Below are positions 1-64,000 of a stretch of DNA of 64,000 nt, piece by piece; the stretch's first letter is position 1, and every line of letters starts with the position of its first letter. The stretch is taken from the NCBI RefSeq assembly GCF_023055435.1, contig NW_025963890.1, positions 59,210,001-59,274,000 on the forward strand, written 5' to 3'. The notes under the pieces are model-generated. The model was not told where the DNA came from. It saw nothing but the letters and a program-made list of their open reading frames with translations, and did not search any database. The DNA is from Haliotis rufescens. Lineage: Eukaryota. Made by a program: the position numbers and the translations under genes.

Positions 1-117
1 GTCGATGTGTCAAAGCATAATGGTTAACTCATCCGCTCGTGGTATAATGTTTAATTACAAGGTGATCTCATGACCATTTCAGTTCAGCGTTCCCTTATGG
101 CGATTCCATTACATCGT

Positions 118-2410
118 ATGTTGTTGTATACAAGTCTAGGTAGGGTGTATACCATCAGGGCTAGATGATGTTGTGTACAAGTCTAGGTAGGGTGTATGCC
201 ATCAGTGCTACATGTTGGTGTATACATGTCTAGGTAGGGTGTTTGCCATCAGGGCTACATGTTGTTGTATACAAGTCTAGGTAGGGTGTACATCATCAGT
301 GTTACATGTTGTTGTGTACAGGTCTCGGTTGGGTGTATACCATCAGTGCTACATGTTGTTGTATACAAGTCTAGGTAGGGTGTACACCATCGGGGCTACA
401 TGATGTTGTGTACAAGTCTAGGTAGGGTGTATGCCATCAGTGCTACATGTTGGTGTATACATGTCTAGGTAGGGTGTACACCTTCAGTGTTACATGTTGT
501 TGAATACAAGTCTAGGTAGGGTGTACACCATCAGTGTTACTGTTGTTGTATACAAGTCTAGGTAGTGTGTACACCATCAGTGTTACATGTTGTTGTATAC
601 AAGTCTAGGTAGGGTGTATGCCATCAGGGCTACATGTTGTTGTTTACAAGTCTAGGTAGGATGTATACCATCTGTGCTACATGTAGTTGTATATACGTCT
701 AGGTAGGGTGTATACCATCAGTGCTACATGTTGTTGTAAACAGGCCTCGGTTGGGTGTACACCATCAGTGCTACAAGTTGTTGTATACAAGTCTAGGTAG
801 GGTGTATGCCATCAGGACTACATGTTGTATACAAGTCCAGGTAGGGTGTATATCAGGGCTACATGTTGTTGTATACAAGTCTAGGTAGGGTGTATACCAT
901 CAGTGCGACATGTTGCTGTATATAAGTCTAGGTAGGGTGTATATCATCAGTGCTACATGTTGTTGTATAGAAGTCTAGGTAGGGTTTATGCCATCAGGGC
1001 TACATGTTGTTGTATACAAGTCTAGGTAGGGTGTTTGACATCAGGAGTGCATGTTGCTGTACACAAGTCTAGGTAAGGTGTATATCATAGCTACATGATG
1101 TTGTATACAAGTCTAGGTAGGGTGTATATCAGGGCTACATGTTGTTGTATACAAGTCTAGGTAGGGTGCATGCCTTCAGAGCTACATGTTGTTGTATACA
1201 GGTCTAGGTAGTGTGTATACCATCAGGGTTACACGATGTTGTATACAAGTCTTGGTTGGGTGTACACCATCAGTGCTACATGTTGTTGTATACAAGTCGA
1301 GGTAGGGTGTATGCCATCAGTGCTACATGTTGTTGTGTACAGGTCTCGGTTGGGTGTATACCATCAGTGCTACATGTTGTTGTATACAAATCTAGGTAGG
1401 GTGTACACCATCAGTGTTACATGTTGTTGTATACAAGTCTAGGTAGGGTGTACACCATCAATGTTACATGTTGTTGTATACAAGTCTAGGTAGGGTGTAT
1501 GCCATCAGGGCTACATGTTGTTGTTTACAAGTCTAGGTAGGATGTATACCATATGTGCTACATGTAGTTGTATATAAGTCTAGGTAGGGTGTTTACCATC
1601 AGTGCTACATGTTGTTGTAAACAGGCCTCGGTTGGGTGTACACCATCAGTGCTACAAGTTGTTGTATACAAGTCTAGGTAGGGTGTATGCCATCAGGACT
1701 ACATGTTGTATACAAGTCCAGGTAGGGTGTATATCAGGGCTACATGTTGTTTCATACAAGTCTAGGTAGGGTGTATACCATCAGGGCTTCATGTTGTTGT
1801 ATACAAGTCTAGGTAGGGTGTATACCATCAGTGCGACATGTTGCTGTATATAAGTCTAGGTAGGGGGTATACCATCAGTGCTACATGTTGTTGTATAGAA
1901 GTCTTGGTAGGGTTTATGCCATCAGGGCTACATGTTGTATACAAGTCTAGGTAGGGTGTTTGCCATCAGGAGTGCATGTTGCTGTACACAAGTCTAGGTA
2001 AGGTGTATATCATAGCTACATGATGTTGTATACAAGTCTAGGTAGGGTGTATATCAGGGCTACATGTTGTTGTATACAAGTCTAGGTAGGGTGCATGCCT
2101 TCAGAGCTACATGTTGTTGTATACAGGTCTAGGTAGTGTGTATACCATCAGGGTTACACGATGCTGTATACAAGTCTGGGTAGGGAGTATACCATCAGTG
2201 GTACATGTTGTTGTATACAAGTCGAGGTAGGGTGTTTGCCATCAGAGCTACATGTAGTTGTATACAAGTCTAGGTAGGGTGTATACCATCAGTGCTACAT
2301 GTCGTTGTATACAAGTCTAGGTAGGGTGTACACCATCAGTGCTACCTTTTGTTGTATACAAGTCTAGGAAGGGTGTACACCATCAGAGCTACATGTTGTT
2401 GTATATATAT
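118..2410. repeat. 47-bp tandem satellite, about 48 copies (consensus TGTTGTTGTATACAAGTCTAGGTAGGGTGTATACCATCAGTGCTACA)
   Basis: CAAGTCTAGG recurs with 47-nt period (e.g. 131, 178); ORFs 1211-1442 are repeat translations. Confidence 0.95.
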
Positions 2411-4859
2411 ACGTTGTCTCCGCACGGTGTATCTCATCAAGGTAATACATTGTTTATGCGTATCTAGGTCATCAAGGTAACATGAAGTTGTCTTTGTCGA
2501 CTCGTGTTGTGGAATGCAAGTTCTTGGGTCTTGAGACAATTCATATAAAACAAAATCGAACACATTATCGATCATAATACACTTAATGTTTATGTTGACG
2601 TCCATTTATGAACAAACATCGCCCTGGTCAAGAGCAAAAGTGCTTTTAGTTCTATACGTATTTTTTAACGAAAAGCCAAATCACTTGTATATAAATTCAA
2701 TATTTTTCTTCTTATCAAAGTTTTGTCCATGTCACCGTTACAGTAGAACATATTCGTGAGCCTTCTGCGCAGGATCGGACCCTGCTTGTGCCTGACGTTT
2801 TTCGTCATTTTTGTTTTATCTGTAAATTATATGATAAAACAAATGTTCCATCAACACTCAGTCGGATTTAACTGACTTTTTAGAGGAATCATTGCACACC
2901 AACAGTGAGATGTACAATTTAAGACCAACATGGCTTTTGTTAATATTGAAGAATCACCGCGTTGACAATGGGCGTTTAAAGAAAATGAGAAGATATACAC
3001 ACATTGAGGAAAATATACTCGTTATAGTTATGCGCTGGGGTTTAATTTGGTTTCCAGTGTGTAGAAATGTGTCCAGTGGGGTTCCATATCAAGAGCATGG
3101 CGTGTTTCACGAGACGTCCGTGCTCGACATGTCCATCTACAGATTCCATTGTTTTAAGGGTTGTGATTTTTCAAAAGGATAGCCCATGTATTCTCTCTCA
3201 GTTGATTGATACTGAATACCCATAAGGCCGCGGGCACGGGCTTGTTGGCTTAATTGGTGTAAATGGGCCAGTGTATAACACGGATACTTCCCATGTTGCA
3301 TCACGGTTGTCGTTCATCGCTTCGTTCTCATCGCTACATTTACTCGCTTTCCATCATGTTGAACGTTCTGCGGAGTTTTGTACAGCCTTCAGCCCAGGCG
3401 CCTCCGTCTCGACAGGCCACTCCAGAAGCAACTTCTCAGGTCCAACAGGACACTACTCCGGCATCCTCCAGGGTAACATCATCATCGTCGTCAACGCCTT
3501 TTGCCATCCGAATGGTGACCACGCCCTTCTTCACACCATCCAAGAGTAGGCAGGCAGCTGGGGCACGGCATCGGGGGCGACTCCAGTGGATGTAAGTAAA
3601 CACATTAACTTCATAGAGTTCATCCTCTTCAACCAACGTCTCGATACCCGTTCTACTTGACATGCTTACTGCGTATGTCATTGATGCAGTCGTTCATGTC
3701 TGAATCTATGTATTTTTGTTACGCTTCTGAGTGAGCGGATTCCAGCAATATCACGGCGGGGAAGGATCTAACCTAAGTCGTTTTGCGTGTCCGGCGAACA
3801 CTTTACTCGTTACGCTACCCCAGCGTTCCAAAGTCTGTGATTCAGTTTTCTTGTACCGTCATTGGTATGGTGTATGACATCAGGGCTACTGGGCAATATT
3901 TTGTTACGGTCACCATGTGTTATCCTATATATTGATTTGGTTTAACTCTTTGTTTTTGTAGCAATATACACATGACCATGTCCTATCCAGTTATTGTTTC
4001 ATTTGCTTGTAAAATGTACCAACACATACACCAAAACGACGCGTTGAAAGTGAAATGAAAGTTTGATGTACTGTCATAGCACGGGTTTTTCTACAGTTCT
4101 GGTCATGAACACAACTATGACAGCTGTATCAACAACAACACCATGGCATAAACCGTCCCTTGATTGTTTCATTGTTAGCCACCACCACGCATGGTTGTCA
4201 CTCTCCTTTCCCCGGCAGTATGTGTAAGTTCATTGTTTTGGCAATATTTGACATTTGTTTATGTTTGACAGGTTTCTGAATCCGCGGAATTGTTGAAACT
4301 CCGAGAGGAAAACCGGAAATTACAAGAGGATATCGGGGAACTAAAAGAAGAAAACCGGCCTCTGAAAGGAAATGTTAGTCAACCACAATGAATATGTTTA
4401 GGTTTAACGCCGCCTTCATCAGTCCTTTATGTTTGTGATTGCGTGGCACCACGATGTTGGAGGTGGACCCAAAGTGTCACAGGCCGTGGAGGCGTATCCT
4501 GCCTGCACCAGGATGGAACGGCGTCTTAAACTGCAAGACTATTACTGTAGCTATCAGATGTTCAAATGTATCCGTTCTCGGAACTTCAACACAGGACATT
4601 GATGAGATAACAAGATCGAATAGATCTATATTTAAAACGACTGATTTGTATATGCATAAAAAATTCCAATATAATACTACTCAAAAGAAGTAAAAGAACA
4701 TCCGACTCATATGTCCACAGATAATCTGTCATGCCATGACTTTGGTGTTCTTGCACTTCTTATATGTAGTCAGGAGATGATCGTTTGAGAAAGTCGAAAG
4801 TGAGACGTTAGATGGTGTGACGTCGCATGCACGATTATTTCAGTCATTTGTTTTATATT

Positions 4860-5060
4860 CAGTTCATTACTACCTAGGCGTTGTGTTGTCTTCTGGAGCT
4901 ATAGGTATGGATGTGTGTGGGAAGGGGGATATGCTGTTTTATAATATGGTAAAGATTAGTCTCCAGTTCATTACTACCTAGGCGTTGTGTAGTCTTCTAG
5001 AGCTATAGGTGTTGATACGTGTGGGAAAGGGGATATGCTGTTTTTATAATATGGTAAAGA
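4860..5060. repeat. Two-copy ~104-bp tandem duplication
   Basis: CAGTTCATTACTACCTAGGCGTTGTG...AATATGGTAAAGA at ~4860 and ~4964. Confidence 0.9.
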
Positions 5061-7139
5061 TCAATCTCCATGACAATAAAACATGTCCCATGGGTTCATA
5101 ACAGCTGTGATTGCCGTCAATCTGATCCCTTGTGCATACATATATAACGCAATATAACACGCATGTCCTTTGTTTAGGTTGTCGCTGATGACATCGACGA
5201 TGGCATCGTCATCCGCCTCGGCATCGCCATCCGCCTCAGCAACGTCTTCCGCATCGGCATCCGCATCCAAACCCACACCCACACCCACAACCGCACCTGC
5301 ATCAACATCGGCAACAGCATGAACCACGGTTACATTGGCGACCCAGACGGTGCCATCAGTAAGTATGCTATTCAACTACTTAAACATTACTGGCAGTCAT
5401 TAAAGATTCACTCATGTTGAACCTAAATCTCGCCATAAACCTGAATTGTTTGCTCTCAGCTCAAGTCAATGTTTTAAGGCTTCTTGACATAATACATTTT
5501 CTAAAATATTTCCCCTTGTGAGTAATCTGCTACCTCATGCTGGTTGCTCGTTTGTCACTGGTCCGGATGACAGGCAACCGGGATAGAGCTGGAATATTGC
5601 TGTCTGCGGCAACATTCACCCACTCACACAAGAACATTTATATATATGAATATATATAATAATGTAATAATAATAAAATAAAATAAGAAAGTTGCTTTTC
5701 CATTTTAAAATAGATAAAAAAAAATGTCTTTGCCAGAGAAAGTTGAATACAATATAATAATTTAAAGGTCAAGATAACTTCTTATAAATAATTAAGGGGA
5801 AAACGGATCTGACCGGTTTCACTTGAAACTGAAAATAGTTTTTTATTGCATAACTTGCCACACACTATCCCTTATCACAACTATTAAGTAATCTTATGCC
5901 ATTAGCAGCTATTAATACAACATATAATTAAACGCAGTCATGAATGTTGTTCATTAATATATGACATGAATATTATGACTTTTCTCACTCAGAACCATAC
6001 ACGTGACGAGGCCAGGCAAAGAACAGAACGGAGAAACCAACGCCAGGTCAGGCGGAAAAGGCAACGACAACAGCGCCAAAAGCAAGGAGGGCAACAGTCA
6101 TACGAGGAGTTGCTACGTCTTCTGGACGAAGCACAGAGGACTTCCGTGAGTTTCATATAGTCTTATCTTTTTTTCGAAACAAATGATATACCGAATTTGA
6201 TTGAAACCCAGTACCCATTTATTGTGGGTCGTTGCTAATGTTGTAAGCCACAAGTAACATAGTTGACCTGAAGATGTAAGGTGCGTTTAACTGACACACG
6301 TCACAACTGCAACAGTCCAGCACTCACTTCAGGGAGAACATCACTATAGCTTGTGTCCTCTTTAGATTTGGTCTTGGACAGGAGAAGAGGGTCTATGCAT
6401 TGTGTTTTCTTTCATTGTAGAGGGGCCGAGTGCCAAAACCAGCTGGAGTTCTCCAGATGGCGCTGGGAGGAGAGGAGAGTAAGTGGACCGTCATGTGTGT
6501 ATGTCATCTTTGATCCAGTTCTCGCATTTAGAAAGGGAGGTAATCCATCACATCACCAACTCCCCCACCCAACATACTGCTGGAATATACTTAATACATA
6601 TAAGTTACATTGTTCCCCGTTCAGTTTGCCCTAAATGTCAACTACTTCTACCAATAATATATTACCCCAGGAGATTCTCGGGGAAGGAAAGGCACTCCCA
6701 ATACATCATGCTTTGAGTGCGGTTTAAAGCATAATATGAATTGGTACACAAGGCATGTGTGTTTATTCTAACAATTGAATGCTTTGAATAGCTTGTTAGC
6801 AGGACACGTGTTAATCTGCAGTCGTTTCACGTAGAATTGCGAAGTATTAACTAGACAGATGCTATTTTTTCTAAAATTAGTATTAATAAATAACTGCAAC
6901 AGCTGTTATTTTATGAATGTTAACGAAACACTTTTCTGTTCACTCCAGGTGTCGTCACAAAGTATCAAGATGATTTCATCAGACAGGTGTTAGACAGTTG
7001 ACAGTCATCCCCAGCCCTGTCCCCAGTTATGTTCAGCTTAAGGAATAATCCTCTGTCGCCCTTCTGTTGCCAGACATCCTCAGTCGTTCTACTCTGTTGA
7101 CAGATATCCTTATTAGCCCTACTCTGCTACCAGCCACCC

Positions 7140-7745
7140 AACCAGCCTCGGTTACCCTACTGTTACCCTAGACAGCCTCAGTCGCAATACTCTGTTGCTA
7201 TGCAGCCTCAGTTCCCCTAGGCCTACCGTTGCCAGCCAGCCTCAGACGCCCTACACTGTTGTCAGCCAACCAGCCCGAGTCGCCCTACTGTTGCCAGCCC
7301 GAGTCGCCCTACTCTGTTGCCAGCCAGCCTCAGACGCCCTACTGTTGCCAGCCCGAGTCGCCCTACTGTTGCCAGCCCGAGTCGCCCTACTGTTGTCAGC
7401 CAGCTAGCCTGAGTCGCCCTACCGTTGCCAGCCCGAGTCGCCCTACTGTTGTCAGCCAGAGTCGCCCTGCTGTTGTTTGCCAGCCCGAGTCGCCCTTCTC
7501 TGTTTCCAGCCCGAGTCGCCCTACTGTTGTCAGCCAGAGTCGCCCTGCTGTTGTCAGCCAGCTAGCCCGAGTCGCCCTACTGTTGCCAGCCCGAGTCGCC
7601 CTACTGTTGTCAGCCAGCTAGCCTGAGTCGCCCTACTGTTGTCAGCCAGCTAGCCTGAGTCGCCCTACTTTTGTCAGCCAGCTAGCCCGAGTCGCCATAC
7701 TGTTGCCAGCCCGAGTCGCCCTACTGTTGCCAGCCAACCAGCCAG
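7140..7745. repeat. 21-29-bp GC-rich minisatellite (GCCAGCCCGAGTCGCCCTACTGTT) within a putative exon
   Basis: Repeated motif is directly visible; one frame reads ASPSRPTV; GTAAGT donor follows at 7788. Confidence 0.9.
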
Positions 7746-8644
7746 CCACAGCAACCACGTCAACTAGGCGTTTCTCGGCTGCATACGGTAAGTAGAACTT
7801 CATTTAATTTTAGTTCAAGATGTGAATGACGTTATTTCTATGTATATCTTTGTTGAACAAGTGTCAATAGTATCCGTTCGTCCATTATCGAAACTATTTT
7901 GCAACTCAAATGGAATTATGTACGTTTTAAAAGGCCACTGAATTATTCTGTTAATAAAAAAATACTCTTTCTTCTTCAGGTTTGGTACAGTCAATGTTAC
8001 ATTCCCTAACACCTGCCAATTACATCGCTTCATGTACAGGAATTATACTTCATTTCTATACCCATGTTCCGACTAAGGGCAGCCTACAGAGGTTATTTTT
8101 CTGTTGGAATGTTTGAACCAAGTGGACATGTACATGTTCATTGCTTCCTATAATGTACCAGATAACGAAGGTATCTCAGGACCGTATTTTGGCCGTGTGA
8201 ACATACCTTCATGTTTAATTCAGTTTCACCTCAACATGTTGGTGCCTCAGTTTACAACGTAAACGTTCTACCTACACAGCAATACCTTGGAGTCAATAGT
8301 TTACTGTTAATAGCAGCCATTGTACTCGTGCTCGCCTTATGTCACTACTGCCCACTGGGGCAACGCAAATAGTGCTTATTTCGTATGTCACTATTGCTAA
8401 CTGACCAGATACATCGCCCATAAGCGTTACGTAGTCATGGTTTTCTGGACAATCGTCCAATTACAACACCTGGGTGGTCATGTGTACTTCCTGATGACTC
8501 GGCGGCTTTAAGGTGTTGAGGGGTGTTTTATGTTTCATGGCTCATTCTCCTACCTGAAACACCCGCTAACACCTTCTAGTTGAACGGTTACTCGGTTGTA
8601 TTCACAAACATCTTCTCGGGTAGTGGTATTTGGTTAGCGTCTAG

Positions 8645-8999
8645 ACCGCCTCCGTGGTCTAATGGTAGAGCCTCCGCCCGGAGAGCGCAAGGTCCGGGGT
8701 TCGGTCCCCGGCCGCGTCATACCAAAAGACCGTAACAGATGGTACTTGTTGTTACCCTGTCTGGTGCTCAGCATTAAGGTGCTAAAACAAGGACTGGTCG
8801 GCTCGGAGTCAGTATACTGTGCCTGAGTGGGATATTCATGTTAAACTGCGCCATGGTATCTGTGTGCTAGCACTAAAAATCGGCATCAGTCCGGACAAGT
8901 ACAAGCAGCCACACACACACATACACGTGCATGCACGTCGCTATATAAGTGCAATAATCTTGGACGCGACGTTAAACCCCATTTCACCTCACCTTACCT
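8645..8999 (+). mobile_element. tRNA-derived SINE, family C (MESC/Meta-core-like)
   Basis: tRNA-like head (GGTCTAATGGTAGAGC...GGTTCGGTCCC), core GGTACTTGTTGTTACCCTGTCTGG, (CA)n, (TCACC)n tail; target-site duplication GTTAGCGTCT on both flanks; three more copies in the window. Confidence 0.9.
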
Positions 9000-9810
9000 A
9001 GTTAGCGTCTTTAGACAGTGGCGTTTTCGAAAGGATTATAAAGCAGAAAGGTTTTACGTACTTTAACATGAGTAGCTCTTATCACACGAGTATTTCTTGT
9101 ATAATATTATTTACCCTTGGCTATGGCATCAATTTATTTCAAATAGTTTTCTTGACACTTGAAATTAAAGACGGAGTATATTCCTAACCATGTTCGATGC
9201 CATTGGCATTATGAGGGGTAGCGTCGTTTGCCCGTCTGTGAATGACGTCATGATGTGCTATATGAGCAATACTACCGCAATGGACCTACTGCAATGGACC
9301 TACTGCAATGGACCTACTGCTGGATACATTGTATGCCTGAACTGGAGGATGGTCCTCGCCTGATGCCATCGCCCCTGATGTCACCACATACCACGTGATC
9401 TCACCACATACCACGTGATCTCAAGTCAACCACAGAGATGGATGCATCTTCAGCACAACAAATTCACAGGGTGAGTTTCAAACTATATACTTTATTTGAT
9501 GTTTGAAAGGCATGTATCTTAATTAATATCTTAAATTTATTCGTAGAGACTGGGCATGCCATCTGTATTTTCTTTTCCAGAACATTCCTCTGGTCTACTC
9601 TATTCTAAATGAATATTCCTGGTGTATAGGAAATTAGATCTCATCACAATGTCTTCATGTACAGGTCGCATTACCACAGCCCGATGCCACTGCCATTTGA
9701 CTGCATCAGAGACCACGTGATGGGTACACAGATTCAATGTCCATTTAGATGGATGTATTTTCAACACAATAAATTCATAAGGTGAGTTTCAAATTATATA
9801 CTTTAGTTTC

Positions 9811-10260
9811 GTATATGAGATGTCAACATTATGAACAGCCTTTTGAAGGACGTTAATACGATGTACAAGCTTTACAAATATTTACCCGTATTTGAATAAT
9901 GCCTCCCTGAATACAATCCGACCTCAGCCCCGTCGAACAAGTTTATTTATTTTTTTGTTTTTCTTGGATATTCTCACAATTCTCGATTATATCAACCTTT
10001 TCTCAGTGTCGATTGTCATATCTCGCCCACTCTTGGATGCGATCCTTCGGCCATCGCGCTTATCGACTTTGCCCAGTTATTGGAGACAACTGGATACTTC
10101 CCTATAAAAAAATAACTTCGTCCAATTTACGACGTCATCATGTTGCGAGGCCATGTTCGAATCTCCAGAAATGACTTCATGATAGAACAATAATTTATTG
10201 TGAAATAAATCACGCTTCGTTCTTCATTGTTCTTTGCGATATATCGTGTAGCTATCTTAT
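9811..10260. mobile_element. Unclassified non-autonomous repeat (second copy at 58612-59169)
   Basis: Collinear similarity to 58733-59169 (TGAGATGTCAA...CATGTTCGAATCTCCAGAAATG...TAGCTATCTTAT); the paralogous intron at ~9480-9530 shows the empty site. Confidence 0.75.
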
Positions 10261-10947
10261 TTTTGATGTTTGAAAATTATGCATCTTAGTTGTATCTCTG
10301 TCAGCTATTTTCGAAGAAAAAAGACATCTTACCTGTAGTTTCTATTCTATTCCATTCCATTCCATATGACTCAACATCTAATCACAATTTGTATGTGAAC
10401 AGGTCCCATTACCGCAGCTGTAACCTACTCGTGACTCCCACACCTGACTCTCCTGTCAACTACACAAATGCTTATGGACAATGGTGAGTATCTGAATGCT
10501 GAGTTATGCAAACAATGAATCGATACAAACATCTGTAGAATATACAAGATTCTGTTGAAAATTGGAAAAGAACATCACTTTAATAACGTGAGACAACAGT
10601 TGTCAAAAACGTATATAGGCATAGCAGGATAGTATAACACACAAATTATTCTTCACCTTTATACTGTCTTGCTCAAATAATGAGCAAAATGTCCCCATGT
10701 ATATAACAGAAACGTGACTGTATGTTCAAACATCCATCCTCTGAATTGATATCAAGCAAACTTTGTCCAACAGGCTTTTCCTCCAAGTCTCAAGGTCAAG
10801 CTCCCTACCTCCGTATATGTATACGAACCCTCAACGACCAGATTGGACTTGTCGTAATGGACTTCTTACTCCGCGATGTATCGGAACTCAAGGACTGGAG
10901 TGGACTAGTCTTCTTCCCCTTCCTTACTCCGCGTAATCTCAAGGACT

Positions 10948-11165
10948 GACCCGTGAAGATACGGAGTAAAATAGGTCTTCAGCAACCCATGCTTGCCTTA
11001 TAAGGCGGCTATGCTTGCCATAAGAGGCGAGTAACGGGTGGTCAGGCTCGCTGACTTGGTTGCTCACTATGTCCATCACTGGATTGTCTGGTCCAGACTC
11101 GATTATTTTCAGACCGTCGTCATATAACTGGAATATTGCTGAGTGCGGCGTTAAACATCAAACAA
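10948..11165 (+). mobile_element. SINE-like repeat, family A
   Basis: GACCCGTGAAGAT...GGTCAGGCTCGCTGACTTGGTTG...GGAATATTGCTGAGTGCGGCGTTAAAC; about 12 copies or fragments in the window. Confidence 0.85.
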
Positions 11166-12125
11166 AAATCTTAATCACTAGAGTTGGGCCTCTATGCTGA
11201 CTGCATCAAGTCAGAATGTTGTACATATTGCATTGTATACATTCTCAAAGACTGGAGTGGACTAAGGACCAGGTTGCATCACACCTGTGTTGGGTTGTGT
11301 CCGTGAACACAGCACATCTATCAGTATTATCATTGTCAGTGCTGTTGTATAACTATGGTATATCACTGACACCCATCCTTGGTAACTGAATTTATTCTAC
11401 AACCAGGTAGTGGGCCTTCTCTTTCGTCAATTCAAATCTAATGTTGGGTGGTATGGGTTGGATGGACAGTATTACATAACTTCATTACCACATCATAACT
11501 GCTAGGAAAATAATCAATGGATTCTGAAACATGTTTATATGACATTTTCTTTCGGTCTGTCAGGAGGGTGGCTATATACAGGTGTAGTTGAGCCATGCTA
11601 CCCTGGATATGTTCAGCCAAGTGACATTCTAAATAAGCATATTTAAAAATTAAAGCAAACGTAAATATTTGAATTTAACTAATTGTTTTGAATTTCAATG
11701 CTTAGTTTTTTGTTGCTGTGGGTCAACGTTTGGTTCCGCCATGTTAGTGGTGTTTACAGTTCAGGAGAATGGATATATACAGATGTGGTTGAGCCATGCT
11801 GCTCTGGATGTATTCATTTGACAACCTTCCTAACAAGCCCAGGAGTTCTCCATAGTATCGGTACACACTGGGATACCCAGCCTAAGCCAACTTTGTAGAC
11901 AAGCGAGCTTTTACAGGTCCGGGGCATATTCTACCGCTATCAGTGTAAATACCAAAACAAGTGATACTAATATTGATTATAGAGATGATTGTATTTCACA
12001 TTAAAGCAATTCACATATGCTTTGTGTATTCCCAGTGTACTTTACAATATTACGTTTAGCCTCACAAAATCGTGAGGTTGTAGGGTTGCCTGGTGGTTAA
12101 AGTGTTTTCTCCTCCAAGCCTAATA

Positions 12126-12368
12126 GACCCGTAAAGATCCGATGTAGAATAGATCTTAAACCCATGCTTGTCGTAAGAGGCGACTAACGGGATCGGACGG
12201 TGAGGCTCGCTGACTTGATTGATGCATGTCATCCATCCCAATTGCGTGGATCGATGTTCAGGATGTCAATCACTGGATTGTCTGGTCCAGACTCGATTAT
12301 TTACAGACCGCCGTCATATAGCTGGAGTATTGCTGATAGTGGCGTTAAACAACAAACCAACCAACCAA
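12126..12368 (+). mobile_element. SINE-like repeat, family A
   Basis: Same consensus, with (AACC)n tail. Confidence 0.85.
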
Positions 12369-12865
12369 GCCTAAGACCACGGTTAAATCCCCACATCATG
12401 ACGTCCTCCATGGTGTTCAGGTGGATTTATATACTGCTAAAAGCGGCCTTACCCACTCAGATGTATATTTTCTGTACAGTGCCTCCATCTCAACTTGATG
12501 ATTGTATTCTCACCCTGTTAGTACAAATCTGATTGAGAGCAACGTTTAAGAAAACACGACTGTGTAAATATGTGTATTCATTGTCTTTGTTCATACTTAT
12601 TGGAAATATTTTTAATAAAATCTTAAAATGAACAATATTGTGTTATGTTGTCACCGTAACAAGGGCAATTGGGAATATTAGTTTGAGGCAATGCAATTGG
12701 CTGATGCGTGTCAGGATGTGATCATGGGTTCGAATCCTTGATCGACCCTGATGACGATTTATGGTTTGTCGACACCATCGTAGCACTGCAAGGATACAAT
12801 GCGGTACTATGTTCGACACAAGTCACGTTAACACGGTCCTCAGTCATATTTGCAGCAACTTATCA

Positions 12866-15251
12866 AGCTATCACTATATTTCATCAACAACCAGACCTGT
12901 TGGTCACGGGTGGAACGAGCATTCATTGTAACAGCCATCTGCATAATGCTTCCCCTGCGTCACAGGGCCATATGACACAGATGAATCAACTCAACTCGAA
13001 AGGTTGCATTGGAATCACGCACGCACGAATACGGTGTTAGCATTAGATTTCATGTCTCAGCGCAAACATCTTTCTGCTGATGCGAAAGGTTTCGTTGTTA
13101 AAATATTTGAATACTTTAGGTTGAAAGTGAAAGACGTTCGCCCTTCTTTGACATTTCAAAGTACAGGAAAAGAACAATTCATGCGTTACAGCTTTCCAAA
13201 CAAACCGTAGTTAAGATTTTGAACTCTCATAAAAACACATGCTTCCCTGCACATCCCTTAAGTGGCATATCAAAACAGGATAGGAAATTAAAGTTAGATT
13301 CCTTTGATAAGAAAGTTGTCAGGGACGTGATCGGCGGTTAACACGAGAAAATGAATTTATTTCATCACGAAAACTAAAACAAATTCTCCTTACAGAGCAT
13401 GGCTTAGATAGCTCAAAATGGACCATTTGTAAACTCCTTTCCAAATTTGGATATCAGTACAAAAAGACGAAAGGGTCGAAACTAGCAATGTGTGAACGAC
13501 CAGATATCATTCGTTTGCGTATCAATTATTTGCGCACTATTAAAAAGAAACGAGAAGAAGGCTATGAGCCTGTCTATTTGGACGAATCCTGGGTTAACGC
13601 CTGTCACACAGCGGCTTACCAATGGTCTCACCCAGATACCAGAGAGCCACAGCGCAAGATCCCCCCTGGTAAAGGGGAGCGCCTGATTGTCCTCCATGCA
13701 GGCTCCCACAGAGGTTTCTTCCCTAGGTGTGATCTAGTGTTCAGATCCAGATCTACAGATGGCAGAGACTACCATACCGAGATGAATAGTCAGGTTTTCA
13801 CTGCGTATGTTGAGGAGCAGCTCCTCTTAGCACTGCCTGATAAATCCTTGGTGGTTATGGTCAATGCTCCCTATTACAGTTGTCGAGATCCCATTAACAG
13901 TTGTCCAACCTCAAATTCCACCAAAGGTGAGATATGTCGGTGGTTGGACAACAACCGCATTGCTCGGCCCACAAAAGCAAAACAAACTGACTACTACCAA
14001 CCGGTTCTTCAGAACAAACCCCCGCCCTCTTATTTGATAGGACAACATGTTGAGAGAACACGGTCACGAAGTGCTTAGACTTCCTCCTTACCTTTGTGAC
14101 TTGAATCCAATCGAACTAATCTGGGGTGATTTGAAAAAATATTGTCGCACGGCAAAATAAGACCTTCAAGCTTGCCGACGTCAAGCAGATTGTCTTGAAA
14201 GGGATGGGAAAAATTCAGATGTACATGGGGCAAACTGTGTCCAACATGTTATCAAAGTTGAGGAAGAGTATTGGAAACAAGACTGTATCCGACCACATAC
14301 TGTCCAGCCTGTTGTTGTTTATTTAGGTGACAGCAAAGACTCCGAATCTGATGACGAGGGCATTTCGTGGGACCAAGAATAATGCAATACATATACCCCT
14401 GTTTCACTGCGAGATGCAATAGCCCGAATTACCAAGGATATGAATTCTTACAGATTCGTACATATTCTTAATTACTTCTTAAGAATCTTAAATATATCTT
14501 ATTTGAATCGATAACATTCTTGTAATACGTGGGATTCGTGAAAAAAATTGTTTATCAAAGAATTCCTAGGAATCGTCTACGAATTTCAGGTTCGTGCTTT
14601 GTAGTACATGTCGTTATCGGATCTTGTCCACTTTGTGCAATTCATGGCTCTGAATTTGATTCTCTTTCACCCGAAACAGCCCCGAAAGTCTCGAATCATC
14701 TACGAAAATATTAAAATATTTTCTTCGAAACCATAAAGCAATGATTTGACTAAATGAATAATTACGTATGATATGTTACACCTAATAACATGATGCATGA
14801 AATATAATAATGTGGCAAGGAGTGATACATTCAAGTCAATAACACTGACCTGAAAAAGAATGCAAAAATATTTGGATAAATATTATTAAATAACTGCTTG
14901 AGACGCCCAACGCTAACACCGTATTCGTGCGTGCGTGATTCCAATGCAACCTTTTGAGTTGAGTTGATTGGTTCAACTGTGTCATATGGCCCTGTGACGC
15001 AGGGGAAGCATAATGCAGATGGCTGTTACAATGAATGCTCGTTCCACCCGTGACGAACAGGTCTGGTTGATGAAATATAGTGATAGCTAAATAGTCTGGT
15101 TTATTATTCATGCACCGATTGTCATTAAATGAAATATCCAGTTATGTATGACTGTTTAATAATCTCATACCAACTTTGACTGGAGTAGGTCCAATAGTTT
15201 TTCAGATATTGTAGTAAACGTCGGTACCTTAAATTAACTTCCAGACTTATA
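12866..15251 (+). mobile_element. Decayed IS630-Tc1-mariner DNA transposon, Sailor-like (~DD83E), with ~175-bp inverted repeats
   Basis: Inverted repeats 12866-13041 and 14912-15088; possible right terminus ...TTAACTTCCAGACT followed by TATA at 15248-15251; internal transposase remnant. Confidence 0.8.
13052..14382 (+). pseudogene. DDE transposase pseudogene (Sailor-like)
   Basis: Motifs VYLDESWVN, GKGERLIVLHAG, DYHTEMN, VVM[V]NAPYYS (second catalytic D replaced by V), GHEVLRLPPYLCDLNPIELIW; 253 nt from the D2 position to E (about 83-aa spacer with one frameshift); several stops and frameshifts. Confidence 0.88.
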
Positions 15252-15459
15252 CGCTCGGTGACTGTTGATTGCATGTCATCGTACACCAACGGCCTGGATC
15301 GTTGCTCATTATAATTATCAATTTTTGGATTTTCCGGTCCATACTCGAGTATTTATTATTTATTCCCGCGCTACAAACTAAAAAAAGGCAATCACCTGGA
15401 AACAAACACTGCACAATGGACAGTAAACCCTCTTCATAATAAGGCGGGGCTTCTAAAAG

Positions 15460-15556
15460 AGTGAGTTAGTGAGTATGGTTTTACGCCGCTTTTAGCAATA
15501 TTCCAGAAATATCACGGCGGGGGACACCAGAAATTGGCTTCACACTTTGTACCCAT
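15460..15556 (-). mobile_element. tRNA-derived SINE family B, 5'-truncated
   Basis: Reverse complement of the 3' half of the 30740-30912 element, with (GAGT)n tail. Confidence 0.8.
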
Positions 15557-15928
15557 TCTAAAAGATATAAGCGATACCATTGATGTTTTTCGGCTTTTCA
15601 ACTATGCTGAGAGTGAGTCACAGTGAATTACATGAAAGCCTGGATTATCAGTGTTGAAGGTACGTAATAACTCGGATTCCTCAAACCAATGATTTCGAGA
15701 ATATATGTCGGCCCTAAATGACAACACACTATTTAGCAGAAACATATAATGGTATCACAACATTGAACACTTTCTCTATGATAGTTTTGTACTATGAGGC
15801 GTTTTTAATTACTTTGTGCGCGGATTCGCAAGCCATTTTTAACACATGTAAAAAAACCCATGATGTTTGTATCTTTGACAGTGTTTGTCAATGTATTTCA
15901 GGAATAGAAACAGTTGTTTTCATAATCA

Positions 15929-15949
15929 TGACGTCAATGCTTCGCGGAA
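15929..15949. promoter_or_regulatory. Orphan CRE + STAT/GAS-like composite element
   Basis: TGACGTCA-ATGC-TTCGCGGAA in sequence homologous to the copy-1 upstream region (21260 onward), but no vWA gene follows. Confidence 0.6.
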
Positions 15950-17239
15950 CGCTTTACTCACACAGCAAACAATCGATAATCTTCTCAATAACAACACATA
16001 GGAATCTTGTAGATGTTTCTGTGGAATATATAATGTGAAATGATAGTGTGTATGTACTGTACTGGAATGCATCGTGCCTTCCTGTTGATTATCCTTTGAT
16101 TTTGTAAACCATTATGATCAAACAAAGTGTGTGAATACACATTGCTGTGTTCCATCTGGGGAAATCTTTGTCGTATCAAACATTCCCTAAGAAGCGTTCC
16201 TGCATTGTATTTTCCAGAATATATGGCGGCCCTAAAGGAATTCGCTATTTTGCAAAAAAACATATATTGGTATCATAACAATGAACACTTTCACTGAGAT
16301 ATAATTCGATAAGAAGGCGTTTTTAACTACTTTGTTCACGGATTCGCAGACCATTTTTTAATACCCGTTAAACAACATGATGTTTGTGTCTTTGGCAATT
16401 TATTTCAGGAATAGAACAAGTTGTTTTAAAAATCAATATAGGAAGTGATGTAAATTTTTGTAAAATCAAGAGCCACTTTGCGTATTTTTTCTATTTCTAC
16501 GAGACTGATAATACTTTTCAGAAAGCTCTTGTATAGAACAATTTTTCCTTACATCTAATATATATTTACGTTTATTTTCAGCAACGAGAAAATGTTTTAA
16601 AATATATCAATAAACCAAGTTATTTAAAATAACAACATTGATCAAGATTGGCCAGTTTCCTTGATATATACATCTGGAAAATAATTAAAGTATTACCTGT
16701 TTTATATTTTCATATATCCTTAACTTCCATTCATCTTTTGGAAATATCTACACATGACATTGATCTTATTTCATTTGAATGTTTAAGAAAACACCGATGC
16801 CTGCTATGCAGTGAGTTCACGAAAACGCCATATCGTAAGATGCAAAGAAGCTGATGCAGCTATTGAATGGGAAGTCAAATAGTTATTTTCACACAATCGT
16901 TACAAAACATGCAATTAGATTATCGATTTCAGTTTCTGTATTTCAGTATGGGTCTGTCGCGTTGTAGAAAATAAAGGGGTTGCGTACGAACTTTAATACC
17001 GGATGGGATTTTGAAACATGGCTCTTCTATATGGAAATATAGTAAGCAGTGTTTTCCATGATATATGTCAGAAACAAACTATTGCCCCGTTTCATAACAT
17101 TAATCTAAGCATGAACATTTGCTGGTCTTTTAAAAGTTATAAAACGTATGATTAATAATAGTTATGTTGATTATACATCTTCCGACATGGAAAGGTGATT
17201 GTTAATTCAGGAAAAGCGTTCACCACTTGTGGAAAGTAT

Positions 17240-17365
17240 CTCTCAAACACGTTGTTTACCTTCGTGTCTCCTCACACGCGAGTCTAGGACTCGGTTTCAT
17301 TGAGTAGCGCAGTGTAGTGAAGCGAGTTTAGAAAGAATGTGTGACGTATTTACTTCGCGGATTGT
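17240..17365. promoter_or_regulatory. Conserved distal upstream module (orphan copy)
   Basis: CTCCTCACACG..CTAGGACTCGG...GAATGTGTGACGTATTTACTTCGCGGA; homologues at ~22735, ~29027, ~41750, ~49975. Confidence 0.55.
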
Positions 17366-18400
17366 TATGCTCAGTCAGAAGTTCCACTGTCAATGCAACA
17401 ACATTACACGCCGATTTAATTTTCAAACCCAACATATTAGATGCAGAAAACGGTAATAGCAAATCACAGCAAATTTTGACTGAATTATGCGTGCTAAATG
17501 TGCGGTTACTTCACTGAACAAATTGAGATGAAACATGAATATATTTTAAGTATGTGAATTACGAACATACATATTTATGTCATAACGTTATTTCTTCACC
17601 TAATGCATGTATTCGGCCGCAGGTATTTACATTTGTAAGGTTATATAACTGCACATCATCTCAAGGTGAGAGGACAGCCCAGTGCATTTCAGTTCGTGGA
17701 TGTTAGCATAAGTGTTTCATTATATCCGAGTTACAATATAGGAGTTTAAAATCATATGACGTGTGAATATGAATAAATTCACGTGAGTGCTCATAACTAG
17801 ATCATATTATATATATGTGATTTTCTGTTTGTTTCTGGTTACTTTACATTCCAGCACGTCAGCTTAATGTGGAACTTCGTTGACTTTTAGTATTTGGTGA
17901 AACACACGAGCATGGTAACGGCACTGACAGATTCTAATTCACGACCAGACGATTTTCAAAGAAAATAAAGTATATGCAAGTCTTATTAGTTTGTTTTATT
18001 CATTCTTATTCAGTCTGATATGGAACATGTTAAAATGAGGTATGAATTGAAGGCCAATGAATTAGTTTTGTATACATTTTAATATAAACAATATATACAG
18101 CGTTTCACATAACAGGAAAATAACGTTTATCAGTCTCTGTCATTCGGTAGAAAACACACATTCTCAGTCACGCACTTTAATGACACATCATGCCCTCCCA
18201 TTCACATAAAATATCTGGCAAGTTGTATGATATGAGATTCGATCTCGATGTTTTTCAAAGTTATATACTGATGAATTTGGCCTCTTATGTGCCAGTGTTT
18301 TCCAGAATGTCCTTTGATATATGGCATGTTAAACAAACCGTCCATATCTCCGTATCTGTTAGCATATATCACAGAATGTGCGTCAATGTTCAGAAACATT

Positions 18401-20292
18401 CTATACTTTGTCTGATGAAATTGTGCTGCCTTGTTTGAACACATGTCGAGCAGTAGATCGTGATCTCCTCAGACGTCTCCATGCGTAGTCATAGGACTTT
18501 ATCATGGAGGCTGTTTTGACGTGGTATGATGCTCTTCTGTACACCACCCTCCGCATATAGACACTGCAGTCCTGAGACACAACATTGTTCACCTGAGCTC
18601 TGACAAGTTTGTTTCCAAGAAGCCGTGTTTCCCAATTAACATTTTCGGGAATATAGTGGCAGAACTTGCTGAAAACCACACACCTTCGTCCGTACCGGAT
18701 GGACTGAACACCGATCTCATAGAGAGCTGGCTTATTGTTCTCAGACTTGAAGACTGTCTTCTTTCTGAATCCAGGGTTGGTACCCCGTCTTTTCTCCCAT
18801 TGTGCATCCTGTTTGAGTGGGACGTCAGGGGAGATAACTTTGACCCACGGTGACCAGTCCATGTTTCTCAAGCTGAAGTTGTTCTCAAAGACTTCCTCTC
18901 TTCTCAGAAGAGGTGTCACAAACTTTGTTGATTTCTGGAATAATATAGTGTATTATGAGACTCCTTGACATGATCATAGCTTAACACAATGAAAACAAGA
19001 ATTAAACAGTGTCATCGCGCATTTAAAAACAATTGAGAGAATATTTTACCTTGAACGATTTCTTTCTTGGCTTTCTGATGGATTTAGGTTTGGGCTTTCT
19101 GACTCTTTGAATGGATGTTATTTTCTTTAAGGTGGGAACCTTCACATCTTTCTTAGCGGCACTGATTGTAATCGTTGTCTTTGGTGGAGAAGGGGAGACA
19201 ATTCCATCACGTAGGGATGTAAACATTCCTTCCATGTCTTTGCTGAGGGCACCATCAGCGCAACGGGCTCGAACCTCTTTCTCGTACACCTGATGAGGGC
19301 AAATAATCATTGATGAAAGGAGTTTTATAACAACGAATATCACACGATTAAAATGACAGGCTCTCTACGGATTTTAAAGTGGTGCAGTGATTTCAACTTA
19401 CATGAAGAATCTCTGCCCCCTGTTCCCTGTAGCAGATGGCCATAAGGAAGTCAAAGATGTTTGTAAAGTTTTCCAATTTAAGATGCCGACCTCCTGTCTT
19501 GTTGGAAATGGTTTCGTAGAACGTCGTATTGTCCGTGTCGCACTGAACTCCATAGATTTTCACTCCCTGAAATTAATATTAATATATAGAATAAGTGAAT
19601 AAACATCGTTGTGTCGAATTTACGATTGTTGTCGTGAAGTAAAAGCAAGGTCCCTGCACCTTTCTTATTTATTCATCATTTTCGGTTATGTCGAAGCCCA
19701 GATAACTTTACTCGGATAAATTTACGTAAGCCCCTTAAACGTCGACACAAAGGTGTTTGACCGTGGTGAGTGTTGTATTCTTATCATTTGATATATGTAT
19801 GAAAATGACCACAACCTGGAAATTAATAGAAATTCAACATACCATTTCATCCAGAGTTTGTGTCTCCTTTCTCCAGTCTATTTTTAGTTTATTGGCTTTG
19901 AAATCTGGTTCGTGGGGCTTGTCGTCCCCGACGACGACGAGAACACGGTTAGATCCTGGTGTCCATGACAACTCCTCCCTAACTTGTCGGAGAACAAGCT
20001 CGTAACACTCGCCGTGGTCGTATGTGCCTCCTGTATCTTTAACGTTCATGACGAAGTCGCAGAGTTCTTTGACGTCAGTGGAGAAGTCGATCCACTTTGT
20101 GACATATGTGGATTTGGTACAGTAGTCACCGTGTGCGAAGACGGCGATTCTGACGGCGGGGATGTCAGCCTGGAGCCGCTGTATCATGTCCTGGAGTCGT
20201 CCTCTGACTTCAGCCAGACACTTGCTCATGGAGCCGGTTGTGTCAAAGGAGAAGACAATCTCCGGAAGTCCACCAGGAGGAAGCAAAGCCAT
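18401..20292 (-). CDS. vWA(MIDAS) + basic linker + ET/HRT-type GIY-YIG-like protein, copy 1 (462 aa); CDS exons 20292-19843, 19566-19402, 19289-19050, 18934-18401
   Basis: Four coding exons (450, 165, 240, 534 nt) joined by GT-AG phase-0 introns give one open frame. N-term IVFSFDTTGSM...AHGDY...TGG...ECYE...VVGDDKPH; C-term WSPW...PALYEIGV...SVYMRR...YDYAW. Candidate AATAAA at 17995-18000. Confidence 0.92.
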
Positions 20293-20726
20293 ATTGAATC
20301 TGTTGAAATATTCAAAACAACTGAAGTACATGTATACAAGAAGTTTCACTCTAAAAATTGATAGAAATTTAGAACAATTAACTCTAGCAGTGTAAATAAT
20401 TAAAAAATGTTTTGAAAATCCGATTTTTTTCCTTTTTAATCTTAATTTTTATATTCTCAAAATTTCATAAAAGAATAGATTAACTTTTTAACAAGTCCAT
20501 TAAGAAACAAGAATGTTTCTTAAAAATATTTGCACTGGTAATTTCCGTTATTATGCTATGATCATTTTTTATAGATATAAAAGAATGTGTTTCCATTATT
20601 AGTAAATATTTTTTCTTATCAAATAGATATAAATAGATAAGTTATTTGGCGACGATTTCCTCGATGTTATCAGAGGCGGTACTATATGTATATACACCAT
20701 CACTGTTAACATGTTCCTCTAGTTAC

Positions 20727-20870
20727 CCGTTTTGAATGGTGAGAGTAGTTATATAGTTCTTGTGCTATATTTCCACGCTGCTGTCAGACGTAGTTTATAT
20801 CTATTCAAGTCTTTCAACTGTAGTGTATGCCAGTAGACTGATCTTACTCAGCAGCCCGCCAGCTTTTATA
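20727..20870 (-). promoter_or_regulatory. Copy 1 core promoter and non-coding exon 1
   Basis: TATAAAAG (20870-20863); Inr TCAGTC with A+1 at 20839 (TATA at -31); donor G|GTAACT at 20727/20726; acceptor CAG just before 20299. Confidence 0.8.
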
Positions 20871-21259
20871 CTGGCTGAGAGGCGACCAATGGGAGCTCGC
20901 TGAGACTTGTCTTGGCTGGCATGTTTGGACCTGTTCCGTGGTTGTGTTTAGACGAGCAGGCGATGTTCATGTCTATGCGTTTCAGTAGATGCCTCTGTTT
21001 GGAAAGAAACAAAATCAACTGCTTAATCAGTTGACGATAAATGTAATCGGGGAAATATTAAACATTTTAGACTTAGGGAAACGTGTTGTCATTGAATGTC
21101 TCATGTTCTGAATCGACGCGTGAAACATACATCCAGAAAAGCATGAACATACTCTCACAAATACATTGTTTATATCTATGCTCTTTACACTGTCTGTCGG
21201 AAGATATTTCGGTCGGAATCGGTATATACCCGCAATGTACAGAGTTTGTATATTGTAGA

Positions 21260-21280
21260 TGACGTCATTGCTTCCTTGAA
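21260..21280. promoter_or_regulatory. CRE + STAT/GAS-like element, copy 1
   Basis: TGACGTCA-TTGC-TTCCTTGAA (TTC-N3-GAA), about 420 bp upstream of the predicted TSS. Confidence 0.65.
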
Positions 21281-22734
21281 TGCTTTACTCGCACAACAAA
21301 CAATGGATTATATTCTCAGTAACTACACATAGGAATCTTGTTGATGTTTCTGAGGAATATACATTGTGAATTGACAGTGTGTATGTATGGTACTGGAAAA
21401 TATCTCCCCTTCCAGTTGATTGTCCTTTGATTGTGTAAACCATTATGATCAAACAAAAGGTGTGAATATACATTGTTGTGTTCCATTTGGAGCATACTTT
21501 GTCGTATCAAACTTTCCCTCAGAAGCGTTCTTTTGTTTTATTTTTGAGAATATATGTCGGCCCTAAACGAATTCGCTATTTTGCAAAAAAACATATATTG
21601 GTATCATAACAATGAACACTTTCTCTGAGATATAATTCGATAAGAGTGAGTAAGTTGTATTTAACGCCGCTTTTAACAGTATTCCAGTTATATCACGGCG
21701 TGTCAGCTTAATGTGGGAGGAAAGCCCGAAGTGATTCAGGTCTCAATTCGATAAGAAGGCATTTTTAATTACTTTGTTCACGGATTCACGGACCATTTTT
21801 TAATACACGTGAAACAACATGATGTTGGTGTCTTTGGCAGTTTATTTCAGGAATAGAAAAAGTTGTTTTAAAATTCATTATAGGAAGTGATGTAAATTTT
21901 TGTAAAATCAAGAGCTACTTTCGTATTTTTTCTATTTCACGATACTTTTCAGAAAGCTCTTGTATACAATTTTTCCTTACATGTAATATATATTTACGTT
22001 TATTTTCAGCAACGAGAATACGTTTTAAAAATATATATCAATAAACCAATTTATTTAAAATAACAACATTGATCAGTTTTCATGACATACATAAATAATA
22101 CTCTTGTGACCGGATTTGATATGAAGTATCAGCTGTACTACCGTGGCCAGTTTCCTTGATATATACATCTGGAAAATAATTTAAGTATTACCTGTTTTAT
22201 ATTTTCATATATCCTTAACTTCCATTCATCTTTTGGAAATATCTACACATGACATTGATCTTATTTTTTTTGAATGTTTAAGAAAACACCGATGCCTGCT
22301 ATGCAGTGAGTTCACGAAAACGCCATATCGTAAGATGCAATGAAGCTGATGCAGCTATTGAATGGGAAGTCAAATAGTTATTTCCACACAACCGTTACAA
22401 AACATGCAATTAGATTATCGATTTCAGTTTCTGTATTTCAGTATGGGTCTGTCGCTTTGTAGAATATAAAGGGGTTGCGTACGAACATTAATACCGGATG
22501 CGATTTTGAAACATGGCTCTTCTATATGGAAATATAGTAAGCAGTGTTTTCCATGATATATGTCAGAAACAAACTATTGCCCCGTTTCATAACATTAATC
22601 TAAGCATGAACATTTTCTAGGCCTTTTAAAAGTTATAAAACGTATGATTAATAATAATTATGTTAATTATACATCTTCCGACATGGAAAGGTGATTGTTA
22701 ATTCAGGAAAAGCGTTCACAACTTGAGGAACATA

Positions 22735-22860
22735 TTTCTCAAACACGTTGTTTACCTTCGTTTCTCCTCACACGCGAGTCTAGGACTCGGTTCATTGAGT
22801 AGCGCAGTGTAGTGAAGCGAGTTTAGAAAGAATGTGTGACGTATTTACTTCGCGGATTGT
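22735..22860. promoter_or_regulatory. Conserved distal upstream module, copy 1
   Basis: Near-identical to 17240-17365; ends TGACGTATTTACTTCGCGGAT. Confidence 0.55.
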
Positions 22861-24332
22861 TATGCTCAGTCAGCAGTTCTCCTGTCAATGCAACAACATT
22901 GTACACCGATTTAATTTTCAAATTCAATATATAAGTTGCGTAAAACAGGAATAGCAAATCACAGCAAATTTTGACTGAATTATGCGTGCTAAATGTGCGG
23001 TAAATATACTGTACGAATTGAGATGAATCATGAATATATTTTAAAGAATGTGAATTACGAACATACATAAGATGCAATTTGGTCCTATTATTTATGTCAA
23101 AGAGTTATTTTTCACCTAATGCATGTATTCGGGTATTTACATTTGTAAGGTTATATAACTGCACATCATCTCAAGGTGGGAGGACAGCCCAGTGCATTTC
23201 AGTTCGTGGATGTTAACATGAGTGTTTCATTATATGCTAGTTACAATGTAGGACTTTAAACTCATAAGACGTGTGAATATGAATAAATTCACGTGAATGT
23301 TCATAACTAGATCATATTATATATAATATATGATTTTCTGTTTGTTTCTGGTTACTTTACTTTCCAGCACGTCAGCTTAATGTAGAAAGTCGTTGACGTT
23401 TAGTATTTGGTGAAACACACGAGCATGGTTAATTCACGACCAGACGATGCTGACACGGACCTTAAATTAAAGCGAAAGAAACAGCCTATTTCAATATTCA
23501 TAAGAAAACTGCTGAATAGTACTTGATCAATAATTTCATGGATCTATATTCTGTAGCCGAACATCACTGCACCTTTGAGCTAGAAATGGAGTAAGGTATT
23601 GACATGCGCTTCCAAGTCCCAATTATGTTGTCACTGAAATATCATGCTGGAAATCGTAACAAGAAGAACGGCTCTTCGTTTTGTTCCTTACGATGTCTTT
23701 ACTCAAAGAGATATGGAAGTCGGGGATGGATAAGGGGTTGTGATATGAGTGAATGTTGCTATATGTCCATGTCAGGGCGCATTCAATGTAACTGAATCGA
23801 GACAAGGGAAAGTTGAGGTCTTCAGTGTGAAACAAACGCCACGTTTCGGGGGCAGGAGGACGCACTCTTGTAAGTAGACATTTTCAAAGAAAATAAAGTA
23901 TATGCAAGTCTTATTAGTTTGTTTTATTCATTCCTATTTTGATATTGCACATGTTAACATGAAGTATATATTGTAGGTCAATGAATGATATAAATTTATA
24001 TACATCGTAATATGAACAATCAAATATATACAGCGTTTCATATAACAGGAAAATAACGTTCATCTGTCCATCATTCGGTAGAACACACACATTCTAAGTC
24101 ACGCACTTTAATGACACATCATGCCCTCTCATTCACATAAAATATCTGGCAAGTTGTATGATATGAGATTCGATCTCGATGTTTTTCAAAGTTATATACT
24201 GATGAATTTGGCCTCTTATGTGCCAGTATTTTCCAGAATGTCCTTTGATATATGGCATGTTAAGAAAAAACGTCCATATCTCCGTATCTGTAAGCATATA
24301 TCACAGAATGTGCGTCAATGTTCAGAAACATT

Positions 24333-26222
24333 CTATACTTTGTCTGATGAAATTGTGCTGCCTTGTTTGAACACATGTCGAGCAGTAGATCGTGATCTCC
24401 TCAAACGCCTCCAAGCGTAGTCATAGGACTTTATCATGGAGGCTGTTTTGACGTGGTTTGATGCTCTTCTGTACACCACCCTCCGCACATAGACACTGCA
24501 GTCCTGAGACACAACGTTGTTCACCTGAGCTCTGACAAGTTTGTTTCCAAGAAGCCGTGTTTCCCAATTAACATTATCAGGAATATGGTGGCAGAACTTG
24601 CTGAATACCACACACCTTCGTCCGTACCGGATGGACTGAACACCGATCTCATAGAGAGCTGGCTTATTGTTCTCAGACTTGAAGATTGTCTTCTTTCTGA
24701 ATCCAGGGTTGGCACCCCGTCTTTTCTCCCATTGTGCATCCTGTTTGAGTGGAACGTCAGGGGAGACAACTTTGACCCACGGTGACCAGTCCATGTTTCT
24801 CAAGCTGAAGTTGTTCTCAAAGACTTCCTCTCTTCTCAGAAGTGGTGTCACAAACTTTGTTGATTTCTGGAATAATATAATGTATTATGAGACTCCTTGA
24901 CATGATCATAGCCTAACACAATGAAATCAAGAATTAAACACTGTGATCGCGCATTTAAAAACAATTGAGAGAATATTTTACCTTGAACGATTTCTTTCTT
25001 GGCTTTCTGATGGTTTTAGGTTTGGCCTTTCTGACTCTTTGGATGGATGTTATTTTCGTCAAGGTGGGAACCTTCACATCTTTCTTAGCGGCACTGATTG
25101 TAATCGCTGTCTTCGGTTGAGAAGGGGAGACAATTCCATCACGTAGGGATGTAAACATTCCTTCCATGTCTTTGCTGAGGGCACCATCAGCGCAACGGGC
25201 TCGAACCTCTTTCTCGTACACCTGATGAGGGCAAATAATCATTGATGAAAGGAGTTTTATTATGACGAATATCATAGAATTAAAATGACAGCCGCTCTAC
25301 GGATTTTAAAGTGGTGCAGTTATTTCAACTTACATGAAGAATCTCTGCCCCCTGTTCCCTGTAGCAGATGGCCATAAGGAAGTCAAAGATGTTTGTAAAG
25401 TTTTCCAATTTAAGATGCCGACCTCCTGTCTTGTTGGAAATGGTTTCGTAGAACGTCGCATTGCCCAGGCCGCACTGAACTCCATAGATTTTCACTCCCT
25501 GAAATTAAAATTAATAAATAGAATAAGTGAACGAACATCGTTGTGTGGAATTTACGGTTGTTGTGGCGAAGCAAAAGCAAGGTCCCTGCGCATTCCTTCT
25601 TTATTCATCATTTTCGGTTGTGTCGAACCTCGGATAACGTTACTCGGATACATTTACGTGAGTCCCTTCAACGTCGACTCAAAGGTGGTTGACTGGTGAG
25701 TGTTGTATTCTTATCATTTGATTAATGTAGGAAAATGACCACAACCTGGAAATTAATAGGAATTCAACATACCATTTCATTCAGAGTTTGTGTCTCCTTT
25801 CTCCAGTCTATTTTTAGTTTATTGGCTTTGAAGTCTGGTTCGTGGGGCTTGTCGTCCCCGGCGACGACGAGAACACGGTTAGATCCTGGTGTCCATGACA
25901 ACTCCTCCCCAACTTGTCGGAGAACAAGCTCGTAACACTCGCCGTTGTCGCCACAGCCTCCTGTATCTTCAACGTTCATGACGAAGTCGCAGAGTTCTTT
26001 GACGTCAGTGGAAAAGTCGATCCATTTTGTGACATATGTGGATTTAGTGCAGTAGTCACCGTGTGCGAAGACGGCGATTCTGACGGCGGGGATGTCAGCC
26101 TGGAGCCGCTGTATCATGTCCTGGAGTCGTCCTCTGACTTCAGCAAGACAGCTGCTCATGGAGCCGGTTGTGTCAAAGGAGAAGACAATCTCCGGAAGTC
26201 CACCAGGAGGAAGCAAAGCCAT
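24333..26222 (-). CDS. vWA + GIY-YIG-like protein, copy 2 (462 aa); CDS exons 26222-25773, 25498-25334, 25221-24982, 24866-24333
   Basis: Same exon lengths, phases and splice sites as copy 1; intact frame. Confidence 0.92.
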
Positions 26223-26576
26223 TTTTAACCTGTGGAAAATGAAAACACAACTATATGAAAACATACATACATGAAAGTATATTTGTAATATCGATTCAGT
26301 TTCATTATTAACCATTGCAGGGGAAAGTAATTTAATCAATTGTCTTGTTCATTGTAATGTTATCGTGAAATAAGACATTTGAAATTTTTCCTGTCAGTGT
26401 TTATTGAGAAATCACAATCTTGTTGTCTTTTCTAATTCAAAGTAATTTCCATTAGCATACATAACTATTTGTATTATATTTAGAAAACATGTCTTTACGT
26501 TACGTTACGTAAATTTATCAAATAATGGATCTTTTTCTTTAAAAATAGTTATTGTGGAATGTGTTCCACAAGTTAC

Positions 26577-26728
26577 CTTTTTTGAATGATGACAGTAGAT
26601 ATTTAGTTGTTGTTTGTTATTTCCCCGGTGCTATTAAATGCCGTTTTAGATATACCAACGCTTTCCAACTGCTAGCGAGTGACTTGTGTGTAGACTGATC
26701 TTACTCAGCGAGCCGGTCAGCTTTTATA
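26577..26728 (-). promoter_or_regulatory. Copy 2 core promoter and non-coding exon 1
   Basis: TATAAAAG 26728-26721, Inr TCAGTC (A+1 26696), donor G|GTAACT at 26577. Confidence 0.8.
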
Positions 26729-27096
26729 GTGGCCGAGGGGCGATCAACGGTATCTCGCCGAGACTTGTCGTGGTTGGCATGTTTCGACTTGCTCCGTGGT
26801 TGTGTTTTGGACATCAGACGATGTTCATGCCTCAGTGTTTCTTGTTCGTATTTCAAGCTAAACTGCTGTTTGAAAACGCGAACTAACTCAAATTATGAAT
26901 GAGTTAAAGATAAAAGTGTTATCGGAGTTATTGACCATCTTTGATAGATGGCAAATTGGTCTAATTGATTAGGCGATATTCCGAACTAATACATGACACA
27001 CACGTTCAGAAATACATTGTTTACGCCAAGCTCCTTACAGTGACTGCAGCTGCTATTTCGCCGTGCACAATGCGTGGAGTTTGTAAAATGAGTGGA

Positions 27097-27117
27097 TGAC
27101 GTCACTCCTTCGCGGAA
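27097..27117. promoter_or_regulatory. CRE + STAT/GAS-like element, copy 2
   Basis: TGACGTCA-CTCC-TTCGCGGAA, about 400 bp upstream of the TSS. Confidence 0.65.
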
Positions 27118-28673
27118 TAAACGTTTTATGCTCAGTGATAACGAATAGGAAAAGGTTTTATGTTGCTGTGAGATATAAATTGTTGTTGATGAATGTTTAG
27201 TATGCACGGGAAGGAATACATAATGCCTTCCTGTTTGGTCATCTTTAGACTTTATAAAGCATTAACTTGCTAATTGGAAGGAACGCATGTTTGATCCAAC
27301 AAACTGTGTATAATTTTAAGCGTTGCTGTGTATACATATGCGATGCGTTGAAAAGTTCCTGTGTTACATTTTCGAGTCTATATGGCGGCTCATCAAGAAT
27401 AGATCCTGTTTTGATGAGCTTCTTCGACGTAATTTAACAATACCACAAAAGAGAAAAAGTAATGCTGTAAGGCTTTTATTATTACTTTGTGTACTTATTC
27501 GACGACCAAACATTTTCTTCTGCGTACCTTATTTTAGTAATAAATAAACCTTAAAGACGGTGACTATAGGAAGAACTAACAATCACCTTTTCTTTGTTTT
27601 TTTCTTTATTTCATCATGGGCTCAATATCTTCCTGAAAACACTTAAAAGTATGATATTTTAATATTATTTCAACCACTGACCCTACGTTTTGAAAAAAAT
27701 CCCTAAACCCAGTGACTCAAAGTAAGGGCGAAACGTGGTCTAGTTTTCATGAAATTAATGTTATTAGAAGTACTTTAGCTACATGCTTCCATATGAAATA
27801 TCAGTTATTATTATGTAGTAAGTGTTGAAAAACTGTTTATTCCCATATACAAATTGATATTTCAGTCGAGTGACATATAACGCTTTATTCTGGAACTACT
27901 TCCTCAAAGACAATCATTACAGATTAAAATCATGAAATAAAATACATAATCACACACTCAGTGAAGTTTTAGTAAAATGTGACTCGGTTGAACCATAAAC
28001 TACCCATTTTAGCTGTGTTGTATTACATTCAAAACGTGCTTAACGTCAGGTTAAATGTAATTAGGAGAACAGCCCGTCAATTAGCCCTGTTCGAGGATTT
28101 CCATTTTTCGGCACCTCTGATTACAGGTTTCTATCGAAACCCGTCTCTAATAAAATACACAAGGTAAGTCCTTAATTTGGCATCTTAGAAAAGTAATAAG
28201 GTTTGCTCTATCCCCATGTGTATTGTAATAATGAATAGTTTTGCCCTGAACTATTATAACGAAAGCGTCCTCGTGCTATAACTATGATTTCAGTCTGTCA
28301 TGCAGACCCTCAAACAAATATATCCAATACAGCCAATGCAAGTCTTTAATGTTTGGTAAGTTTAGATTACTGAAATATCAATATCTGAAAATGAAGAAAG
28401 TCTGTTGGCTCTTTTTTATTATATATGTTTTTAATTTAACAACTGTTTCTTCTGCAAAATATGTTCATTTCAGAAACCAGATGTTAGATAATGGTTCAGA
28501 GCAAAACTTTAGTACACTACACATGGGGTGGAGAAAACTATAGTTCTTAAATGGAAAAGATTCAATTTGTTGTTACAAATATAATATTTTCTGGTTTAAA
28601 GATCATTTGAACGTATGATCAGTAGGTTTATATGAATCTTTCGACAGGATACCGTGTCTAGTGTCTAGTAAGG

Positions 28674-28992
28674 AACCGCCTCCGTGGTCTTGTGGTAGAG
28701 CGTCCGCCCGGAGAGTATACAAAAAGACGTTAAAAGATTGTACTTGTGGTTACCCTCTCTGGCGCTCGGCATTAAGGGGCTAAAGCAAGGACTGGTGGCT
28801 CGGAGTCAATATACTGTGTCTGAGTGGGGTATTCATGTTAAACTGCGGCATGGTATCTCAGTGAGCTAGCACTATAAATCGGCATCGGTCCGGACTAGTA
28901 CAAGCAGCCACACACACATACACGTGCATGCACGTCGCTATATAAGTGCAATAATTTTGGACGTGACGTTAAACCCAATTTCACTTCACCTT
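28674..28992 (+). mobile_element. tRNA-derived SINE family C
   Basis: Homologous to 8645-8999; flanking direct repeat TAGTAAGGAACCGC. Confidence 0.9.
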
Positions 28993-29026
28993 TAGTAAGG
29001 AACCGCGTTCATGGCTTCAGGAGCAG

Positions 29027-29150
29027 TCTCTCAAACACATTGTTTACGTTTCTTTCTCCTCACACGTTCATCTAGGACTCGGTTTCATTGAGAAGCGTAG
29101 GGCAATGTAGCAAGTTGAAAAGGAATGTGTGACGTATTTACTTCGCGGAT
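29027..29150. promoter_or_regulatory. Conserved distal upstream module, copy 2
   Basis: Retains CTCCTCACACG, CTAGGACTCGGTTTCATTGAG and GAATGTGTGACGTATTTACTTCGCGGAT amid diverged flanks. Confidence 0.55.
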
Positions 29151-30271
29151 GGCTATGATCACCAAACATTTCTGCCTGATGGCGACATCTCTATTTTGGA
29201 GGTTCTTTGGTGAACTTTTCATGAATTAGTTATGAAATAATCATACACATTGATTTTAGTTTCAAAGTCGGAAATTTAGATGAAGAAAATTAGGAATACT
29301 ATTATGAAGTAAATATTGACTGGATGAGAAACTCATTATATAAACTGTTTGAATTTATTCGCCATGATATATTAATGGTTATATGACAGCCGTCAACTTA
29401 AGGTGGTAATATACATATATCGCTATGGTGGATCAGTGGAGCACGGGTATGGTGCTGACGGTCTCTTTCCATTATGACGTATATACTGTTTCAATAAACA
29501 TACTTCATGAATATGACTGCTAATTACTACCTAACGTTCCTATATTTGTTTTCAAGGTGAAGTTGGAAACGGAGTTGCAGTAGTCAAAATGGGAAAAAGA
29601 CGAAAACGAATTCCTTGTACTGTCCATGTACAAGTCATCCGTGTCAAGTAACAAGTGTCATTCAATGTCATTCAATGTCATTAAGCAAGTGAAGGTCATG
29701 TTGTGCGCCTCACACTGCACTTGAAAAATATTGAGAGTAGCTCACACTATATGCTTAAACGTCACATAGACCATGGAATTGGTGTTGTGTAAGGAAGACC
29801 AGGTTCAGTTTTATGAAATGTTAATTTTTTTTTTTCAATAAGGTTTGAATTATCAAATATTTCCGAACCATATATTAAAATTGGGACAATCTTTGTGCCA
29901 AAATGCTTATCACATGCATGTATAACAAAGAGGTAAATTTATGTTTCGTGTCATCAATGATTTTCAGTGGTCCATTCATATAATTATTCCACAGCTATTT
30001 GCCCTTGATGCCAAGTGGAATTTATTTCGGCAGAACATATAGGCTGGTTATTCTCTTGCATTGACAATTTATATGTTTTAATAATGCAAACATAGCTTTG
30101 GTTGCATTTTTCACGATCATGTTTATTGTTATTGTGAGCTCTTTAACGTGTTTCTCGGTTAGGTATTCTCCGAGATTCTTGTGAAACATCAAAAATAATA
30201 CCTGTCATTAGATATTGTTTATGCATAAATGGGCAGAGTACAGGTGCATGACCACTGGTAGGCTCATTTTA

Positions 30272-30442
30272 CGGATCGGGTGATCAGGCTCGCTGACTTG
30301 GTTGATGCATGGATCTGCGTGGATCGATGCTAATGATATCAATCACTGGATTGTCTGGTCCAGATTCGATTATTTACAGACCGCCGCCATATAGCTGGAA
30401 TATTGCCGAGTGCGGCGTTAAACAACAAATAAAACAAAACAA
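30272..30442 (+). mobile_element. SINE-like repeat family A (5'-truncated)
   Basis: Matches the family A consensus. Confidence 0.8.
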
Positions 30443-30739
30443 ATATTATACGATGCGGTATGAGATAAGACATATGCGTGTTTTCTAGTCATGGGTTTTA
30501 ACGTGGCTGACTTGAGTATTGCAGGATCTGAAGATGTTTCTCATATACACGCCTTTGTATCATATCATTGTTTATTCTTTGTGAAAGCATATGCAAGTTT
30601 CGGTAGTTTGTTTTATTTATTCCTGTTCTTACACAGAGGAAAGTGTTTTATGTACAGGTGAACGTGTACAATATTTCACACATAACCGGTCACTGACGTT
30701 TATCAGTCATTCGGGAGAACACACTTCTTCAGTCACGCA

Positions 30740-30912
30740 GGGGCGGTCGGGTAGCCTAGTGGTTAAAGCGTTCGCTCGTCACGCCGAAGACCCGGGTTCG
30801 ATTCCCGACATGGGTGCAATGTGTGAAGCCCATTTCTGGTGTCCCCCGCCGTGATATTGCTGGAATATTGCTAAAAGCGGCGTAAAACCTCACTCACTCA
30901 CTCACTCACTCA
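30740..30912 (+). mobile_element. Full-length tRNA-derived SINE family B in the 3' flank/UTR of copy 3
   Basis: A box TAGCCTAGTGG, B box GGTTCGATTCCC, (CACT)n tail, target-site duplication TCAGTCACGCA; empty site visible in copies 1 and 2 (~18163, ~24096). Confidence 0.92.
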
Positions 30913-31152
30913 GTCACGCACTGTACATGTAATGACACATCATGCCCTCTCATTCACATAAATGTTCTGGCAAGTTCGTACAATATGAGATTCGACTTCG
31001 ATGTCTTTCAAAGTCAAATGTACAATACTATTATTAATAATTACGAACATAGCACACTTTATCTCAGCAAATTCCGGAATGTCCTTTAATATATGGCATC
31101 TGTAGAAAACGTCCATAATTTCCGTTTCGCTTTTGATATGTTCAGAAACATT

Positions 31153-33612
31153 CTATACTTTGTCTGATGAAATTGTAGTGCCTTGTTTGACTACATGTCT
31201 AGCAGTAGAACGTGATCTCCTCAGACGCCTCCAAGCGTAGTCATAGGACTTTATCATGGAAGCTGTTTTGACGTGGTATGATGCTCTTCTGTACACCACC
31301 CTCCGCACATAGACACTGCAGTCCTGAGACACAACGTTGTTCACCTGAGCTCTGACAAGTTTGTTTCCAAGAAGCCGTGTTTCCCAATTAACATTATTGG
31401 GAATATAGTGGGAGAACTTGCTGAATACCACACACCTTCGTCCGTACCGGATGGTCTGAACTCCGATCTCATAGAGAGCTGGCTTATTGTTCTGAGACTT
31501 GAAGATTGTCTTCTTTCTGAATCCAGGGTTGGTACCCCGTCTTTTCTCCCATTGTGCATCCTGTTTGAGTGGGACGTCAGGGGAGATAACTTTGACCCAC
31601 GGTGACCAGTCCATGTTTCTCAAGCTGAAGTTGTTCTCAAAGACTTCCTCTCTTCTCAGAAGTGGTGTCACAAACTTTGTTGGTTTCTGGAATAATTAAA
31701 GTGTATTATGAGACTCCTTGTACTGGTCATAGACTAACACAATGTAAACAAGAATTAAACAGTGTCATCGCGCATTTAAAAACAATTGAGAGAATATTTT
31801 ACCTTGAACGATTTCTTTCTTGGATTTCTGATGGATTTAGGTTTGGGCTTTCTGACTCTTTGGATGGATGTTATTTTCTTTAAGGTGGGAACCTTCACAT
31901 CTTTCTTAGCGGCACTGATTGTAATCGTTGTCTTTGGTGGAGAAGGGGAGACAATTCCATCACGTAGGGATGTAAACATTCCTTCCATGTCTTTGCTGAG
32001 GGCACCATCAGCGCAACGGGCTCGAACCTCTTTCTCGTATACCTGATGAGGGCAAATAATCATTGATGAAAGGAATCTTATAACAACGAATATCACAGAA
32101 TCAAAATGACAGCCGCTCTACGGATTTTAAAGTGGTGCAGTTATTTCAACTTACATGAAGAATCTCTGCCCCCTGTTCCCTGTAGCAGATGGCCATAAGG
32201 AAGTCAAAGATGTTTGTAAAGTTTTCCAATTTAAGATGCCGACCTCCTGTCTTGTAGGAAATGGTTTCGTAGAACGTCGTATTTTCCGTGTCGCACTGAA
32301 CTCCGTAGATTTTTACTCCCTGAAATTAATATTAACATTTATCATTTAACTTAAGCATTTATCCATGACATAAGCTTATGACATAAAAACATGTATGACA
32401 TACCCCATTGACATAAGTATGCAAATTAGATATGCAAATTAGATAACCGGAAGAGTGAGCGGTTTGATTTGAAACTATATATTATAAGTGAAGTTACACC
32501 AGAGATATAATCAGATTACACAGAATCGTTGTTGTTACCGTTATTAAAGTTTCAATTATTCTGCAAAAGTCTGTTCAATTATTTTGTTTAAAATAATCCG
32601 AGGAACTTTTTTTCTCAGGGAATTGTTTATTTTGGTTTACATGGCTATGGAAAACATGTATCACTACGCACGATCTATACGTAAGATTTCGACAAGTTGC
32701 TGATGTTAATGTTTAATGCAATTATTCCTTAATTTGGAAGCAAAAATGATAAATAGAATTCATCACTCGTGTTTTTTAATATGGGAAATATCAACCTCGT
32801 CCCGTTAATCGGTATTTGCCTCGCCAAAGGCTCGGCAAATACCGATTAACTAAGACTCGGTGTGATATTTCCCATATTAAAAAACACTCGTGATGAATGC
32901 TCTATATAGAATAAGTGAATAAACATCATTGTGTCGAAGTTACGGTTGTTGTCGCGAAGTAAAAGCAAAGTCCCTGCACATTTCTTCTTTTTTCATTATT
33001 TTCGGTTGTGTCGAACCCCGGATAACTTTACTCGGATAAATTAACGTAAGCCCCTTCAACGTCGACACAAAGGTGTTTGACCGTGGTGAGTGTTGTGTTC
33101 TTATTATTTGATTTATGTCTGAAAATGACCACAACCTGGAAATTAATAGAAATCGAACAAACCATTTCATTCAGAGTTTGTGTCTCCGTTTTCCAGTCTA
33201 TTTTTAGTTTATTGGCTTTGAAGTATGGTTCGTGGGGCTTGTCGTCTCCGACGACGACGAGAACACGGTTAGATCCTGGGGTCCATGACAACTCTTCCCT
33301 AACTTGTCGGAGAACAAGCTCGTAACACTCGCCGTGGTCGTATGTGCCTCCTGTATCTTCAACGTTCATGACGAAGTCGCAGAGCCCTTTGACGTCAGTG
33401 GAGAAGTCGATCCATTTTGTGACATATGTGGATTTAGTGCAGTAGTCACCGTGTGCGAAGACGGCGATTCTGACGGCAGGGATGTCAGCCTGGAGCCGCT
33501 GTATCATGTCCTGGAGTCGACCTCTGACTTCGGCGAGACAGTCGCACATGGAGGCAGTAGTGTCAAAGGAGAAGACAATCTCCGGAAGTCCACCAGGAGG
33601 AAGCAAAGCCAT
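31153..33612 (-). CDS. vWA + GIY-YIG-like protein, copy 3 (462 aa); CDS exons 33612-33163, 32319-32155, 32042-31803, 31686-31153
   Basis: Intact frame with the same structure; MIDAS DTTASM; first coding-exon donor is GTTTGT; ~570-bp insertion in the following intron. Confidence 0.88.
32336..32903. mobile_element. Intronic non-autonomous element with ~150-bp terminal hairpin
   Basis: Absent from the same intron of copies 1, 2 and 4; inverted repeat CATCACTCGTGTTTTTTAATATGGGAAATATC...GATATTTCCCATATTAAAAAACACTCGTGATG; related hairpin at ~61177-61296. Confidence 0.8.
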
Positions 33613-33761
33613 GTTGAATCTGTTTTAAAATTGTTCATTTTAATTAACATGTTTCTTTATGTTATTTTTCGTAAAGTAATTTCTTTATCTTTAATACATT
33701 TCCTTCACAAATTTGAAAGTTGTTTTCTTTGCAAAGCCCATTTTAATTTATATAGACATAC

Positions 33762-33950
33762 GCCCCGTGAAGATCCGGGGCGTAAAAGGCACGTTTGCTT
33801 GTCGTAAGAGGCGACTAACGGGATCGGGTGGTCAGGCTCGGTGACTTGGTTGATGAATCGCAGTGTTTCATGGTTATGACTCGATTATTTACAGACCGCC
33901 CTCATATAGCTGGAATATTGCTGAGTGCGGCGTTAAACAAAAAAAAAAAG
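33762..33950 (+). mobile_element. SINE-like repeat family A in intron 1 of copy 3
   Basis: Family A consensus with internal deletions and an A-rich tail. Confidence 0.8.
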
Positions 33951-33986
33951 GAACATTAGACAAACAAGTACTGTTAATGTGATTAC

Positions 33987-34134
33987 CTGTTTTTCTTTGA
34001 TTAGTGACGGTAGTTCGTGAACTATGGTCATTCGCTGCTGTGAGATATGGTTTATGCAATAAAGTCTCTCAACTGCAGCTGCGTATGCTATGTGTGCTGA
34101 ATGATCTTACTGGGCGAGCCCGCTAGCTTTTATA
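33987..34134 (-). promoter_or_regulatory. Copy 3 core promoter and non-coding exon 1
   Basis: TATAAAAG 34134-34127, Inr TCATTC (A+1 34102), donor CAG|GTAATC at 33987. Confidence 0.78.
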
Positions 34135-34501
34135 CTGGCTGAAAGACGATCGATGCCGCCTCGCTCAGACTCGTTTAGACAAGTTTAGACATGCTCTGCG
34201 GTTGTGAAAATGTTCATGCCTCTGTGTTTCTCGACAGTGTTTCAACTTAGGCTTTGCTTATGAAAACAAAACGAACTAAAATTCGTGGATGAAAAAAATG
34301 TTGTCTTGTCTGTATCGAACATATTTGATTTGGGGAAAAGCGGGTCATACAGAACTGATATATGAAACATATGTTCAGAAACAGTTGAACGTACTCTCTC
34401 AAATACGCTGTTTATACCAGTGCTCCTTACACTGTCCGTCGGTAGATATTTTCGCCATGAGCGGTAGATATCTGCAGTGTACAAAGTTTGTATTTTGTGC
34501 A

Positions 34502-34521
34502 TGACGTCATGCTTCGCGGAA
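34502..34521. promoter_or_regulatory. CRE + STAT/GAS-like element, copy 3
   Basis: TGACGTCA-TGC-TTCGCGGAA, 400 bp upstream of the TSS. Confidence 0.65.
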
Positions 34522-35024
34522 TGTTTTACTTGCTCAGCGAAATATGTGTCTGACTCAATGTTAGTATCAGGGCATAATTTATATATTTCTGATACATTTG
34601 TAGTCAGTTAGTTGTTCATTAATACATGTGTTGGACTAGAATAAATGGAACATTACATTATACATGACTGACGTACATGTAGTGTATCATTTGGTTATCT
34701 AAAACATTAACAAAATAACAAGGTACGTCTATATTTCGTTCATCTCTATTGTACCTATAGGTTATTGCTGTGGTTAGTTTAGTGAATAAGCCATCTTGTT
34801 ACATATACGAGACAATACCTGAAAAATATATAACCACTTTCCACGAGATATATTGGTAAAAGACAATGGACAGTTCCCTTGTGTAATAATAATATTCGTA
34901 GTTTGATTAACGTGGGGCTCTTCATGATAGAATTGTATTGTGCACTTTAAAGTTCTTTGATAGGCATTTCGAAGTTTGAGTACCTTTACCAAGTAAGTAT
35001 AAGAATTTATGGATGAACAACTTC

Positions 35025-35079
35025 TTTATTACAATTAAGAGCGACGTTTCGGTGTAGGTTCTAACACCGTTATCAAGCA
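35025..35079 (-). ncRNA. Minimal type I hammerhead-like motif (Penelope-type) followed by AATAAA
   Basis: Minus strand GC-TTGATAA-C-GGTGT(TAGAACCT)ACACC-GAAAC-GTC-GC...AATAAA; U3-A8 covariant core; helix I only ~2 bp. Confidence 0.5.
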
Positions 35080-35235
35080 AATGATATACCGAGTGTGGTT
35101 AGCAAGTATATATACAAGTAAAATTTTAGGAGGCAATGTTTATACAGTAGAGTAGATATTGTTATAGTGAAGTAGAGAAGCCTGTTATGTACACACAAGG
35201 GTAGTGACGACAATCATCGGTGAAGTCAAAAATAG

Positions 35236-36222
35236 GAATAACACATACATTAAAGCAGATATATTGACTGGATAAGAGAAATATGGTGATAAAATGATCG
35301 TACAAATTACAGGTATTCAAAGTGATTCATTTAGGTGTTTAAAAACGTAAAAACACATACATTAAAGCAGATATTGACTGGATAAGAGAAATATGGTGAT
35401 AAAATGATCGTACAAATTACAGGTATTCAAAGTGATTCATTTAGGTGTTTAAGAACGCAATAACACATACATTAAAGCAGATATTGACTGGATAAGAGAA
35501 ATATGGTGATAAAATGATCGTACAAATTACAGGTATTCAAAGTGATTCATTTAGGTGTTTAAAAACGTAATAACACATACATTAAAGCAGATATTGACTG
35601 GATAAGATAAAATATGGTGATAAAATGATCGTGCAAATTAAAGGTGTCAAAAGTGATTAATGTAGGTTTTTAAAATAGTAATAACACATACATTGAAGCA
35701 GATATTGACTGGATATGAGAAATATGCTGATAAAATGATCGTGCAAATTAAATGTATCCAAAGTGATTAATTTAGGTGTTTAAAGGTGAGGTGAGGTGAA
35801 ATTGGGTTTAACGTCGCGTCCAAGATTATTGCACTTATATAGCGACGTGCGTGCACGTGTATTTGTGTGTGTGGCTGCTTGTACTAGTCCGGACTGATGC
35901 CGATTTATAGTGCTAGCTCACTGAGATACCATGCCGCAGTTTAACATGAATACCCCACTCAGACACAGTATACTGACTCCGAGCCGACCAGTCCTTGTTT
36001 TAGCCCCTTAATGCCGAGCGCCAGACAGGGTAACAACAAGTACAATCTTTTAACGTCTTTTTGTATGACGCGGCCGGGATCGAACCCTGGACCTTCCGCT
36101 CTCCGGGCGGACGCTCTACCACAAGACCACGGAGGCGGTCTAGGTGTTTAAAATAGTAATAACACAAACATTAAAGCATATATTGACTGGGTAAAAGAAA
36201 TATCGTGATAAAATGATCGTGC
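35236..36222. repeat. ~110-bp tandem repeat (about 6 units) interrupted by a SINE
   Basis: ACACATACATTAAAGCAGATATTGACTGGATAAGAGAAATATGGTGATAAAATGATCG recurs at ~35241, 35353, 35463, 35573, 35684, 36162. Confidence 0.92.
35785..36140 (-). mobile_element. tRNA-derived SINE family C
   Basis: Reverse complement of the family C consensus; target-site duplication TAGGTGTTTAAA. Confidence 0.92.
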
Positions 36223-37881
36223 ATAAATAAGAGGAAGATACATAACTTACAAGAAGTGCGAATGCAGGTAATGCTTCTAATTACGAAGCATTAATAGATT
36301 CTCAGCCGATGACTGTTATTCAAATCGTTCAAACAGACTACATGTCTGTAAGTCTGTTTGTCTGTCAAATTGTTTCATGTATTTATAGTTACATGTGTGT
36401 GTGCAGCTATGTCATAAGCATGTGTTTATGAACCATTATCAATCATTTACGATACCAGGACTGGTGCTCGTGAAAAGGGTGAGCTCATCCTCTCCCACCG
36501 ATGGCACCTGTCAAAAACACATGCACATGCACATGCAAGTCAAGTGTTCACCTGAACAAACACGGAAACATATGATACAAGTCAAAATATGAAAGTGCAT
36601 CGGACATAATTTTGGTCAGTGGTGCGACAAATTTGAAAATGACCTCCACATACCTACCAGCATTTAGGAAGCCTCATTAAGGCATGAAACATGATCTGGT
36701 ATCGTCCACATTAGTACTTTCGTATTTTAGTTTTACGATTAGTGTAAATATGTCAGATTCCTATCGTTGGTTTCACCTTGTTATATACACTTTTGAGTAT
36801 GCTAATTGACCTTCCTAGCCTTGTCTGGTGATTACTTCAGAACTATATATCCGAGACGTATGGCTGTTTCAGAGAGGATAGTGAGTGAGAGCTGCTTTGA
36901 AGAGAAACTTACATCGACACTAGATCACGGAAGCGGTCCGAATACATGTAGGAACCTAAAAATAGTCGTTATGTTATTGTGTTGAGACATATCTAATACG
37001 CGAAGAATGATCAGTCGAATGTTAGACTATGTGATTGGTCTTTGTTTATGTTGTTGGACGTTATCGATTTTAACCCGATTCTTGTTGATTTCAGAAGTAT
37101 CTTCAGCTACCCATATTATCGTTCCCTGTCAGGTGTTCCAACTCTAGCTCACGTGTCAAAATAATAATTTGTGTTACATTGATATTTGTAAAAGAAATGC
37201 TACATCGTATAAAAGTAGTAAATACTGTATAAGACTATCATCATGTGATGTTTCAGTTAAATAGGGTTCGAACTATATAAATAACATGAGGTAACATGTG
37301 CACATTACTTAATGTGCTAAAGTAATCACTGAATATGAGAAGCAAGCACTCCCTTAGTCTCTTTGCAAACAAACTGATAATTCTAAATCAGAATATCAGT
37401 TTTAAACAATCTCGGCCCTTGTGTGGCTTTTTCGAGTAAGACAACACGTAGGCACTGCAGTTGACAAATTATGATGGATTCGCATATTTGTTTTAATCAT
37501 CAGGAAGTCTATATACCACATTATAACCGTTTACCTAACATAGCGAAAATAACAGTGAACAACTTGCCGGATATAAATGCACAGTTCACACAGTTCGCAG
37601 CGCATGTAAAGGGAGATAACTCGTAAACGACTATCCTGAGTGGCAATGTGAACCAAACTGCTACGGGCATGGACAGTAACACAAAGTGTTTGTATATCAG
37701 TATATATCTTTTTTTCCAACTACAACTATGCTCTCTTTCCGTCGTTCACCCGTCAGGTCACTGTTATTGTACAAAAGTTTCGATCGAGTTCAGGACTTAT
37801 AAGGATTTAAGTTGTATCACTTGTATATCGCATATTTTTTGTTCCAAACTGTATTCTTTACAATTCGTTACTGTGTGTCAG

Positions 37882-37949
<68 letters not shown>
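37882..37949. repeat. (CA)n microsatellite
   Basis: Directly visible. Confidence 0.98.
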
Positions 37950-37950
<1 letters not shown>

Positions 37951-38348
37951 TATATATATATATCGCTAAACATATTCTTTCACGTTGCATCATAAAGCTT
38001 CCCATTTCGTACACCTCAAAGTGTCTGCAAAAAAACCCCATTAACTAGCACATTTAAGTAAAAACGTTTATTCATATTTTCATAGTGAATCTCACTTAAC
38101 CATTAACTGTAAACAATAAAAGAAATACAATCTTTCACTAATATTTAACATGCTCACAGTCAATCGGACGCGCTGTTTATCACTCACGCACTGTAAGACA
38201 TGCAATGTTCTATCCTTCACATTAAGGAGCAGTATGACATGAGACGAGGTCATATGTCGATTAAGCCATATGAAGTCAAACTAAAAGCTCGCATATTATC
38301 TGTCACTTCTTAAACAGTGAAATAGTCAATGTGAGGGATCAGTGACTA

Positions 38349-40189
38349 TTACATCTTGTCAGATGAAATCGTGCAAGTTTGTTTGTTAACATGTCGAGCA
38401 CCTGAGCGTGATCTCAGACGCATCCAAGCGAAGTCATAGGACTTTATTAAAGCGGCTGTTTTAACGTGACTTGAGGCTCTTCTGTACACCACCCTCCGCA
38501 CATGGACACTGCAGTCCTGCGACACAACATTGTTCACCTGAGCTCTGACAATTTTGTTTCCGAGAAGCCGCGTTTCCCAGTTGACATTATGAGGAATATG
38601 GCGACAGAACTTGCTGAATACTACAAACTTTCGTCCGTATCGGGTGGTCTGAACACCGATCTCATAGAGAGCTGGCTTATTGTTCTCAGACTTGAAGATT
38701 GTCTTCTTTCTGAATCCAGGGTTGGCACTCCGTCGCTTCTCCCATTGTGCATCATGTTTGAGTGGAACGTCAGAGGAGATAACCTTGACCCACGGTGACC
38801 AGTCCATGTTTCGTAAGCTGAAGTTGTTCTCAAAGACTTCCTCTCTTCTCAGAAGTGGTGTCACAAACTTTGTTGGTTTCTGGAATAATGTAAGTGTATT
38901 ATGAGACTCCTTGTACTTGTCATATCCTAACACAATGTAAACAAGAACTAAACAGTGTCATCGCGATTTAAAAATATATAAGAGAATATTTTACCTTCAC
39001 TGATTTCTTTCTTGGCTTCCTGGTCGATTTAGGTTTGGCCTTTCTGACTCTTTGGGTGGATGCAGGAGGTTTCTTTAACTTTGGACCCTTCACATCTTTT
39101 TTGGCGGCACCGATTGTAATTGTCGTCGTTGGTGGAGAAGGGGAGACAATTCCATCACGTAGGGATGTAAACATTCCTTCCATGTCTTTACTGATGGCAC
39201 CATTACTGCAACGGGCTCGAACCTCTTTCTCGTACACCTGATAAGGGCAAAATTCATTGATGAAACGAATCTTATAACAACGAAATTCACACAACTAAAA
39301 TGACAGCCGCTCTACAGAAGTTATAATGAGGTTAATTTATTTCAACCTACATGAAGGATATCTTCTCCATGTTCCCTGTAGCAGATGGCCATGAGGAAGT
39401 CAAAGATGTTTGTAAAGTTGTCCAATTTAAGATGCCGACCTCCTGTCTCGTTGGAAATGGTTTCGTAGAACGTCGTATTGTCCGTACCGCACTGAACTCC
39501 GTAGATTTTTATTCCCTGAAATTAACGTTAATAAATAGAAAAAGTGAATAAACACCGTTGTGTCGAATTTACAGCTGTTGTCTCGAAGTAAAATTCTCGG
39601 TCCCTGTACACTCCTTCTCGGGTGTGTCGAACCTCGGATAACTCGAAGCAATTATGTTGGTCTCCTCAACTTCGACACAACAGAGTTGGACTGTAATGGG
39701 AAAGGACACAACACAGAAATTAATAGGAATTCAACATACCATTTTATTCAGAGTTTGCGTCTCCATTCTCCAGTCTATTTTTAGTTTATTGGCTTTGAAG
39801 TTTGGTTCGTGGGGCTTGTCGTCCCCGACGACGACGAGAACACGGTTAGATCCTGGTGTCCATGACAATTCCTCCCCAACTTGTCGGAGAACAAGCTCGT
39901 AACACTCGCCGCTGTCGTAATCACCTCCTGTATCTTCAACGTTCATGACGAAGTCGCAGAGCTCTTTGACGTCAGTGGAAAAGTCGATCCACTTTGTGAC
40001 ATATGTGGATTTGGTACAGTAGTCACCGTGTGCGAAGACGGCGATTCTGATGGCGGGGATGTCAGCCTGCAGCCGCTGTATCATGTCCTGGAGCCGTCCT
40101 CTGACTTCGGCGAGACAGTCGCTCATGGAGCCGGTTGTGTCAAAGGAGAAGACAATCTCCGGAAGTCCACCAGGGGGAAGTAAAGCCAT
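38349..40189 (-). CDS. vWA + GIY-YIG-like protein, copy 4 (462 aa, most divergent intact copy); CDS exons 40189-39740, 39515-39351, 39237-38995, 38879-38349
   Basis: Exons of 450, 165, 243 and 531 nt, phase 0, GT-AG; intact frame; C-terminal YDFAW. Confidence 0.92.
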
Positions 40190-40353
40190 GTTGAATCTGC
40201 TTAACAGGCCGAAAGCTTGCATATTATTATTTCAATAATCAAGTATTTCGAGTACATTTATCTTAGGCAACGCTGTTTTCGGAATGCATTGTACAGTTAT
40301 GTTATAAATTATCCCGTTTAATTGATCCTATGATTTGTATAATAACGAATTAC

Positions 40354-40434
40354 CTTTTATATTGATATGTTGTACACACAGGGTAGTTTATGTCAGCTGA
40401 CTGATCTTACTCAGCGAGTACCTTAGCTTTTATA
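40354..40434 (-). promoter_or_regulatory. Copy 4 core promoter and short non-coding exon 1
   Basis: TATAAAAG 40434-40427, Inr TCAGTC (A+1 40402), donor AAG|GTAATT at 40354. Confidence 0.78.
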
Positions 40435-40834
40435 CTGACTGAGAGGCGATAGCGACGAGCCCGCGTTGGCTTGTTTCGGTCTGCAGGTTCAGACTCGCTC
40501 TGCGGTGGACTTTTGGATATTTGACGACATGTTCATGTCTCTGTGTTTTTGCCCGTGTTTCAATGGAGGCTTCTGTTAAAAACAAAGGAGCTCAAAGTGA
40601 TTAATCAGTTTACGTATAACGTAGTCGGGGAGTTACTGCACCTATTTTATTTCAGGAAAAGTGGTCTTTTTGATTCGTGCTTGTTCAGAACTGAGGTATG
40701 AAACACATTCAGAAACGTTTGAGCATACACCTCAATACGTTGTTGATAGCAATGCTCCTTTCACTGTACTTTGGTAGATATTTAAGCCGTATATAGTTTG
40801 AGTCTGCAATGTGAGGAGTTTGAATAACTGGGCA

Positions 40835-40855
40835 TGAGGTCATTTCTTCGCGGAA
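40835..40855. promoter_or_regulatory. CRE-like + STAT/GAS-like element, copy 4
   Basis: TGAGGTCA-TTTC-TTCGCGGAA, about 430 bp upstream of the TSS. Confidence 0.6.
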
Positions 40856-41749
40856 TATCTTATCAAGCAAAATATTAATGTGACCCCAAATGAAAATAAA
40901 AAATATATTTTGAAGCCTCTGTTACATTTTTATGTTTCTTCATTCATATTTCGTCTGTGTTGAGGGAATTTCATCATACGTTACAATTATATTGTTATCA
41001 TTAAATACAGCATTCGCGTTATGATTATTTCAAGTCCGTCTATCTGTCGGTGTTTCACCTCAGGCCCCTGTTTGAAGTTCCTGTGTGGCATGAGTCCGTG
41101 TTCCATGAAGGCATGAACATACTTCAACTTTGGCCTCTGTTTCAGAGATGATGGTTCAAACATGCTTTCAAATATATTGTCATCAATCAATCAATCAAGT
41201 TTATGTCGTAATTCAGGCCACATAGTACAGTTGTAAGATAAATAACATTTTAGGTCACATGTCCAGATCATATGCCATCTCAATATGATATATCAGCACT
41301 ACTACACTGACCAGTTCCATGTGATATATTTGTTCAAAGGTTATTATTCCACATTGATCATTTCACTTTTGAAATAAATTGAAGCCCGCATCAAACACAT
41401 CACCACCGAAATTTCTATTTCTTCCATTTGTAGCCACCACCAAAAATGGGTGAATACTCAGTTTATTTTCCCCCCGAGAGTGTCTCAGTAACATTATCTG
41501 ACCAGTGGTCTAACCATGTATAAGCAGTATATTTCTGTTTATCTTACGCATATGGGTCTAAGCTACAAGAGGAAGACAGTTCATAAAAAGGTATTTTGCA
41601 ATAGGTGTATACATTTTGCAGAAACACGCAGAGCATAAGAAATAAAGCAGGATCAATATTAATCATGATACCGTGTATACTGTACCGTGATTTATATACA
41701 TGTGAATGAGACTGTTCAGTTAGGATAAGCGTTCTTGGCTTCTGAGACG

Positions 41750-41870
41750 TATCTCTCAAACACTCTTTGTTTACATTAAGTTCCCCACGCGTGTGTATAG
41801 GACTCGGTATCGCAGTGCAGTGTGACAAGTTTGGCAAGAATGTGTGACGTAATTACTTCGCGGAATGTGA
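41750..41870. promoter_or_regulatory. Conserved distal upstream module, copy 4
   Basis: TAGGACTCGG...GAATGTGTGACGTAATTACTTCGCGGAA. Confidence 0.55.
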
Positions 41871-42292
41871 TCCAGTAATCAGTTGTGCCCGGTTGGTCAC
41901 ATGTCCACAGATAACGGGTGAAAGTCCACTTACTACATACCGATATGGTCTCTGGCTTACTTCCAAAGCCATTCTTATATCAATAGAAATAACAGATCTT
42001 ACAGCAAATATTGACCTGAATAGATAAATGAGATTAATGGTGGCGACTTGTGTCCGAATATCATTTGCCTTTTTCACATACAAATAATTTTATGTTTAAA
42101 TCAGTGGTGTTGAAATTTAAATACCAATCATCAGATAATACCCCCAAATACATTTCATCACCATTTGTGCATAATACAAAATACTTACATAAGAATATGT
42201 AGGATTAGTATTGTAGCATTTCGTATGAAATTCATATAATTAACCTGAGAATATCCTTCAATGCACACCACTCCCTACAGTCATGATAATAT

Positions 42293-42548
42293 CCCGGCTA
42301 GAATAGGTCTTCAGCAACCCATGCTTGCCGTAAAAGGCGACTATGCTTGTCGTAAGAGACGACTAACGGGATCAGGTGGTAATTAAGACTCGCTGACTTG
42401 GTTGATGCATGTCATGGTATCCCAATTGCGAGGAACGATGCTCATGATGTCAATCACTGGATTGGCTGGTCCAGACTCGATTATTTACAGCCCGCCGTCA
42501 TATAGCTGGAATATTGCTGAATGCGGCGTTAAACAACAAACAAACAAT
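42293..42548 (+). mobile_element. SINE-like repeat family A
   Basis: Family A consensus. Confidence 0.85.
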
Positions 42549-42580
42549 GAAATCAATCATGGTTTTAAAGATACACCGTG

Positions 42581-42687
42581 GGCCCCGTTCCTCAAAGCGA
42601 TTTTAGCGCTGAGTTGATCGTAAGTCCCATACTTTAACATAGGGTTACGATCATCGTAGCGCTAAGATCGCTTTGAGGAACGGGGCC
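42581..42687. mobile_element. Palindromic MITE, PIF/Harbinger-like
   Basis: TIRs GGCCCCGTTCCTCAAAGCGAT / ATCGCTTTGAGGAACGGGGCC; nearly the whole element is a hairpin. Confidence 0.8.
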
Positions 42688-43102
42688 CTGGACATTAGTA
42701 GGCGTAATATGCTTGATGAACGTGTTAATTTTATTATGCGTGTTCATTTTCACAAATACACATGGATAATATTGCCAACGTGGATGTGAATATTGTGGAA
42801 AGGCTGATAATAAGAAAGCTTCCTCGATATCATTTATTCAGTATGTTTGTTCATTTTCAAGTAGTAAATGTACTGTGATATAGCAGTTTGACACTTGCGC
42901 CCGTGCAACAAGCGGGGCTGCTTTTACATGAAGATGCCATCTCCGTGTGGAAATACACGATCGCTAAGAGGGTTTATTGTTTACAAGTTCTCCGGTCTAT
43001 ATACAAGAATTGTTATACATGCATATCTACAACTGTATGCACACATGTGTCAATTCGGGGTCAATTTTTCTCTCTCAATGTAATTAATCACACACAAAGT
43101 AT

Positions 43103-43876
43103 ATACGTAAATGTATGTGACAATGAAGAAATAGATGTGTGGACACACACAGCAAATATCACAAACGTGAAGATAGATGACAATGAAGATTTAGGTGTCT
43201 GGACACACACAGCAAATACCACACACGTGAAGATAGATGACAATGAAGATTTAGGTGTCTGGACACACACAGCAAATATCATACACGTGAAGATAGATGA
43301 CAATGAAGATTTAGATGTGTGGACACACACAGCAAATATCACAAACGTGAAGATAGATGACAATGAAGAAATAAATGTGTGGACACACACAGCAAATATC
43401 ACAAACGTGAAGATAGATGACAATGAAGATTTAGATGTCTGGACACACACAGCAAATATCACAAACGTGAAGATAGATGACAATGAAGATTTAGGTGTCT
43501 GGACACACACAGCAAATATCATACACGTGAAGATAGATGACAATGAAGAAATAGATGTGTGGACACACACAGCAAATATCACAAACGTGAAGATAGATGA
43601 CAATGAAGATTTAGATGTCTGGACACACACAGCAAATATCACAAACGTGAAGATAGATGACAATGAAGATTTAGGTGTCTGGACACACACAGCAAATATC
43701 ATACACGTGAAGATAGATGACAATGAAGAAATAGATGTGTGGACACACACAGCAAATATCACAAACGTGAAGATAGATGACAATGAAGATTTAGATGTCT
43801 GGACACACACAGCAAATAGCATACACGTGAAGATAGGTGACAATGAAGATTTAGATGTCTGGACACACACAGCAAA
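43103..43876. repeat. 60-bp minisatellite, about 13 copies, no indels
   Basis: GGACACACACAGCAAATATCACAAACGTGAAGATAGATGACAATGAAGATTTAGATGTCT in perfect register. Confidence 0.97.
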
Positions 43877-44569
43877 GTTTTTGAAGAAGATTTACTGTTT
43901 ATATCAAAAAGGGCTTTTACGATTCATTTCTATATTCTGTAAAGAGAATCTTTTTGTGGCATTGGGGGCCCAGTCGTCTAAGACGCCACGATTCGCTGTG
44001 CAGAGTTCCGTCCCAGGGCACACCAGACACCTATGATTACTGGTTCGAATCCCGGTTCGCCCCTGTTATGTTTCTAGGTATGTATCTTAAATTAGCGATA
44101 TTATAGCCAAAAAATGAACGGTTAAAGCGCTTAGTCAGCGCTCAATGAATACTTCTACATGGTTTAAAGCTTTAAAAGATTACTTTTTTTGCGCCTAATA
44201 CACAACTGGTGATAGGTTTCTTGGACATTTATTTACAATATTTCACTTGACCCAAGTTTGATTCAAGTCATCACCGGTTTGTTAGTCTGCTAACTTAACT
44301 TTAATGATATATGTATTCATGACATTAGTTTTATTTAAGCTATATCCGTATGCGTTTATCAATATAGTACCAACGGAGTTGTGATGGATCTGTGTGTATG
44401 CGGGAGTGTGTGAGTAATTGGTCAGTATATTTGTATCAATTTTGTTTAGGCATATGGTAGGGTGTTTCAGCGTCGTGTTGTTTTTATATCTATATCAGGC
44501 CTGCCTATGAAAAAAAGTCGAATTAGGGATTCCGACTAAATTATGAGCATGTATTTATTAATCATGTTC

Positions 44570-44823
44570 ATTTGTTGTTTAACGCCGCACTCAGCTATAT
44601 TCCAGCTATATGACGGCGGTCTAAATATTAGAGTCTGAACCAGACAATCCAGTGATTGATATCATGAACATCGATCTACACAATTGTGATACGATGACAC
44701 GCATCAACTAAGTCAACAAGTCTGACATCCATTCCTGTTAGTCACCTCTTACGACAAGCATAGTCGCCTTTTAAGGCAAGCATGGGTTGCTGAAGATCTA
44801 TTCGGCCCGGATCTTCACGGGTC
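44570..44823 (-). mobile_element. SINE-like repeat family A
   Basis: Reverse complement of the family A consensus. Confidence 0.85.
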
Positions 44824-45834
44824 TATTTATGAATCACCATCAAATAGTGATGATACCAGGTGTTCATGGAAAGGTGAACTTATCCTGCCCCAAGGCTGAT
44901 ACACATCACAAACACATGCAAAGGAAAGTCAAGTGTTCACTTGTAAACCTAGCGACCAGGCTAAATAGAGAGTGAAAGCATGAACAGAAAACGATGTACA
45001 CTGCAACGCAGCGAAATTATAGGGCCTAGTCACCCGATGCTTCACGCCATGAGATCACAAACATCTTGATGTTGAGCTGTGACATGATCATGGTCAATAT
45101 TCAAATCATGTATCGCTATGTATTGTTATACAATGATTGGAACTGTATTTTTATTTTTATACTGATTCTGTTGAGATTCAGTAGACGTTCCTTGTATTGT
45201 ATTTGGACATTCTATTAATGTACTTAATGGTGAGTAAGTTATTATATTTAGATGCTCGAATTATCTATAAACTTCCGGAATAGCGTGGATGGATGTCAAG
45301 CGTTATAGAAACGTGTGGAATATTCTGTGATTTTTCTAGTGACACTGGACTGGTAAAGCACTGTTGGGAAAGTGTGGGAAGCTGGTTGGACTATATGAGT
45401 GGATCGGGCGCGGCCCTGTCTCATCTCACATTACATCAAGACCAGCTTTTGTGTGAAGATTCCATTTCACCCTGGAATTCTAGCCTGGTCTATCTCGGGA
45501 GCTTGACCACTGTTGCAGCGAGGTGATTATTATTCTTGTCATTGTCCTTTCCACTGCTCTCGCATATTATACTGACTACTATTGTACTACTACTCTCTTG
45601 TGTACTGCCATTTTAATTGCTGTGCAGTAATTTGCAGTTATTTGTAAACCTAGTAAATTTTGTGATTTTGTTGATTGTATACCAGATTTCTGAGTTAACA
45701 TATTGTTTCAATTTGGGAATCGCCACGTAATAATATCAATTCTACATTATGATAAGGTAAATACTTTCCATTAGACACTTTTTTGTTTTTTTTACATTTT
45801 CTTTTTAATAATTCTCACACGATCTGTACAGTTC

Positions 45835-48197
45835 TTATATTTCCTCTGACGACATTATGCTGCCTTGTCTGTACACATATCGGGCGCGAGGGCGTGATCT
45901 CAGACGCTCCCAAGCATAGTCAAAGGACTTCATCATAGAAAGAGACTTATTGTGACTTGAAGCTCTTCTGTACACCACCCTCCACACAAAGACACTTTCC
46001 CAAGTAACATTCCCGGGGATATGGTGTCAAACGTGTTGAATACTACGACCCTTCGTCTGTATCGTTTGGCTTGAACAGCTATTTCATAGAGAGCTAGTTT
46101 ATTGTTCTCAGAAATGAACATCCGTGTTTCTTTAGCAAAAGATGTTCTCAAAGACTTGCTGGAGTATCATGCAGGAAGACGAGGCACCATAGGTCTCCAT
46201 GATCCCCAGCAGGCTTGAACAGGTTTTTCATAGAGAGCTAGTTTATTGTTCTCAGAAATGACATCCGTGTTTCTTTAGCAAAAGATGTTCTGAAAGACTT
46301 GCTGGGGTATCATGCAGGAAGACGAGGTACCATAGGTTTCTATGATCCCCAGCAGGCTTGAACAGCTATTTCATAGAGAGCTGTTTTATTGTTCTCAGAA
46401 ATGAACATCCGTGTTTCTTTAGCAAAAGATGTTCTGAAAGACTTGCTGGGGTATCATGCAGGAAGACGAGGTACCATAGGTTTCTATGATCCCCAGCAGG
46501 CTTGAACAGCTATTTCATAGAGAGCTGTTTTATTGTTCTCAGAAATGAACATCCGTGTTTCTTTAGCAAAAGATGTTCTGAAAGACTTGCTGGAGTATCA
46601 TGCAGGAAGACGAAGTACTGTAGGTCCCCATGATCCCCAGCAGGTGGCCTAGCTTTGGTTACTTGTGGCCTACAACCCGTGTTTTAAACTGTATTAATGT
46701 TATTGTTATGTTAGTTTGATCAAATGTGTTTTAAAACAAAATATACATTTGCATTCATAACTCAATTGTGAATACGTATATTAACTTGGTCTCGTCGCTA
46801 TATGGCTGAAATAATGCCGATGCGACGAAAATTTAAACTCACTCACTCAAAGACTTCCGCTCTTCTCAGAAGAGGTGCCACAAACCTTTCTGGTTTCAGG
46901 AATTACAAACATATAACGAGAGTACAGATCTCCCAATGAACACCACACGTGACATTGCGAAAAGATAGCTATTTAATTTATGATTTATGAAACTTCCCTT
47001 CAATGATTTGGTTCTGGGCATCCTGTTTGATCTACGTTTAGACTTTTGGACTCCTCGGTTGGATGCTGTCTTCTTTAAGGTGGGAACCTTCACCCTCATC
47101 TTGGCAGGCTTAGCAACAGCAACATTCTTCCCATCCTTCCCGACTCCAGGAATGGATGTCGTCTTCTTAAAGATAGGTGGCTTATCACCTTTCTCAGCCG
47201 CACTTGCTGGCGTCTTCTTCTTTGGCGAGGAAGGGGAGGCTACTCCATCCAGTAGAGACGTAAACATGACTCGAACCGCTTTTTCGTAATCCTGATAAAT
47301 AAAACAAATCTTACAGACAAGATAAACAAAATATTATTTTTGAAATCAAACATTGGAAATGACAATCCATGGATCAATTAACCCTGGACACATGTATTGA
47401 GATAACAATATAGTGGGTAATCGATAACTCAAATACGACAGGGGAGGCCAGATATGTCAAATTACACGAAGGGTATCTGCCCCGTGTTCCCTGTAGCAGA
47501 TGGCCATGATGAAGTCAAAGATATTTGTATAGTTGTCCAATTTAAGATGTCGTCCTCCTGTCTCGATGCAAATTGTCTGGTAGAACGTCGTAGCCCAGTC
47601 GTCACACTCAACTCCATAAATTGTTATTCCCTGGATATAAAATCAGTGAATATCATGAGTACCTATATCTCTTCATATGATTTATGAAGAGGATTATAAA
47701 ATGTTGCAGCCTTCTAAGTTGATCGAAATTACAGGGTAAAATTCAACTAACCATTTTATGGAGAGTTTTTGTCTCCTCTCCAGTCTATATTTCGTTTATT
47801 GGCTCTGAAGTTTCGTTCGTGGGGGTAGTCGTCTTCGACGACGACAAGACCTCGGTTGGATCTCTGTGTCAAAGACAACTCCTAACAAACCTTGTCTGAA
47901 AACAAGCTCGTAACATTCGGCCCCGTCATCAGTGCCCCCCTGTACCTTTCACGTTCATGACGAAGTCCCAGAGCTTTTTGACGTCAGTGGAGAAGTCGAT
48001 TTTGTGACATATGTGGATTTGGTACAGTATTCACCGTGTGCGAAGACGGCGATTCTGATGGCGGGGATGTCAGCCTGGAGCCGCTGTATCATGTCCTGGA
48101 GCCGACCTCTGACTTCGGTCAGACAGTCGTTCATTGTCCCGGCTGTGTCAAAGGAAAACACAATCTCCATAAGTCCACTAGGAGGGACTAAGGCCAT
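45835..48197 (-). pseudogene. vWA + GIY-YIG-like gene, copy 5 (pseudogene)
   Basis: ATG at 48197; MIDAS degraded to DTAGTM; 4-nt deletion near 48000 causing a frameshift and stop at 47955; deletions in later exons; last exon split by an insertion (~46158-46845); TATA decayed to TATGAACG (~48470). Confidence 0.9.
46069..46643. repeat. ~144-bp tandem repeat x4 spanning an exon/insertion junction of the pseudogene
   Basis: GCTTGAACAGCTATTTCATAGAGAGCT...CATGATCCCCAGCAG repeated four times. Confidence 0.92.
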
Positions 48198-48649
48198 GTT
48201 GAATCTGAGGAACAATTTATTCCCACTAGGTTTAAAAATATTTAAATATGTTTAAGAAAACTGAAATTAGTTCCACCAACTTACAAAAAGTAAACATTCT
48301 TTCAATGATCCTAATATTGTTTATTAACGACGCATCTTATGTTAGAAAGAATACCGTTCATTAATATTTATCTCCAAAGTATACTAGATGCCCCTGTTGT
48401 ATTGTACTACAGTCTCTCAACTGCTCTAGACCTTAGAGATCTTATAAATATACCCAGCGAGAGGGTAAGCGTTCATACTGGCTGAGAGGCGATCAGGCGA
48501 GCTCGCTGAGATTTGTCCTGGTCGACTTGCGTTGCGTTTAACTTTGGACATCTGTCGATGTTCATATAGCCTAATATCTCCATCTTCGTGTCCGTATTTC
48601 AAATAAGGCTTCTGTTCGATCTCCGTTCATGACATTGATCAGTGTTTAC

Positions 48650-48750
48650 TGAACGACAAGAAGCGCGGTTAGATCCCTAGGGCCTCTGTCCATGACCAGC
48701 GATCTCCAGCTCGTCAGGAAACAAGTTCGTAACATTTGCCCTCATCATGA
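48650..48750 (-). pseudogene. Degenerate fragment of a further vWA exon
   Basis: GACAAGAAGCGCGGTTAGATCC...GTCCATGAC...AACAAGTTCGTAACATTTGCC matches the CYELV...SWTPGSNRVLV segment of the paralogues. Confidence 0.7.
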
Positions 48751-48909
48751 CAGCAATATTTTATCAACAATAACGTGACGTATTTCACATTTCGACATAA
48801 CACTAGTACTTGCAGTTCGTTATTGTCAGTCGGGTGGACAGCTTACCTTGATATCGCCAGATAGTCAGTCGGTGAAGAGGTCACCTACATTATCTCGACT
48901 TGCAAGTAT

Positions 48910-49080
48910 TGAGTGAGTGAGTGAGTATGGTTTTACGCCGCTTTTAGCAATATTCCAGCAATATCACGGCGGGGGAAACCAGAAATGGCCTTCACACATT
49001 GTACCCATGTCGGGAATGGAACCCGGGTCTTCGGCGTGACGAGCGAACGCTTTAACCACTAGGCTACCCGACCGACCCTG
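48910..49080 (-). mobile_element. Full-length tRNA-derived SINE family B
   Basis: Reverse complement of 30740-30912; flanking direct repeats TGCA(A/G)GTATTGA. Confidence 0.9.
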
Positions 49081-49524
49081 CAGGTATTGAACTGTTTGTG
49101 GTTGCGTTTGGGCTCAGTCTCATGTCATTAAAGATATGTCTTGAGCTATTTAAAATTGATTTAAATCAGACACAAAACAAAATAAAATCAATATCTTGAG
49201 CAGATATATTTCTAAAAGTAGGTGTTCAGGAACAGTCTACTCTCTCAAAAACTCAGGCCAACCAACATAAGACAATACTCGTATCCCACTATGAACCAAA
49301 TATATATATATGGGGTGAAATTAGTGAGGCCGAGATTGGGGAAGGGGGTAAAACTTTAGGTTCGTTTGGGTAGCATTTTTAACATATGAGTTCAAATTTT
49401 GGAGAGGCATTCACATATAGTTGTACACTTATGACGTTATTTGATACAAGTGTTCTGGTGGTCTCATTATATCCCAGCAACATCCTCAATACACTTTCAA
49501 CATACGTGATTAATGTTATCCAAA

Positions 49525-49672
49525 TGCACACGCACGCACATGAGCCCGCACGCACACATTACACTCGCCCCCCCGCCACACACACACACGCGCGCACGAA
49601 CACACACACGCGCGCGAACGCAAGCACGCACGCACGCACGCACGCACGCAAGCACGCAAGCACGCACTCACA
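49525..49672. repeat. Complex (CA)/(CGCA)n microsatellite
   Basis: Directly visible; it produces the HTHARTH ORFs. Confidence 0.92.
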
Positions 49673-51009
49673 GGTCCACACTCGAAGTGTTTTGCACAGA
49701 CGTATATATGCTTATTCCCACCATAACGTTTAGAGAATAAATTCTCTTATAAAGTTCTAGTTCTAGTGCGGTCTTTCTGCTTTGTAATCGACTTTGTATT
49801 CATCTCAACTTGTAATGAATCGTTTCTTTGATAAATCAAGAACATCATGATCTAAAGATACCAATATATAACATGATTAAGTAATACTGGGTGTATATTT
49901 GTAGTTGGCCAATCGGCTGCAGGTGACGGAGATGGTTGAAACACAACGAAATCCGTTCATGACTTCTTCAGATAGATCCCTCGAACGTGTCATGGTGTCC
50001 TCACACGGTTCTAGGACTCGGTTTGTTGGTGTAGTGCGGTCGCGAGTTTACCAAGAATGATTAACTTTCTCTCATGTGAGCGGCATTGTCTACCGGTAAA
50101 CTGTCTTATTCTGAACTCACTGCCGTCATTGAACGTAAACGAACTACTTTCATTACCAATGATTCAAGTAGCACCTAATAATAAAAACTAAGAATAACAC
50201 ATTTCACGGAATATTGTCCGGATAAAAGATCGGAAATCGACTAATTATCAAATACTAAAAAGAATGAAATTACCGGTCTTCGGCGCGACGAGCGAACGCT
50301 TTAACCAATAGGCTACCCGACCGCCCCTTTTTTAATGAAGGCTACGGACCAAAAGAGAACCCATTAAAACAATTTACAACAGTCGGAAGCATAATTATTT
50401 TCTTCAAGCATTTCCTGGAACAACTTTTTTTAAAAACATCCCAGCATCCCTACCCACCCCAAATGGTCGGTACCAGAGAACCCCTTTTAACCCTCGCCTG
50501 CATTATAGTTTATTTTACCATCTCTACCTCCATGTGCAAACAGTAACACTGCAACCACAGCATCTTTTGTTTTCACTATCACTATAACTAATGAGGATCA
50601 ACTGTTTACAATGCATGAGAGAGTATGTTTAATTTAACGTCGCTTTGAACAGCATATCTTGGTTCCATGGGAAAAGTATACTTCGGTAGACAATATCAAT
50701 ATTGTTCTCCTGTTCGACCTAGACTATGGTCTGTTCGAACATGGCGTGGTTCACATCGGGTAATAGTGACTTGATTTTATTCTAGTTCACGTGGGTACAT
50801 CAGTGGAAGAAGCGAATTGTCTATTTGACAAGTATTGAACGATAATCGATACACCTGAAGTTTAAGTTAAACTGTTTTCCCCAAATTCCCGTGTTTTCAT
50901 TTTGCCAATCCGAGCAGAAATTCTCGCTTCATATTTCAAATTTCACATAAATGTTCCCTTTTATTAAGTAATCTTGCGAGAATTATCTAGCGATTTGGCC
51001 TACATCATA

Positions 51010-51153
51010 GTGAGTGAGTATTGTTTTACGCCGCTTTTAGCAATATTCCAGCAATATCACGGCAGGGGACACAAGAAATTGGCTTCACACATTGTACCCA
51101 TGTCGGGAAGCGAACCCGGGTCTTCGGCGTGACGAGCAAACGCAAACCGCCCC
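51010..51153 (-). mobile_element. tRNA-derived SINE family B (internal deletion)
   Basis: Family B consensus; a 5' head fragment also lies at ~50273-50327. Confidence 0.85.
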
Positions 51154-51384
51154 CATATTCCAATTAAACAAAACATATTGGTCTAGTTTCTTTTTCTATC
51201 TGTATATGTCTGTCTTTATTAATCGCTAATTCTACCCGCGTTTCAAGTGTGATAACCCAATATTACACGGTAACCCCCTGCTTCTGACTGTACTGAACTT
51301 GATCGCAAATTCTTCTGGCGGCGTTAGGGAGATAATGTTTTACTGTCTTGACTCAAATTTATAATGAATTCTACATGAGCTTCA

Positions 51385-52590
51385 AGCGACTAACGGGATC
51401 GGGTGGTCAGGCTCACTGACTTGGTTGAAGCATGTCATCGATCCCAATTGCGTGGATCGATGCACATGATATCAATCACATGACTGTCTGGTCCAGACTC
51501 GATTATTTACAGACCGCCGTCATATAGCTGGAATATTGCTGAGTGCGGCGTAAAACAACAAACCAACCAACCAACCAATATGTGGTTAATGGAGATAACT
51601 CAACACTGAATTGTAACTCATTGCTTGTTGACTTCACTCAAATAGATTGCCAGTTGTTTGAAGGAGAATACTTATTAAAGAAGGGTACCTCACTTGAGAA
51701 TAGATTTCTAGCAGACATTTATACTAACAGCCATATAAAATGTCCCCGTTACATTGCCCTGATATGATCCACAAAGTTAGGGTTAAACAGCATAATATTA
51801 CGCACTGCCATTCGAGGACACCTGATTTTCAGTGATACAATTATATACTTTTCACCACTATCTTGCCTTCTTCGTCCAATAGTATCAATTTCGGAAGATA
51901 ATGGAGACACATGTGAAGATCCGGGTTAGAATTGGTCACCTGCTTGTCGTAAAAGGCGACTAACAGAAACGGGTGGTCAGGCTCGATGACTTGTTGATGC
52001 ATGTCATCGTATCCCAATTGCGTGGATCGATGCTCATGATGTCAATCATTGGAGTGTCGGGTCTAGACTCCCTTAGTTACAGACATCCGTCCTAAAGCTG
52101 CAATATTGCGGCGTTGAAAACAACAACAGACAAAAGAAAGATTGTTCTCTGGCGTTGACGTTTTATATTTATTTGACTGAAGTCCCCGAGTTTCATCATA
52201 AGCTCAGTAGCATTTATTTATTATACTGATTCAACTACGAACGAAATGTCAAAACTGCCTCCCAAAAGTGCTGTTGCAAACGATAACGTTTCTTAAACGT
52301 GTTTTCTTTATTTATAAGCAGCTGAATCTCTGCACTTGTACACAGCAGACACAATTCGCAACTAACATTAACGTTTGTGTATGTGACAGGTGCTACCGAA
52401 AGGGCGAACACCTGGTATCATCACTTTTTGACAGTGATTCATAAACACATGCTAATCGCAATCCAACAACGAATTATCGGGTGGTCAGGCTCGATGACTT
52501 TGTTGATGCATGTGATCGTCCCAATTGCGTGGATCGATGCTCATGGTATTAATCACTGGATTGTCTGGTCCAGACTCGATTATTTACAAA
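51385..52590 (+). mobile_element. Cluster of three family A SINE-like copies (~51385-51577, ~51913-52130, ~52475-52590)
   Basis: GGTGGTCAGGCTC(G)..GACTT...CCCAATTGCGTGGATCGATGC in each. Confidence 0.82.
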
Positions 52591-52924
52591 AGATGTCAGT
52601 CCAACTAAGTTAAAGCTTTTGTTCATGTATTTAAAAAAAGTGAACCGTTACCGGATGTTTTTTTTTTATATTAAAGTGACATTGGCCTTTCATGTATCTT
52701 TACCACAAAGAGCAGACAAGGAGGATGCGCAATATCATTGTGTTGCCTTAAATCTGATATCTATCCATTTCTTTGTCTTCAAGGGAGGTGGCTGGAAGGT
52801 GATACGTCCACATCCTGACTGTACATTGATTCCTTGTCGAGGTCTAGAAAAGCAAATTACTACACCACATTTAAGACTACTATTATACTATAACCTTATC
52901 TATTAAATGTAAAGTTACGTAAGT

Positions 52925-53296
52925 TTAAAATAGCCCTTATTCGATTTCGTTGTGGCTCATATGATCTTTTTTATTGAAACAGGCAGATATGTAAGTATTG
53001 CAAGAGAACATTGACTTTGTAGGATTTGTAGCACTGAAGATGAACATCACTTTTAATGTGTATGTCCAGTGTATAATGATTTAAGAGTAAAATATCTAAA
53101 TAACTATTTCAACCACAAGCCACTTGGTAACACGTCTTGCAAATTAATGACACGTGATTTTACAGAAACTATGAGAAATTTATCAATGTTCATTTATCAT
53201 GCTATGAAAAATATATGAATTTGTAACACGCCCCAGACAATGTACTATAGGTCTTTGGCCTCATCTGTGCCATGAATCAAGATTGATTGACTGACA
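52925..53296 (+). mobile_element. 3' remnant of a LINE (RTEX-like C-terminal cysteine motif)
   Basis: Translates approximately as IALIRFRCGSYDLFIETGRY..IARE.*LCRICSTEDEHHF*CVCPVYNDLR; (GATT)n-type tail at ~53281-53295. Confidence 0.7.
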
Positions 53297-53722
53297 GGTA
53301 TATTTTATAGGGCAAAAGCTTGTATATCTTGTCCGGAAGTCTAATGATGAAAGCATAGGTAATAGTCACTCATGCTTGTGATGTTATGACGTCACCTCTT
53401 GCACTAATCCGGCTATTTAACGTGTCTATAACTTCGGGTCATTTGAGAAATCCACACATTTATATGAATACTTGCCAAAATGTCTTGTCGGCGAAAAGAC
53501 CACGACACATTTAAGAATATTTCCTCTTGCGAATTTATCCTTTATTTTCATTAGTTGTACACTTAAACATGCAGACAACGACGTATGTCATTCTGTAAAA
53601 TTAACATAATTAAACGACTGCTCAGATTTGAGAACATACACATTAAACTTTATTTTCCACAGGTGGGACAGGATGCGCTCTTCGTGAACACTTGGTTCAA
53701 AAACACATGCTTAAGAGGATGT

Positions 53723-53960
53723 CGACCCGTGACGATCCGGGGTAGAATAGGTCTTCAGCAACCCATGCCTGCCGTAACAGGCGACTATGCCTGTCGTAAA
53801 AGGCGAAGGGATCGGGTGATCAGGCTCGCTGAGTTGTTTCATGCATGTCATCGTATCCCAATCGCGTGGGTCTATGCTCATGATATCAATCACTGTATTG
53901 TCTGATCCAGGCTCGATTATTTACAGACCGCAGTCAAATAGCTGGAATATTCCTGAGTGT
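53723..53960 (+). mobile_element. SINE-like repeat family A
   Basis: Family A consensus. Confidence 0.85.
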
Positions 53961-54184
53961 TTGAAGTATTAAAGTATTAAATCCATTTTCGAAATCTCTT
54001 ACTTTAAAGCAAAACCCAGTTGATTTATGTCCAATAACTGAACACAGTTCTGGTACACATAAGGACACGTCACTACGACTGCGTAACACATATGTCATTC
54101 AGTAAAATTAACATAATTAAAGTCTTTACAGATATGTGGGATTCATCAGGTAGTCTGCGTGACGTCGATTATTTCTATCCGGTG

Positions 54185-57100
54185 TCATATGCAGTGTAAC
54201 GCCATGGACGACCCGGTCACCCCTCGTTCATCTCCCACCCAGAACAGCTCTTCGGGGTCTCCACTGACATTGACTGGAACTGGCTTCAGTCGGCCATTTG
54301 GGTTGCAACGTGTGCAGTCCTTGAACCACCATCCAGAGCCGTGAATTTGAGGACAGCTACCTGTTGGATTATCATCATTGTCTCTGTCATAAGTGCTGAA
54401 TTTAGCCCCCTTCAGTTCTGTCATTGTGTCATTCAGCTTGTTTTTTGGGGATGTCGTGCTTGCATTATACTCGCTAAATGTCATTCTATAGCCATCAGTT
54501 TCATCAGTTAGTTTGAAGTTTTTAAAGTTGATTTGTCTCCATTTCGGACAGCATGGATAGGTGAGATGAACTATCAACTGACATATTACCCTGTCACTGA
54601 TTGCTTTTATTTTTTCAAGGCCAAGCCAGTGGTCACGTGTGACCTCCCCAAAGCCTTCTCGATAGTCCCGCCATTTCCTGTTGAAGTTGATACCATAGTG
54701 CTGCTTCTGAAAGTAGGTTCTTCCTCCAAAAGTCATGTGGCAGAAGACTTCGAATGGTGGGGAAGAGGTATTAGGTTCGATGGTAAAGACACCCGTGCCT
54801 GTTGCTCCATTCCTGAACCCCTCGCTACAATCTGATAATGAAATAGTATTAGTAACACAATGACCATGTAGTTTAAGCATACAGTGAAACACCCTGACGA
54901 ATTCTAGAGAAACGACTAACTGGTCATGTCACTTAATCTCAATTAATCATCATTTTAAAAATATAATGTTGAGCTTTACAAAGATTCAAAGAGAGTTGAC
55001 AAACTGTAAGAATATTACAAATACAATAACTGCATATGTGTTTGCTTGCCATACTTTACTGCTCCGACGGTCAAATATCAGATAAGTGCATCCACAGTGT
55101 ACAATGATTAATAGAGTGTCGGGTTGTGATTTCACATATGGAAGGACCGTTCAGTGTTTGTCTTTCCTTTATTTTCGTCGTAAAATTAACTTATTGAACC
55201 ATACCATTAAACTTATACATACAGACGTTCACACATTGACATATATTCTCAAAACAAAGTAGGGGATCATGAAATATAATTGTTTTAATCGGTCGTCAGA
55301 AGAATATAAGTTTTGAAAAAAAGACGGCCCGAGATCGTTTTCGGAACCACAATCTAACGGCCCAACACACAAGAAATATTGCACGTGGACAGTACATTGG
55401 TAGTGGAGCTTTATTGATTTTGACACTTCAGTATCGCAATGAACCATTTGTATTGTAGATCTTTCAGATACCAAGAAATCGAACCCAAATAGCCAATCAA
55501 ATCGCAGTTCACTTGCGCCAGGCCACCGGAGTGCAAGTTAATGACCAGACGATAAGAAATCGTGTTGTTCTACGTAAACAAATCGACACATTCAAGCTAG
55601 ACACCGATAGGTACGGTGGGAATCGCCGATGGCCTGGTGTAATGTTTTCAGATGAGTTCAAATTTCCTCTGGACTTTCTAGATAGGTATTGACGTGTCTG
55701 GAGGCGCCCTAACGAACGTCATGAGAACGGCAACGTAAGTCAACATGACAGGTTTGGGGCTGGGGCTGTAATGATATGGGCCGGGATCTCCCTGGCTGCC
55801 AGAACGCCACTACATATTGTCCATGCAAGGGTCACTGGACAATACTACCGAAGCAGCATACTGACGCCAATAACCACCTTATCTGTTTTCGTATTAAATC
55901 TGTCCAAGATTGTCAGAAAATGTCCATAGTAGATTGAATGACAAGGGGGATGACTTCAACTTTCAATACACATACAGTCGGAATCGTACAATGGAGCAGA
56001 TAGCTCCTGGTTATCGAAAGAGTTTGGTCGCTTTTATTTGCGATACATCTAACGCCTTATGTAAAGGGCTATGATGAAGGCAGGAGATATCCAATGTACA
56101 AATATAGTTCATGTTGATACAAAAAATATGTTATACAATTGCTGAAGGGGGATGACTTCAACTTTCAATACACATACAGTCGGAATCGTACAATGGAGCA
56201 GATAGCTCCTGGTTATCGAAAGAGTTTGGTCGCTTTTATTTGCGATACATCTAACGCCTTATGTAAAGGGCTATGATGAAGGCAGGAGATATCCAATGTA
56301 CAAATATAGTTCATGTTGATACAAAAAATATGTTATACAATTGCTGAACATGATATTTTCAAGATATTTCACTTGGCATCACTTGTGACACAACAGCTTC
56401 AAATGTGAAGATATGGTTATGCCAGGATTGAACAAAACATTTATCCATTTTTGCATGTTTTATACTTAACATTGTTCATTCAATGATCCCTACCACTCTC
56501 TTTCTTGATAAAATAAGCAAACTTATCAGTTTGCAATCAAGTGTAATAAAAACGTCCACTTAATTCTGTGAACCCATTTCTGTCCAAAAACTATCCATAC
56601 TGTGGCAGGTCTTGGTCAAAGGTATTTACCAAGTTCCACATGCTTTGTACGTAAGTATATACTAAGGAATGAAAAATGAAAACAATCCTTCACAAAACTC
56701 AGCTTTAAGTCACATGGACTATAGTCAAGCAAACTTTCGGTTTGCTCAAAACTTTTTTCTGTATATTGCAAAAGCACAAAGATGTAACTACAAGTATCAA
56801 GGCACATAATGCAAATTATTTTTAACAATTCAATCAAGTTTACCGTTATAAGGCCAGTAAAGTTTCCTTTGCTCAAAACCCATTTTTGTGTTTTGAAATC
56901 ACAAACGTGGAGCATAAAAGTATCATGACATACAATTTAACTACTTGTAAAAATACATTTTACTGTCAATAAAACAGCAAAGTCTGCCATGTTAAAAAAA
57001 ACAGAAATTGATGCTGTCTATGGGTGTGGCTTGATGGTACCTTGGTAATTAGTTATTATTGGTCTTTGAACTGACTGACTGACTGACTGTCTGATAATCC

Positions 57101-59456
57101 CCCTTTGCAACTATATATAAAATAATATCCTTTATTCTGAAACTCAAAACAAGTTAGTGCATCGTTGTTTAACACAAGTAACGTCCAAAGGGGTGGTAAA
57201 CCTAACTCAATCCCCCCTATTAGTTTTGCATTTCTTTTCTCGATCCCTTGGGGGTATATATCTTGTCTTTGGAAAGCAAACATCAAGCGCTTATCTGCCT
57301 TTACATGAATACTTACCATACCAATACCGTTGGCAGTATCTTCCAGCAAAGCTGTAGGGACAAATACAAGAAACCTTTCTTGAATCGGACCAGTAGCCGC
57401 CGTTTTCACATGGTGGAGGTGGGTATGTCTGAAATATTGGAACTTGTCTCAGAACTACATTGGAGTCAAATGCAATCATGTTGGATAAGGAAGCGCTCAT
57501 TTGGTAAATCAAACCATAGGTGCTATGGCAAGATATTTTCCCTTTAAACGTTTTTATTCTGAATATATGCGCCGAAAAACGCAATGCCTTCTTTGATAAA
57601 CATCTAAGATACCACCGAGATGCCATACCTTCTCTGATAAATGCAAACAAAGTTACCAACGCTGAACGTCCGTTTCACATGCCTGGGGAGGGAATGTCAG
57701 ACACAAGAGGAGTGTAGAATCTACTACACAGGTGAGCGTTATATGTTGTTATTGATGAAAAGTGTTACCAACGATAAACGGCCGTTTCACATGGTTGGGA
57801 TAGGGGTATGTGTGTGGTGTTAGACACATGATGAATGCTGAGTATACTTCTCCGAAACACATATAATAACAGAGAATCTACTAAACAGGGGTATGTTATA
57901 TGTTGTTATTGATGAAAATGTGCTTTATTCATATTATCATACCTTATTTCGTCCGTCTTACTTTTCATTTTGAAGACGACAACTTCAAAGAAAAATAATT
58001 TTCAGAATTCCAGGCCATTCACCAGGTCCAGCGAATTATCTGTTTTAGTAAAACAGAGTGCCACGTTATTTTGTGCATCTTCTGGACCACATTGACTTAA
58101 AACATAAACAGTCCCTCTCACTGAATTTCAAATGGTCATCTCAGTTTCCAATACCATAAATGTAGTTGACGTAGCTTGCTTTGGGACCGTTTTGGCTTGT
58201 TTGGGCGAGGTCCCGTTTCCTTCGCCACAATGGCCAAGATAGTTGGGGAATTAACTTGATAGAGCTGATTACTATGACCTTCAAGAGAGAGAAGGCTGCT
58301 GAGTCCCTTGGTGTTCTTATTCTAGGCAGAGTAAAGCATCTGCCACTGGACTCAGGCCTTCTGCAGCATGTGTTAGTTACCAAATCTTGAAACTGTAATC
58401 CAAATATGTCAAATGCCTGGTGTATTAATTGCGATTATTACTTAGTTAGGTAGTGCACTGACCACTTAATATTCTATATATTCCTACCTAGATAAAATCT
58501 ACCAATTAGATGTTACAGCCTGGGGGAACTTATTATTGAAATATGGCCACTATAATTATGGATTAGTTGTAGTGATTTTAGAACTAATGACATATTCATT
58601 TAAGAGTCGATACCTTATTTTATAAATGACGAGTCGGAATTGTTTATCGTACAATAAACACTGCACGGAGAATAAACCGTTTTTTTCACTGCAGTGTTTT
58701 ATTGTGCGATAAACCACGAGTCGTTTATTTCTTATGTGAGATGTCAAGACTCTTTATGATGATGAGGAATGTACAAAGTTTAGAAATATTTACCCTATTT
58801 TAATAATGATAACTCCCAACAGAATCCAACCTCGGCAATGTCCATTGTATGCACAGGTTGGTATTTTCCGCATATTTTCACATCAGTCACGTCGATTACC
58901 TGTACCTTTTTTACCAATGACGATTGTCATATCTCTCCCGCTTTTGAATGCGATCGTTCGTCCATCGCGTTTATCTGCACTGCCCCACTACATCTATGGG
59001 GAACAATTTACTAGACACTCCCCCCTCAAAAATAACGTCGTCCAATATATGACTTCATCAAGTTGCGAGCGCATGTTCGAATCTCCAGAAATGTCGCCAT
59101 GATAGAGCAATTTTTTATCGTAAAAAAAACACACTTCGCTTTTGCGATTTCTCGCGTAGCTATCTTATATAATCAAATATAGCGTGACTTACCTTTCTGA
59201 AGGAGACATCTTTGATGACCATGTCCTGTAATCCGGACATCGTTATGAGGCTACAAGTACCGTTCTCCACTGACATGATGGTGGCCGCACAAGTATCAGA
59301 CGAAGCACATTGTTTCAAACAGTCAAGAATAAAATCCCGATCCGCTGGAGATAATTTAACAGAAGGGGTGAACACTTTGGCGGTTGTCCCAGACGAGAGA
59401 TGTGCGTTTAACATTAAGATACCAACAATTAACGTGAACGCAGTAGCGAGAGACAT
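54185..59456 (-). CDS. Secreted PAN/apple-like + EGF + fibrinogen C-terminal (FReD) protein, ~340 aa; exons 59456-59193, 57428-57317, 54831-54185
   Basis: Hydrophobic signal peptide MSLATAFTLIVGILMLNAHLSSG; CLKQC...C...C motif; EGF-like CENGG...CICPYSFAGRYC; FReD motifs VFCHM, FNRKWRDYREGFG, HWLGLEKI, KFSTYDRDND, GWWFKDC..CNPNG; GT-AG introns with consistent phases (0, 1). Confidence 0.9.
55500..55880 (+). mobile_element. Tc1-like transposase remnant in the FReD gene intron
   Basis: QTIRNR...VMFSDEFKF...RVWRRPNER...HDRFGAGAVMIWAGIS, with a stop and a deletion. Confidence 0.8.
55944..56348. repeat. Apparently exact ~202-bp tandem duplication
   Basis: AGGGGGATGACTTCAACTTTCAATACAC...ATACAATTGCTGA occurs twice. 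Confidence 0.95.
58612..59169. mobile_element. Unclassified non-autonomous element with a left terminal hairpin
   Basis: Imperfect palindrome TTTATCGTACAATAAACACTGCA...TGCAGTGTTTTATTGTGCGATAAA, then a body homologous to 9811-10260. Confidence 0.75.
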
Positions 59457-61176
59457 ATTGCTGGCACAGTCACTCCACTCCAGTCTACATCTGATACTCA
59501 TCAATCCCATCAATCCATCAAGACATCACATCATACCAACAGTGCATCGTCGTCCTTTGTCTGGGAATCTGAGAATATCCATCACAACAATTGTCAATTG
59601 TAAAGGGACGTCTTTAATGTTCAAGATGTTCATGAAATTTTAATGGAGAGACTTTATTGGTAACGATTATAATTTTTGATGTACTGATTGGAATGGCATA
59701 GAGAAGAATTCACAGTCAATGTGTAAATCAATTAATAATGTATTTCTAATCAAGGAAAGAAATCCAATTGTAAGACTTAAAGGTTACAAACTCGTATTTC
59801 ATGATCGGTATTGCAAGCACACAAAGCTAGTCACGATAATGTGTAAATAGAAAGAGAATTGGAATTAATATAACTCATTTACTTGAATAAGGACAAATAA
59901 TAGCGTCTATACACCTTTGGTTACGGGTGCTATACAAAACGCCCACGGCATGATGTTAGAGTTAACACACTGCGTCTTTGGAAATAAAAAGTTCTGCAGT
60001 GAACAAGTCCGACAACAAGATGAGGTAGATCTAAACGGTTTAACTTCCTGATGCAATTTTACGGTGACGAAACCTTCAAATGAGGTTATTCCAATGTAGA
60101 AAAAGTCCGTTCATTTGTGAATTAGGTATTGTGTACACCAATTTCCAGTCATCATCATTTGAAGAAGGTAGCTTGACTAGTATCCAGGTAAAGACCTACA
60201 TGCAGTCGAAGCAAATGTTAAAGTGTGGGAATGAAAGTACAACGTATGCTTATTTCTAAGATGCTCAAAAGATCAAATGCGGCGATTGTACTTTACCATT
60301 CGATAAAGCAAACTTTTTGAGTTACGTCATACAAGGCTGACGTCATGCCGCTGTTCCCCGTATCCTTGATGTCATCGTTCTGTCCTTACAGTCAAGCAAG
60401 ATGGCGTATCCACATCACTTACCGGTGATATAGTTTCTTTAACTTGTCGAATATTTGAATAATATTGACCTGAGATGAAATAAGGCAAAGCATATGAAAA
60501 GCCACCTTGTTACAAAAATGAATGACGACAATGCTAAATCACTAGATCAAAACATGCAGACAACTGGTAACAAGAACAACATTTCTGCAAATTAATTACT
60601 GCCACATAAATCCTGACCAGCACAAACAGACATCCAAACTAACATGCGTAATGTTCATGTGGACAGAAGACAGTATCCAACAATATCAATGTCTGCATAT
60701 TTCTGGTGGCTTCAGCACTCTCTTTGCTGCTTATGTAACTGCCTAAAACATAACGATTAATCTTGTTATACCTGCATGGCCAGTTCTAGTGAAAACATCG
60801 GATTTGCATCGAAAGTAACCTTTCCGCCTGTGTGACGTTTCACAAGTGATCGAGTGGCTTGGCTTCATTGAGCAAAGCTGTGACATTACGCCTCAGATAT
60901 TGTCAAATACCAGAGATGAATCATTATTGTTGTTATTAAGATCATACAGTTTCAAATATGCTCAATACATCAATTAATCATTTTGTTAATTGAATGCAAT
61001 GTAGTTGCAGGAATTAATTTCTCGGCGAATGTATTTTCCCAAAAGAAGTTATAGGGTTATTTGGTTTGCTTCACATTGCAAGGACAATATGTATCTCTAC
61101 GCATAATGTACTGTAAGATTTCAACAATGTTGTGTATTTGTTTCTAAATAGGGAATAGTTTAAGGTGAAAATTATA

Positions 61177-61296
61177 AATAGATTTCATCACTCGTGTTTT
61201 TTAATATGAAAAATATCAACCTCATCCCGTTACTCTGTATCCATCGCCAGAGTTTCGATTGATGTATCCCATATAAAACACTCGGGATGAATATCT
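61177..61296. mobile_element. Hairpin element related to 32750-32903
   Basis: TTCATCACTCGTGTTTTTTAATATG...CCCATATAAAACACTCGGGATGAA. Confidence 0.7.
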
Positions 61297-62264
61297 GTGT
61301 TACTTTGCATATGCATGAATCATGTGACGGAGTGCCTTTAGGTAGTTTTGGGTTTGCAGAATCTATCACAATCAAAAAATAATGGTTTGAATTTTTTCGT
61401 TTGCCGGATAGCCTTTTCTTGGATGGATAAGTAACATAACAAGATAAAATAATTGCAACTGCTATACTATCACGCAGAATTACACCTTTAACAGTTTAAA
61501 TGATAACTAATGTTGTCTCTGGAAACTGAGAACAAAACCTTCTTTGAAGTTCCACCCCAATTTTGCCTTTCACGCCAAAGGAATGTTTTGGCCGATAATC
61601 GAGACTGGTTATTTTCTTACGTTTTATATTAATATGTTAGTATAGACTTACGTCACATGCTCCACTTTAAAGAGTATTACCATTTTATGTCTCCCATTAA
61701 CCGACACTAAACTACAATATTGAGCTACACAGTGTTTCGATCACGCGCTTAGCAAAAATCTGTAATCAATGAAACAACAAAAATATGGCCAAAGGCAGGA
61801 CATGATAACATTGGTTCGTGCTTGTAGGTTTTGTTTGGACATGAAGACCAACACGATTAATACCCCTGAGACTATGGTGCTTTTCGTTTCTTAAACCAAC
61901 ATTTTACCTGAGTGGAACAATAATGACATACATGGAATATGTGTTTGCAGAAAATAAAGAAAGCACTGGGATGAATTAAGGACTGGCAAATTACACGAAG
62001 CACAGAGCTTGCTTTCCTCGCTGCCGATTTATTGATCCAACGTGGCGAGTGGCAGGTTCTACTATAGAATTGCGTGAGAGCACATCATGTGTATTTGCTG
62101 ATGTAACTCGTCATGGTAAGTAAATAACTGTTAAACCCAGAAAAAAGTTAATCGACAGGACGACAATTAGTGTTCAGTATGAATGGCTCACTGAAAATCA
62201 GTTTCTCTATTGATACCCTTTTAACAATATAACAGTTTTTCACGTATTTATCTTAGTGTTGGGA

Positions 62265-62535
62265 TTGTTTGCTTGTTTGTTTGTTGTTTAACGCCGCACT
62301 CAGCAAGATTCCAGCTGTATGACGGTGGTCCGTAAATACTTGAAATCTGGACCAGGTAGCCCAGTGATTGACATCGTGAGCATCGATCTAGGAAATGGGG
62401 ATAAGATGACATGCGTCAACCACGTCAGTGAGCCTGACCACCCGATCCCGTTAGTCGCTAGTCGATAAGCAGAGTCGCCTCTTACGTCAAGCATGGCTTG
62501 CGGAATACCTATCCTAACCCGGATCATCACGGATC
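62265..62535 (-). mobile_element. SINE-like repeat family A
   Basis: Reverse complement of the family A consensus. Confidence 0.85.
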
Positions 62536-62619
62536 GCTTAGTGTATGGTAAATACTTGAAGAAACTTGTGATTGCCGGTCTGGATGTATGAAATCATACA
62601 TACTAACGGGTATAAATAA

Positions 62620-62688
62620 GGTGATGGTGAGGTGAAATTTGGTTTAACGTCACGTCCAAGATTATTGCACCTATATAGCGACGTGCAT

Positions 62689-62737
<49 letters not shown>

Positions 62738-62967
62738 TGCTGCCGATTTATAGTGCTAGCTCACTGAGATACCATGCCGCAGTTTAACATGAATACCCCA
62801 CTCAGACAAAGTATACTCCGAGCCGACCAGCCCTTTTATGCCAAGCGCCAGACAGGGTAACAACAAGTACCATCTTTTACGGTCTTTTGGTTGACGCGGC
62901 CGGGGATCGAACCCCGGACCTTGCGCTCTCCGGGCGGACGCTCTACCAATAGACCACGCAGGCGGTC
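62620..62967 (-). mobile_element. tRNA-derived SINE family C with expanded (TG)n
   Basis: Reverse complement of the family C consensus. Confidence 0.9.
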
Positions 62968-63275
62968 CTGCTCCATATAAAGTGGTGTAAATGTTATGTT
63001 GTTGAAAATAACAACACAATCTTTGGTTATTCTTCTGATCAATGTTTGACCACGACAAAATTATTGAAAAACCCCAACCTGGTAACAGGAGACAGAGAGA
63101 CACACCCTAAAAGAGGGATGGTGTAACAACCACCAGTGTCATTATCGGGTCTAACCACCATTTGCGTTGATACTGACGAGGTAGCGGTGGCACATTGAAG
63201 GCAGCAAGGTAATTGAAAACAGACTGGGGATGTTGTTCCAAGTGTCAAGCAAAAATTGGACTAACTGAGTTAGAG

Positions 63276-64000
63276 TTACCGGCTGGCTCTGGTCCTGTCG
63301 TAGGTGTCCTGCGCCCTCATCCTATGTTCCATAGGCGAGAGGTATGGAGAAACAGCCGGCCATGGCAGTACAGCAATGTTATGCTGCCTCAAAATGTCTG
63401 TTGCAACACATGCAACATGTGGACGGGCATTATCCTGCTGCGCCGTGACGTTACGTCCCTGCATTTGCATAGAACATGATCAGGAACGATACCGTCCCGG
63501 TAGCGTACACCATTCAAATTGCCATTAACAAAGATGAGTTGTGTTCTTACATGAGTTGTGATACCACCCCATACCATTACTCTTCCACCCCAAAACTGAC
63601 GACGTTGAGTAACGCAAGCGTTGTTTAATCGTTCTTCTGGACGCCTGTAGTGCCTTGCACGGCCACCAAATGCTCTCTTCACCAAGTTACATGTGTCTGG
63701 CATTGACGTGGAAGGAAATGGCCGACGTCGAGGCCGGATGTTGTGTTCCCTCAACCGGATGTGAACAGTTCTGCTACTAATTTGATTCGACAAATGAATT
63801 GAGAAGTTAATGTGGCAGTTTGGTATCGATTCCGTAGAAGGGAAGTCAAACATGGACGGCTTTCTCGTAACAAATCATGAGTGTTGCACTGCTGAAGATG
63901 ACATATTCAAAGAGATGATATTGTGTTTGGATGAACATTAAGCTGTCTGTCAACTTTGTTTTGCGCCATTCCTGTTTGCAGCATTACCATGTCGCGTAGA
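63276..64000 (-). mobile_element. Decayed Tc1 (DD34E-type) transposase, running off the window end
   Basis: ISSRTVHIRLRE...GGRVMVWGGI...GNLNGVRYRD...QQDNARPH...VLPWPAVSPYLSPMEH with frameshifts. Confidence 0.85.

Follow-up and report, generated by a model that had tools for sequence, protein, structure and literature searches.

The 64,000-nucleotide stretch of Haliotis rufescens DNA analysed here (the window) contains a group of closely related genes with a vWA domain, and it raises the question whether the differences between these copies, clustered around a predicted metal site, were brought about by selection on ligand binding. A first-pass annotation had described the vWA exons as nearly identical but strongly different in two loops and had proposed diversifying ligand specificity. 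The near identity was confirmed, with 93-95% protein identity of genes W2-W4 to W1, and the quoted motifs were all found on the minus strand: GSMSKC and TGGTYDHGE in W1 (ATG at 20292), GSMSSC and TGGCGDNGE in W2 (ATG at 26222), ASMCDC and TGGTYDHGE in W3 (ATG at 33612), GSMSDC and TGGDYDSGE in W4 (ATG at 40189) and TGGTDDGAE in a pseudogene.

The window holds four intact genes and one pseudogene of the family, and all intact ones carry the head type designated T below. Coding exon A of gene W1 (19843-20292, minus strand) covers codons 1-150 and most of the integrin-betaI-like vWA domain, with a Pfam VWA match, and exon B (19402-19566, minus strand) covers codons 151-205 and the remainder of that domain. 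Exon C (19050-19289, minus strand) encodes a helical extension and a Lys/Arg-rich linker of low model confidence, and exon D (18401-18934, minus strand) encodes a GIY-YIG-fold tail that is without the usual catalytic residues and homogenised between head types. The spliced W1 model is the RefSeq protein P0123; RefSeq additionally lists a longer W1 isoform, P0129, with a start 13 codons upstream (20293-20331, minus strand) in an apparent intron end. Genes W2 (24333-26222; P0125), W3 (31153-33612; P0121) and W4 (38349-40189; P0002), all on the minus strand, are likewise intact with T-type heads, W4 being the most divergent T-type copy of the window. Every intact gene of the window has four coding exons, GT-AG phase-0 introns and a product of 462 aa. 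The pseudogene copy (45835-48197, minus strand; ATG at 48197) shows frameshifts and stops, with a 4-nt deletion within its vWA exon and a 144-bp repeat expansion (46068-46644) within its last exon. Two proteins annotated as short and tail-less, H. asinina P0008 and H. rubra P0011, are similar to the pseudogene head (47752-48197; GLMEIV, GTGGTDDG). Gene W3 carries G20A in its MIDAS motif, Ala replacing a near-invariant Gly (33553-33555), and the identical change occurs in H. asinina P0015. The first intron of W3 (32320-33162) has 843 bases, compared with 224-276 in the other T-type copies, which implies an insertion.

Searching the same genome (20 matches) revealed seven further intact copies some 140 kb from the window (G000:C112:59.04-59.09 Mb) and four distant paralogues on other contigs. 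All 11 cluster gene models are RefSeq proteins of Haliotis rufescens labelled 'uncharacterized'. The distant paralogues L029, L031 and L034 (contigs C135 and C390) have a long Ser/Lys-rich N-terminal extension, a shifted vWA intron and the same tail. Among the best 120 matches, relatives were found in molluscs, annelids, a nemertean, a brachiopod and lancelets. None of the public runs listed with family sequence is recorded as RNA or labelled by tissue or treatment. Splicing was followed in four public runs guessed to be RNA, the contigs of which do not tell which copy they represent: introns 1 and 2 were spliced out in contigs of all four runs and intron 3 was spliced at the modelled sites in two of the four. 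Since these contigs join across the modelled introns, members of the abalone vWA family are spliced.

The AlphaFold model of W1 (pLDDT 82.8, pTM 0.58) consists of a vWA domain, a helical extension, a low-confidence linker and a tail of 177 aa. The vWA fold is confident, with pLDDT block means of 80-96 over residues 11-200 and a Pfam VWA match above cut-off, and many vWA structures were matched by the W1 head with Z of 14-19. Among 48,161 PDB chains its best matches were integrin beta I domains (5ffg_B, Z 18.9, rmsd 2.8, 193 aligned), in Foldseek as well, with TFIIH vWA subunits scoring at most 1 Z unit from them; sequence searches of the PDB gave no real relative. Four motif blocks were aligned by eye with an integrin beta of the same genome and agree in spacing: DLSNSMEDD in the integrin against DTTGSMSKC in the head, RLGFGSFVD against RIAVFAHGD, SGNLDAPE against TGGGDSDE (S type) or GGTYDHGE (W1), and WRDVSRRMLLFSTDAGFH against WTPGSNRVLVVVGDDKPH.

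The MIDAS motif D17-T-T19-G-S21 of W1 (20230-20244, minus strand) corresponds to the D-x-S-x-S motif after strand A, with Thr standing for the first Ser, and D17, T19 and S21 are invariant in 100 of 100 aligned relatives. The wider set D17, T19, S21, D56, D92, E95 and D123 is invariant in 22/22 T-type heads, 12/12 S-type heads and 83/83 other relatives. The features of a betaI-like domain are present, namely the Glu in D-x-x-E, a SyMBS-type Asp after strand B and an Asp after strand D. According to excerpts of PMC3792891, E220 of integrin beta3 is a MIDAS ligand in common with the SyMBS, the ion of which is held by D158, N215 and D217. The loop that had been annotated as the Thr loop of the vWA fold is misnamed: the Thr ligand that alpha-I-type domains have before helix 4 is absent, Thr90 occurs in only 5/22 T-type heads, and the loop is instead a D-x-x-E loop with invariant D92 and E95, Glu taking the place of Thr. 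The adjacent residues D123 and D124 (19921-19926, minus strand) agree in spacing with integrin D251/A252; D123 is invariant, and D124 is Asp in 22/22 T-type but Ala in 12/12 S-type heads. This Ala/Asp split parallels integrin beta3 A252/D, where A252D reduces affinity in the portions of PMC3792891 that bear on it.

The likeness to integrin beta I domains thus covers the top structural matches and the motif spacing (DxSxS, Asp after strand B, D-x-x-E, W...D-x-x-x-H), but the abalone head differs in its Thr for the first Ser, in the lack of other integrin modules and in the lack of a full ADMIDAS. The D8-D9 pair of the ADMIDAS is absent, as residue 24 is Asp in 10/22 T-type heads and position 9 is Cys in 22/22. 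By hydropathy of W1 and by Pfam, no signal peptide, hybrid, PSI or EGF module or transmembrane helix was found, and membership of the integrin beta family was rejected; Pfam Integrin_beta matches only 3 of 100 relatives, with a best E of 0.12. W1 itself has no hydrophobic leader or membrane segment (maximum 19-residue hydropathy 0.77), and therefore the cluster proteins are likely intracellular. A secreted, adhesive or shell-matrix role was rejected for want of a hydrophobic leader in W1.

Three kinds of head can be told apart in the cluster by the D-x-x-E loop: the S type with the family-typical GGGDSDE, a single G-type head with GGGGDGGE, and the T type with GG-x-x-D-x-G-E. Of 100 aligned proteins, 19 have the longer loop, and 15 of these belong to the Haliotis cluster. 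A D-G-G-E loop longer by one residue is also seen in the clam proteins P0027, P0040, P0063 and P0067 (two Ruditapes, one Mercenaria), possibly of independent origin. Judged from the sequences, hypervariability is confined to the T-type heads, which have the one-residue insertion.

Within the T type the variation lies mainly in three places. Codons 23-24 of W1 (20221-20226, minus strand) are the equivalent of integrin SDL1. The loop x90-x91-D92-x93-G-E95 (20008-20025, minus strand; codons 90-93 at 20014-20025) is the SDL3 equivalent, one residue above the family norm, with residues 90, 91 and 93 variable around the invariant D92 and E95. A third variable metal-face loop, codons 160-162 (19531-19539, minus strand), lies in the next exon, exon B, and had been overlooked in the first-pass annotation. 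Integrin binding sites are built from SDL1 and SDL3, with the motif DXSXSXXDD, in excerpts of PMC6889490. By spacing, residue 24 falls on position 8 of that motif and residues 90, 91 and 93 on the positions of N215, 216 and A218; R214, N215 and A218 of beta3 touch the ligand in simulations described in part of PMC3792891. The abalone variable sites map accordingly to SDL1 and to contacts of the R214/N215/A218 type in the sections of PMC6889490 and PMC3792891 concerned. They also follow parallel strands in the AlphaFold model, so that the variable sites are predicted to lie in loops around the metal site, as had been proposed; this nearness rests on the AlphaFold topology and the integrin motif mapping.

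When vWA sites were ranked by variability among 22 T-type heads from four species, the top seven (90, 162, 86, 23, 93, 91 and 24) all lay in metal-face loops. These loops, assigned from secondary structure by a structural rule that was drawn after the variation was seen, hold 12 of the 16 sites with at least five residues but only 58 of 190 positions (Fisher p=1.7e-4). The same positions are variable in all four abalone species, and 12 S-type heads from the four species are fixed at 23, 24, 86, 91 and 93. Part of the pattern is more general. Positions 23, 24, 93 and 160-162 are variable across the whole family too, T-type heads are more variable than S-type heads away from the metal face as well, and other sites vary, e.g. 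76, 105, 130, 141 and 142. When only sites tolerant family-wide were compared, the T-type face contrast gave p=0.0014, 0.038 and 0.19 at three thresholds and was weaker among the most tolerant sites (the latter two values). The paralogue differences reported earlier are real, but some are ancestral, as S24 and G91 of W2 are retained ancestral residues. The concentration of change on the metal face is robust.

For codon tests, six T-type DNA copies from one genome were analysed with our own codon-model code. Tolerant codons were defined as positions that accept change family-wide; the 27 on the metal face gave a dN/dS of 1.84 against 0.38 at the 37 elsewhere in the domain (p=1e-5), and 1.38 against 0.34 when multi-hit rates were included (p=2.5e-4). 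The claim of variation concentrated in loops was therefore upheld in substance, with three loops in place of two. For these six copies the comparison of M1a with M2a gave a 2dlnL of 26.7, with sites 90, 93 and 162 indicated (naive posteriors 0.93-1.0), and M8a against M8 gave 26.2; site 24, with a posterior of 0.17-0.45, had no individual support. With double and triple hits allowed, the M1a-M2a statistic was 11.5 (p=0.003), and for exons C and D it was about 0.

These nominal values have to be read against recombination, which is significant among the T-type copies (PHI-like p=0.0006, 44 informative sites); W1 and W3 have the TYDH loop in common although their flanking synonymous sites differ. 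Such observations, together with the copy that is already a pseudogene, fit an alternative in which insertion and duplication freed the T-type face from an ancestral partner and drift with short-tract conversion mimics clustering. It is also favoured by tree-free counts, which were ordinary in 2,295 neutral simulations (7 sites with at least three residues against 7.2 expected, 2 with at least four against 1.2), and by the face-wide dN/dS, which exceeded 1 with p=0.023 without multi-hit rates but, at 1.38, with p=0.28 once they were included. Under a neutral multi-hit eight-segment mosaic null, 53% of the simulations exceeded the nominal threshold, and nominal site-model tests are thus inflated under gene conversion. 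The observed statistic was reached in only 1 of 167 of these simulations, and this null is conservative because its multi-hit rates absorb part of the signal. Relaxed constraint is further at odds with the invariance, in all 22 T-type heads, of the metal ligands between the variable residues, with the variability of the same positions in each of the four species and with purifying selection on the rest of the domain, for which pN/pS was 0.17. Over all 58 top-loop codons pN/pS was 0.68, a value that counts against positive selection. Apart from the site-class result and the invariant ligands interleaved with variable residues, relaxed constraint with conversion accounts for most of what was observed; it is a serious rival, albeit a doubtful one. 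The site-model check envisaged in the first-pass annotation hence gave a local excess and positive site models, offset by conversion, the false-positive rate and the ordinary tree-free counts. The evidence for dN/dS above 1 is moderate, and the binding face of this uncharacterised family has likely been under diversifying selection.

Multi-nucleotide differences alone, on which the original proposal had leaned, are no evidence for selection. Template switching, other multi-nucleotide events or mis-assembled haplotypes could produce clustered differences; multi-nucleotide events are known to cause false inferences, as stated in 10.1101/165969, and multi-hit rates improved our null by 8.6 log units. 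Template switching was rejected as the cause of the clustering, since no perfect inverted repeat of at least 6 bases overlapping codons 88-94 was present in any of the five copies checked. Further changes were read from per-contig letter counts, among the contigs listed, over 121 bases in four runs from two studies: T90K (3 of 4 runs), G88R (2 of 4) and D86E (1 of 4), i.e. at least three changes, all non-synonymous. The codon for Lys90 (AAA) differs from that for Thr90 (ACA) by a single step, and this intermediate allele suggests stepwise change at codon 90. Moreover, the loop variants recur in the proteins of other species and in independent runs, and in introns 1-3 W1 reaches only 79-97% identity with the other five T-type copies, a better fit to paralogues than to alleles. 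An artefactual origin is thereby largely refuted and very improbable.

The two ends of the protein have different histories. Trees were computed for 39 head and 37 tail proteins, excluding isoform duplicates and, for the tail, two short proteins. The heads group by type across four species, and in the tails S and T types are mixed and grouped by species pair. An S-type clade, named from head motifs and tested after the tree was seen, was rejected for the tail (p-AU 2e-5, 28 rows). Synonymous difference between S and T copies amounts to 0.36-0.69 in exons A-C but to 0.03-0.17 in exon D (0.25-0.29 for W4), and identity between W1 and B5 rises to 0.92-1.0 at the exon D boundary. Because of this low exon D difference, the mixing in the tail tree and the switch of identity at the boundary, the last exon is concluded to be homogenised across head types by gene conversion. 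Two old head types share one tail.

The W1 linker contains 19 K/R and 1 D/E in residues 236-292 (57 residues). The tail folds confidently when modelled alone (pLDDT 94), and GIY-YIG proteins take the first five places among its structural matches, with middling Z of 4.1-7.2, led by 2wsh_A (Z 7.2, rmsd 3.2, 112 aligned); Foldseek returned no tail match at E 0.001 or better. PF19239, the profile of the plant EFFECTOR OF TRANSCRIPTION proteins, finds a match at E up to 1 in 41 of 100 relatives (best 5e-6) and lies above cut-off in P0016 and P0017, with no match for the tail of W1 itself. Those factors have zinc repeats and not a vWA domain, and are described in part of PMC6585611 as plant-specific and carrying zinc repeats. 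The YIG glycine, a central Arg and a C-terminal Glu define the GIY-YIG superfamily in excerpts of PMC1564403. Compared with its nucleases (T4 endonuclease II, UvrC), the abalone tail has the fold without the defining catalytic residues: V-F/Y-S-K stands where YIG is expected, and no conserved central Arg or C-terminal Glu was found at the expected helix positions in 100 relatives or in 145 matched domains, these positions having been assigned from motif and secondary structure without superposition. Since none of the three is conserved at its expected place, the tail is probably a nucleic-acid-binding module that does not cut. E358 (143/143 filled rows) and R413 (141/141) never vary, which could reflect a structural role or a catalytic one, the latter as in a rearranged active site. 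A search with a tail profile yielded 211 representatives; vWA is carried by 11 of the 28 longer ones scanned, which showed no other partner domain. The tail is also found near the N-terminus of P0240, P0251 and P0280, which have no vWA domain and continue in low-complexity sequence.

A mechanism in which metal-mediated binding of a partner is tuned by the loops is put somewhat on the probable side of even. By analogy with integrin chemistry, Mg2+ would be bound by D17, T19, S21, E95 and D123, and the partner would complete the metal site with an acidic side chain. D56, D92 and E95 may make up another, SyMBS-like site, and the choice of partner would fall to residues 23/24, 90/91/93 and 160-162. 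T-type loops would have been diversified by selection after the one-residue insertion, with gene conversion shuffling loop tracts and holding the tail uniform. The basic linker and the GIY-YIG-fold tail may bind nucleic acid without cutting and so provide an output common to all copies. The least supported step is the driver, which might be a changing foreign partner inside the cell; a foreign intracellular protein as the partner is a tentative best guess. In the complete scenario, intracellular invertebrate receptors of an undescribed family would catch acidic motifs of invading proteins with the hypervariable loops of a betaI-like head, would bind nucleic acid through a GIY-YIG tail common to all copies, and would owe their diversity in abalone to the loop insertion, to selection and to gene conversion on the scale of exons; this scenario is rather unlikely.

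Selection may also be real and the partners proteins of the animal itself, with individual copies specialised on different ones, or the family may pair with itself, for instance in chromatin or the germline, with no pathogen involved. The basic linker and nucleic-acid-type tail would point to chromatin or RNA, and the S, G and T head types persist across the genus, as stable specialisation would predict. The turnover of T-type loops between close species and individuals would not be needed for a fixed partner, however, and the tail was rejected as a co-evolving ligand for the very reason that it is homogenised; a host partner is considered improbable.

Close relatives of the head were also found outside animals. 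Phage DxxE-type vWA proteins (Pfam VWA or VWA_4; crAss-like and other large phages) show 30-49% identity over the head exon among the 15 listed of 39 phage records. The best of them also has the helical extension of the abalone proteins, but the phage C-terminal domain is different or missing. In two large-phage proteins (L039:1470-2549 and L037:4980-6083) identity to the head exon is 41-49% and the helical extension is followed by an unannotated C-terminal domain. No annotated function was found for these phage relatives, and NCBIfam and PADLOC gave nothing useful. In the Atlas, bacterial and viral clusters were next nearest, at lead-level scores under 0.8.

Both domains are known already, and the evolutionary pattern is of a familiar kind. 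MHC and NLR clusters combine variable binding loops with constant parts homogenised by conversion. The abalone family has tandem birth and death, patchwork alleles and a variable contact face beside a uniform part in common with them, but is not homologous and is likened to them on evolutionary pattern alone. Neither the protein family nor its beta-I-like site appears to have been described. Papers that did come up dealt with other proteins, and no paper was found on the pairing of vWA with a GIY-YIG fold, on the six gene identifiers, on intracellular beta-I-like domains or on abalone vWA expansions in a search outside of which lay subscription papers and supplements, and differential-expression supplements could list the genes. 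Its interest lies in a metal site built as in integrins but carried by an invertebrate protein that is likely intracellular and has close relatives in phages. Conserved and hypervariable head types on the same tail constitute a natural experiment that can show whether integrin-style loops tune binding, and if the partner is foreign, a recognition system would be added to molluscan immunity in farmed and threatened abalone.

The surroundings of the cluster within the window comprise further genes and repeats. An adjoining gene at 54188-59525 (minus strand) has PAN-like, EGF-like (by eye) and fibrinogen C-terminal exons, with Pfam matches to Fibrinogen_C (E 2.5e-40) and, weakly, PAN_3. One Tc1/mariner-like transposase remnant lies at 13311-14075 (plus strand), with weak DDE_3 and HTH matches, and a second, recognised by eye, at 63392-63874 (minus strand). 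Additionally, a satellite of about 47 bp extends over 118-2405, and a 60-bp minisatellite at 42879-44033 forms an open frame of 385 aa made up of 20-aa repeats.

Follow-up and report, generated by a model that had tools for sequence, protein, structure and literature searches.

What do the tandem gene copies at positions 18401-48750 of a 64,000-nucleotide stretch of Haliotis rufescens DNA (the window) encode, and what might their products do in the cell? The initial annotation read this region as four intact 462-residue paralogues accompanied by a pseudogene and a further fragment, and our gene models and tblastn alignments bear this out, with accurate coordinates (Table 1). Each of the genes A-D has 462 codons in four exons separated by phase-0 GT-AG introns, all lie on the minus strand, and pairwise protein identity ranges from 87 to 95% (94.6% between genes A and B). 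Intron 1 of gene C is longer than that of A and B, and gene D has an exon 3 that is one codon longer and an exon 4 that is one codon shorter. The Haliotis rufescens LOC124141935 product (P0155) matches the C-terminal exon of gene D. The fifth copy is a pseudogene: a frameshift and two in-frame stops disrupt exon 1, exon 2 shares 69% identity with that of gene A, the linker exon carries an insertion, and exon 4 combines stops and a 21-codon deletion with the triplication of a short segment. The 6-7 kb repeat unit showed no transposon hallmarks. A fibrinogen-related gene is located 6 kb from the array.

Table 1. Positions of the array genes and associated features in the window (exons in order of transcription).
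Feature	Position	Strand	Exons or parts	Basis
Gene A, 462 aa	18401-20292	minus	20292-19843 (vWA part 1); 19566-19402 (vWA part 2); 19289-19050 (helical extension and basic linker); 18934-18401 (GIY-YIG-fold domain and stop)	Sequence reading and splice sites; all three introns skipped in contigs of four studies
Gene B, 462 aa	24333-26222	minus	26222-25773; 25498-25334; 25221-24982; 24866-24333	
Gene C, 462 aa	31153-33612	minus	33612-33163; 32319-32155; 32042-31803; 31686-31153	
Gene D, 462 aa	38349-40189	minus	40189-39740; 39515-39351; 39237-38995; 38879-38349	
Fifth copy, pseudogene	45838-48197	minus	Triplicated exon 4 segment: 46570-46499; 46426-46355; within 46304-45978	tblastn alignments
Isolated vWA exon 1 fragment, 23 codons, one stop	48681-48749	minus		tblastn, weak (E 0.14), colinear with family motif
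Part of gene B 5' non-coding exon	26577-26599	minus		Contig connects it to the coding-exon start
GAS-like (TTCNNNGAA) and full CRE (TGACGTCA) pair, gene A	21258-21282	minus		Regex scan, consensus matches only
Putative gene-conversion or recombination tract	17947-18982	minus	3' flank, exon 4 and last 48 nt of intron 3 (about 1 kb)	blastn against G000:C112:59.04-59.10 Mb

The N-terminal module (residues 1-233) consists of an acidic vWA domain (pI about 5) and a helical extension. The Pfam VWA profile (PF00092, cut-off 23.8) recognises exon 1 of gene A with 32.9 bits, and VWA or VWA_4 profiles match 17-20 of 40 homologues. The MIDAS residues (D17-x-T19-x-S21, T87 and D123) show complete or at least 90% conservation across 108 homologues and are all present in genes A-D, confirming the metal-ion-dependent adhesion site noted previously; in gene C, residue 20, which adjoins this site, is Ala and not Gly. 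In the full-length AF2 model most 10-residue blocks of residues 10-233 reach pLDDT 84-97 (two lie at 77-81), and the modelled alpha/beta Rossmann-like fold retrieves integrin beta I-like domains in Foldseek (E 1e-9, probability 1.00). A disordered Lys/Pro-rich linker of about 55 residues follows, with a net charge of +18 and a pI of 12. Hydropathy profiles of the A-D products show no hydrophobic segment (the 19-residue Kyte-Doolittle mean peaks at 0.77-0.91), and there is no room for a signal peptide because the vWA beta-1 strand begins at residue 10, in agreement with the intracellular protein with a basic linker that had been proposed.

In assembled contigs of four studies, precisely the three introns of our gene models are missing (CT..AC ends on the plus strand), with intron depth near zero; these contigs are transcriptome-like in behaviour, no run being recorded as RNA. 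All exons are linked in them, joining the two domains in spliced transcripts, and the loose end of one contig (run X2) at 20292 places uniquely within the 5' non-coding exon of gene B. The array genes belong to the host, are expressed and encode an intracellular protein with two modules. As regards the suggested STAT/CRE-type promoters, consensus matches to GAS-like and full CRE motifs are paired ~975-988 nt upstream of the gene A ATG and correspondingly upstream of B and C (about 880-990 nt across copies), whereas gene D has the GAS-like site and lacks the full CRE.

The window holds only one of two arrays. Seven further apparently intact genes form a sister array 122-170 kb before the window start. 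Within 205 kb there are 11 C-terminal exons. Around exon 4 of gene A, the putative conversion tract is 87-93% identical to type-II paralogues, compared to just 72-80% for the remaining exons; synonymous divergence (dS) from copy A is likewise 0.05-0.11 in exon 4, 0.5-0.6 in exon 1 and about 1.0 in exon 2. Judged from these alignments, the tract appears to keep the C-terminal exon uniform between two diverged vWA subtypes. Variation between paralogues is enriched in the MIDAS-face loops (pN/pS 0.71 vs 0.18 elsewhere; Fisher p = 0.004, with loop boundaries that were set after the variable sites had been seen), and dN/dS is 0.2-0.4 and below 1 everywhere, indicating purifying selection. Together with the pseudogene and fragment, the array copies and this loop excess bear out the earlier proposal of birth-and-death expansion with variable ligand-face loops. 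The two arrays, pseudogenisation, diverged vWA subtypes and apparently converted C-terminal exon fit, without proving, a role in conflict or defence.

The C-terminal module comprises about 170 residues with a net charge of +20, and its AF2 model is of high quality (pLDDT 93.4, pTM 0.89). The modelled elements (strands 356-363 and 370-378, helices 387-392 and 395-406, strand 410-417 and helix 421-431) reproduce the beta-beta-alpha-alpha-beta-alpha order of the GIY-YIG superfamily, a three-stranded sheet flanked by helices. In a VIA-align comparison with 48,161 chains, GIY-YIG nucleases make up seven of the top eight structures, led by T4 EndoII (Z 7.1), Hpy188I (4.7), PD-T4-3 (4.2) and the UvrC N-domain (4.1), with I-TevI (3.8), Eco29kI (3.3) and AtGRXS16-N (3.3) at lower ranks. 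Foldseek likewise returned T4 EndoII as best match, as expected from the GIY-YIG-like domain initially annotated. At the sequence level, PF19239 (GIY_YIG_domain), seeded from a protein cluster of nucleocytoplasmic large DNA viruses, matches 34 of 75 relatives of the module (E up to 0.1; the lowest is 4e-8). Close and distant relatives alike are among the five that exceed its cut-off of 21.4 bits (P0003, 26.2; P0151, 26.7; P0164, 26.7; P0072, 28.6; P0016, 28.8 bits), and the alignment is colinear, with profile positions 2-50 at the beta-1 region and 104-161 from beta-3 through the YDYAW motif. Exon 4 of the window copies itself falls below every Pfam threshold, PF19239 included, PF01541 gave no match in this domain at E up to 1, and hhalign against canonical GIY-YIG copies of the same genome returned a probability of 0.3, using a canonical profile low in diversity. 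The best viral structure match in BFVD was M1I060 (E 1.7e-4, probability 1.00). The C-terminal module is thus predicted to have the GIY-YIG nuclease fold and to belong, at family level, to PF19239.

The canonical active-site positions, which we assigned by secondary-structure register and not by superposition, are poorly conserved. The GIY Tyr (Y358) is retained in 81% of homologues and replaced by Phe in 14%; the YIG position (374) is Tyr in 50% and Phe in 44%, including genes A-D; and the helix-1 Arg (R390) occurs in 45%. The homologue alignment contains no conserved helix-3 Glu, nor any conserved acidic residue at 418-433, and no conserved Asn downstream of the YDYAW motif, so that the canonical catalytic set (Tyr, Tyr, Arg, Glu, Asn) is not retained. 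To our knowledge, the helix-3 Glu is a metal ligand in every characterised GIY-YIG enzyme. Given this poor conservation, the label "nuclease" is not to be assumed, and a nucleic-acid-binding or non-canonical module is more likely than a standard nuclease. Fully conserved are E359, R414, R298, R448, Y434 and Y436, the first four of which might make up an active site of a non-canonical kind. Binding of nucleic acid in a non-canonical or non-catalytic role seems at least as likely as nuclease activity.

These observations are best rationalised by an expressed two-module protein in which the vWA module would bind a protein ligand through its MIDAS face, a face that varies between paralogues, and the basic linker and GIY-YIG-fold module would bind nucleic acid, such that the MIDAS ligand is tethered or recruited to DNA or RNA. 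We consider this explanation about evenly balanced between being right and wrong. A second possibility, which we regard as rather doubtful, is that the GIY-YIG domain is an active non-canonical nuclease or nickase controlled or targeted by the vWA ligand (e.g., a viral or damage-associated protein) and acts as an innate immune or genome-defence effector. The nearest structures, T4 EndoII and PD-T4-3, the latter an anti-phage enzyme, point in this direction, as do the six absolutely conserved residues, the tandem expansion with its pseudogene, diversified MIDAS face and homogenised effector exon, and the fibrinogen-related neighbour. A plant ET2 domain, related by name, is moreover reported to nick DNA (PMC6585611). 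Against an active nuclease stand the missing helix-3 Glu, the Phe substitutions at both Tyr positions, the helix-1 Arg present in fewer than half of the homologues, the lack of a sequence-level tie to PF01541 and dN/dS values below 1.

Homologues of the C-terminal domain fall into 153 clusters at 50% identity, and the search for the fusion returned 953 matches in the full-length range, hundreds of predicted proteins that come from gastropods and bivalves as well as a chiton, a brachiopod and a nemertean. All are named uncharacterized or hypothetical, save for automatic names such as "VWFA domain-containing" and "Ariadne-like RING finger protein R811". On this sampling the predicted vWA and GIY-YIG-fold family is lophotrochozoan-wide, with two tandem arrays in abalone. 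We found no description of this architecture in the literature searched, consistent with the initial view that no characterised animal protein is known to possess it. Many molluscs have one to several copies of constant length and about 45% identity. This distribution, the purifying selection and the transcripts in transcriptome-like assemblies of four independent studies could be expected of a conserved lophotrochozoan housekeeping factor acting in chromatin, repair or RNPs, the abalone arrays then being a neutral amplification kept uniform by gene conversion and having no role in conflict. We judge this unlikely, as two sharply diverged vWA subtypes occur next to each other (dS about 1 in exon 2), the loops are under roughly 4-fold weaker constraint than the remainder of the vWA domain, and a pseudogene and a fragment are present. 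Recent capture of a viral or selfish gene cassette that serves no function in the host, suggested by vWA sequences sharing 45-51% identity with ORFs of viral contigs 100-500 kb long, by the giant-virus seed of PF19239 and by viral best matches in BFVD, is largely refuted by the four exons with canonical introns, the spliced transcripts, the intact ORFs under purifying selection, the different C-terminal domain of the viral proteins, the repeat unit free of transposon hallmarks and a tree in which all lophotrochozoan sequences form one clade, with one branch of 100% support between it and every viral sequence.

Returning to the tethering protein that we favour, the family is a plausible, as yet unproven candidate for a defence or chromatin factor directed at nucleic acid. 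Lacking adaptive immunity, molluscs depend on expanded families of innate genes, and we know of few intracellular nucleic-acid-directed factors in these animals. A more far-reaching scenario, improbable when taken as a whole, is that the proteins are lophotrochozoan-wide cytosolic or nuclear immune sensor-effectors: the diversifying MIDAS face of a giant-virus-type vWA domain would recognise foreign or damage-associated proteins, recognition would direct or release a non-canonical GIY-YIG nuclease or nickase so that it attacks viral or aberrant nucleic acid, and the effector exon would have been gene-converted to uniformity across sensor subtypes, both modules sharing ancestry with large-DNA-virus proteins. 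The abalone locus presents a clear evolutionary signature, with two sensor subtypes, one common and apparently converted effector exon and a variable ligand face, and the likeness of the vWA module to proteins on large viral contigs raises the question of whether large DNA viruses and animals have exchanged genes. Were the C-terminal domain inactive, it would represent another case of a nuclease fold recruited for binding.

Among known systems, T4 endonuclease II (PDB 2wsh) resembles the C-terminal module over 112 aligned residues (rmsd 3.2), including the N-terminal extension before the core. The abalone domain differs from this and other GIY-YIG nucleases in its low sequence identity (6-12%), its lack of a conserved helix-3 Glu or PF01541 match and the only partial conservation of the two Tyr and the Arg. 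The best structure matches on the viral PF19239 side (M1I060 and others) are short uncharacterised proteins, whereas the abalone domain is fused behind a vWA domain and basic linker in intron-bearing animal genes. A possible motif likeness to plant ET/HRT proteins (LYE..GV, DYAW) was brought forward in the initial annotation. ET proteins contain a divergent GIY-YIG domain able to nick DNA, the ET2 domain complementing the nicking function of UvrC, and are defined by C-terminal Cys-rich zinc-/DNA-binding ET repeats and described as plant-specific (PMC6585611). They have no vWA domain, and the abalone proteins, which are not from a plant, contain no Cys-rich ET repeats anywhere and end 5-10 residues past the GIY-YIG-fold domain.

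The N-terminal module resembles vWA proteins of large DNA viruses (IMG/VR contigs of 100-500 kb, four labelled GVMAG), with 45-51% identity (E about 1e-67) across the vWA domain and helical extension (residues 11-231) and the common motifs FDTTGSM and AHGDYC. Unlike the abalone proteins, they are about 360 residues long, are encoded without introns and terminate in an unrelated domain of about 125 residues that has no Pfam match, some with an extra N-terminal RING. The name R811 on some mollusc homologues derives from a mimivirus protein. Copines, Ku70/80, Rpn10 and TFIIH p44 have no detectable specific sequence relationship to the abalone family and carry other partner domains, yet in each of them a cytosolic or nuclear vWA domain serves as a protein-interaction module joined to a second module, and in Ku the vWA domain is coupled to DNA binding.

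The minus strand of the window carries four head-to-tail genes (A to D), each 462 codons long and split into four exons by three phase-0 GT-AG introns. A broken fifth copy and a 23-codon vWA fragment complete the set of four intact 462-residue paralogues, pseudogene and fragment that the initial annotation had described. Exons 1 and 2 encode a vWA domain, exon 3 a helical extension and basic linker, and exon 4 the C-terminal domain. The proteins encoded by A to D are 87-95% identical, with pairwise dS of 0.06-0.10 within A/B/C and 0.22-0.26 for D versus each of the others. In the broken copy, exon 4 is damaged as well, by stops, a 21-codon deletion and the triplication of a short segment. The window genes were searched exon by exon, and full-length work used the database protein P0155, the Haliotis rufescens LOC124141935 product, which the C-terminal exon of gene D matches; joined A to D translations served solely for alignment, dN/dS and pI. 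Between gene D and the broken copy lies a minisatellite with approximately 17 copies of a 60-nt unit (central copies 90-95% identical, end ones 65-78%) that contains long spurious ORFs on both strands. An exon encoding a fibrinogen C-terminal domain (FReD; PF00147, E 2e-40), from a gene of the typical mollusc immune-lectin type, is found about 6 kb from the array. The window also holds a transposase remnant with a weak DDE_3 match (E 0.002) and an ORF without a Pfam match.

Location of the vWA genes, their neighbours and related loci (plain positions refer to the window; G000, the window's genome; C112, its chromosome)
Feature	Position	Strand	Remark
Gene A	18401-20292	-	
Gene B	24333-26222	-	
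Gene C	31153-33612	-	
Gene D	38349-40189	-	
5' non-coding exon of gene B	26577-26599	-	contig loose end maps there
Broken fifth copy	48197-45838	-	exon 1: two in-frame stops and a frameshift
vWA fragment	48749-48681	-	23 codons with a stop
Segments skipped by contigs, gene A	18935-19049; 19290-19401; 19567-19842		
Covered segment in intron 1, gene A	19578-19719		
Tract shared between subtypes	17947-18982		3' flank, exon 4 and 48 nt of intron 3
Minisatellite	42981-44000		
FReD exon	54188-54892	-	
Transposase remnant	13488-14075	+	
ORF	63392-63853	-	
Second array (L013-L018)	G000:C112:59042655-59088049		122-170 kb before the window's start
Divergent C-terminal-domain exons (five)	G000:C556:45645424-45645915; C390:905603-925920; C135:826816-827382		

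Four different studies supplied small contig sets that look like transcriptomes, although none of the runs is on record as RNA. Across gene A, contig depth is approximately zero over introns 2 and 3 and most of intron 1, and contigs in every run skip exactly three segments whose CT..AC ends on the plus strand are GT..AG for a minus-strand gene. A 387-nt contig covers exons 2 and 1 and runs on into exon 3; the exon joins are shown pair by pair, and among the contigs listed none covers the whole gene. With all three introns skipped, the transcripts join the vWA and C-terminal domains, as expected if the two belong to one protein, and the family proteins are real, expressed and uncharacterised. 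Two of the four sets also show appreciable depth over a segment of intron 1, with loose ends on either side; this segment is likely to be repetitive or to belong to another transcript rather than to the gene model. Motifs of the proposed STAT/CRE-type promoters are present in part: genes A, B and C have a GAS-like site and, 12-13 nt away, a full CRE, both 880-990 nt upstream of the ATG, and gene D has the GAS-like site without the full CRE. All are putative sites, matching consensus sequences in the vicinity of a 5' non-coding exon.

The N-terminal module is a vWA domain with a metal-ion-dependent adhesion site (MIDAS), as first annotated: exon 1 matches Pfam VWA with 32.9 bits (cut-off 23.8), and the MIDAS residues D17, T19, S21, T87 and D123, like the motifs AHGDY and CYE, show little or no variation across 108 aligned full-length homologues. 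AlphaFold2 (AF2) predicts a vWA fold with two extra helices, ending at residue 233, which matches integrin beta I-like domains (E 1e-9). No signal peptide or hydrophobic segment was found in the family protein, in line with the absence of secretion and transmembrane signals noted initially. Residues 237-290 are predicted to be disordered (pLDDT below 50 at 237-270 and 278-280, and low to about 290), and the linker has a net charge of +18 over the scored stretch 237-292. So basic a linker would suit a protein of the nucleus or nucleolus.

The C-terminal domain is itself very basic (net charge +20, pI 10.5). Exon 4 alone gave no Pfam match, no PDB sequence match and no usable match in the ESM Atlas; PDB sequence searches with exon 4, the family profile or full-length P0155 returned nothing meaningful, and NCBIfam, PADLOC and PHROGs scans yielded nothing except one weak PHROG vWA match. 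Scanned in full with HMMER, 1.8 billion representative proteins yielded 153 clusters (61 with E <1e-10), in most of which the domain is C-terminal, usually following a vWA domain, and a profile word-index search with the domain alignment gave only six matches and no new taxa. The AF2 model of exon 4, built with 75 family sequences (pLDDT 93.4, pTM 0.89), was aligned exhaustively against 48,161 chains. T4 EndoII ranked first (Z 7.1 over 112 residues), followed by Hpy188I, PD-T4-3, the UvrC N-terminal domain, I-TevI and Eco29kI, with AtGRXS16-N at rank 8. A Z score of 7 is by itself unremarkable; what is remarkable for this predicted structure is that seven of the eight best matches are GIY-YIG enzymes. 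Foldseek independently placed EndoII at the top, and Pfam PF19239 ("GIY_YIG_domain"), built from a giant-virus protein cluster (supplement of PMC8715426), matches 34 of the 75 family members, several above the cut-off and colinearly. The GIY-YIG fold that had been proposed for the domain is therefore supported. The best predicted viral structure matches are short uncharacterised proteins (M1I060, E 1.7e-4). In the window's genome (e.g., L002-L012), a repeat family that has a CxxC between GIY and YIG accounts for at least 44 canonical PF01541 GIY-YIG copies; it is probably a mobile element and is unrelated in sequence to the vWA family. Hhalign of the C-terminal family profile against these copies gave a probability of 0.3, which has no bearing on homology, the profile of the copies being of low diversity.

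The canonical GIY-YIG positions, placed by secondary-structure order, are poorly kept among the 108 homologues. The GIY tyrosine (358) is Tyr in 81% and Phe in 14%, the YIG tyrosine (374) is Tyr in 50% and Phe in 44%, including A, B, C and D, and the helix-1 arginine (390) is Arg in 45%. Residues 418-433 contain no conserved acidic residue that could stand for the helix-3 metal-binding glutamate, and no conserved Asn follows the YDYAW motif. Fixed instead are R298, E299, W313, W316, E359, R414, Y434, Y436, W438 and R448. An active, non-canonical nuclease, a reading to which the structural neighbours lend themselves, is therefore rather unlikely; given the poor retention of the canonical set and the very basic domain, we rate nucleic-acid binding without canonical catalysis as likelier and give it about an even chance. 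An inducible sensor-effector role, as the initial annotation suggested, or a nuclease function is putative.

Full-length relatives (953 matches, E <=1e-5) occur in molluscs (gastropods, bivalves and a chiton), in a brachiopod and in a nemertean. Their database names are almost always "uncharacterized", "hypothetical" or "VWFA domain-containing"; a few were assigned automatically, e.g., "Ariadne-like RING finger protein R811". The window's genome has at least 16 copies of the C-terminal exon, 11 of them within a 205-kb stretch of the window's chromosome. Five more divergent exons of this domain are found elsewhere in the genome and are likely members of longer subfamilies, e.g., the 842-residue P0117/P0264. 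A second array contains seven apparently intact four-exon paralogues: two with a type I vWA, as in A to D, four with a diverged type II vWA and one more divergent. Relative to gene A, the four type II genes have dS of 0.5-0.6 in exon 1, approximately 1.0 in exon 2 and 0.05-0.11 in exon 4. A discrete 1.03-kb tract is 87-93% identical between the subtypes, against 72-80% for the other exons, and the introns cannot be aligned. This pattern suggests that the C-terminal exon has undergone gene conversion or recombination between genes with diverged vWA modules, beyond purifying selection. Among the six type I genes, variation is enriched in the ligand-face loops, as the initial annotation had claimed: with loop boundaries drawn post hoc, 12 of the 27 variable sites lie in the predicted MIDAS-face loops, which make up 43 of 205 positions (Fisher p = 0.004), and pN/pS there is 0.71 versus 0.18 elsewhere. 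No vWA region in these genes has pN/pS >1.

Intronless ORFs of about 360 residues on 100-500 kb IMG/VR viral contigs (L019-L098; e.g., L019:2977-4062) match residues 11-231 of the abalone protein with 45-51% identity (E ~1e-67). Four of these contigs carry giant-virus MAG labels, the viral class being a label only. Flanks inspected on two contigs contain ordinary compact ORFs, e.g., adenylosuccinate synthetase. The C-terminal domain of the viral proteins is conserved in the four ORFs inspected and contains GRGFYE and FLYEV; in L045 and L056 the protein is extended by about 200 residues at the N-terminus, with a RING finger in L045. Neither hhalign nor an HMM search related the abalone C-terminal family to these viral tails. 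In a FastTree phylogeny of vWA modules, one branch with 100% support splits animals from viruses; the tree, being unrooted, does not tell which way a transfer went. A selfish or viral cassette, which the vWA similarity might suggest, was rejected in view of the four-exon genes with canonical introns, the spliced transcripts, the purifying selection and the different viral C-terminal domain.

The literature searched holds no description of a vWA plus PF19239-type architecture and no characterised animal protein of this kind, as the initial annotation had maintained. A mussel "GIY-YIG domain containing" transcript (PMC6215123), whose accession is unstated, is discussed there with canonical GIY-YIG endonucleases and gives no sign of belonging to the abalone family. 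The structural observation and the fold assignment made at the outset are right, and the proteins of the array join two known domain kinds, vWA and PF19239-type. The resemblance to plant ET proteins suggested initially is putative. Those proteins are defined by ET repeats, which the abalone family lacks, and the viral vWA proteins end in a different, Pfam-less domain of about 125 residues, whereas the abalone proteins end in the GIY-YIG-fold domain.

What the first reader, a model, noticed from the sequence alone, without database searches (positions are those of the whole stretch)
21260..21280. Phylogenetic footprint: CRE next to a STAT/GAS site at -400 to -430 in every intact copy
TGACGTCA lies 3-4 nt from TTC-N3-GAA at 15929, 21260, 27097, 34502 and 40835 (TGAGGTCA variant). 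In copy 1 the three central bases differ (TTCCTTGAA versus TTCGCGGAA) while both half-sites persist, as expected under selection for STAT binding. No such element is found upstream of the pseudogene. This suggests joint JAK-STAT and CREB/ATF control, like an interferon-stimulated gene. An E2F-like reading of TTCGCGG is the alternative.
Basis: partly seen in the sequence, partly recalled or inferred. Interest (0 to 1): 0.75.

Follow-up and report, generated by a model that had tools for sequence, protein, structure and literature searches.

The report
Conserved upstream motif pair, abalone genes
A short two-part DNA motif sits about 420 bases upstream of every intact copy of a tandemly repeated, uncharacterised abalone-type gene and has been kept while the surrounding DNA drifted, so it is very likely a real regulatory switch, but which proteins bind it is not established.

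Summary
TGACGTCA (one TGAGGTCA variant) lies 3-4 nt from TTC-N3-GAA at exactly the five listed places.

The genes are on the minus strand. They encode a vWA plus GIY-YIG-like protein. There are four intact copies and one pseudogene in the window, and seven more copies 130-165 kb away.

All 11 intact copies carry the pair, about 405-455 nt upstream of an inferred TATA/Inr start site (about 300 nt in one copy). Among five old paralogue lineages, the pair is the strongest non-coding conservation island in 1.6 kb. 15-18 of its 21 columns are invariant, against a mean of 1.6 elsewhere. An alignment-free test finds only the TATA box and ATTCCGCGAAG shared by all lineages.

So a paralogue footprint is real.

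The STAT/CREB/interferon-like reading is untested and weakened:
- The CGC spacer is as conserved as the half-sites.
- A second, independently conserved copy of the module in each unit mostly reads TTCGCGGAT, which breaks the STAT palindrome.
- The 15929 copy is an orphan with no gene.

I read it as a family-private bipartite enhancer: a bZIP site plus a TTCGCGGA-reading factor. STAT is one candidate for the second factor. Interest is modest.

The parts
21260..21280 (-). Module M1 of gene copy W1: CRE TGACGTCA (21260-21267), spacer, TTCCTTGAA (21272-21280). The three central bases differ from all other copies.
27097..27117 (-). Module M1 of copy W2: TGACGTCA + TTCGCGGAA
34502..34521 (-). Module M1 of copy W3: TGACGTCA + TTCGCGGAA, spacer one base shorter
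40835..40855 (-). Module M1 of copy W4: TGAGGTCA variant + TTCGCGGAA
15929..15949 (.). Orphan M1 copy with no gene. Homology to the W1 unit starts exactly at the CRE; the left flank is a duplicate of sequence about 600 nt to the right.
   Evidence: (D13)
22837..22857 (-). Module M2 (distal duplicate) upstream of W1: TGACGTATTTACTTCGCGGAT
17342..17362 (.). Module M2 in the orphan unit
29130..29150 (-). Module M2 upstream of W2
41845..41865 (-). Module M2 upstream of W4: TGACGTAATTACTTCGCGGAA. The only M2 that keeps TTC-N3-GAA.
21145..21207 (-). Second conserved block of the W1 promoter (gene sense CAGTGTAAAGAGC...ATAAACAATGT...TTTGTGAGAG). It is collinear with a block about 100 nt from M2.
20863..20870 (-). 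TATA box of W1 (TATAAAAG). Equivalents: W2 26721-26728, W3 34127-34134, W4 40427-40434.
20836..20843 (-). Inr-like GATCAGTC of W1, with the inferred start site at 20839. Equivalents: W2 26693-26700, W3 34099-34106, W4 40399-40406.
   Evidence: inferred; not covered by RNA contigs
20727..20839 (-). Predicted non-coding exon 1 of W1, ending at a conserved GGTAAC donor
   Evidence: inferred
18401..20301 (-). Gene copy W1, coding exons 19842-20301 (ATG at 20292), 19400-19565, 19050-19287, 18401-18934. Encodes a vWA domain plus a C-terminal GIY-YIG-like domain.
   Evidence: (three CT..AC joints)
47771..48197 (-). First coding exon of the pseudogene (2 TGA and 1 TAG inside). No module upstream.

Best explanation
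The pair is a selectively maintained, family-private bipartite cis-regulatory module for a tandemly expanded gastropod gene family (vWA domain plus GIY-YIG-like C-terminal domain).

In gene sense it reads ATTCCGCGAAG - 3-4 nt - TGACGTCAT. It lies about 420 nt upstream of a canonical TATA (TATAAAAGC) plus Inr (TCAGTC) core promoter. That promoter drives a roughly 110-nt non-coding exon spliced to the ATG exon.

Proposed mechanism. A bZIP dimer of the CREB/ATF class sits on the full or half CRE. A second factor reads the adjacent CGCG-centred element, whose core CTTCGCGGA is common to all copies. The fixed 3-4 nt spacing lets the two act together on the downstream promoter. An ancient internal duplicate of the module (M2, 1-3 kb further upstream) serves as a second, shadow element.

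STAT is the leading named candidate for the second factor (about 1 in 4). It is not established, and an E2F-like or unknown factor is as likely.

Shown: the motif positions, the gene structure of the coding exons, excess conservation, genome-wide uniqueness, and the second module.

Inferred: the start site, that the conservation reflects protein binding, the identity of the factors, and any inducibility.
For: (1) Presence. All 11 of 11 intact array copies carry the pair, at -653 to -1002 from the ATG.

(2) Excess conservation.
- On an 11-sequence alignment of 1.6 kb upstream, the 21-column module needs 11 parsimony steps, against a mean of 41.6 (sd 10.7). Only 3 of 1852 windows score that low, and all three overlap the module.
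- With one representative of each of five lineages, 15-18 of 21 columns are invariant, against a mean of 1.6. The 12 best windows all overlap the module.
- The most diverged copy, L043, matches the others at 17-21 of 21 module positions. In the flanking 150 columns it matches at only 29-43 of 130-148 (left) and 53-86 of 148-149 (right).

(3) Alignment-free test. The only exact words of 8 or more bases shared by all five lineages in 1.6 kb are the TATA box and, with L044 standing for its lineage, ATTCCGCGAAG. Shuffles give a mean of 0.00-0.02.

(4) Uniqueness.
- TGASGTCA-N2-5-TTCGCGGAA has 12 genome hits, 9 of them in these arrays, with 0 in reversed controls.
- TGACGT-N4-5-CTTCGCGGA has 16 hits, 16 of 16 in these arrays, with 0 in controls.

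(5) A paralogue on another contig (L050, 64% protein identity) has TTCCGCGAAGC 12 nt upstream of its TATA box. That 9-mer occurs only 3462 times in 1.33 Gb, so the chance of finding one in 1 kb is about 0.001-0.003.

(6) M2 is itself the top conservation island among its 5 aligned copies: 26 of 27 columns invariant, against 20% overall. It is collinear with M1 over about 140 nt.

(7) The pseudogene lacks the module.

(8) The family is transcribed and spliced as modelled in 4 of 4 runs laid.

(9) A one-base indel in W3's spacer and the lack of any conserved ORF argue against coding. Rfam finds nothing.

(10) STAT_bind and pKID domains are encoded in the genome.
Against: - All comparisons are between paralogues of one genome. 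There are only about five independent lineages and no orthologues from other species.
- Arrays undergo gene conversion. A tract limited to about 25 nt in five lineages is unlikely but is not excluded.
- MAFFT misplaced the TATA box of L043, so the alignment-based flank conservation is underestimated for that copy.
- The match of L050 to the module is not above shuffled controls in an unconstrained local alignment (scores 23-27, against shuffle maxima of 30-36).
- The orphan at 15929 keeps a perfect module without a gene. That fits recent duplication, not selection.
- The start site was not seen in RNA: there was no contig coverage of 20302-21500. The distance to the promoter is therefore inferred.
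- No binding, chromatin or induction data exist.
- Three lineages carry changes inside the elements: the W1 spacer, the W4 CRE, and the L046/L047 CRE.
Confidence: 0.7

Rival explanations
1. One reading: a GAS element bound by a STAT dimer next to a CRE bound by CREB/ATF, giving joint JAK-STAT and cAMP/stress control, like an interferon-stimulated gene.
For: - TTC-N3-GAA is present in 11 of 11 M1 copies.
- W1 changed all three spacer bases yet kept both half-sites.
- The genome encodes a STAT DNA-binding domain and a pKID.
- Invertebrate STAT92E uses TTCnnnGAA, and conserved sites marked real enhancers in Drosophila (PMC2877871, passages read).
- Tandemly expanded lineage-specific families are often defence genes (general knowledge).
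Against: - The spacer CGC is invariant in 10 of 11 M1 copies, both orphans and L050. So the constraint covers more than the half-sites.
- 5 of 6 M2 copies read TTCGCGGAT although M2 is strongly conserved.
- The W1 argument rests on one event, with a chance probability of about 1 in 7.
- TTCnnnGAA is a low-information word: 38 occur in this window, and 85 occur in one fly locus, of which 20 are conserved.
- There is no expression or induction evidence. The family is annotated only as uncharacterised.
Confidence: 0.25
2. The CGCG-centred element is read by an E2F-like or other, unidentified factor (for example a lineage-specific zinc-finger, or a single protein reading the whole roughly 25-nt block), paired with an ATF-type bZIP. 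The TTC-N3-GAA palindrome is incidental.
For: - The core common to M1, M2 and L050 is CTTCGCGGA, with the CGCG invariant in 18 of 19 copies listed.
- M2 lacks the palindrome but is conserved.
- In L050 the element lies about 50 nt from the inferred start site, a typical E2F position (positional habit recalled).
- An ATF site beside E2F sites is the classical layout of the adenovirus E2 early promoter (recalled, not from a call).
Against: - CTTCGCGG matches the recalled E2F consensus TTTSSCGC at only 6 of 8 positions.
- W1, an intact gene, has lost the CGCG entirely.
- The spacer between the two elements varies (GCAG, GGAG, GTAG, GAAA, GCA-), which speaks against a single long recognition site.
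Confidence: 0.3
3. The module is (or was) the proximal part of a core promoter: an upstream alternative start site next to M1, as in paralogue L050, where the same element abuts the TATA box.
For: - L050 reads TTCCGCGAAGC TCTGAGGTC C TATATAAAG.
- In the arrays an A/T-rich ATATACAAAC follows the CRE.
- A conserved GTAAGG lies about 75 nt downstream.
- CREs usually act close to start sites (recalled).
Against: - The A/T-rich stretch after the CRE is not a conserved TATA box across lineages.
- A perfect TATAAAAGC plus TCAGTC plus conserved donor lies 400 nt downstream in all lineages.
- No RNA contig covers the module's surroundings. The laid contigs did not cover the predicted exon 1 either, so this is uninformative.
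Confidence: 0.1
4. No function: the pair persists only through shared descent and concerted evolution of a young tandem array.
For: - The orphan copy at 15929 keeps the module without a gene.
- Several copies are 94-98% identical overall.
- Arrays are prone to gene conversion.
Against: - Between lineages the non-coding identity is 50-70%, yet the module is near-perfect.
- The only other word shared by all five lineages is the TATA box.
- The same 9-mer recurs in an unlinked paralogue.
- M2 shows the same island pattern independently.
Confidence: 0.08

Closest known systems
cAMP response element (CRE, TGACGTCA) bound by CREB/ATF bZIP dimers
   Same: The full 8-bp palindrome is present in 8 of 11 gene-linked M1 copies and in the orphan. 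The half-site CGTCA is kept in 10 of 11 M1 copies and in 6 of 6 M2 copies.
   Different: It lies about 400-450 nt from the inferred start site, further than the usual proximal position (recalled). Three gene copies carry one-base variants (W4, L046, L047). No binding was shown.
GAS / STAT site (TTC-N3-GAA), including Drosophila STAT92E 3n sites (PMC2877871, passages read)
   Same: The palindromic half-sites with a 3-nt spacer are present in all 11 M1 copies. As in that paper, conservation is used as the pointer to function.
   Different: The spacer is as conserved as the half-sites. The duplicated module M2 breaks the palindrome in 5 of 6 copies. No cytokine or JAK-STAT link to this gene family is known.
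E2F site next to an ATF site (layout of the adenovirus E2 early promoter; recalled from memory, not from a call)
   Same: A CGCG-core element sits directly beside an ATF/CRE-type site. In L050 it is within about 50 nt of the start site.
   Different: Only 6 of 8 positions fit the recalled E2F consensus. In the arrays it lies about 420 nt upstream. W1 lacks the CGCG.
Shadow or duplicated enhancers in tandem gene arrays
   Same: There are two homologous modules per unit (M1 and M2), each a conservation island.
   Different: No activity data. M2 was found by exact pattern in only 6 units.

Membership tests
CRE (CREB/ATF site) | 8-bp palindrome TGACGTCA, or at least the half-site CGTCA | tested here: met
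   The full palindrome is present in 8 of 11 gene-linked M1 copies and in the orphan. The half-site is present in 10 of 11 M1 copies and 6 of 6 M2 copies.
CRE (CREB/ATF site) | Occupancy by a CREB/ATF protein and a response to cAMP or stress signalling | not testable with these tools
   The genome encodes a pKID domain. That shows only that a CREB-type factor exists.
GAS / STAT-binding element | Palindrome TTC-N3-GAA | tested here: met
   Present in 11 of 11 M1 copies, but in only 1 of 6 M2 copies.
GAS / STAT-binding element | Constraint on the half-sites with a freer spacer | tested here: inconclusive
   The spacer changed only in W1, and the chance of sparing both half-sites is 1 in 7. CGC is invariant in the other 10 M1 copies, the orphans and L050.
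GAS / STAT-binding element | A STAT protein in the organism, STAT occupancy, and JAK-STAT-dependent induction | not testable with these tools
   One STAT_bind locus is found (C334, 43 and 29.3 bits, both over the cut-off). Occupancy and induction could not be tested.
E2F site | Match to TTTSSCGC (consensus recalled) | tested here: not met
   CTTCGCGG fits 6 of 8 positions. W1 fits none of the core (read directly).
Phylogenetic footprint (element under purifying selection) | Conservation significantly above that of flanking non-coding DNA among independent lineages | tested here: met
   Met among five paralogue lineages and for M2. Not tested among species, because no other Haliotis genome could be reached.
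Interferon-stimulated-gene-like locus | Induction by virus, dsRNA or cytokine | not tested
   No such data are in the runs laid or in the papers found. Supplementary tables were closed.

The most novel reading that the evidence does not exclude
The two arrays form a lineage-specific inducible defence battery. A dozen vWA plus GIY-YIG-nuclease-like genes are each wired through a private, duplicated bipartite enhancer. In the form TGACGT-N4-5-CTTCGCGGA it occurs nowhere else in 1.33 Gb. It integrates a STAT-type and a CREB/ATF-type signal, making this a gastropod analogue of an interferon-stimulated gene cluster whose cis-code can be read directly from the paralogue footprint.
Probability: 0.12. 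Interest if true: 0.6.

Novelty: new member of a known kind. Interest (0 to 1): 0.35.

Why it matters
Almost nothing is known about cis-regulation in gastropods. This case offers a short, sharply delimited element that is as conserved as the TATA box and is unique to one expanded gene family.

It gives a ready-made test object: a 21-nt probe for EMSA or DAP-seq, and a small promoter for reporter assays. It also gives a handle on what controls an uncharacterised vWA plus nuclease-like family.

If a STAT or CREB link were shown, it would bear on the debated interferon-like response of molluscs. If not, it still defines a new motif-factor pair to look for.

Tried and rejected
(1) Distant paralogues on C135 and C390 (L051-L053) carry TTCTCTGAAGCA. 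It looked like a third instance with a free spacer, but it lies inside a long coding N-terminal extension. Rejected.

(2) Unconstrained local alignment of the L050 upstream kilobase to the array promoters gave scores of 23-27, no better than shuffles (mean about 24, maxima 30-36). Only the directed 9-mer test is significant.

(3) RNA evidence for the start site. The contigs of four likely-RNA runs confirmed the three coding introns and the exon start at 20301. They gave no coverage of 20302-21500, and they differ from W1 at many sites, so they come from other copies or alleles. The start site stays inferred.

(4) Rfam on 20200-22200: 0 matches at E up to 1.

(5) An exact 21-mer in metagenome contigs, looking for other abalone DNA: 0 matches.

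(6) CpG decay as an extra argument for constraint: the upstream regions have CpG o/e of 0.80-1.09, so there is no hypermutability to argue from.

(7) The three strict-pattern hits outside the arrays (L031, L032, L042) have no family gene within the 1.5 kb fetched on either side. L032 and L042 share a different double-CRE context, one of them beside a retroelement-like ORF. About one hit is expected by chance by my own estimate. Not pursued.

(8) Literature. Searches for the 9-mers, GIY-YIG/vWA/mollusc, abalone STAT/JAK/poly I, Haliotis vWA transcriptome infection and oyster STAT-site promoter luciferase found nothing on this family or its promoter. Only listings were seen, except passages of PMC11103948 and PMC2877871.

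(9) A SOCS-promoter comparison to learn the abalone STAT site preference was considered and not run, because the start sites are unknown and the result would be ambiguous.

(10) The joined (spliced) protein was never built or searched. Exon translations were searched apart.

Full report
WHAT IS THERE.

The window is G000:C112:59210001-59274000 of a 1.33-Gb genome. It holds a tandem array with a 5.9-8.1 kb period.

The genes run on the minus strand. ORFs and Pfam show a vWA domain in the first coding exon. Contigs of four likely-RNA runs confirm three introns with CT..AC ends (18935-19049, 19288-19399, 19566-19841) and an exon boundary at 20301, 9 nt before the ATG at 20292.

The translated last exon finds 153 representatives at E up to 0.001 among 1.84 billion. 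Of the eight looked up, the six that carry a name are uncharacterised or vWA-domain proteins of gastropods: three Haliotis species, Lymnaea, Lottia, Littorina and Batillaria. One H. rufescens entry lies on a contig with exactly the length of C112.

In two of the eight homologues scanned, the C-terminal part hits PF19239, a GIY-YIG-type domain. The spliced protein was not joined or searched as a whole; the exons were searched apart.

A whole-genome search with the first coding exon gives the following:
- 11 intact array copies: four in the window (W1-W4, ATG at 20292, 26222, 33612, 40189) and seven at C112:59044996-59088049.
- One pseudogene in the window, with 2 TGA and 1 TAG.
- More distant paralogues on C556 (64% identity), C135 and C390 (54-55%), and a fragment on C1.

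THE OBSERVATION.

TGACGTCA occurs 12 times, against 1.33 expected. TTCNNNGAA occurs 38 times, against 19.9. W4 has TGAGGTCA, and W1 has TTCCTTGAA instead of TTCGCGGAA.

In gene sense the consensus is ATTCCGCGAAG-CAG-TGACGTCAT.

A TATAAAAGC box is followed at the canonical distance by TCAGTC. About 110 nt further on lies a conserved AG|GTAAC donor, and there is an acceptor 9 nt before the ATG. These are present in the copies.

Measured from that Inr, the pair lies at about -405 to -455 in ten copies and about -290 to -300 in the most diverged copy, L043.

- The place at 15929 has no gene. There is no vWA exon within 1.5 kb and no family hit left of W1. Homology to the W1 unit begins exactly at the CRE, and the left flank is a displaced duplicate.
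- The pseudogene indeed has no pair within 3 kb and keeps only a 54-nt piece of the TATA block.

IS IT MORE CONSERVED THAN ITS SURROUNDINGS?

The eleven upstream regions fall into five old lineages: {W1, L044, L046, L047, L048}, {W2, L045, L049}, W3, W4 and L043. Identity between lineages over the aligned region is 50-71%, and that figure includes 460 nt of well-conserved coding sequence.

- Parsimony. On the alignment, the 21 module columns need 11 steps, against a mean of 41.6 (sd 10.7) for non-coding windows. Only 3 of 1852 windows score as low, and all of them overlap the module. Within the better-conserved promoter block the mean is 34.8.
- One sequence per lineage. 15-18 of 21 columns are invariant, against a mean of 1.6. 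The twelve best windows all overlap the module.
- Alignment-free. MAFFT misplaced L043's TATA box, so I also ran a test without alignment. The only exact words of 8 or more bases present in all five lineages are the TATA box and, when L044 represents its lineage, ATTCCGCGAAG. Shuffles give essentially none.

The CRE is slightly less universal: W4 reads TGACCTCA in gene sense, and L046/L047 read TTACGTCA.

UNIQUENESS.

TGASGTCA-N2-5-TTCGCGGAA has 12 hits in the genome, 9 of them in the two arrays, and none for the reversed control.

The looser pair pattern has 329 hits against 96 for the control. Many of these repeat one identical 22-nt word that recurs on many contigs.

A DEEPER PARALOGUE.

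In L050 the same TTCCGCGAAGC lies 12 nt upstream of a TATATAAAG box. That box is followed by a roughly 100-nt exon, a GTAAAT donor, and an acceptor just before the ATG. The adjacent TGAGGTCC is only CRE-like.

The 9-mer occurs 3462 times in 1.33 Gb, so a directed test gives about 0.001-0.003 per kilobase. An unconstrained local alignment is no better than shuffles. I take this as suggestive evidence that the CGCG-centred element is older than the arrays.

A similar-looking word in L051-L053 is inside coding sequence and was rejected.

A SECOND MODULE.

A TTCGCGGAA at 41857 led to a second, previously unnoticed module, M2. It reads TGACGTATTTACTTCGCGGAT at 17342, 22837 and 29130, and TGACGTAATTACTTCGCGGAA at 41845. 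Two more copies lie in the other array.

- The pattern TGACGT-N4-5-CTTCGCGGA has 16 genome hits, and 16 of 16 are in these arrays.
- Among five M2 copies whose flanks are 41-45% identical between lineages, 26 of 27 module columns are invariant, against 20% overall.
- M1 and M2 are collinear over about 140 nt, sharing blocks such as CTCAAACAC.TTGTTTA and GAGTTT, so they are ancient duplicates.

What M1, M2 and L050 share is CTTCGCGGA, plus TGACGT in M1 and M2, rather than the TTC-N3-GAA palindrome.

WHAT IT MEANS.

The island pattern, repeated independently in M1 and M2 and matched only by the TATA box, is best explained by purifying selection on protein-binding sites. A conversion tract of about 25 nt in five lineages, or a mutational cold spot, is much less likely. 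I therefore read the pair as a family-private bipartite upstream regulatory module.

The bZIP reading of TGACGTCA is the safest part.

For the second half, the evidence for STAT is:
- The palindrome is present in all M1 copies.
- W1 changed the spacer but kept the half-sites.
- A STAT DNA-binding domain is in the genome.
- STAT92E uses such 3n sites (PMC2877871).

The evidence against STAT is:
- The spacer is otherwise invariant.
- M2 is strongly conserved yet non-palindromic.
- The W1 event has a 1-in-7 chance.

The E2F-like reading fits the CGCG constraint and the position in L050, but matches the recalled consensus at only 6 of 8 positions and fails in W1.

The interferon-like part of the interpretation has no support beyond analogy. 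The family is uncharacterised, and none of my six paper searches found it. Supplementary tables were closed.

VERDICT.

It is a real conserved cis-element of a known general kind, with unproven factor identity. Interest is modest: it is useful as a clean test object in a clade with almost no promoter biology, but not surprising in kind.

Noticed in passing
window 21644-21745 (similar pieces at 15459-15556, 30810-30907, 48911-49008, 51009-51101; also L050 about 3120-3190): A SINE-like repeat. In four likely-RNA runs the summed contig depth here is 100,000-340,000, with hundreds of loose ends, so it is embedded in very many transcripts. Rfam finds no tRNA or other family in 20200-22200.
   Followed up: partly
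window 18401-18934 and homologues P0003, P0013: The C-terminal domain of the array protein belongs to a gastropod-wide family (153 representatives). In two homologues it hits PF19239 (GIY-YIG-type domain). A vWA plus nuclease-like architecture has no described function.
   Followed up: partly
window 25-2000 and beyond: A long satellite with a 47-nt period (37 or more register copies) and strong GC skew (0.28).
   Followed up: no
window 42981-44000: A 60-nt tandem repeat (13 register copies, 90-95% alike) that is open on both strands (ORFs of 382 aa and 260 aa). It sits between W4 and the pseudogene.
   Followed up: no
window 54185-54892 (minus strand): An ORF with a fibrinogen C-terminal domain (Pfam E 2.1e-40), i.e. 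a fibrinogen-related protein gene next to the array.
   Followed up: no
window 13488-14078 (plus strand): An ORF with a weak DDE_3 transposase match (E 0.0019, below the cut-off), left of the orphan module. It may relate to the truncation of the array's left end.
   Followed up: no
window 55943-56346: Two perfectly identical tandem copies of a 202-nt unit.
   Followed up: no
L032 (C57:35744410) and L042 (C556:46026213): Two unlinked places share an approximately 45-nt block with two CREs in tandem followed by TTTTCGCGGAAG. L032 lies beside an RNase-H/retroelement-like ORF. This may be a repeat-borne copy of a similar motif grammar.
   Followed up: partly
window 20070, 26000, 33390, 39967, 47979: A second TGACGTCA in every copy lies inside the first coding exon (codons for ...STDVKE...). 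It is conserved because it is coding, and it explains 5 of the 12 CRE hits in the window.
   Followed up: yes
window 22144-22443 versus 16649-16948: A 300-nt intergenic stretch is 98% identical between two units whose neighbouring stretches are 84-91% alike. This points to local gene conversion or an unrecognised element.
   Followed up: no
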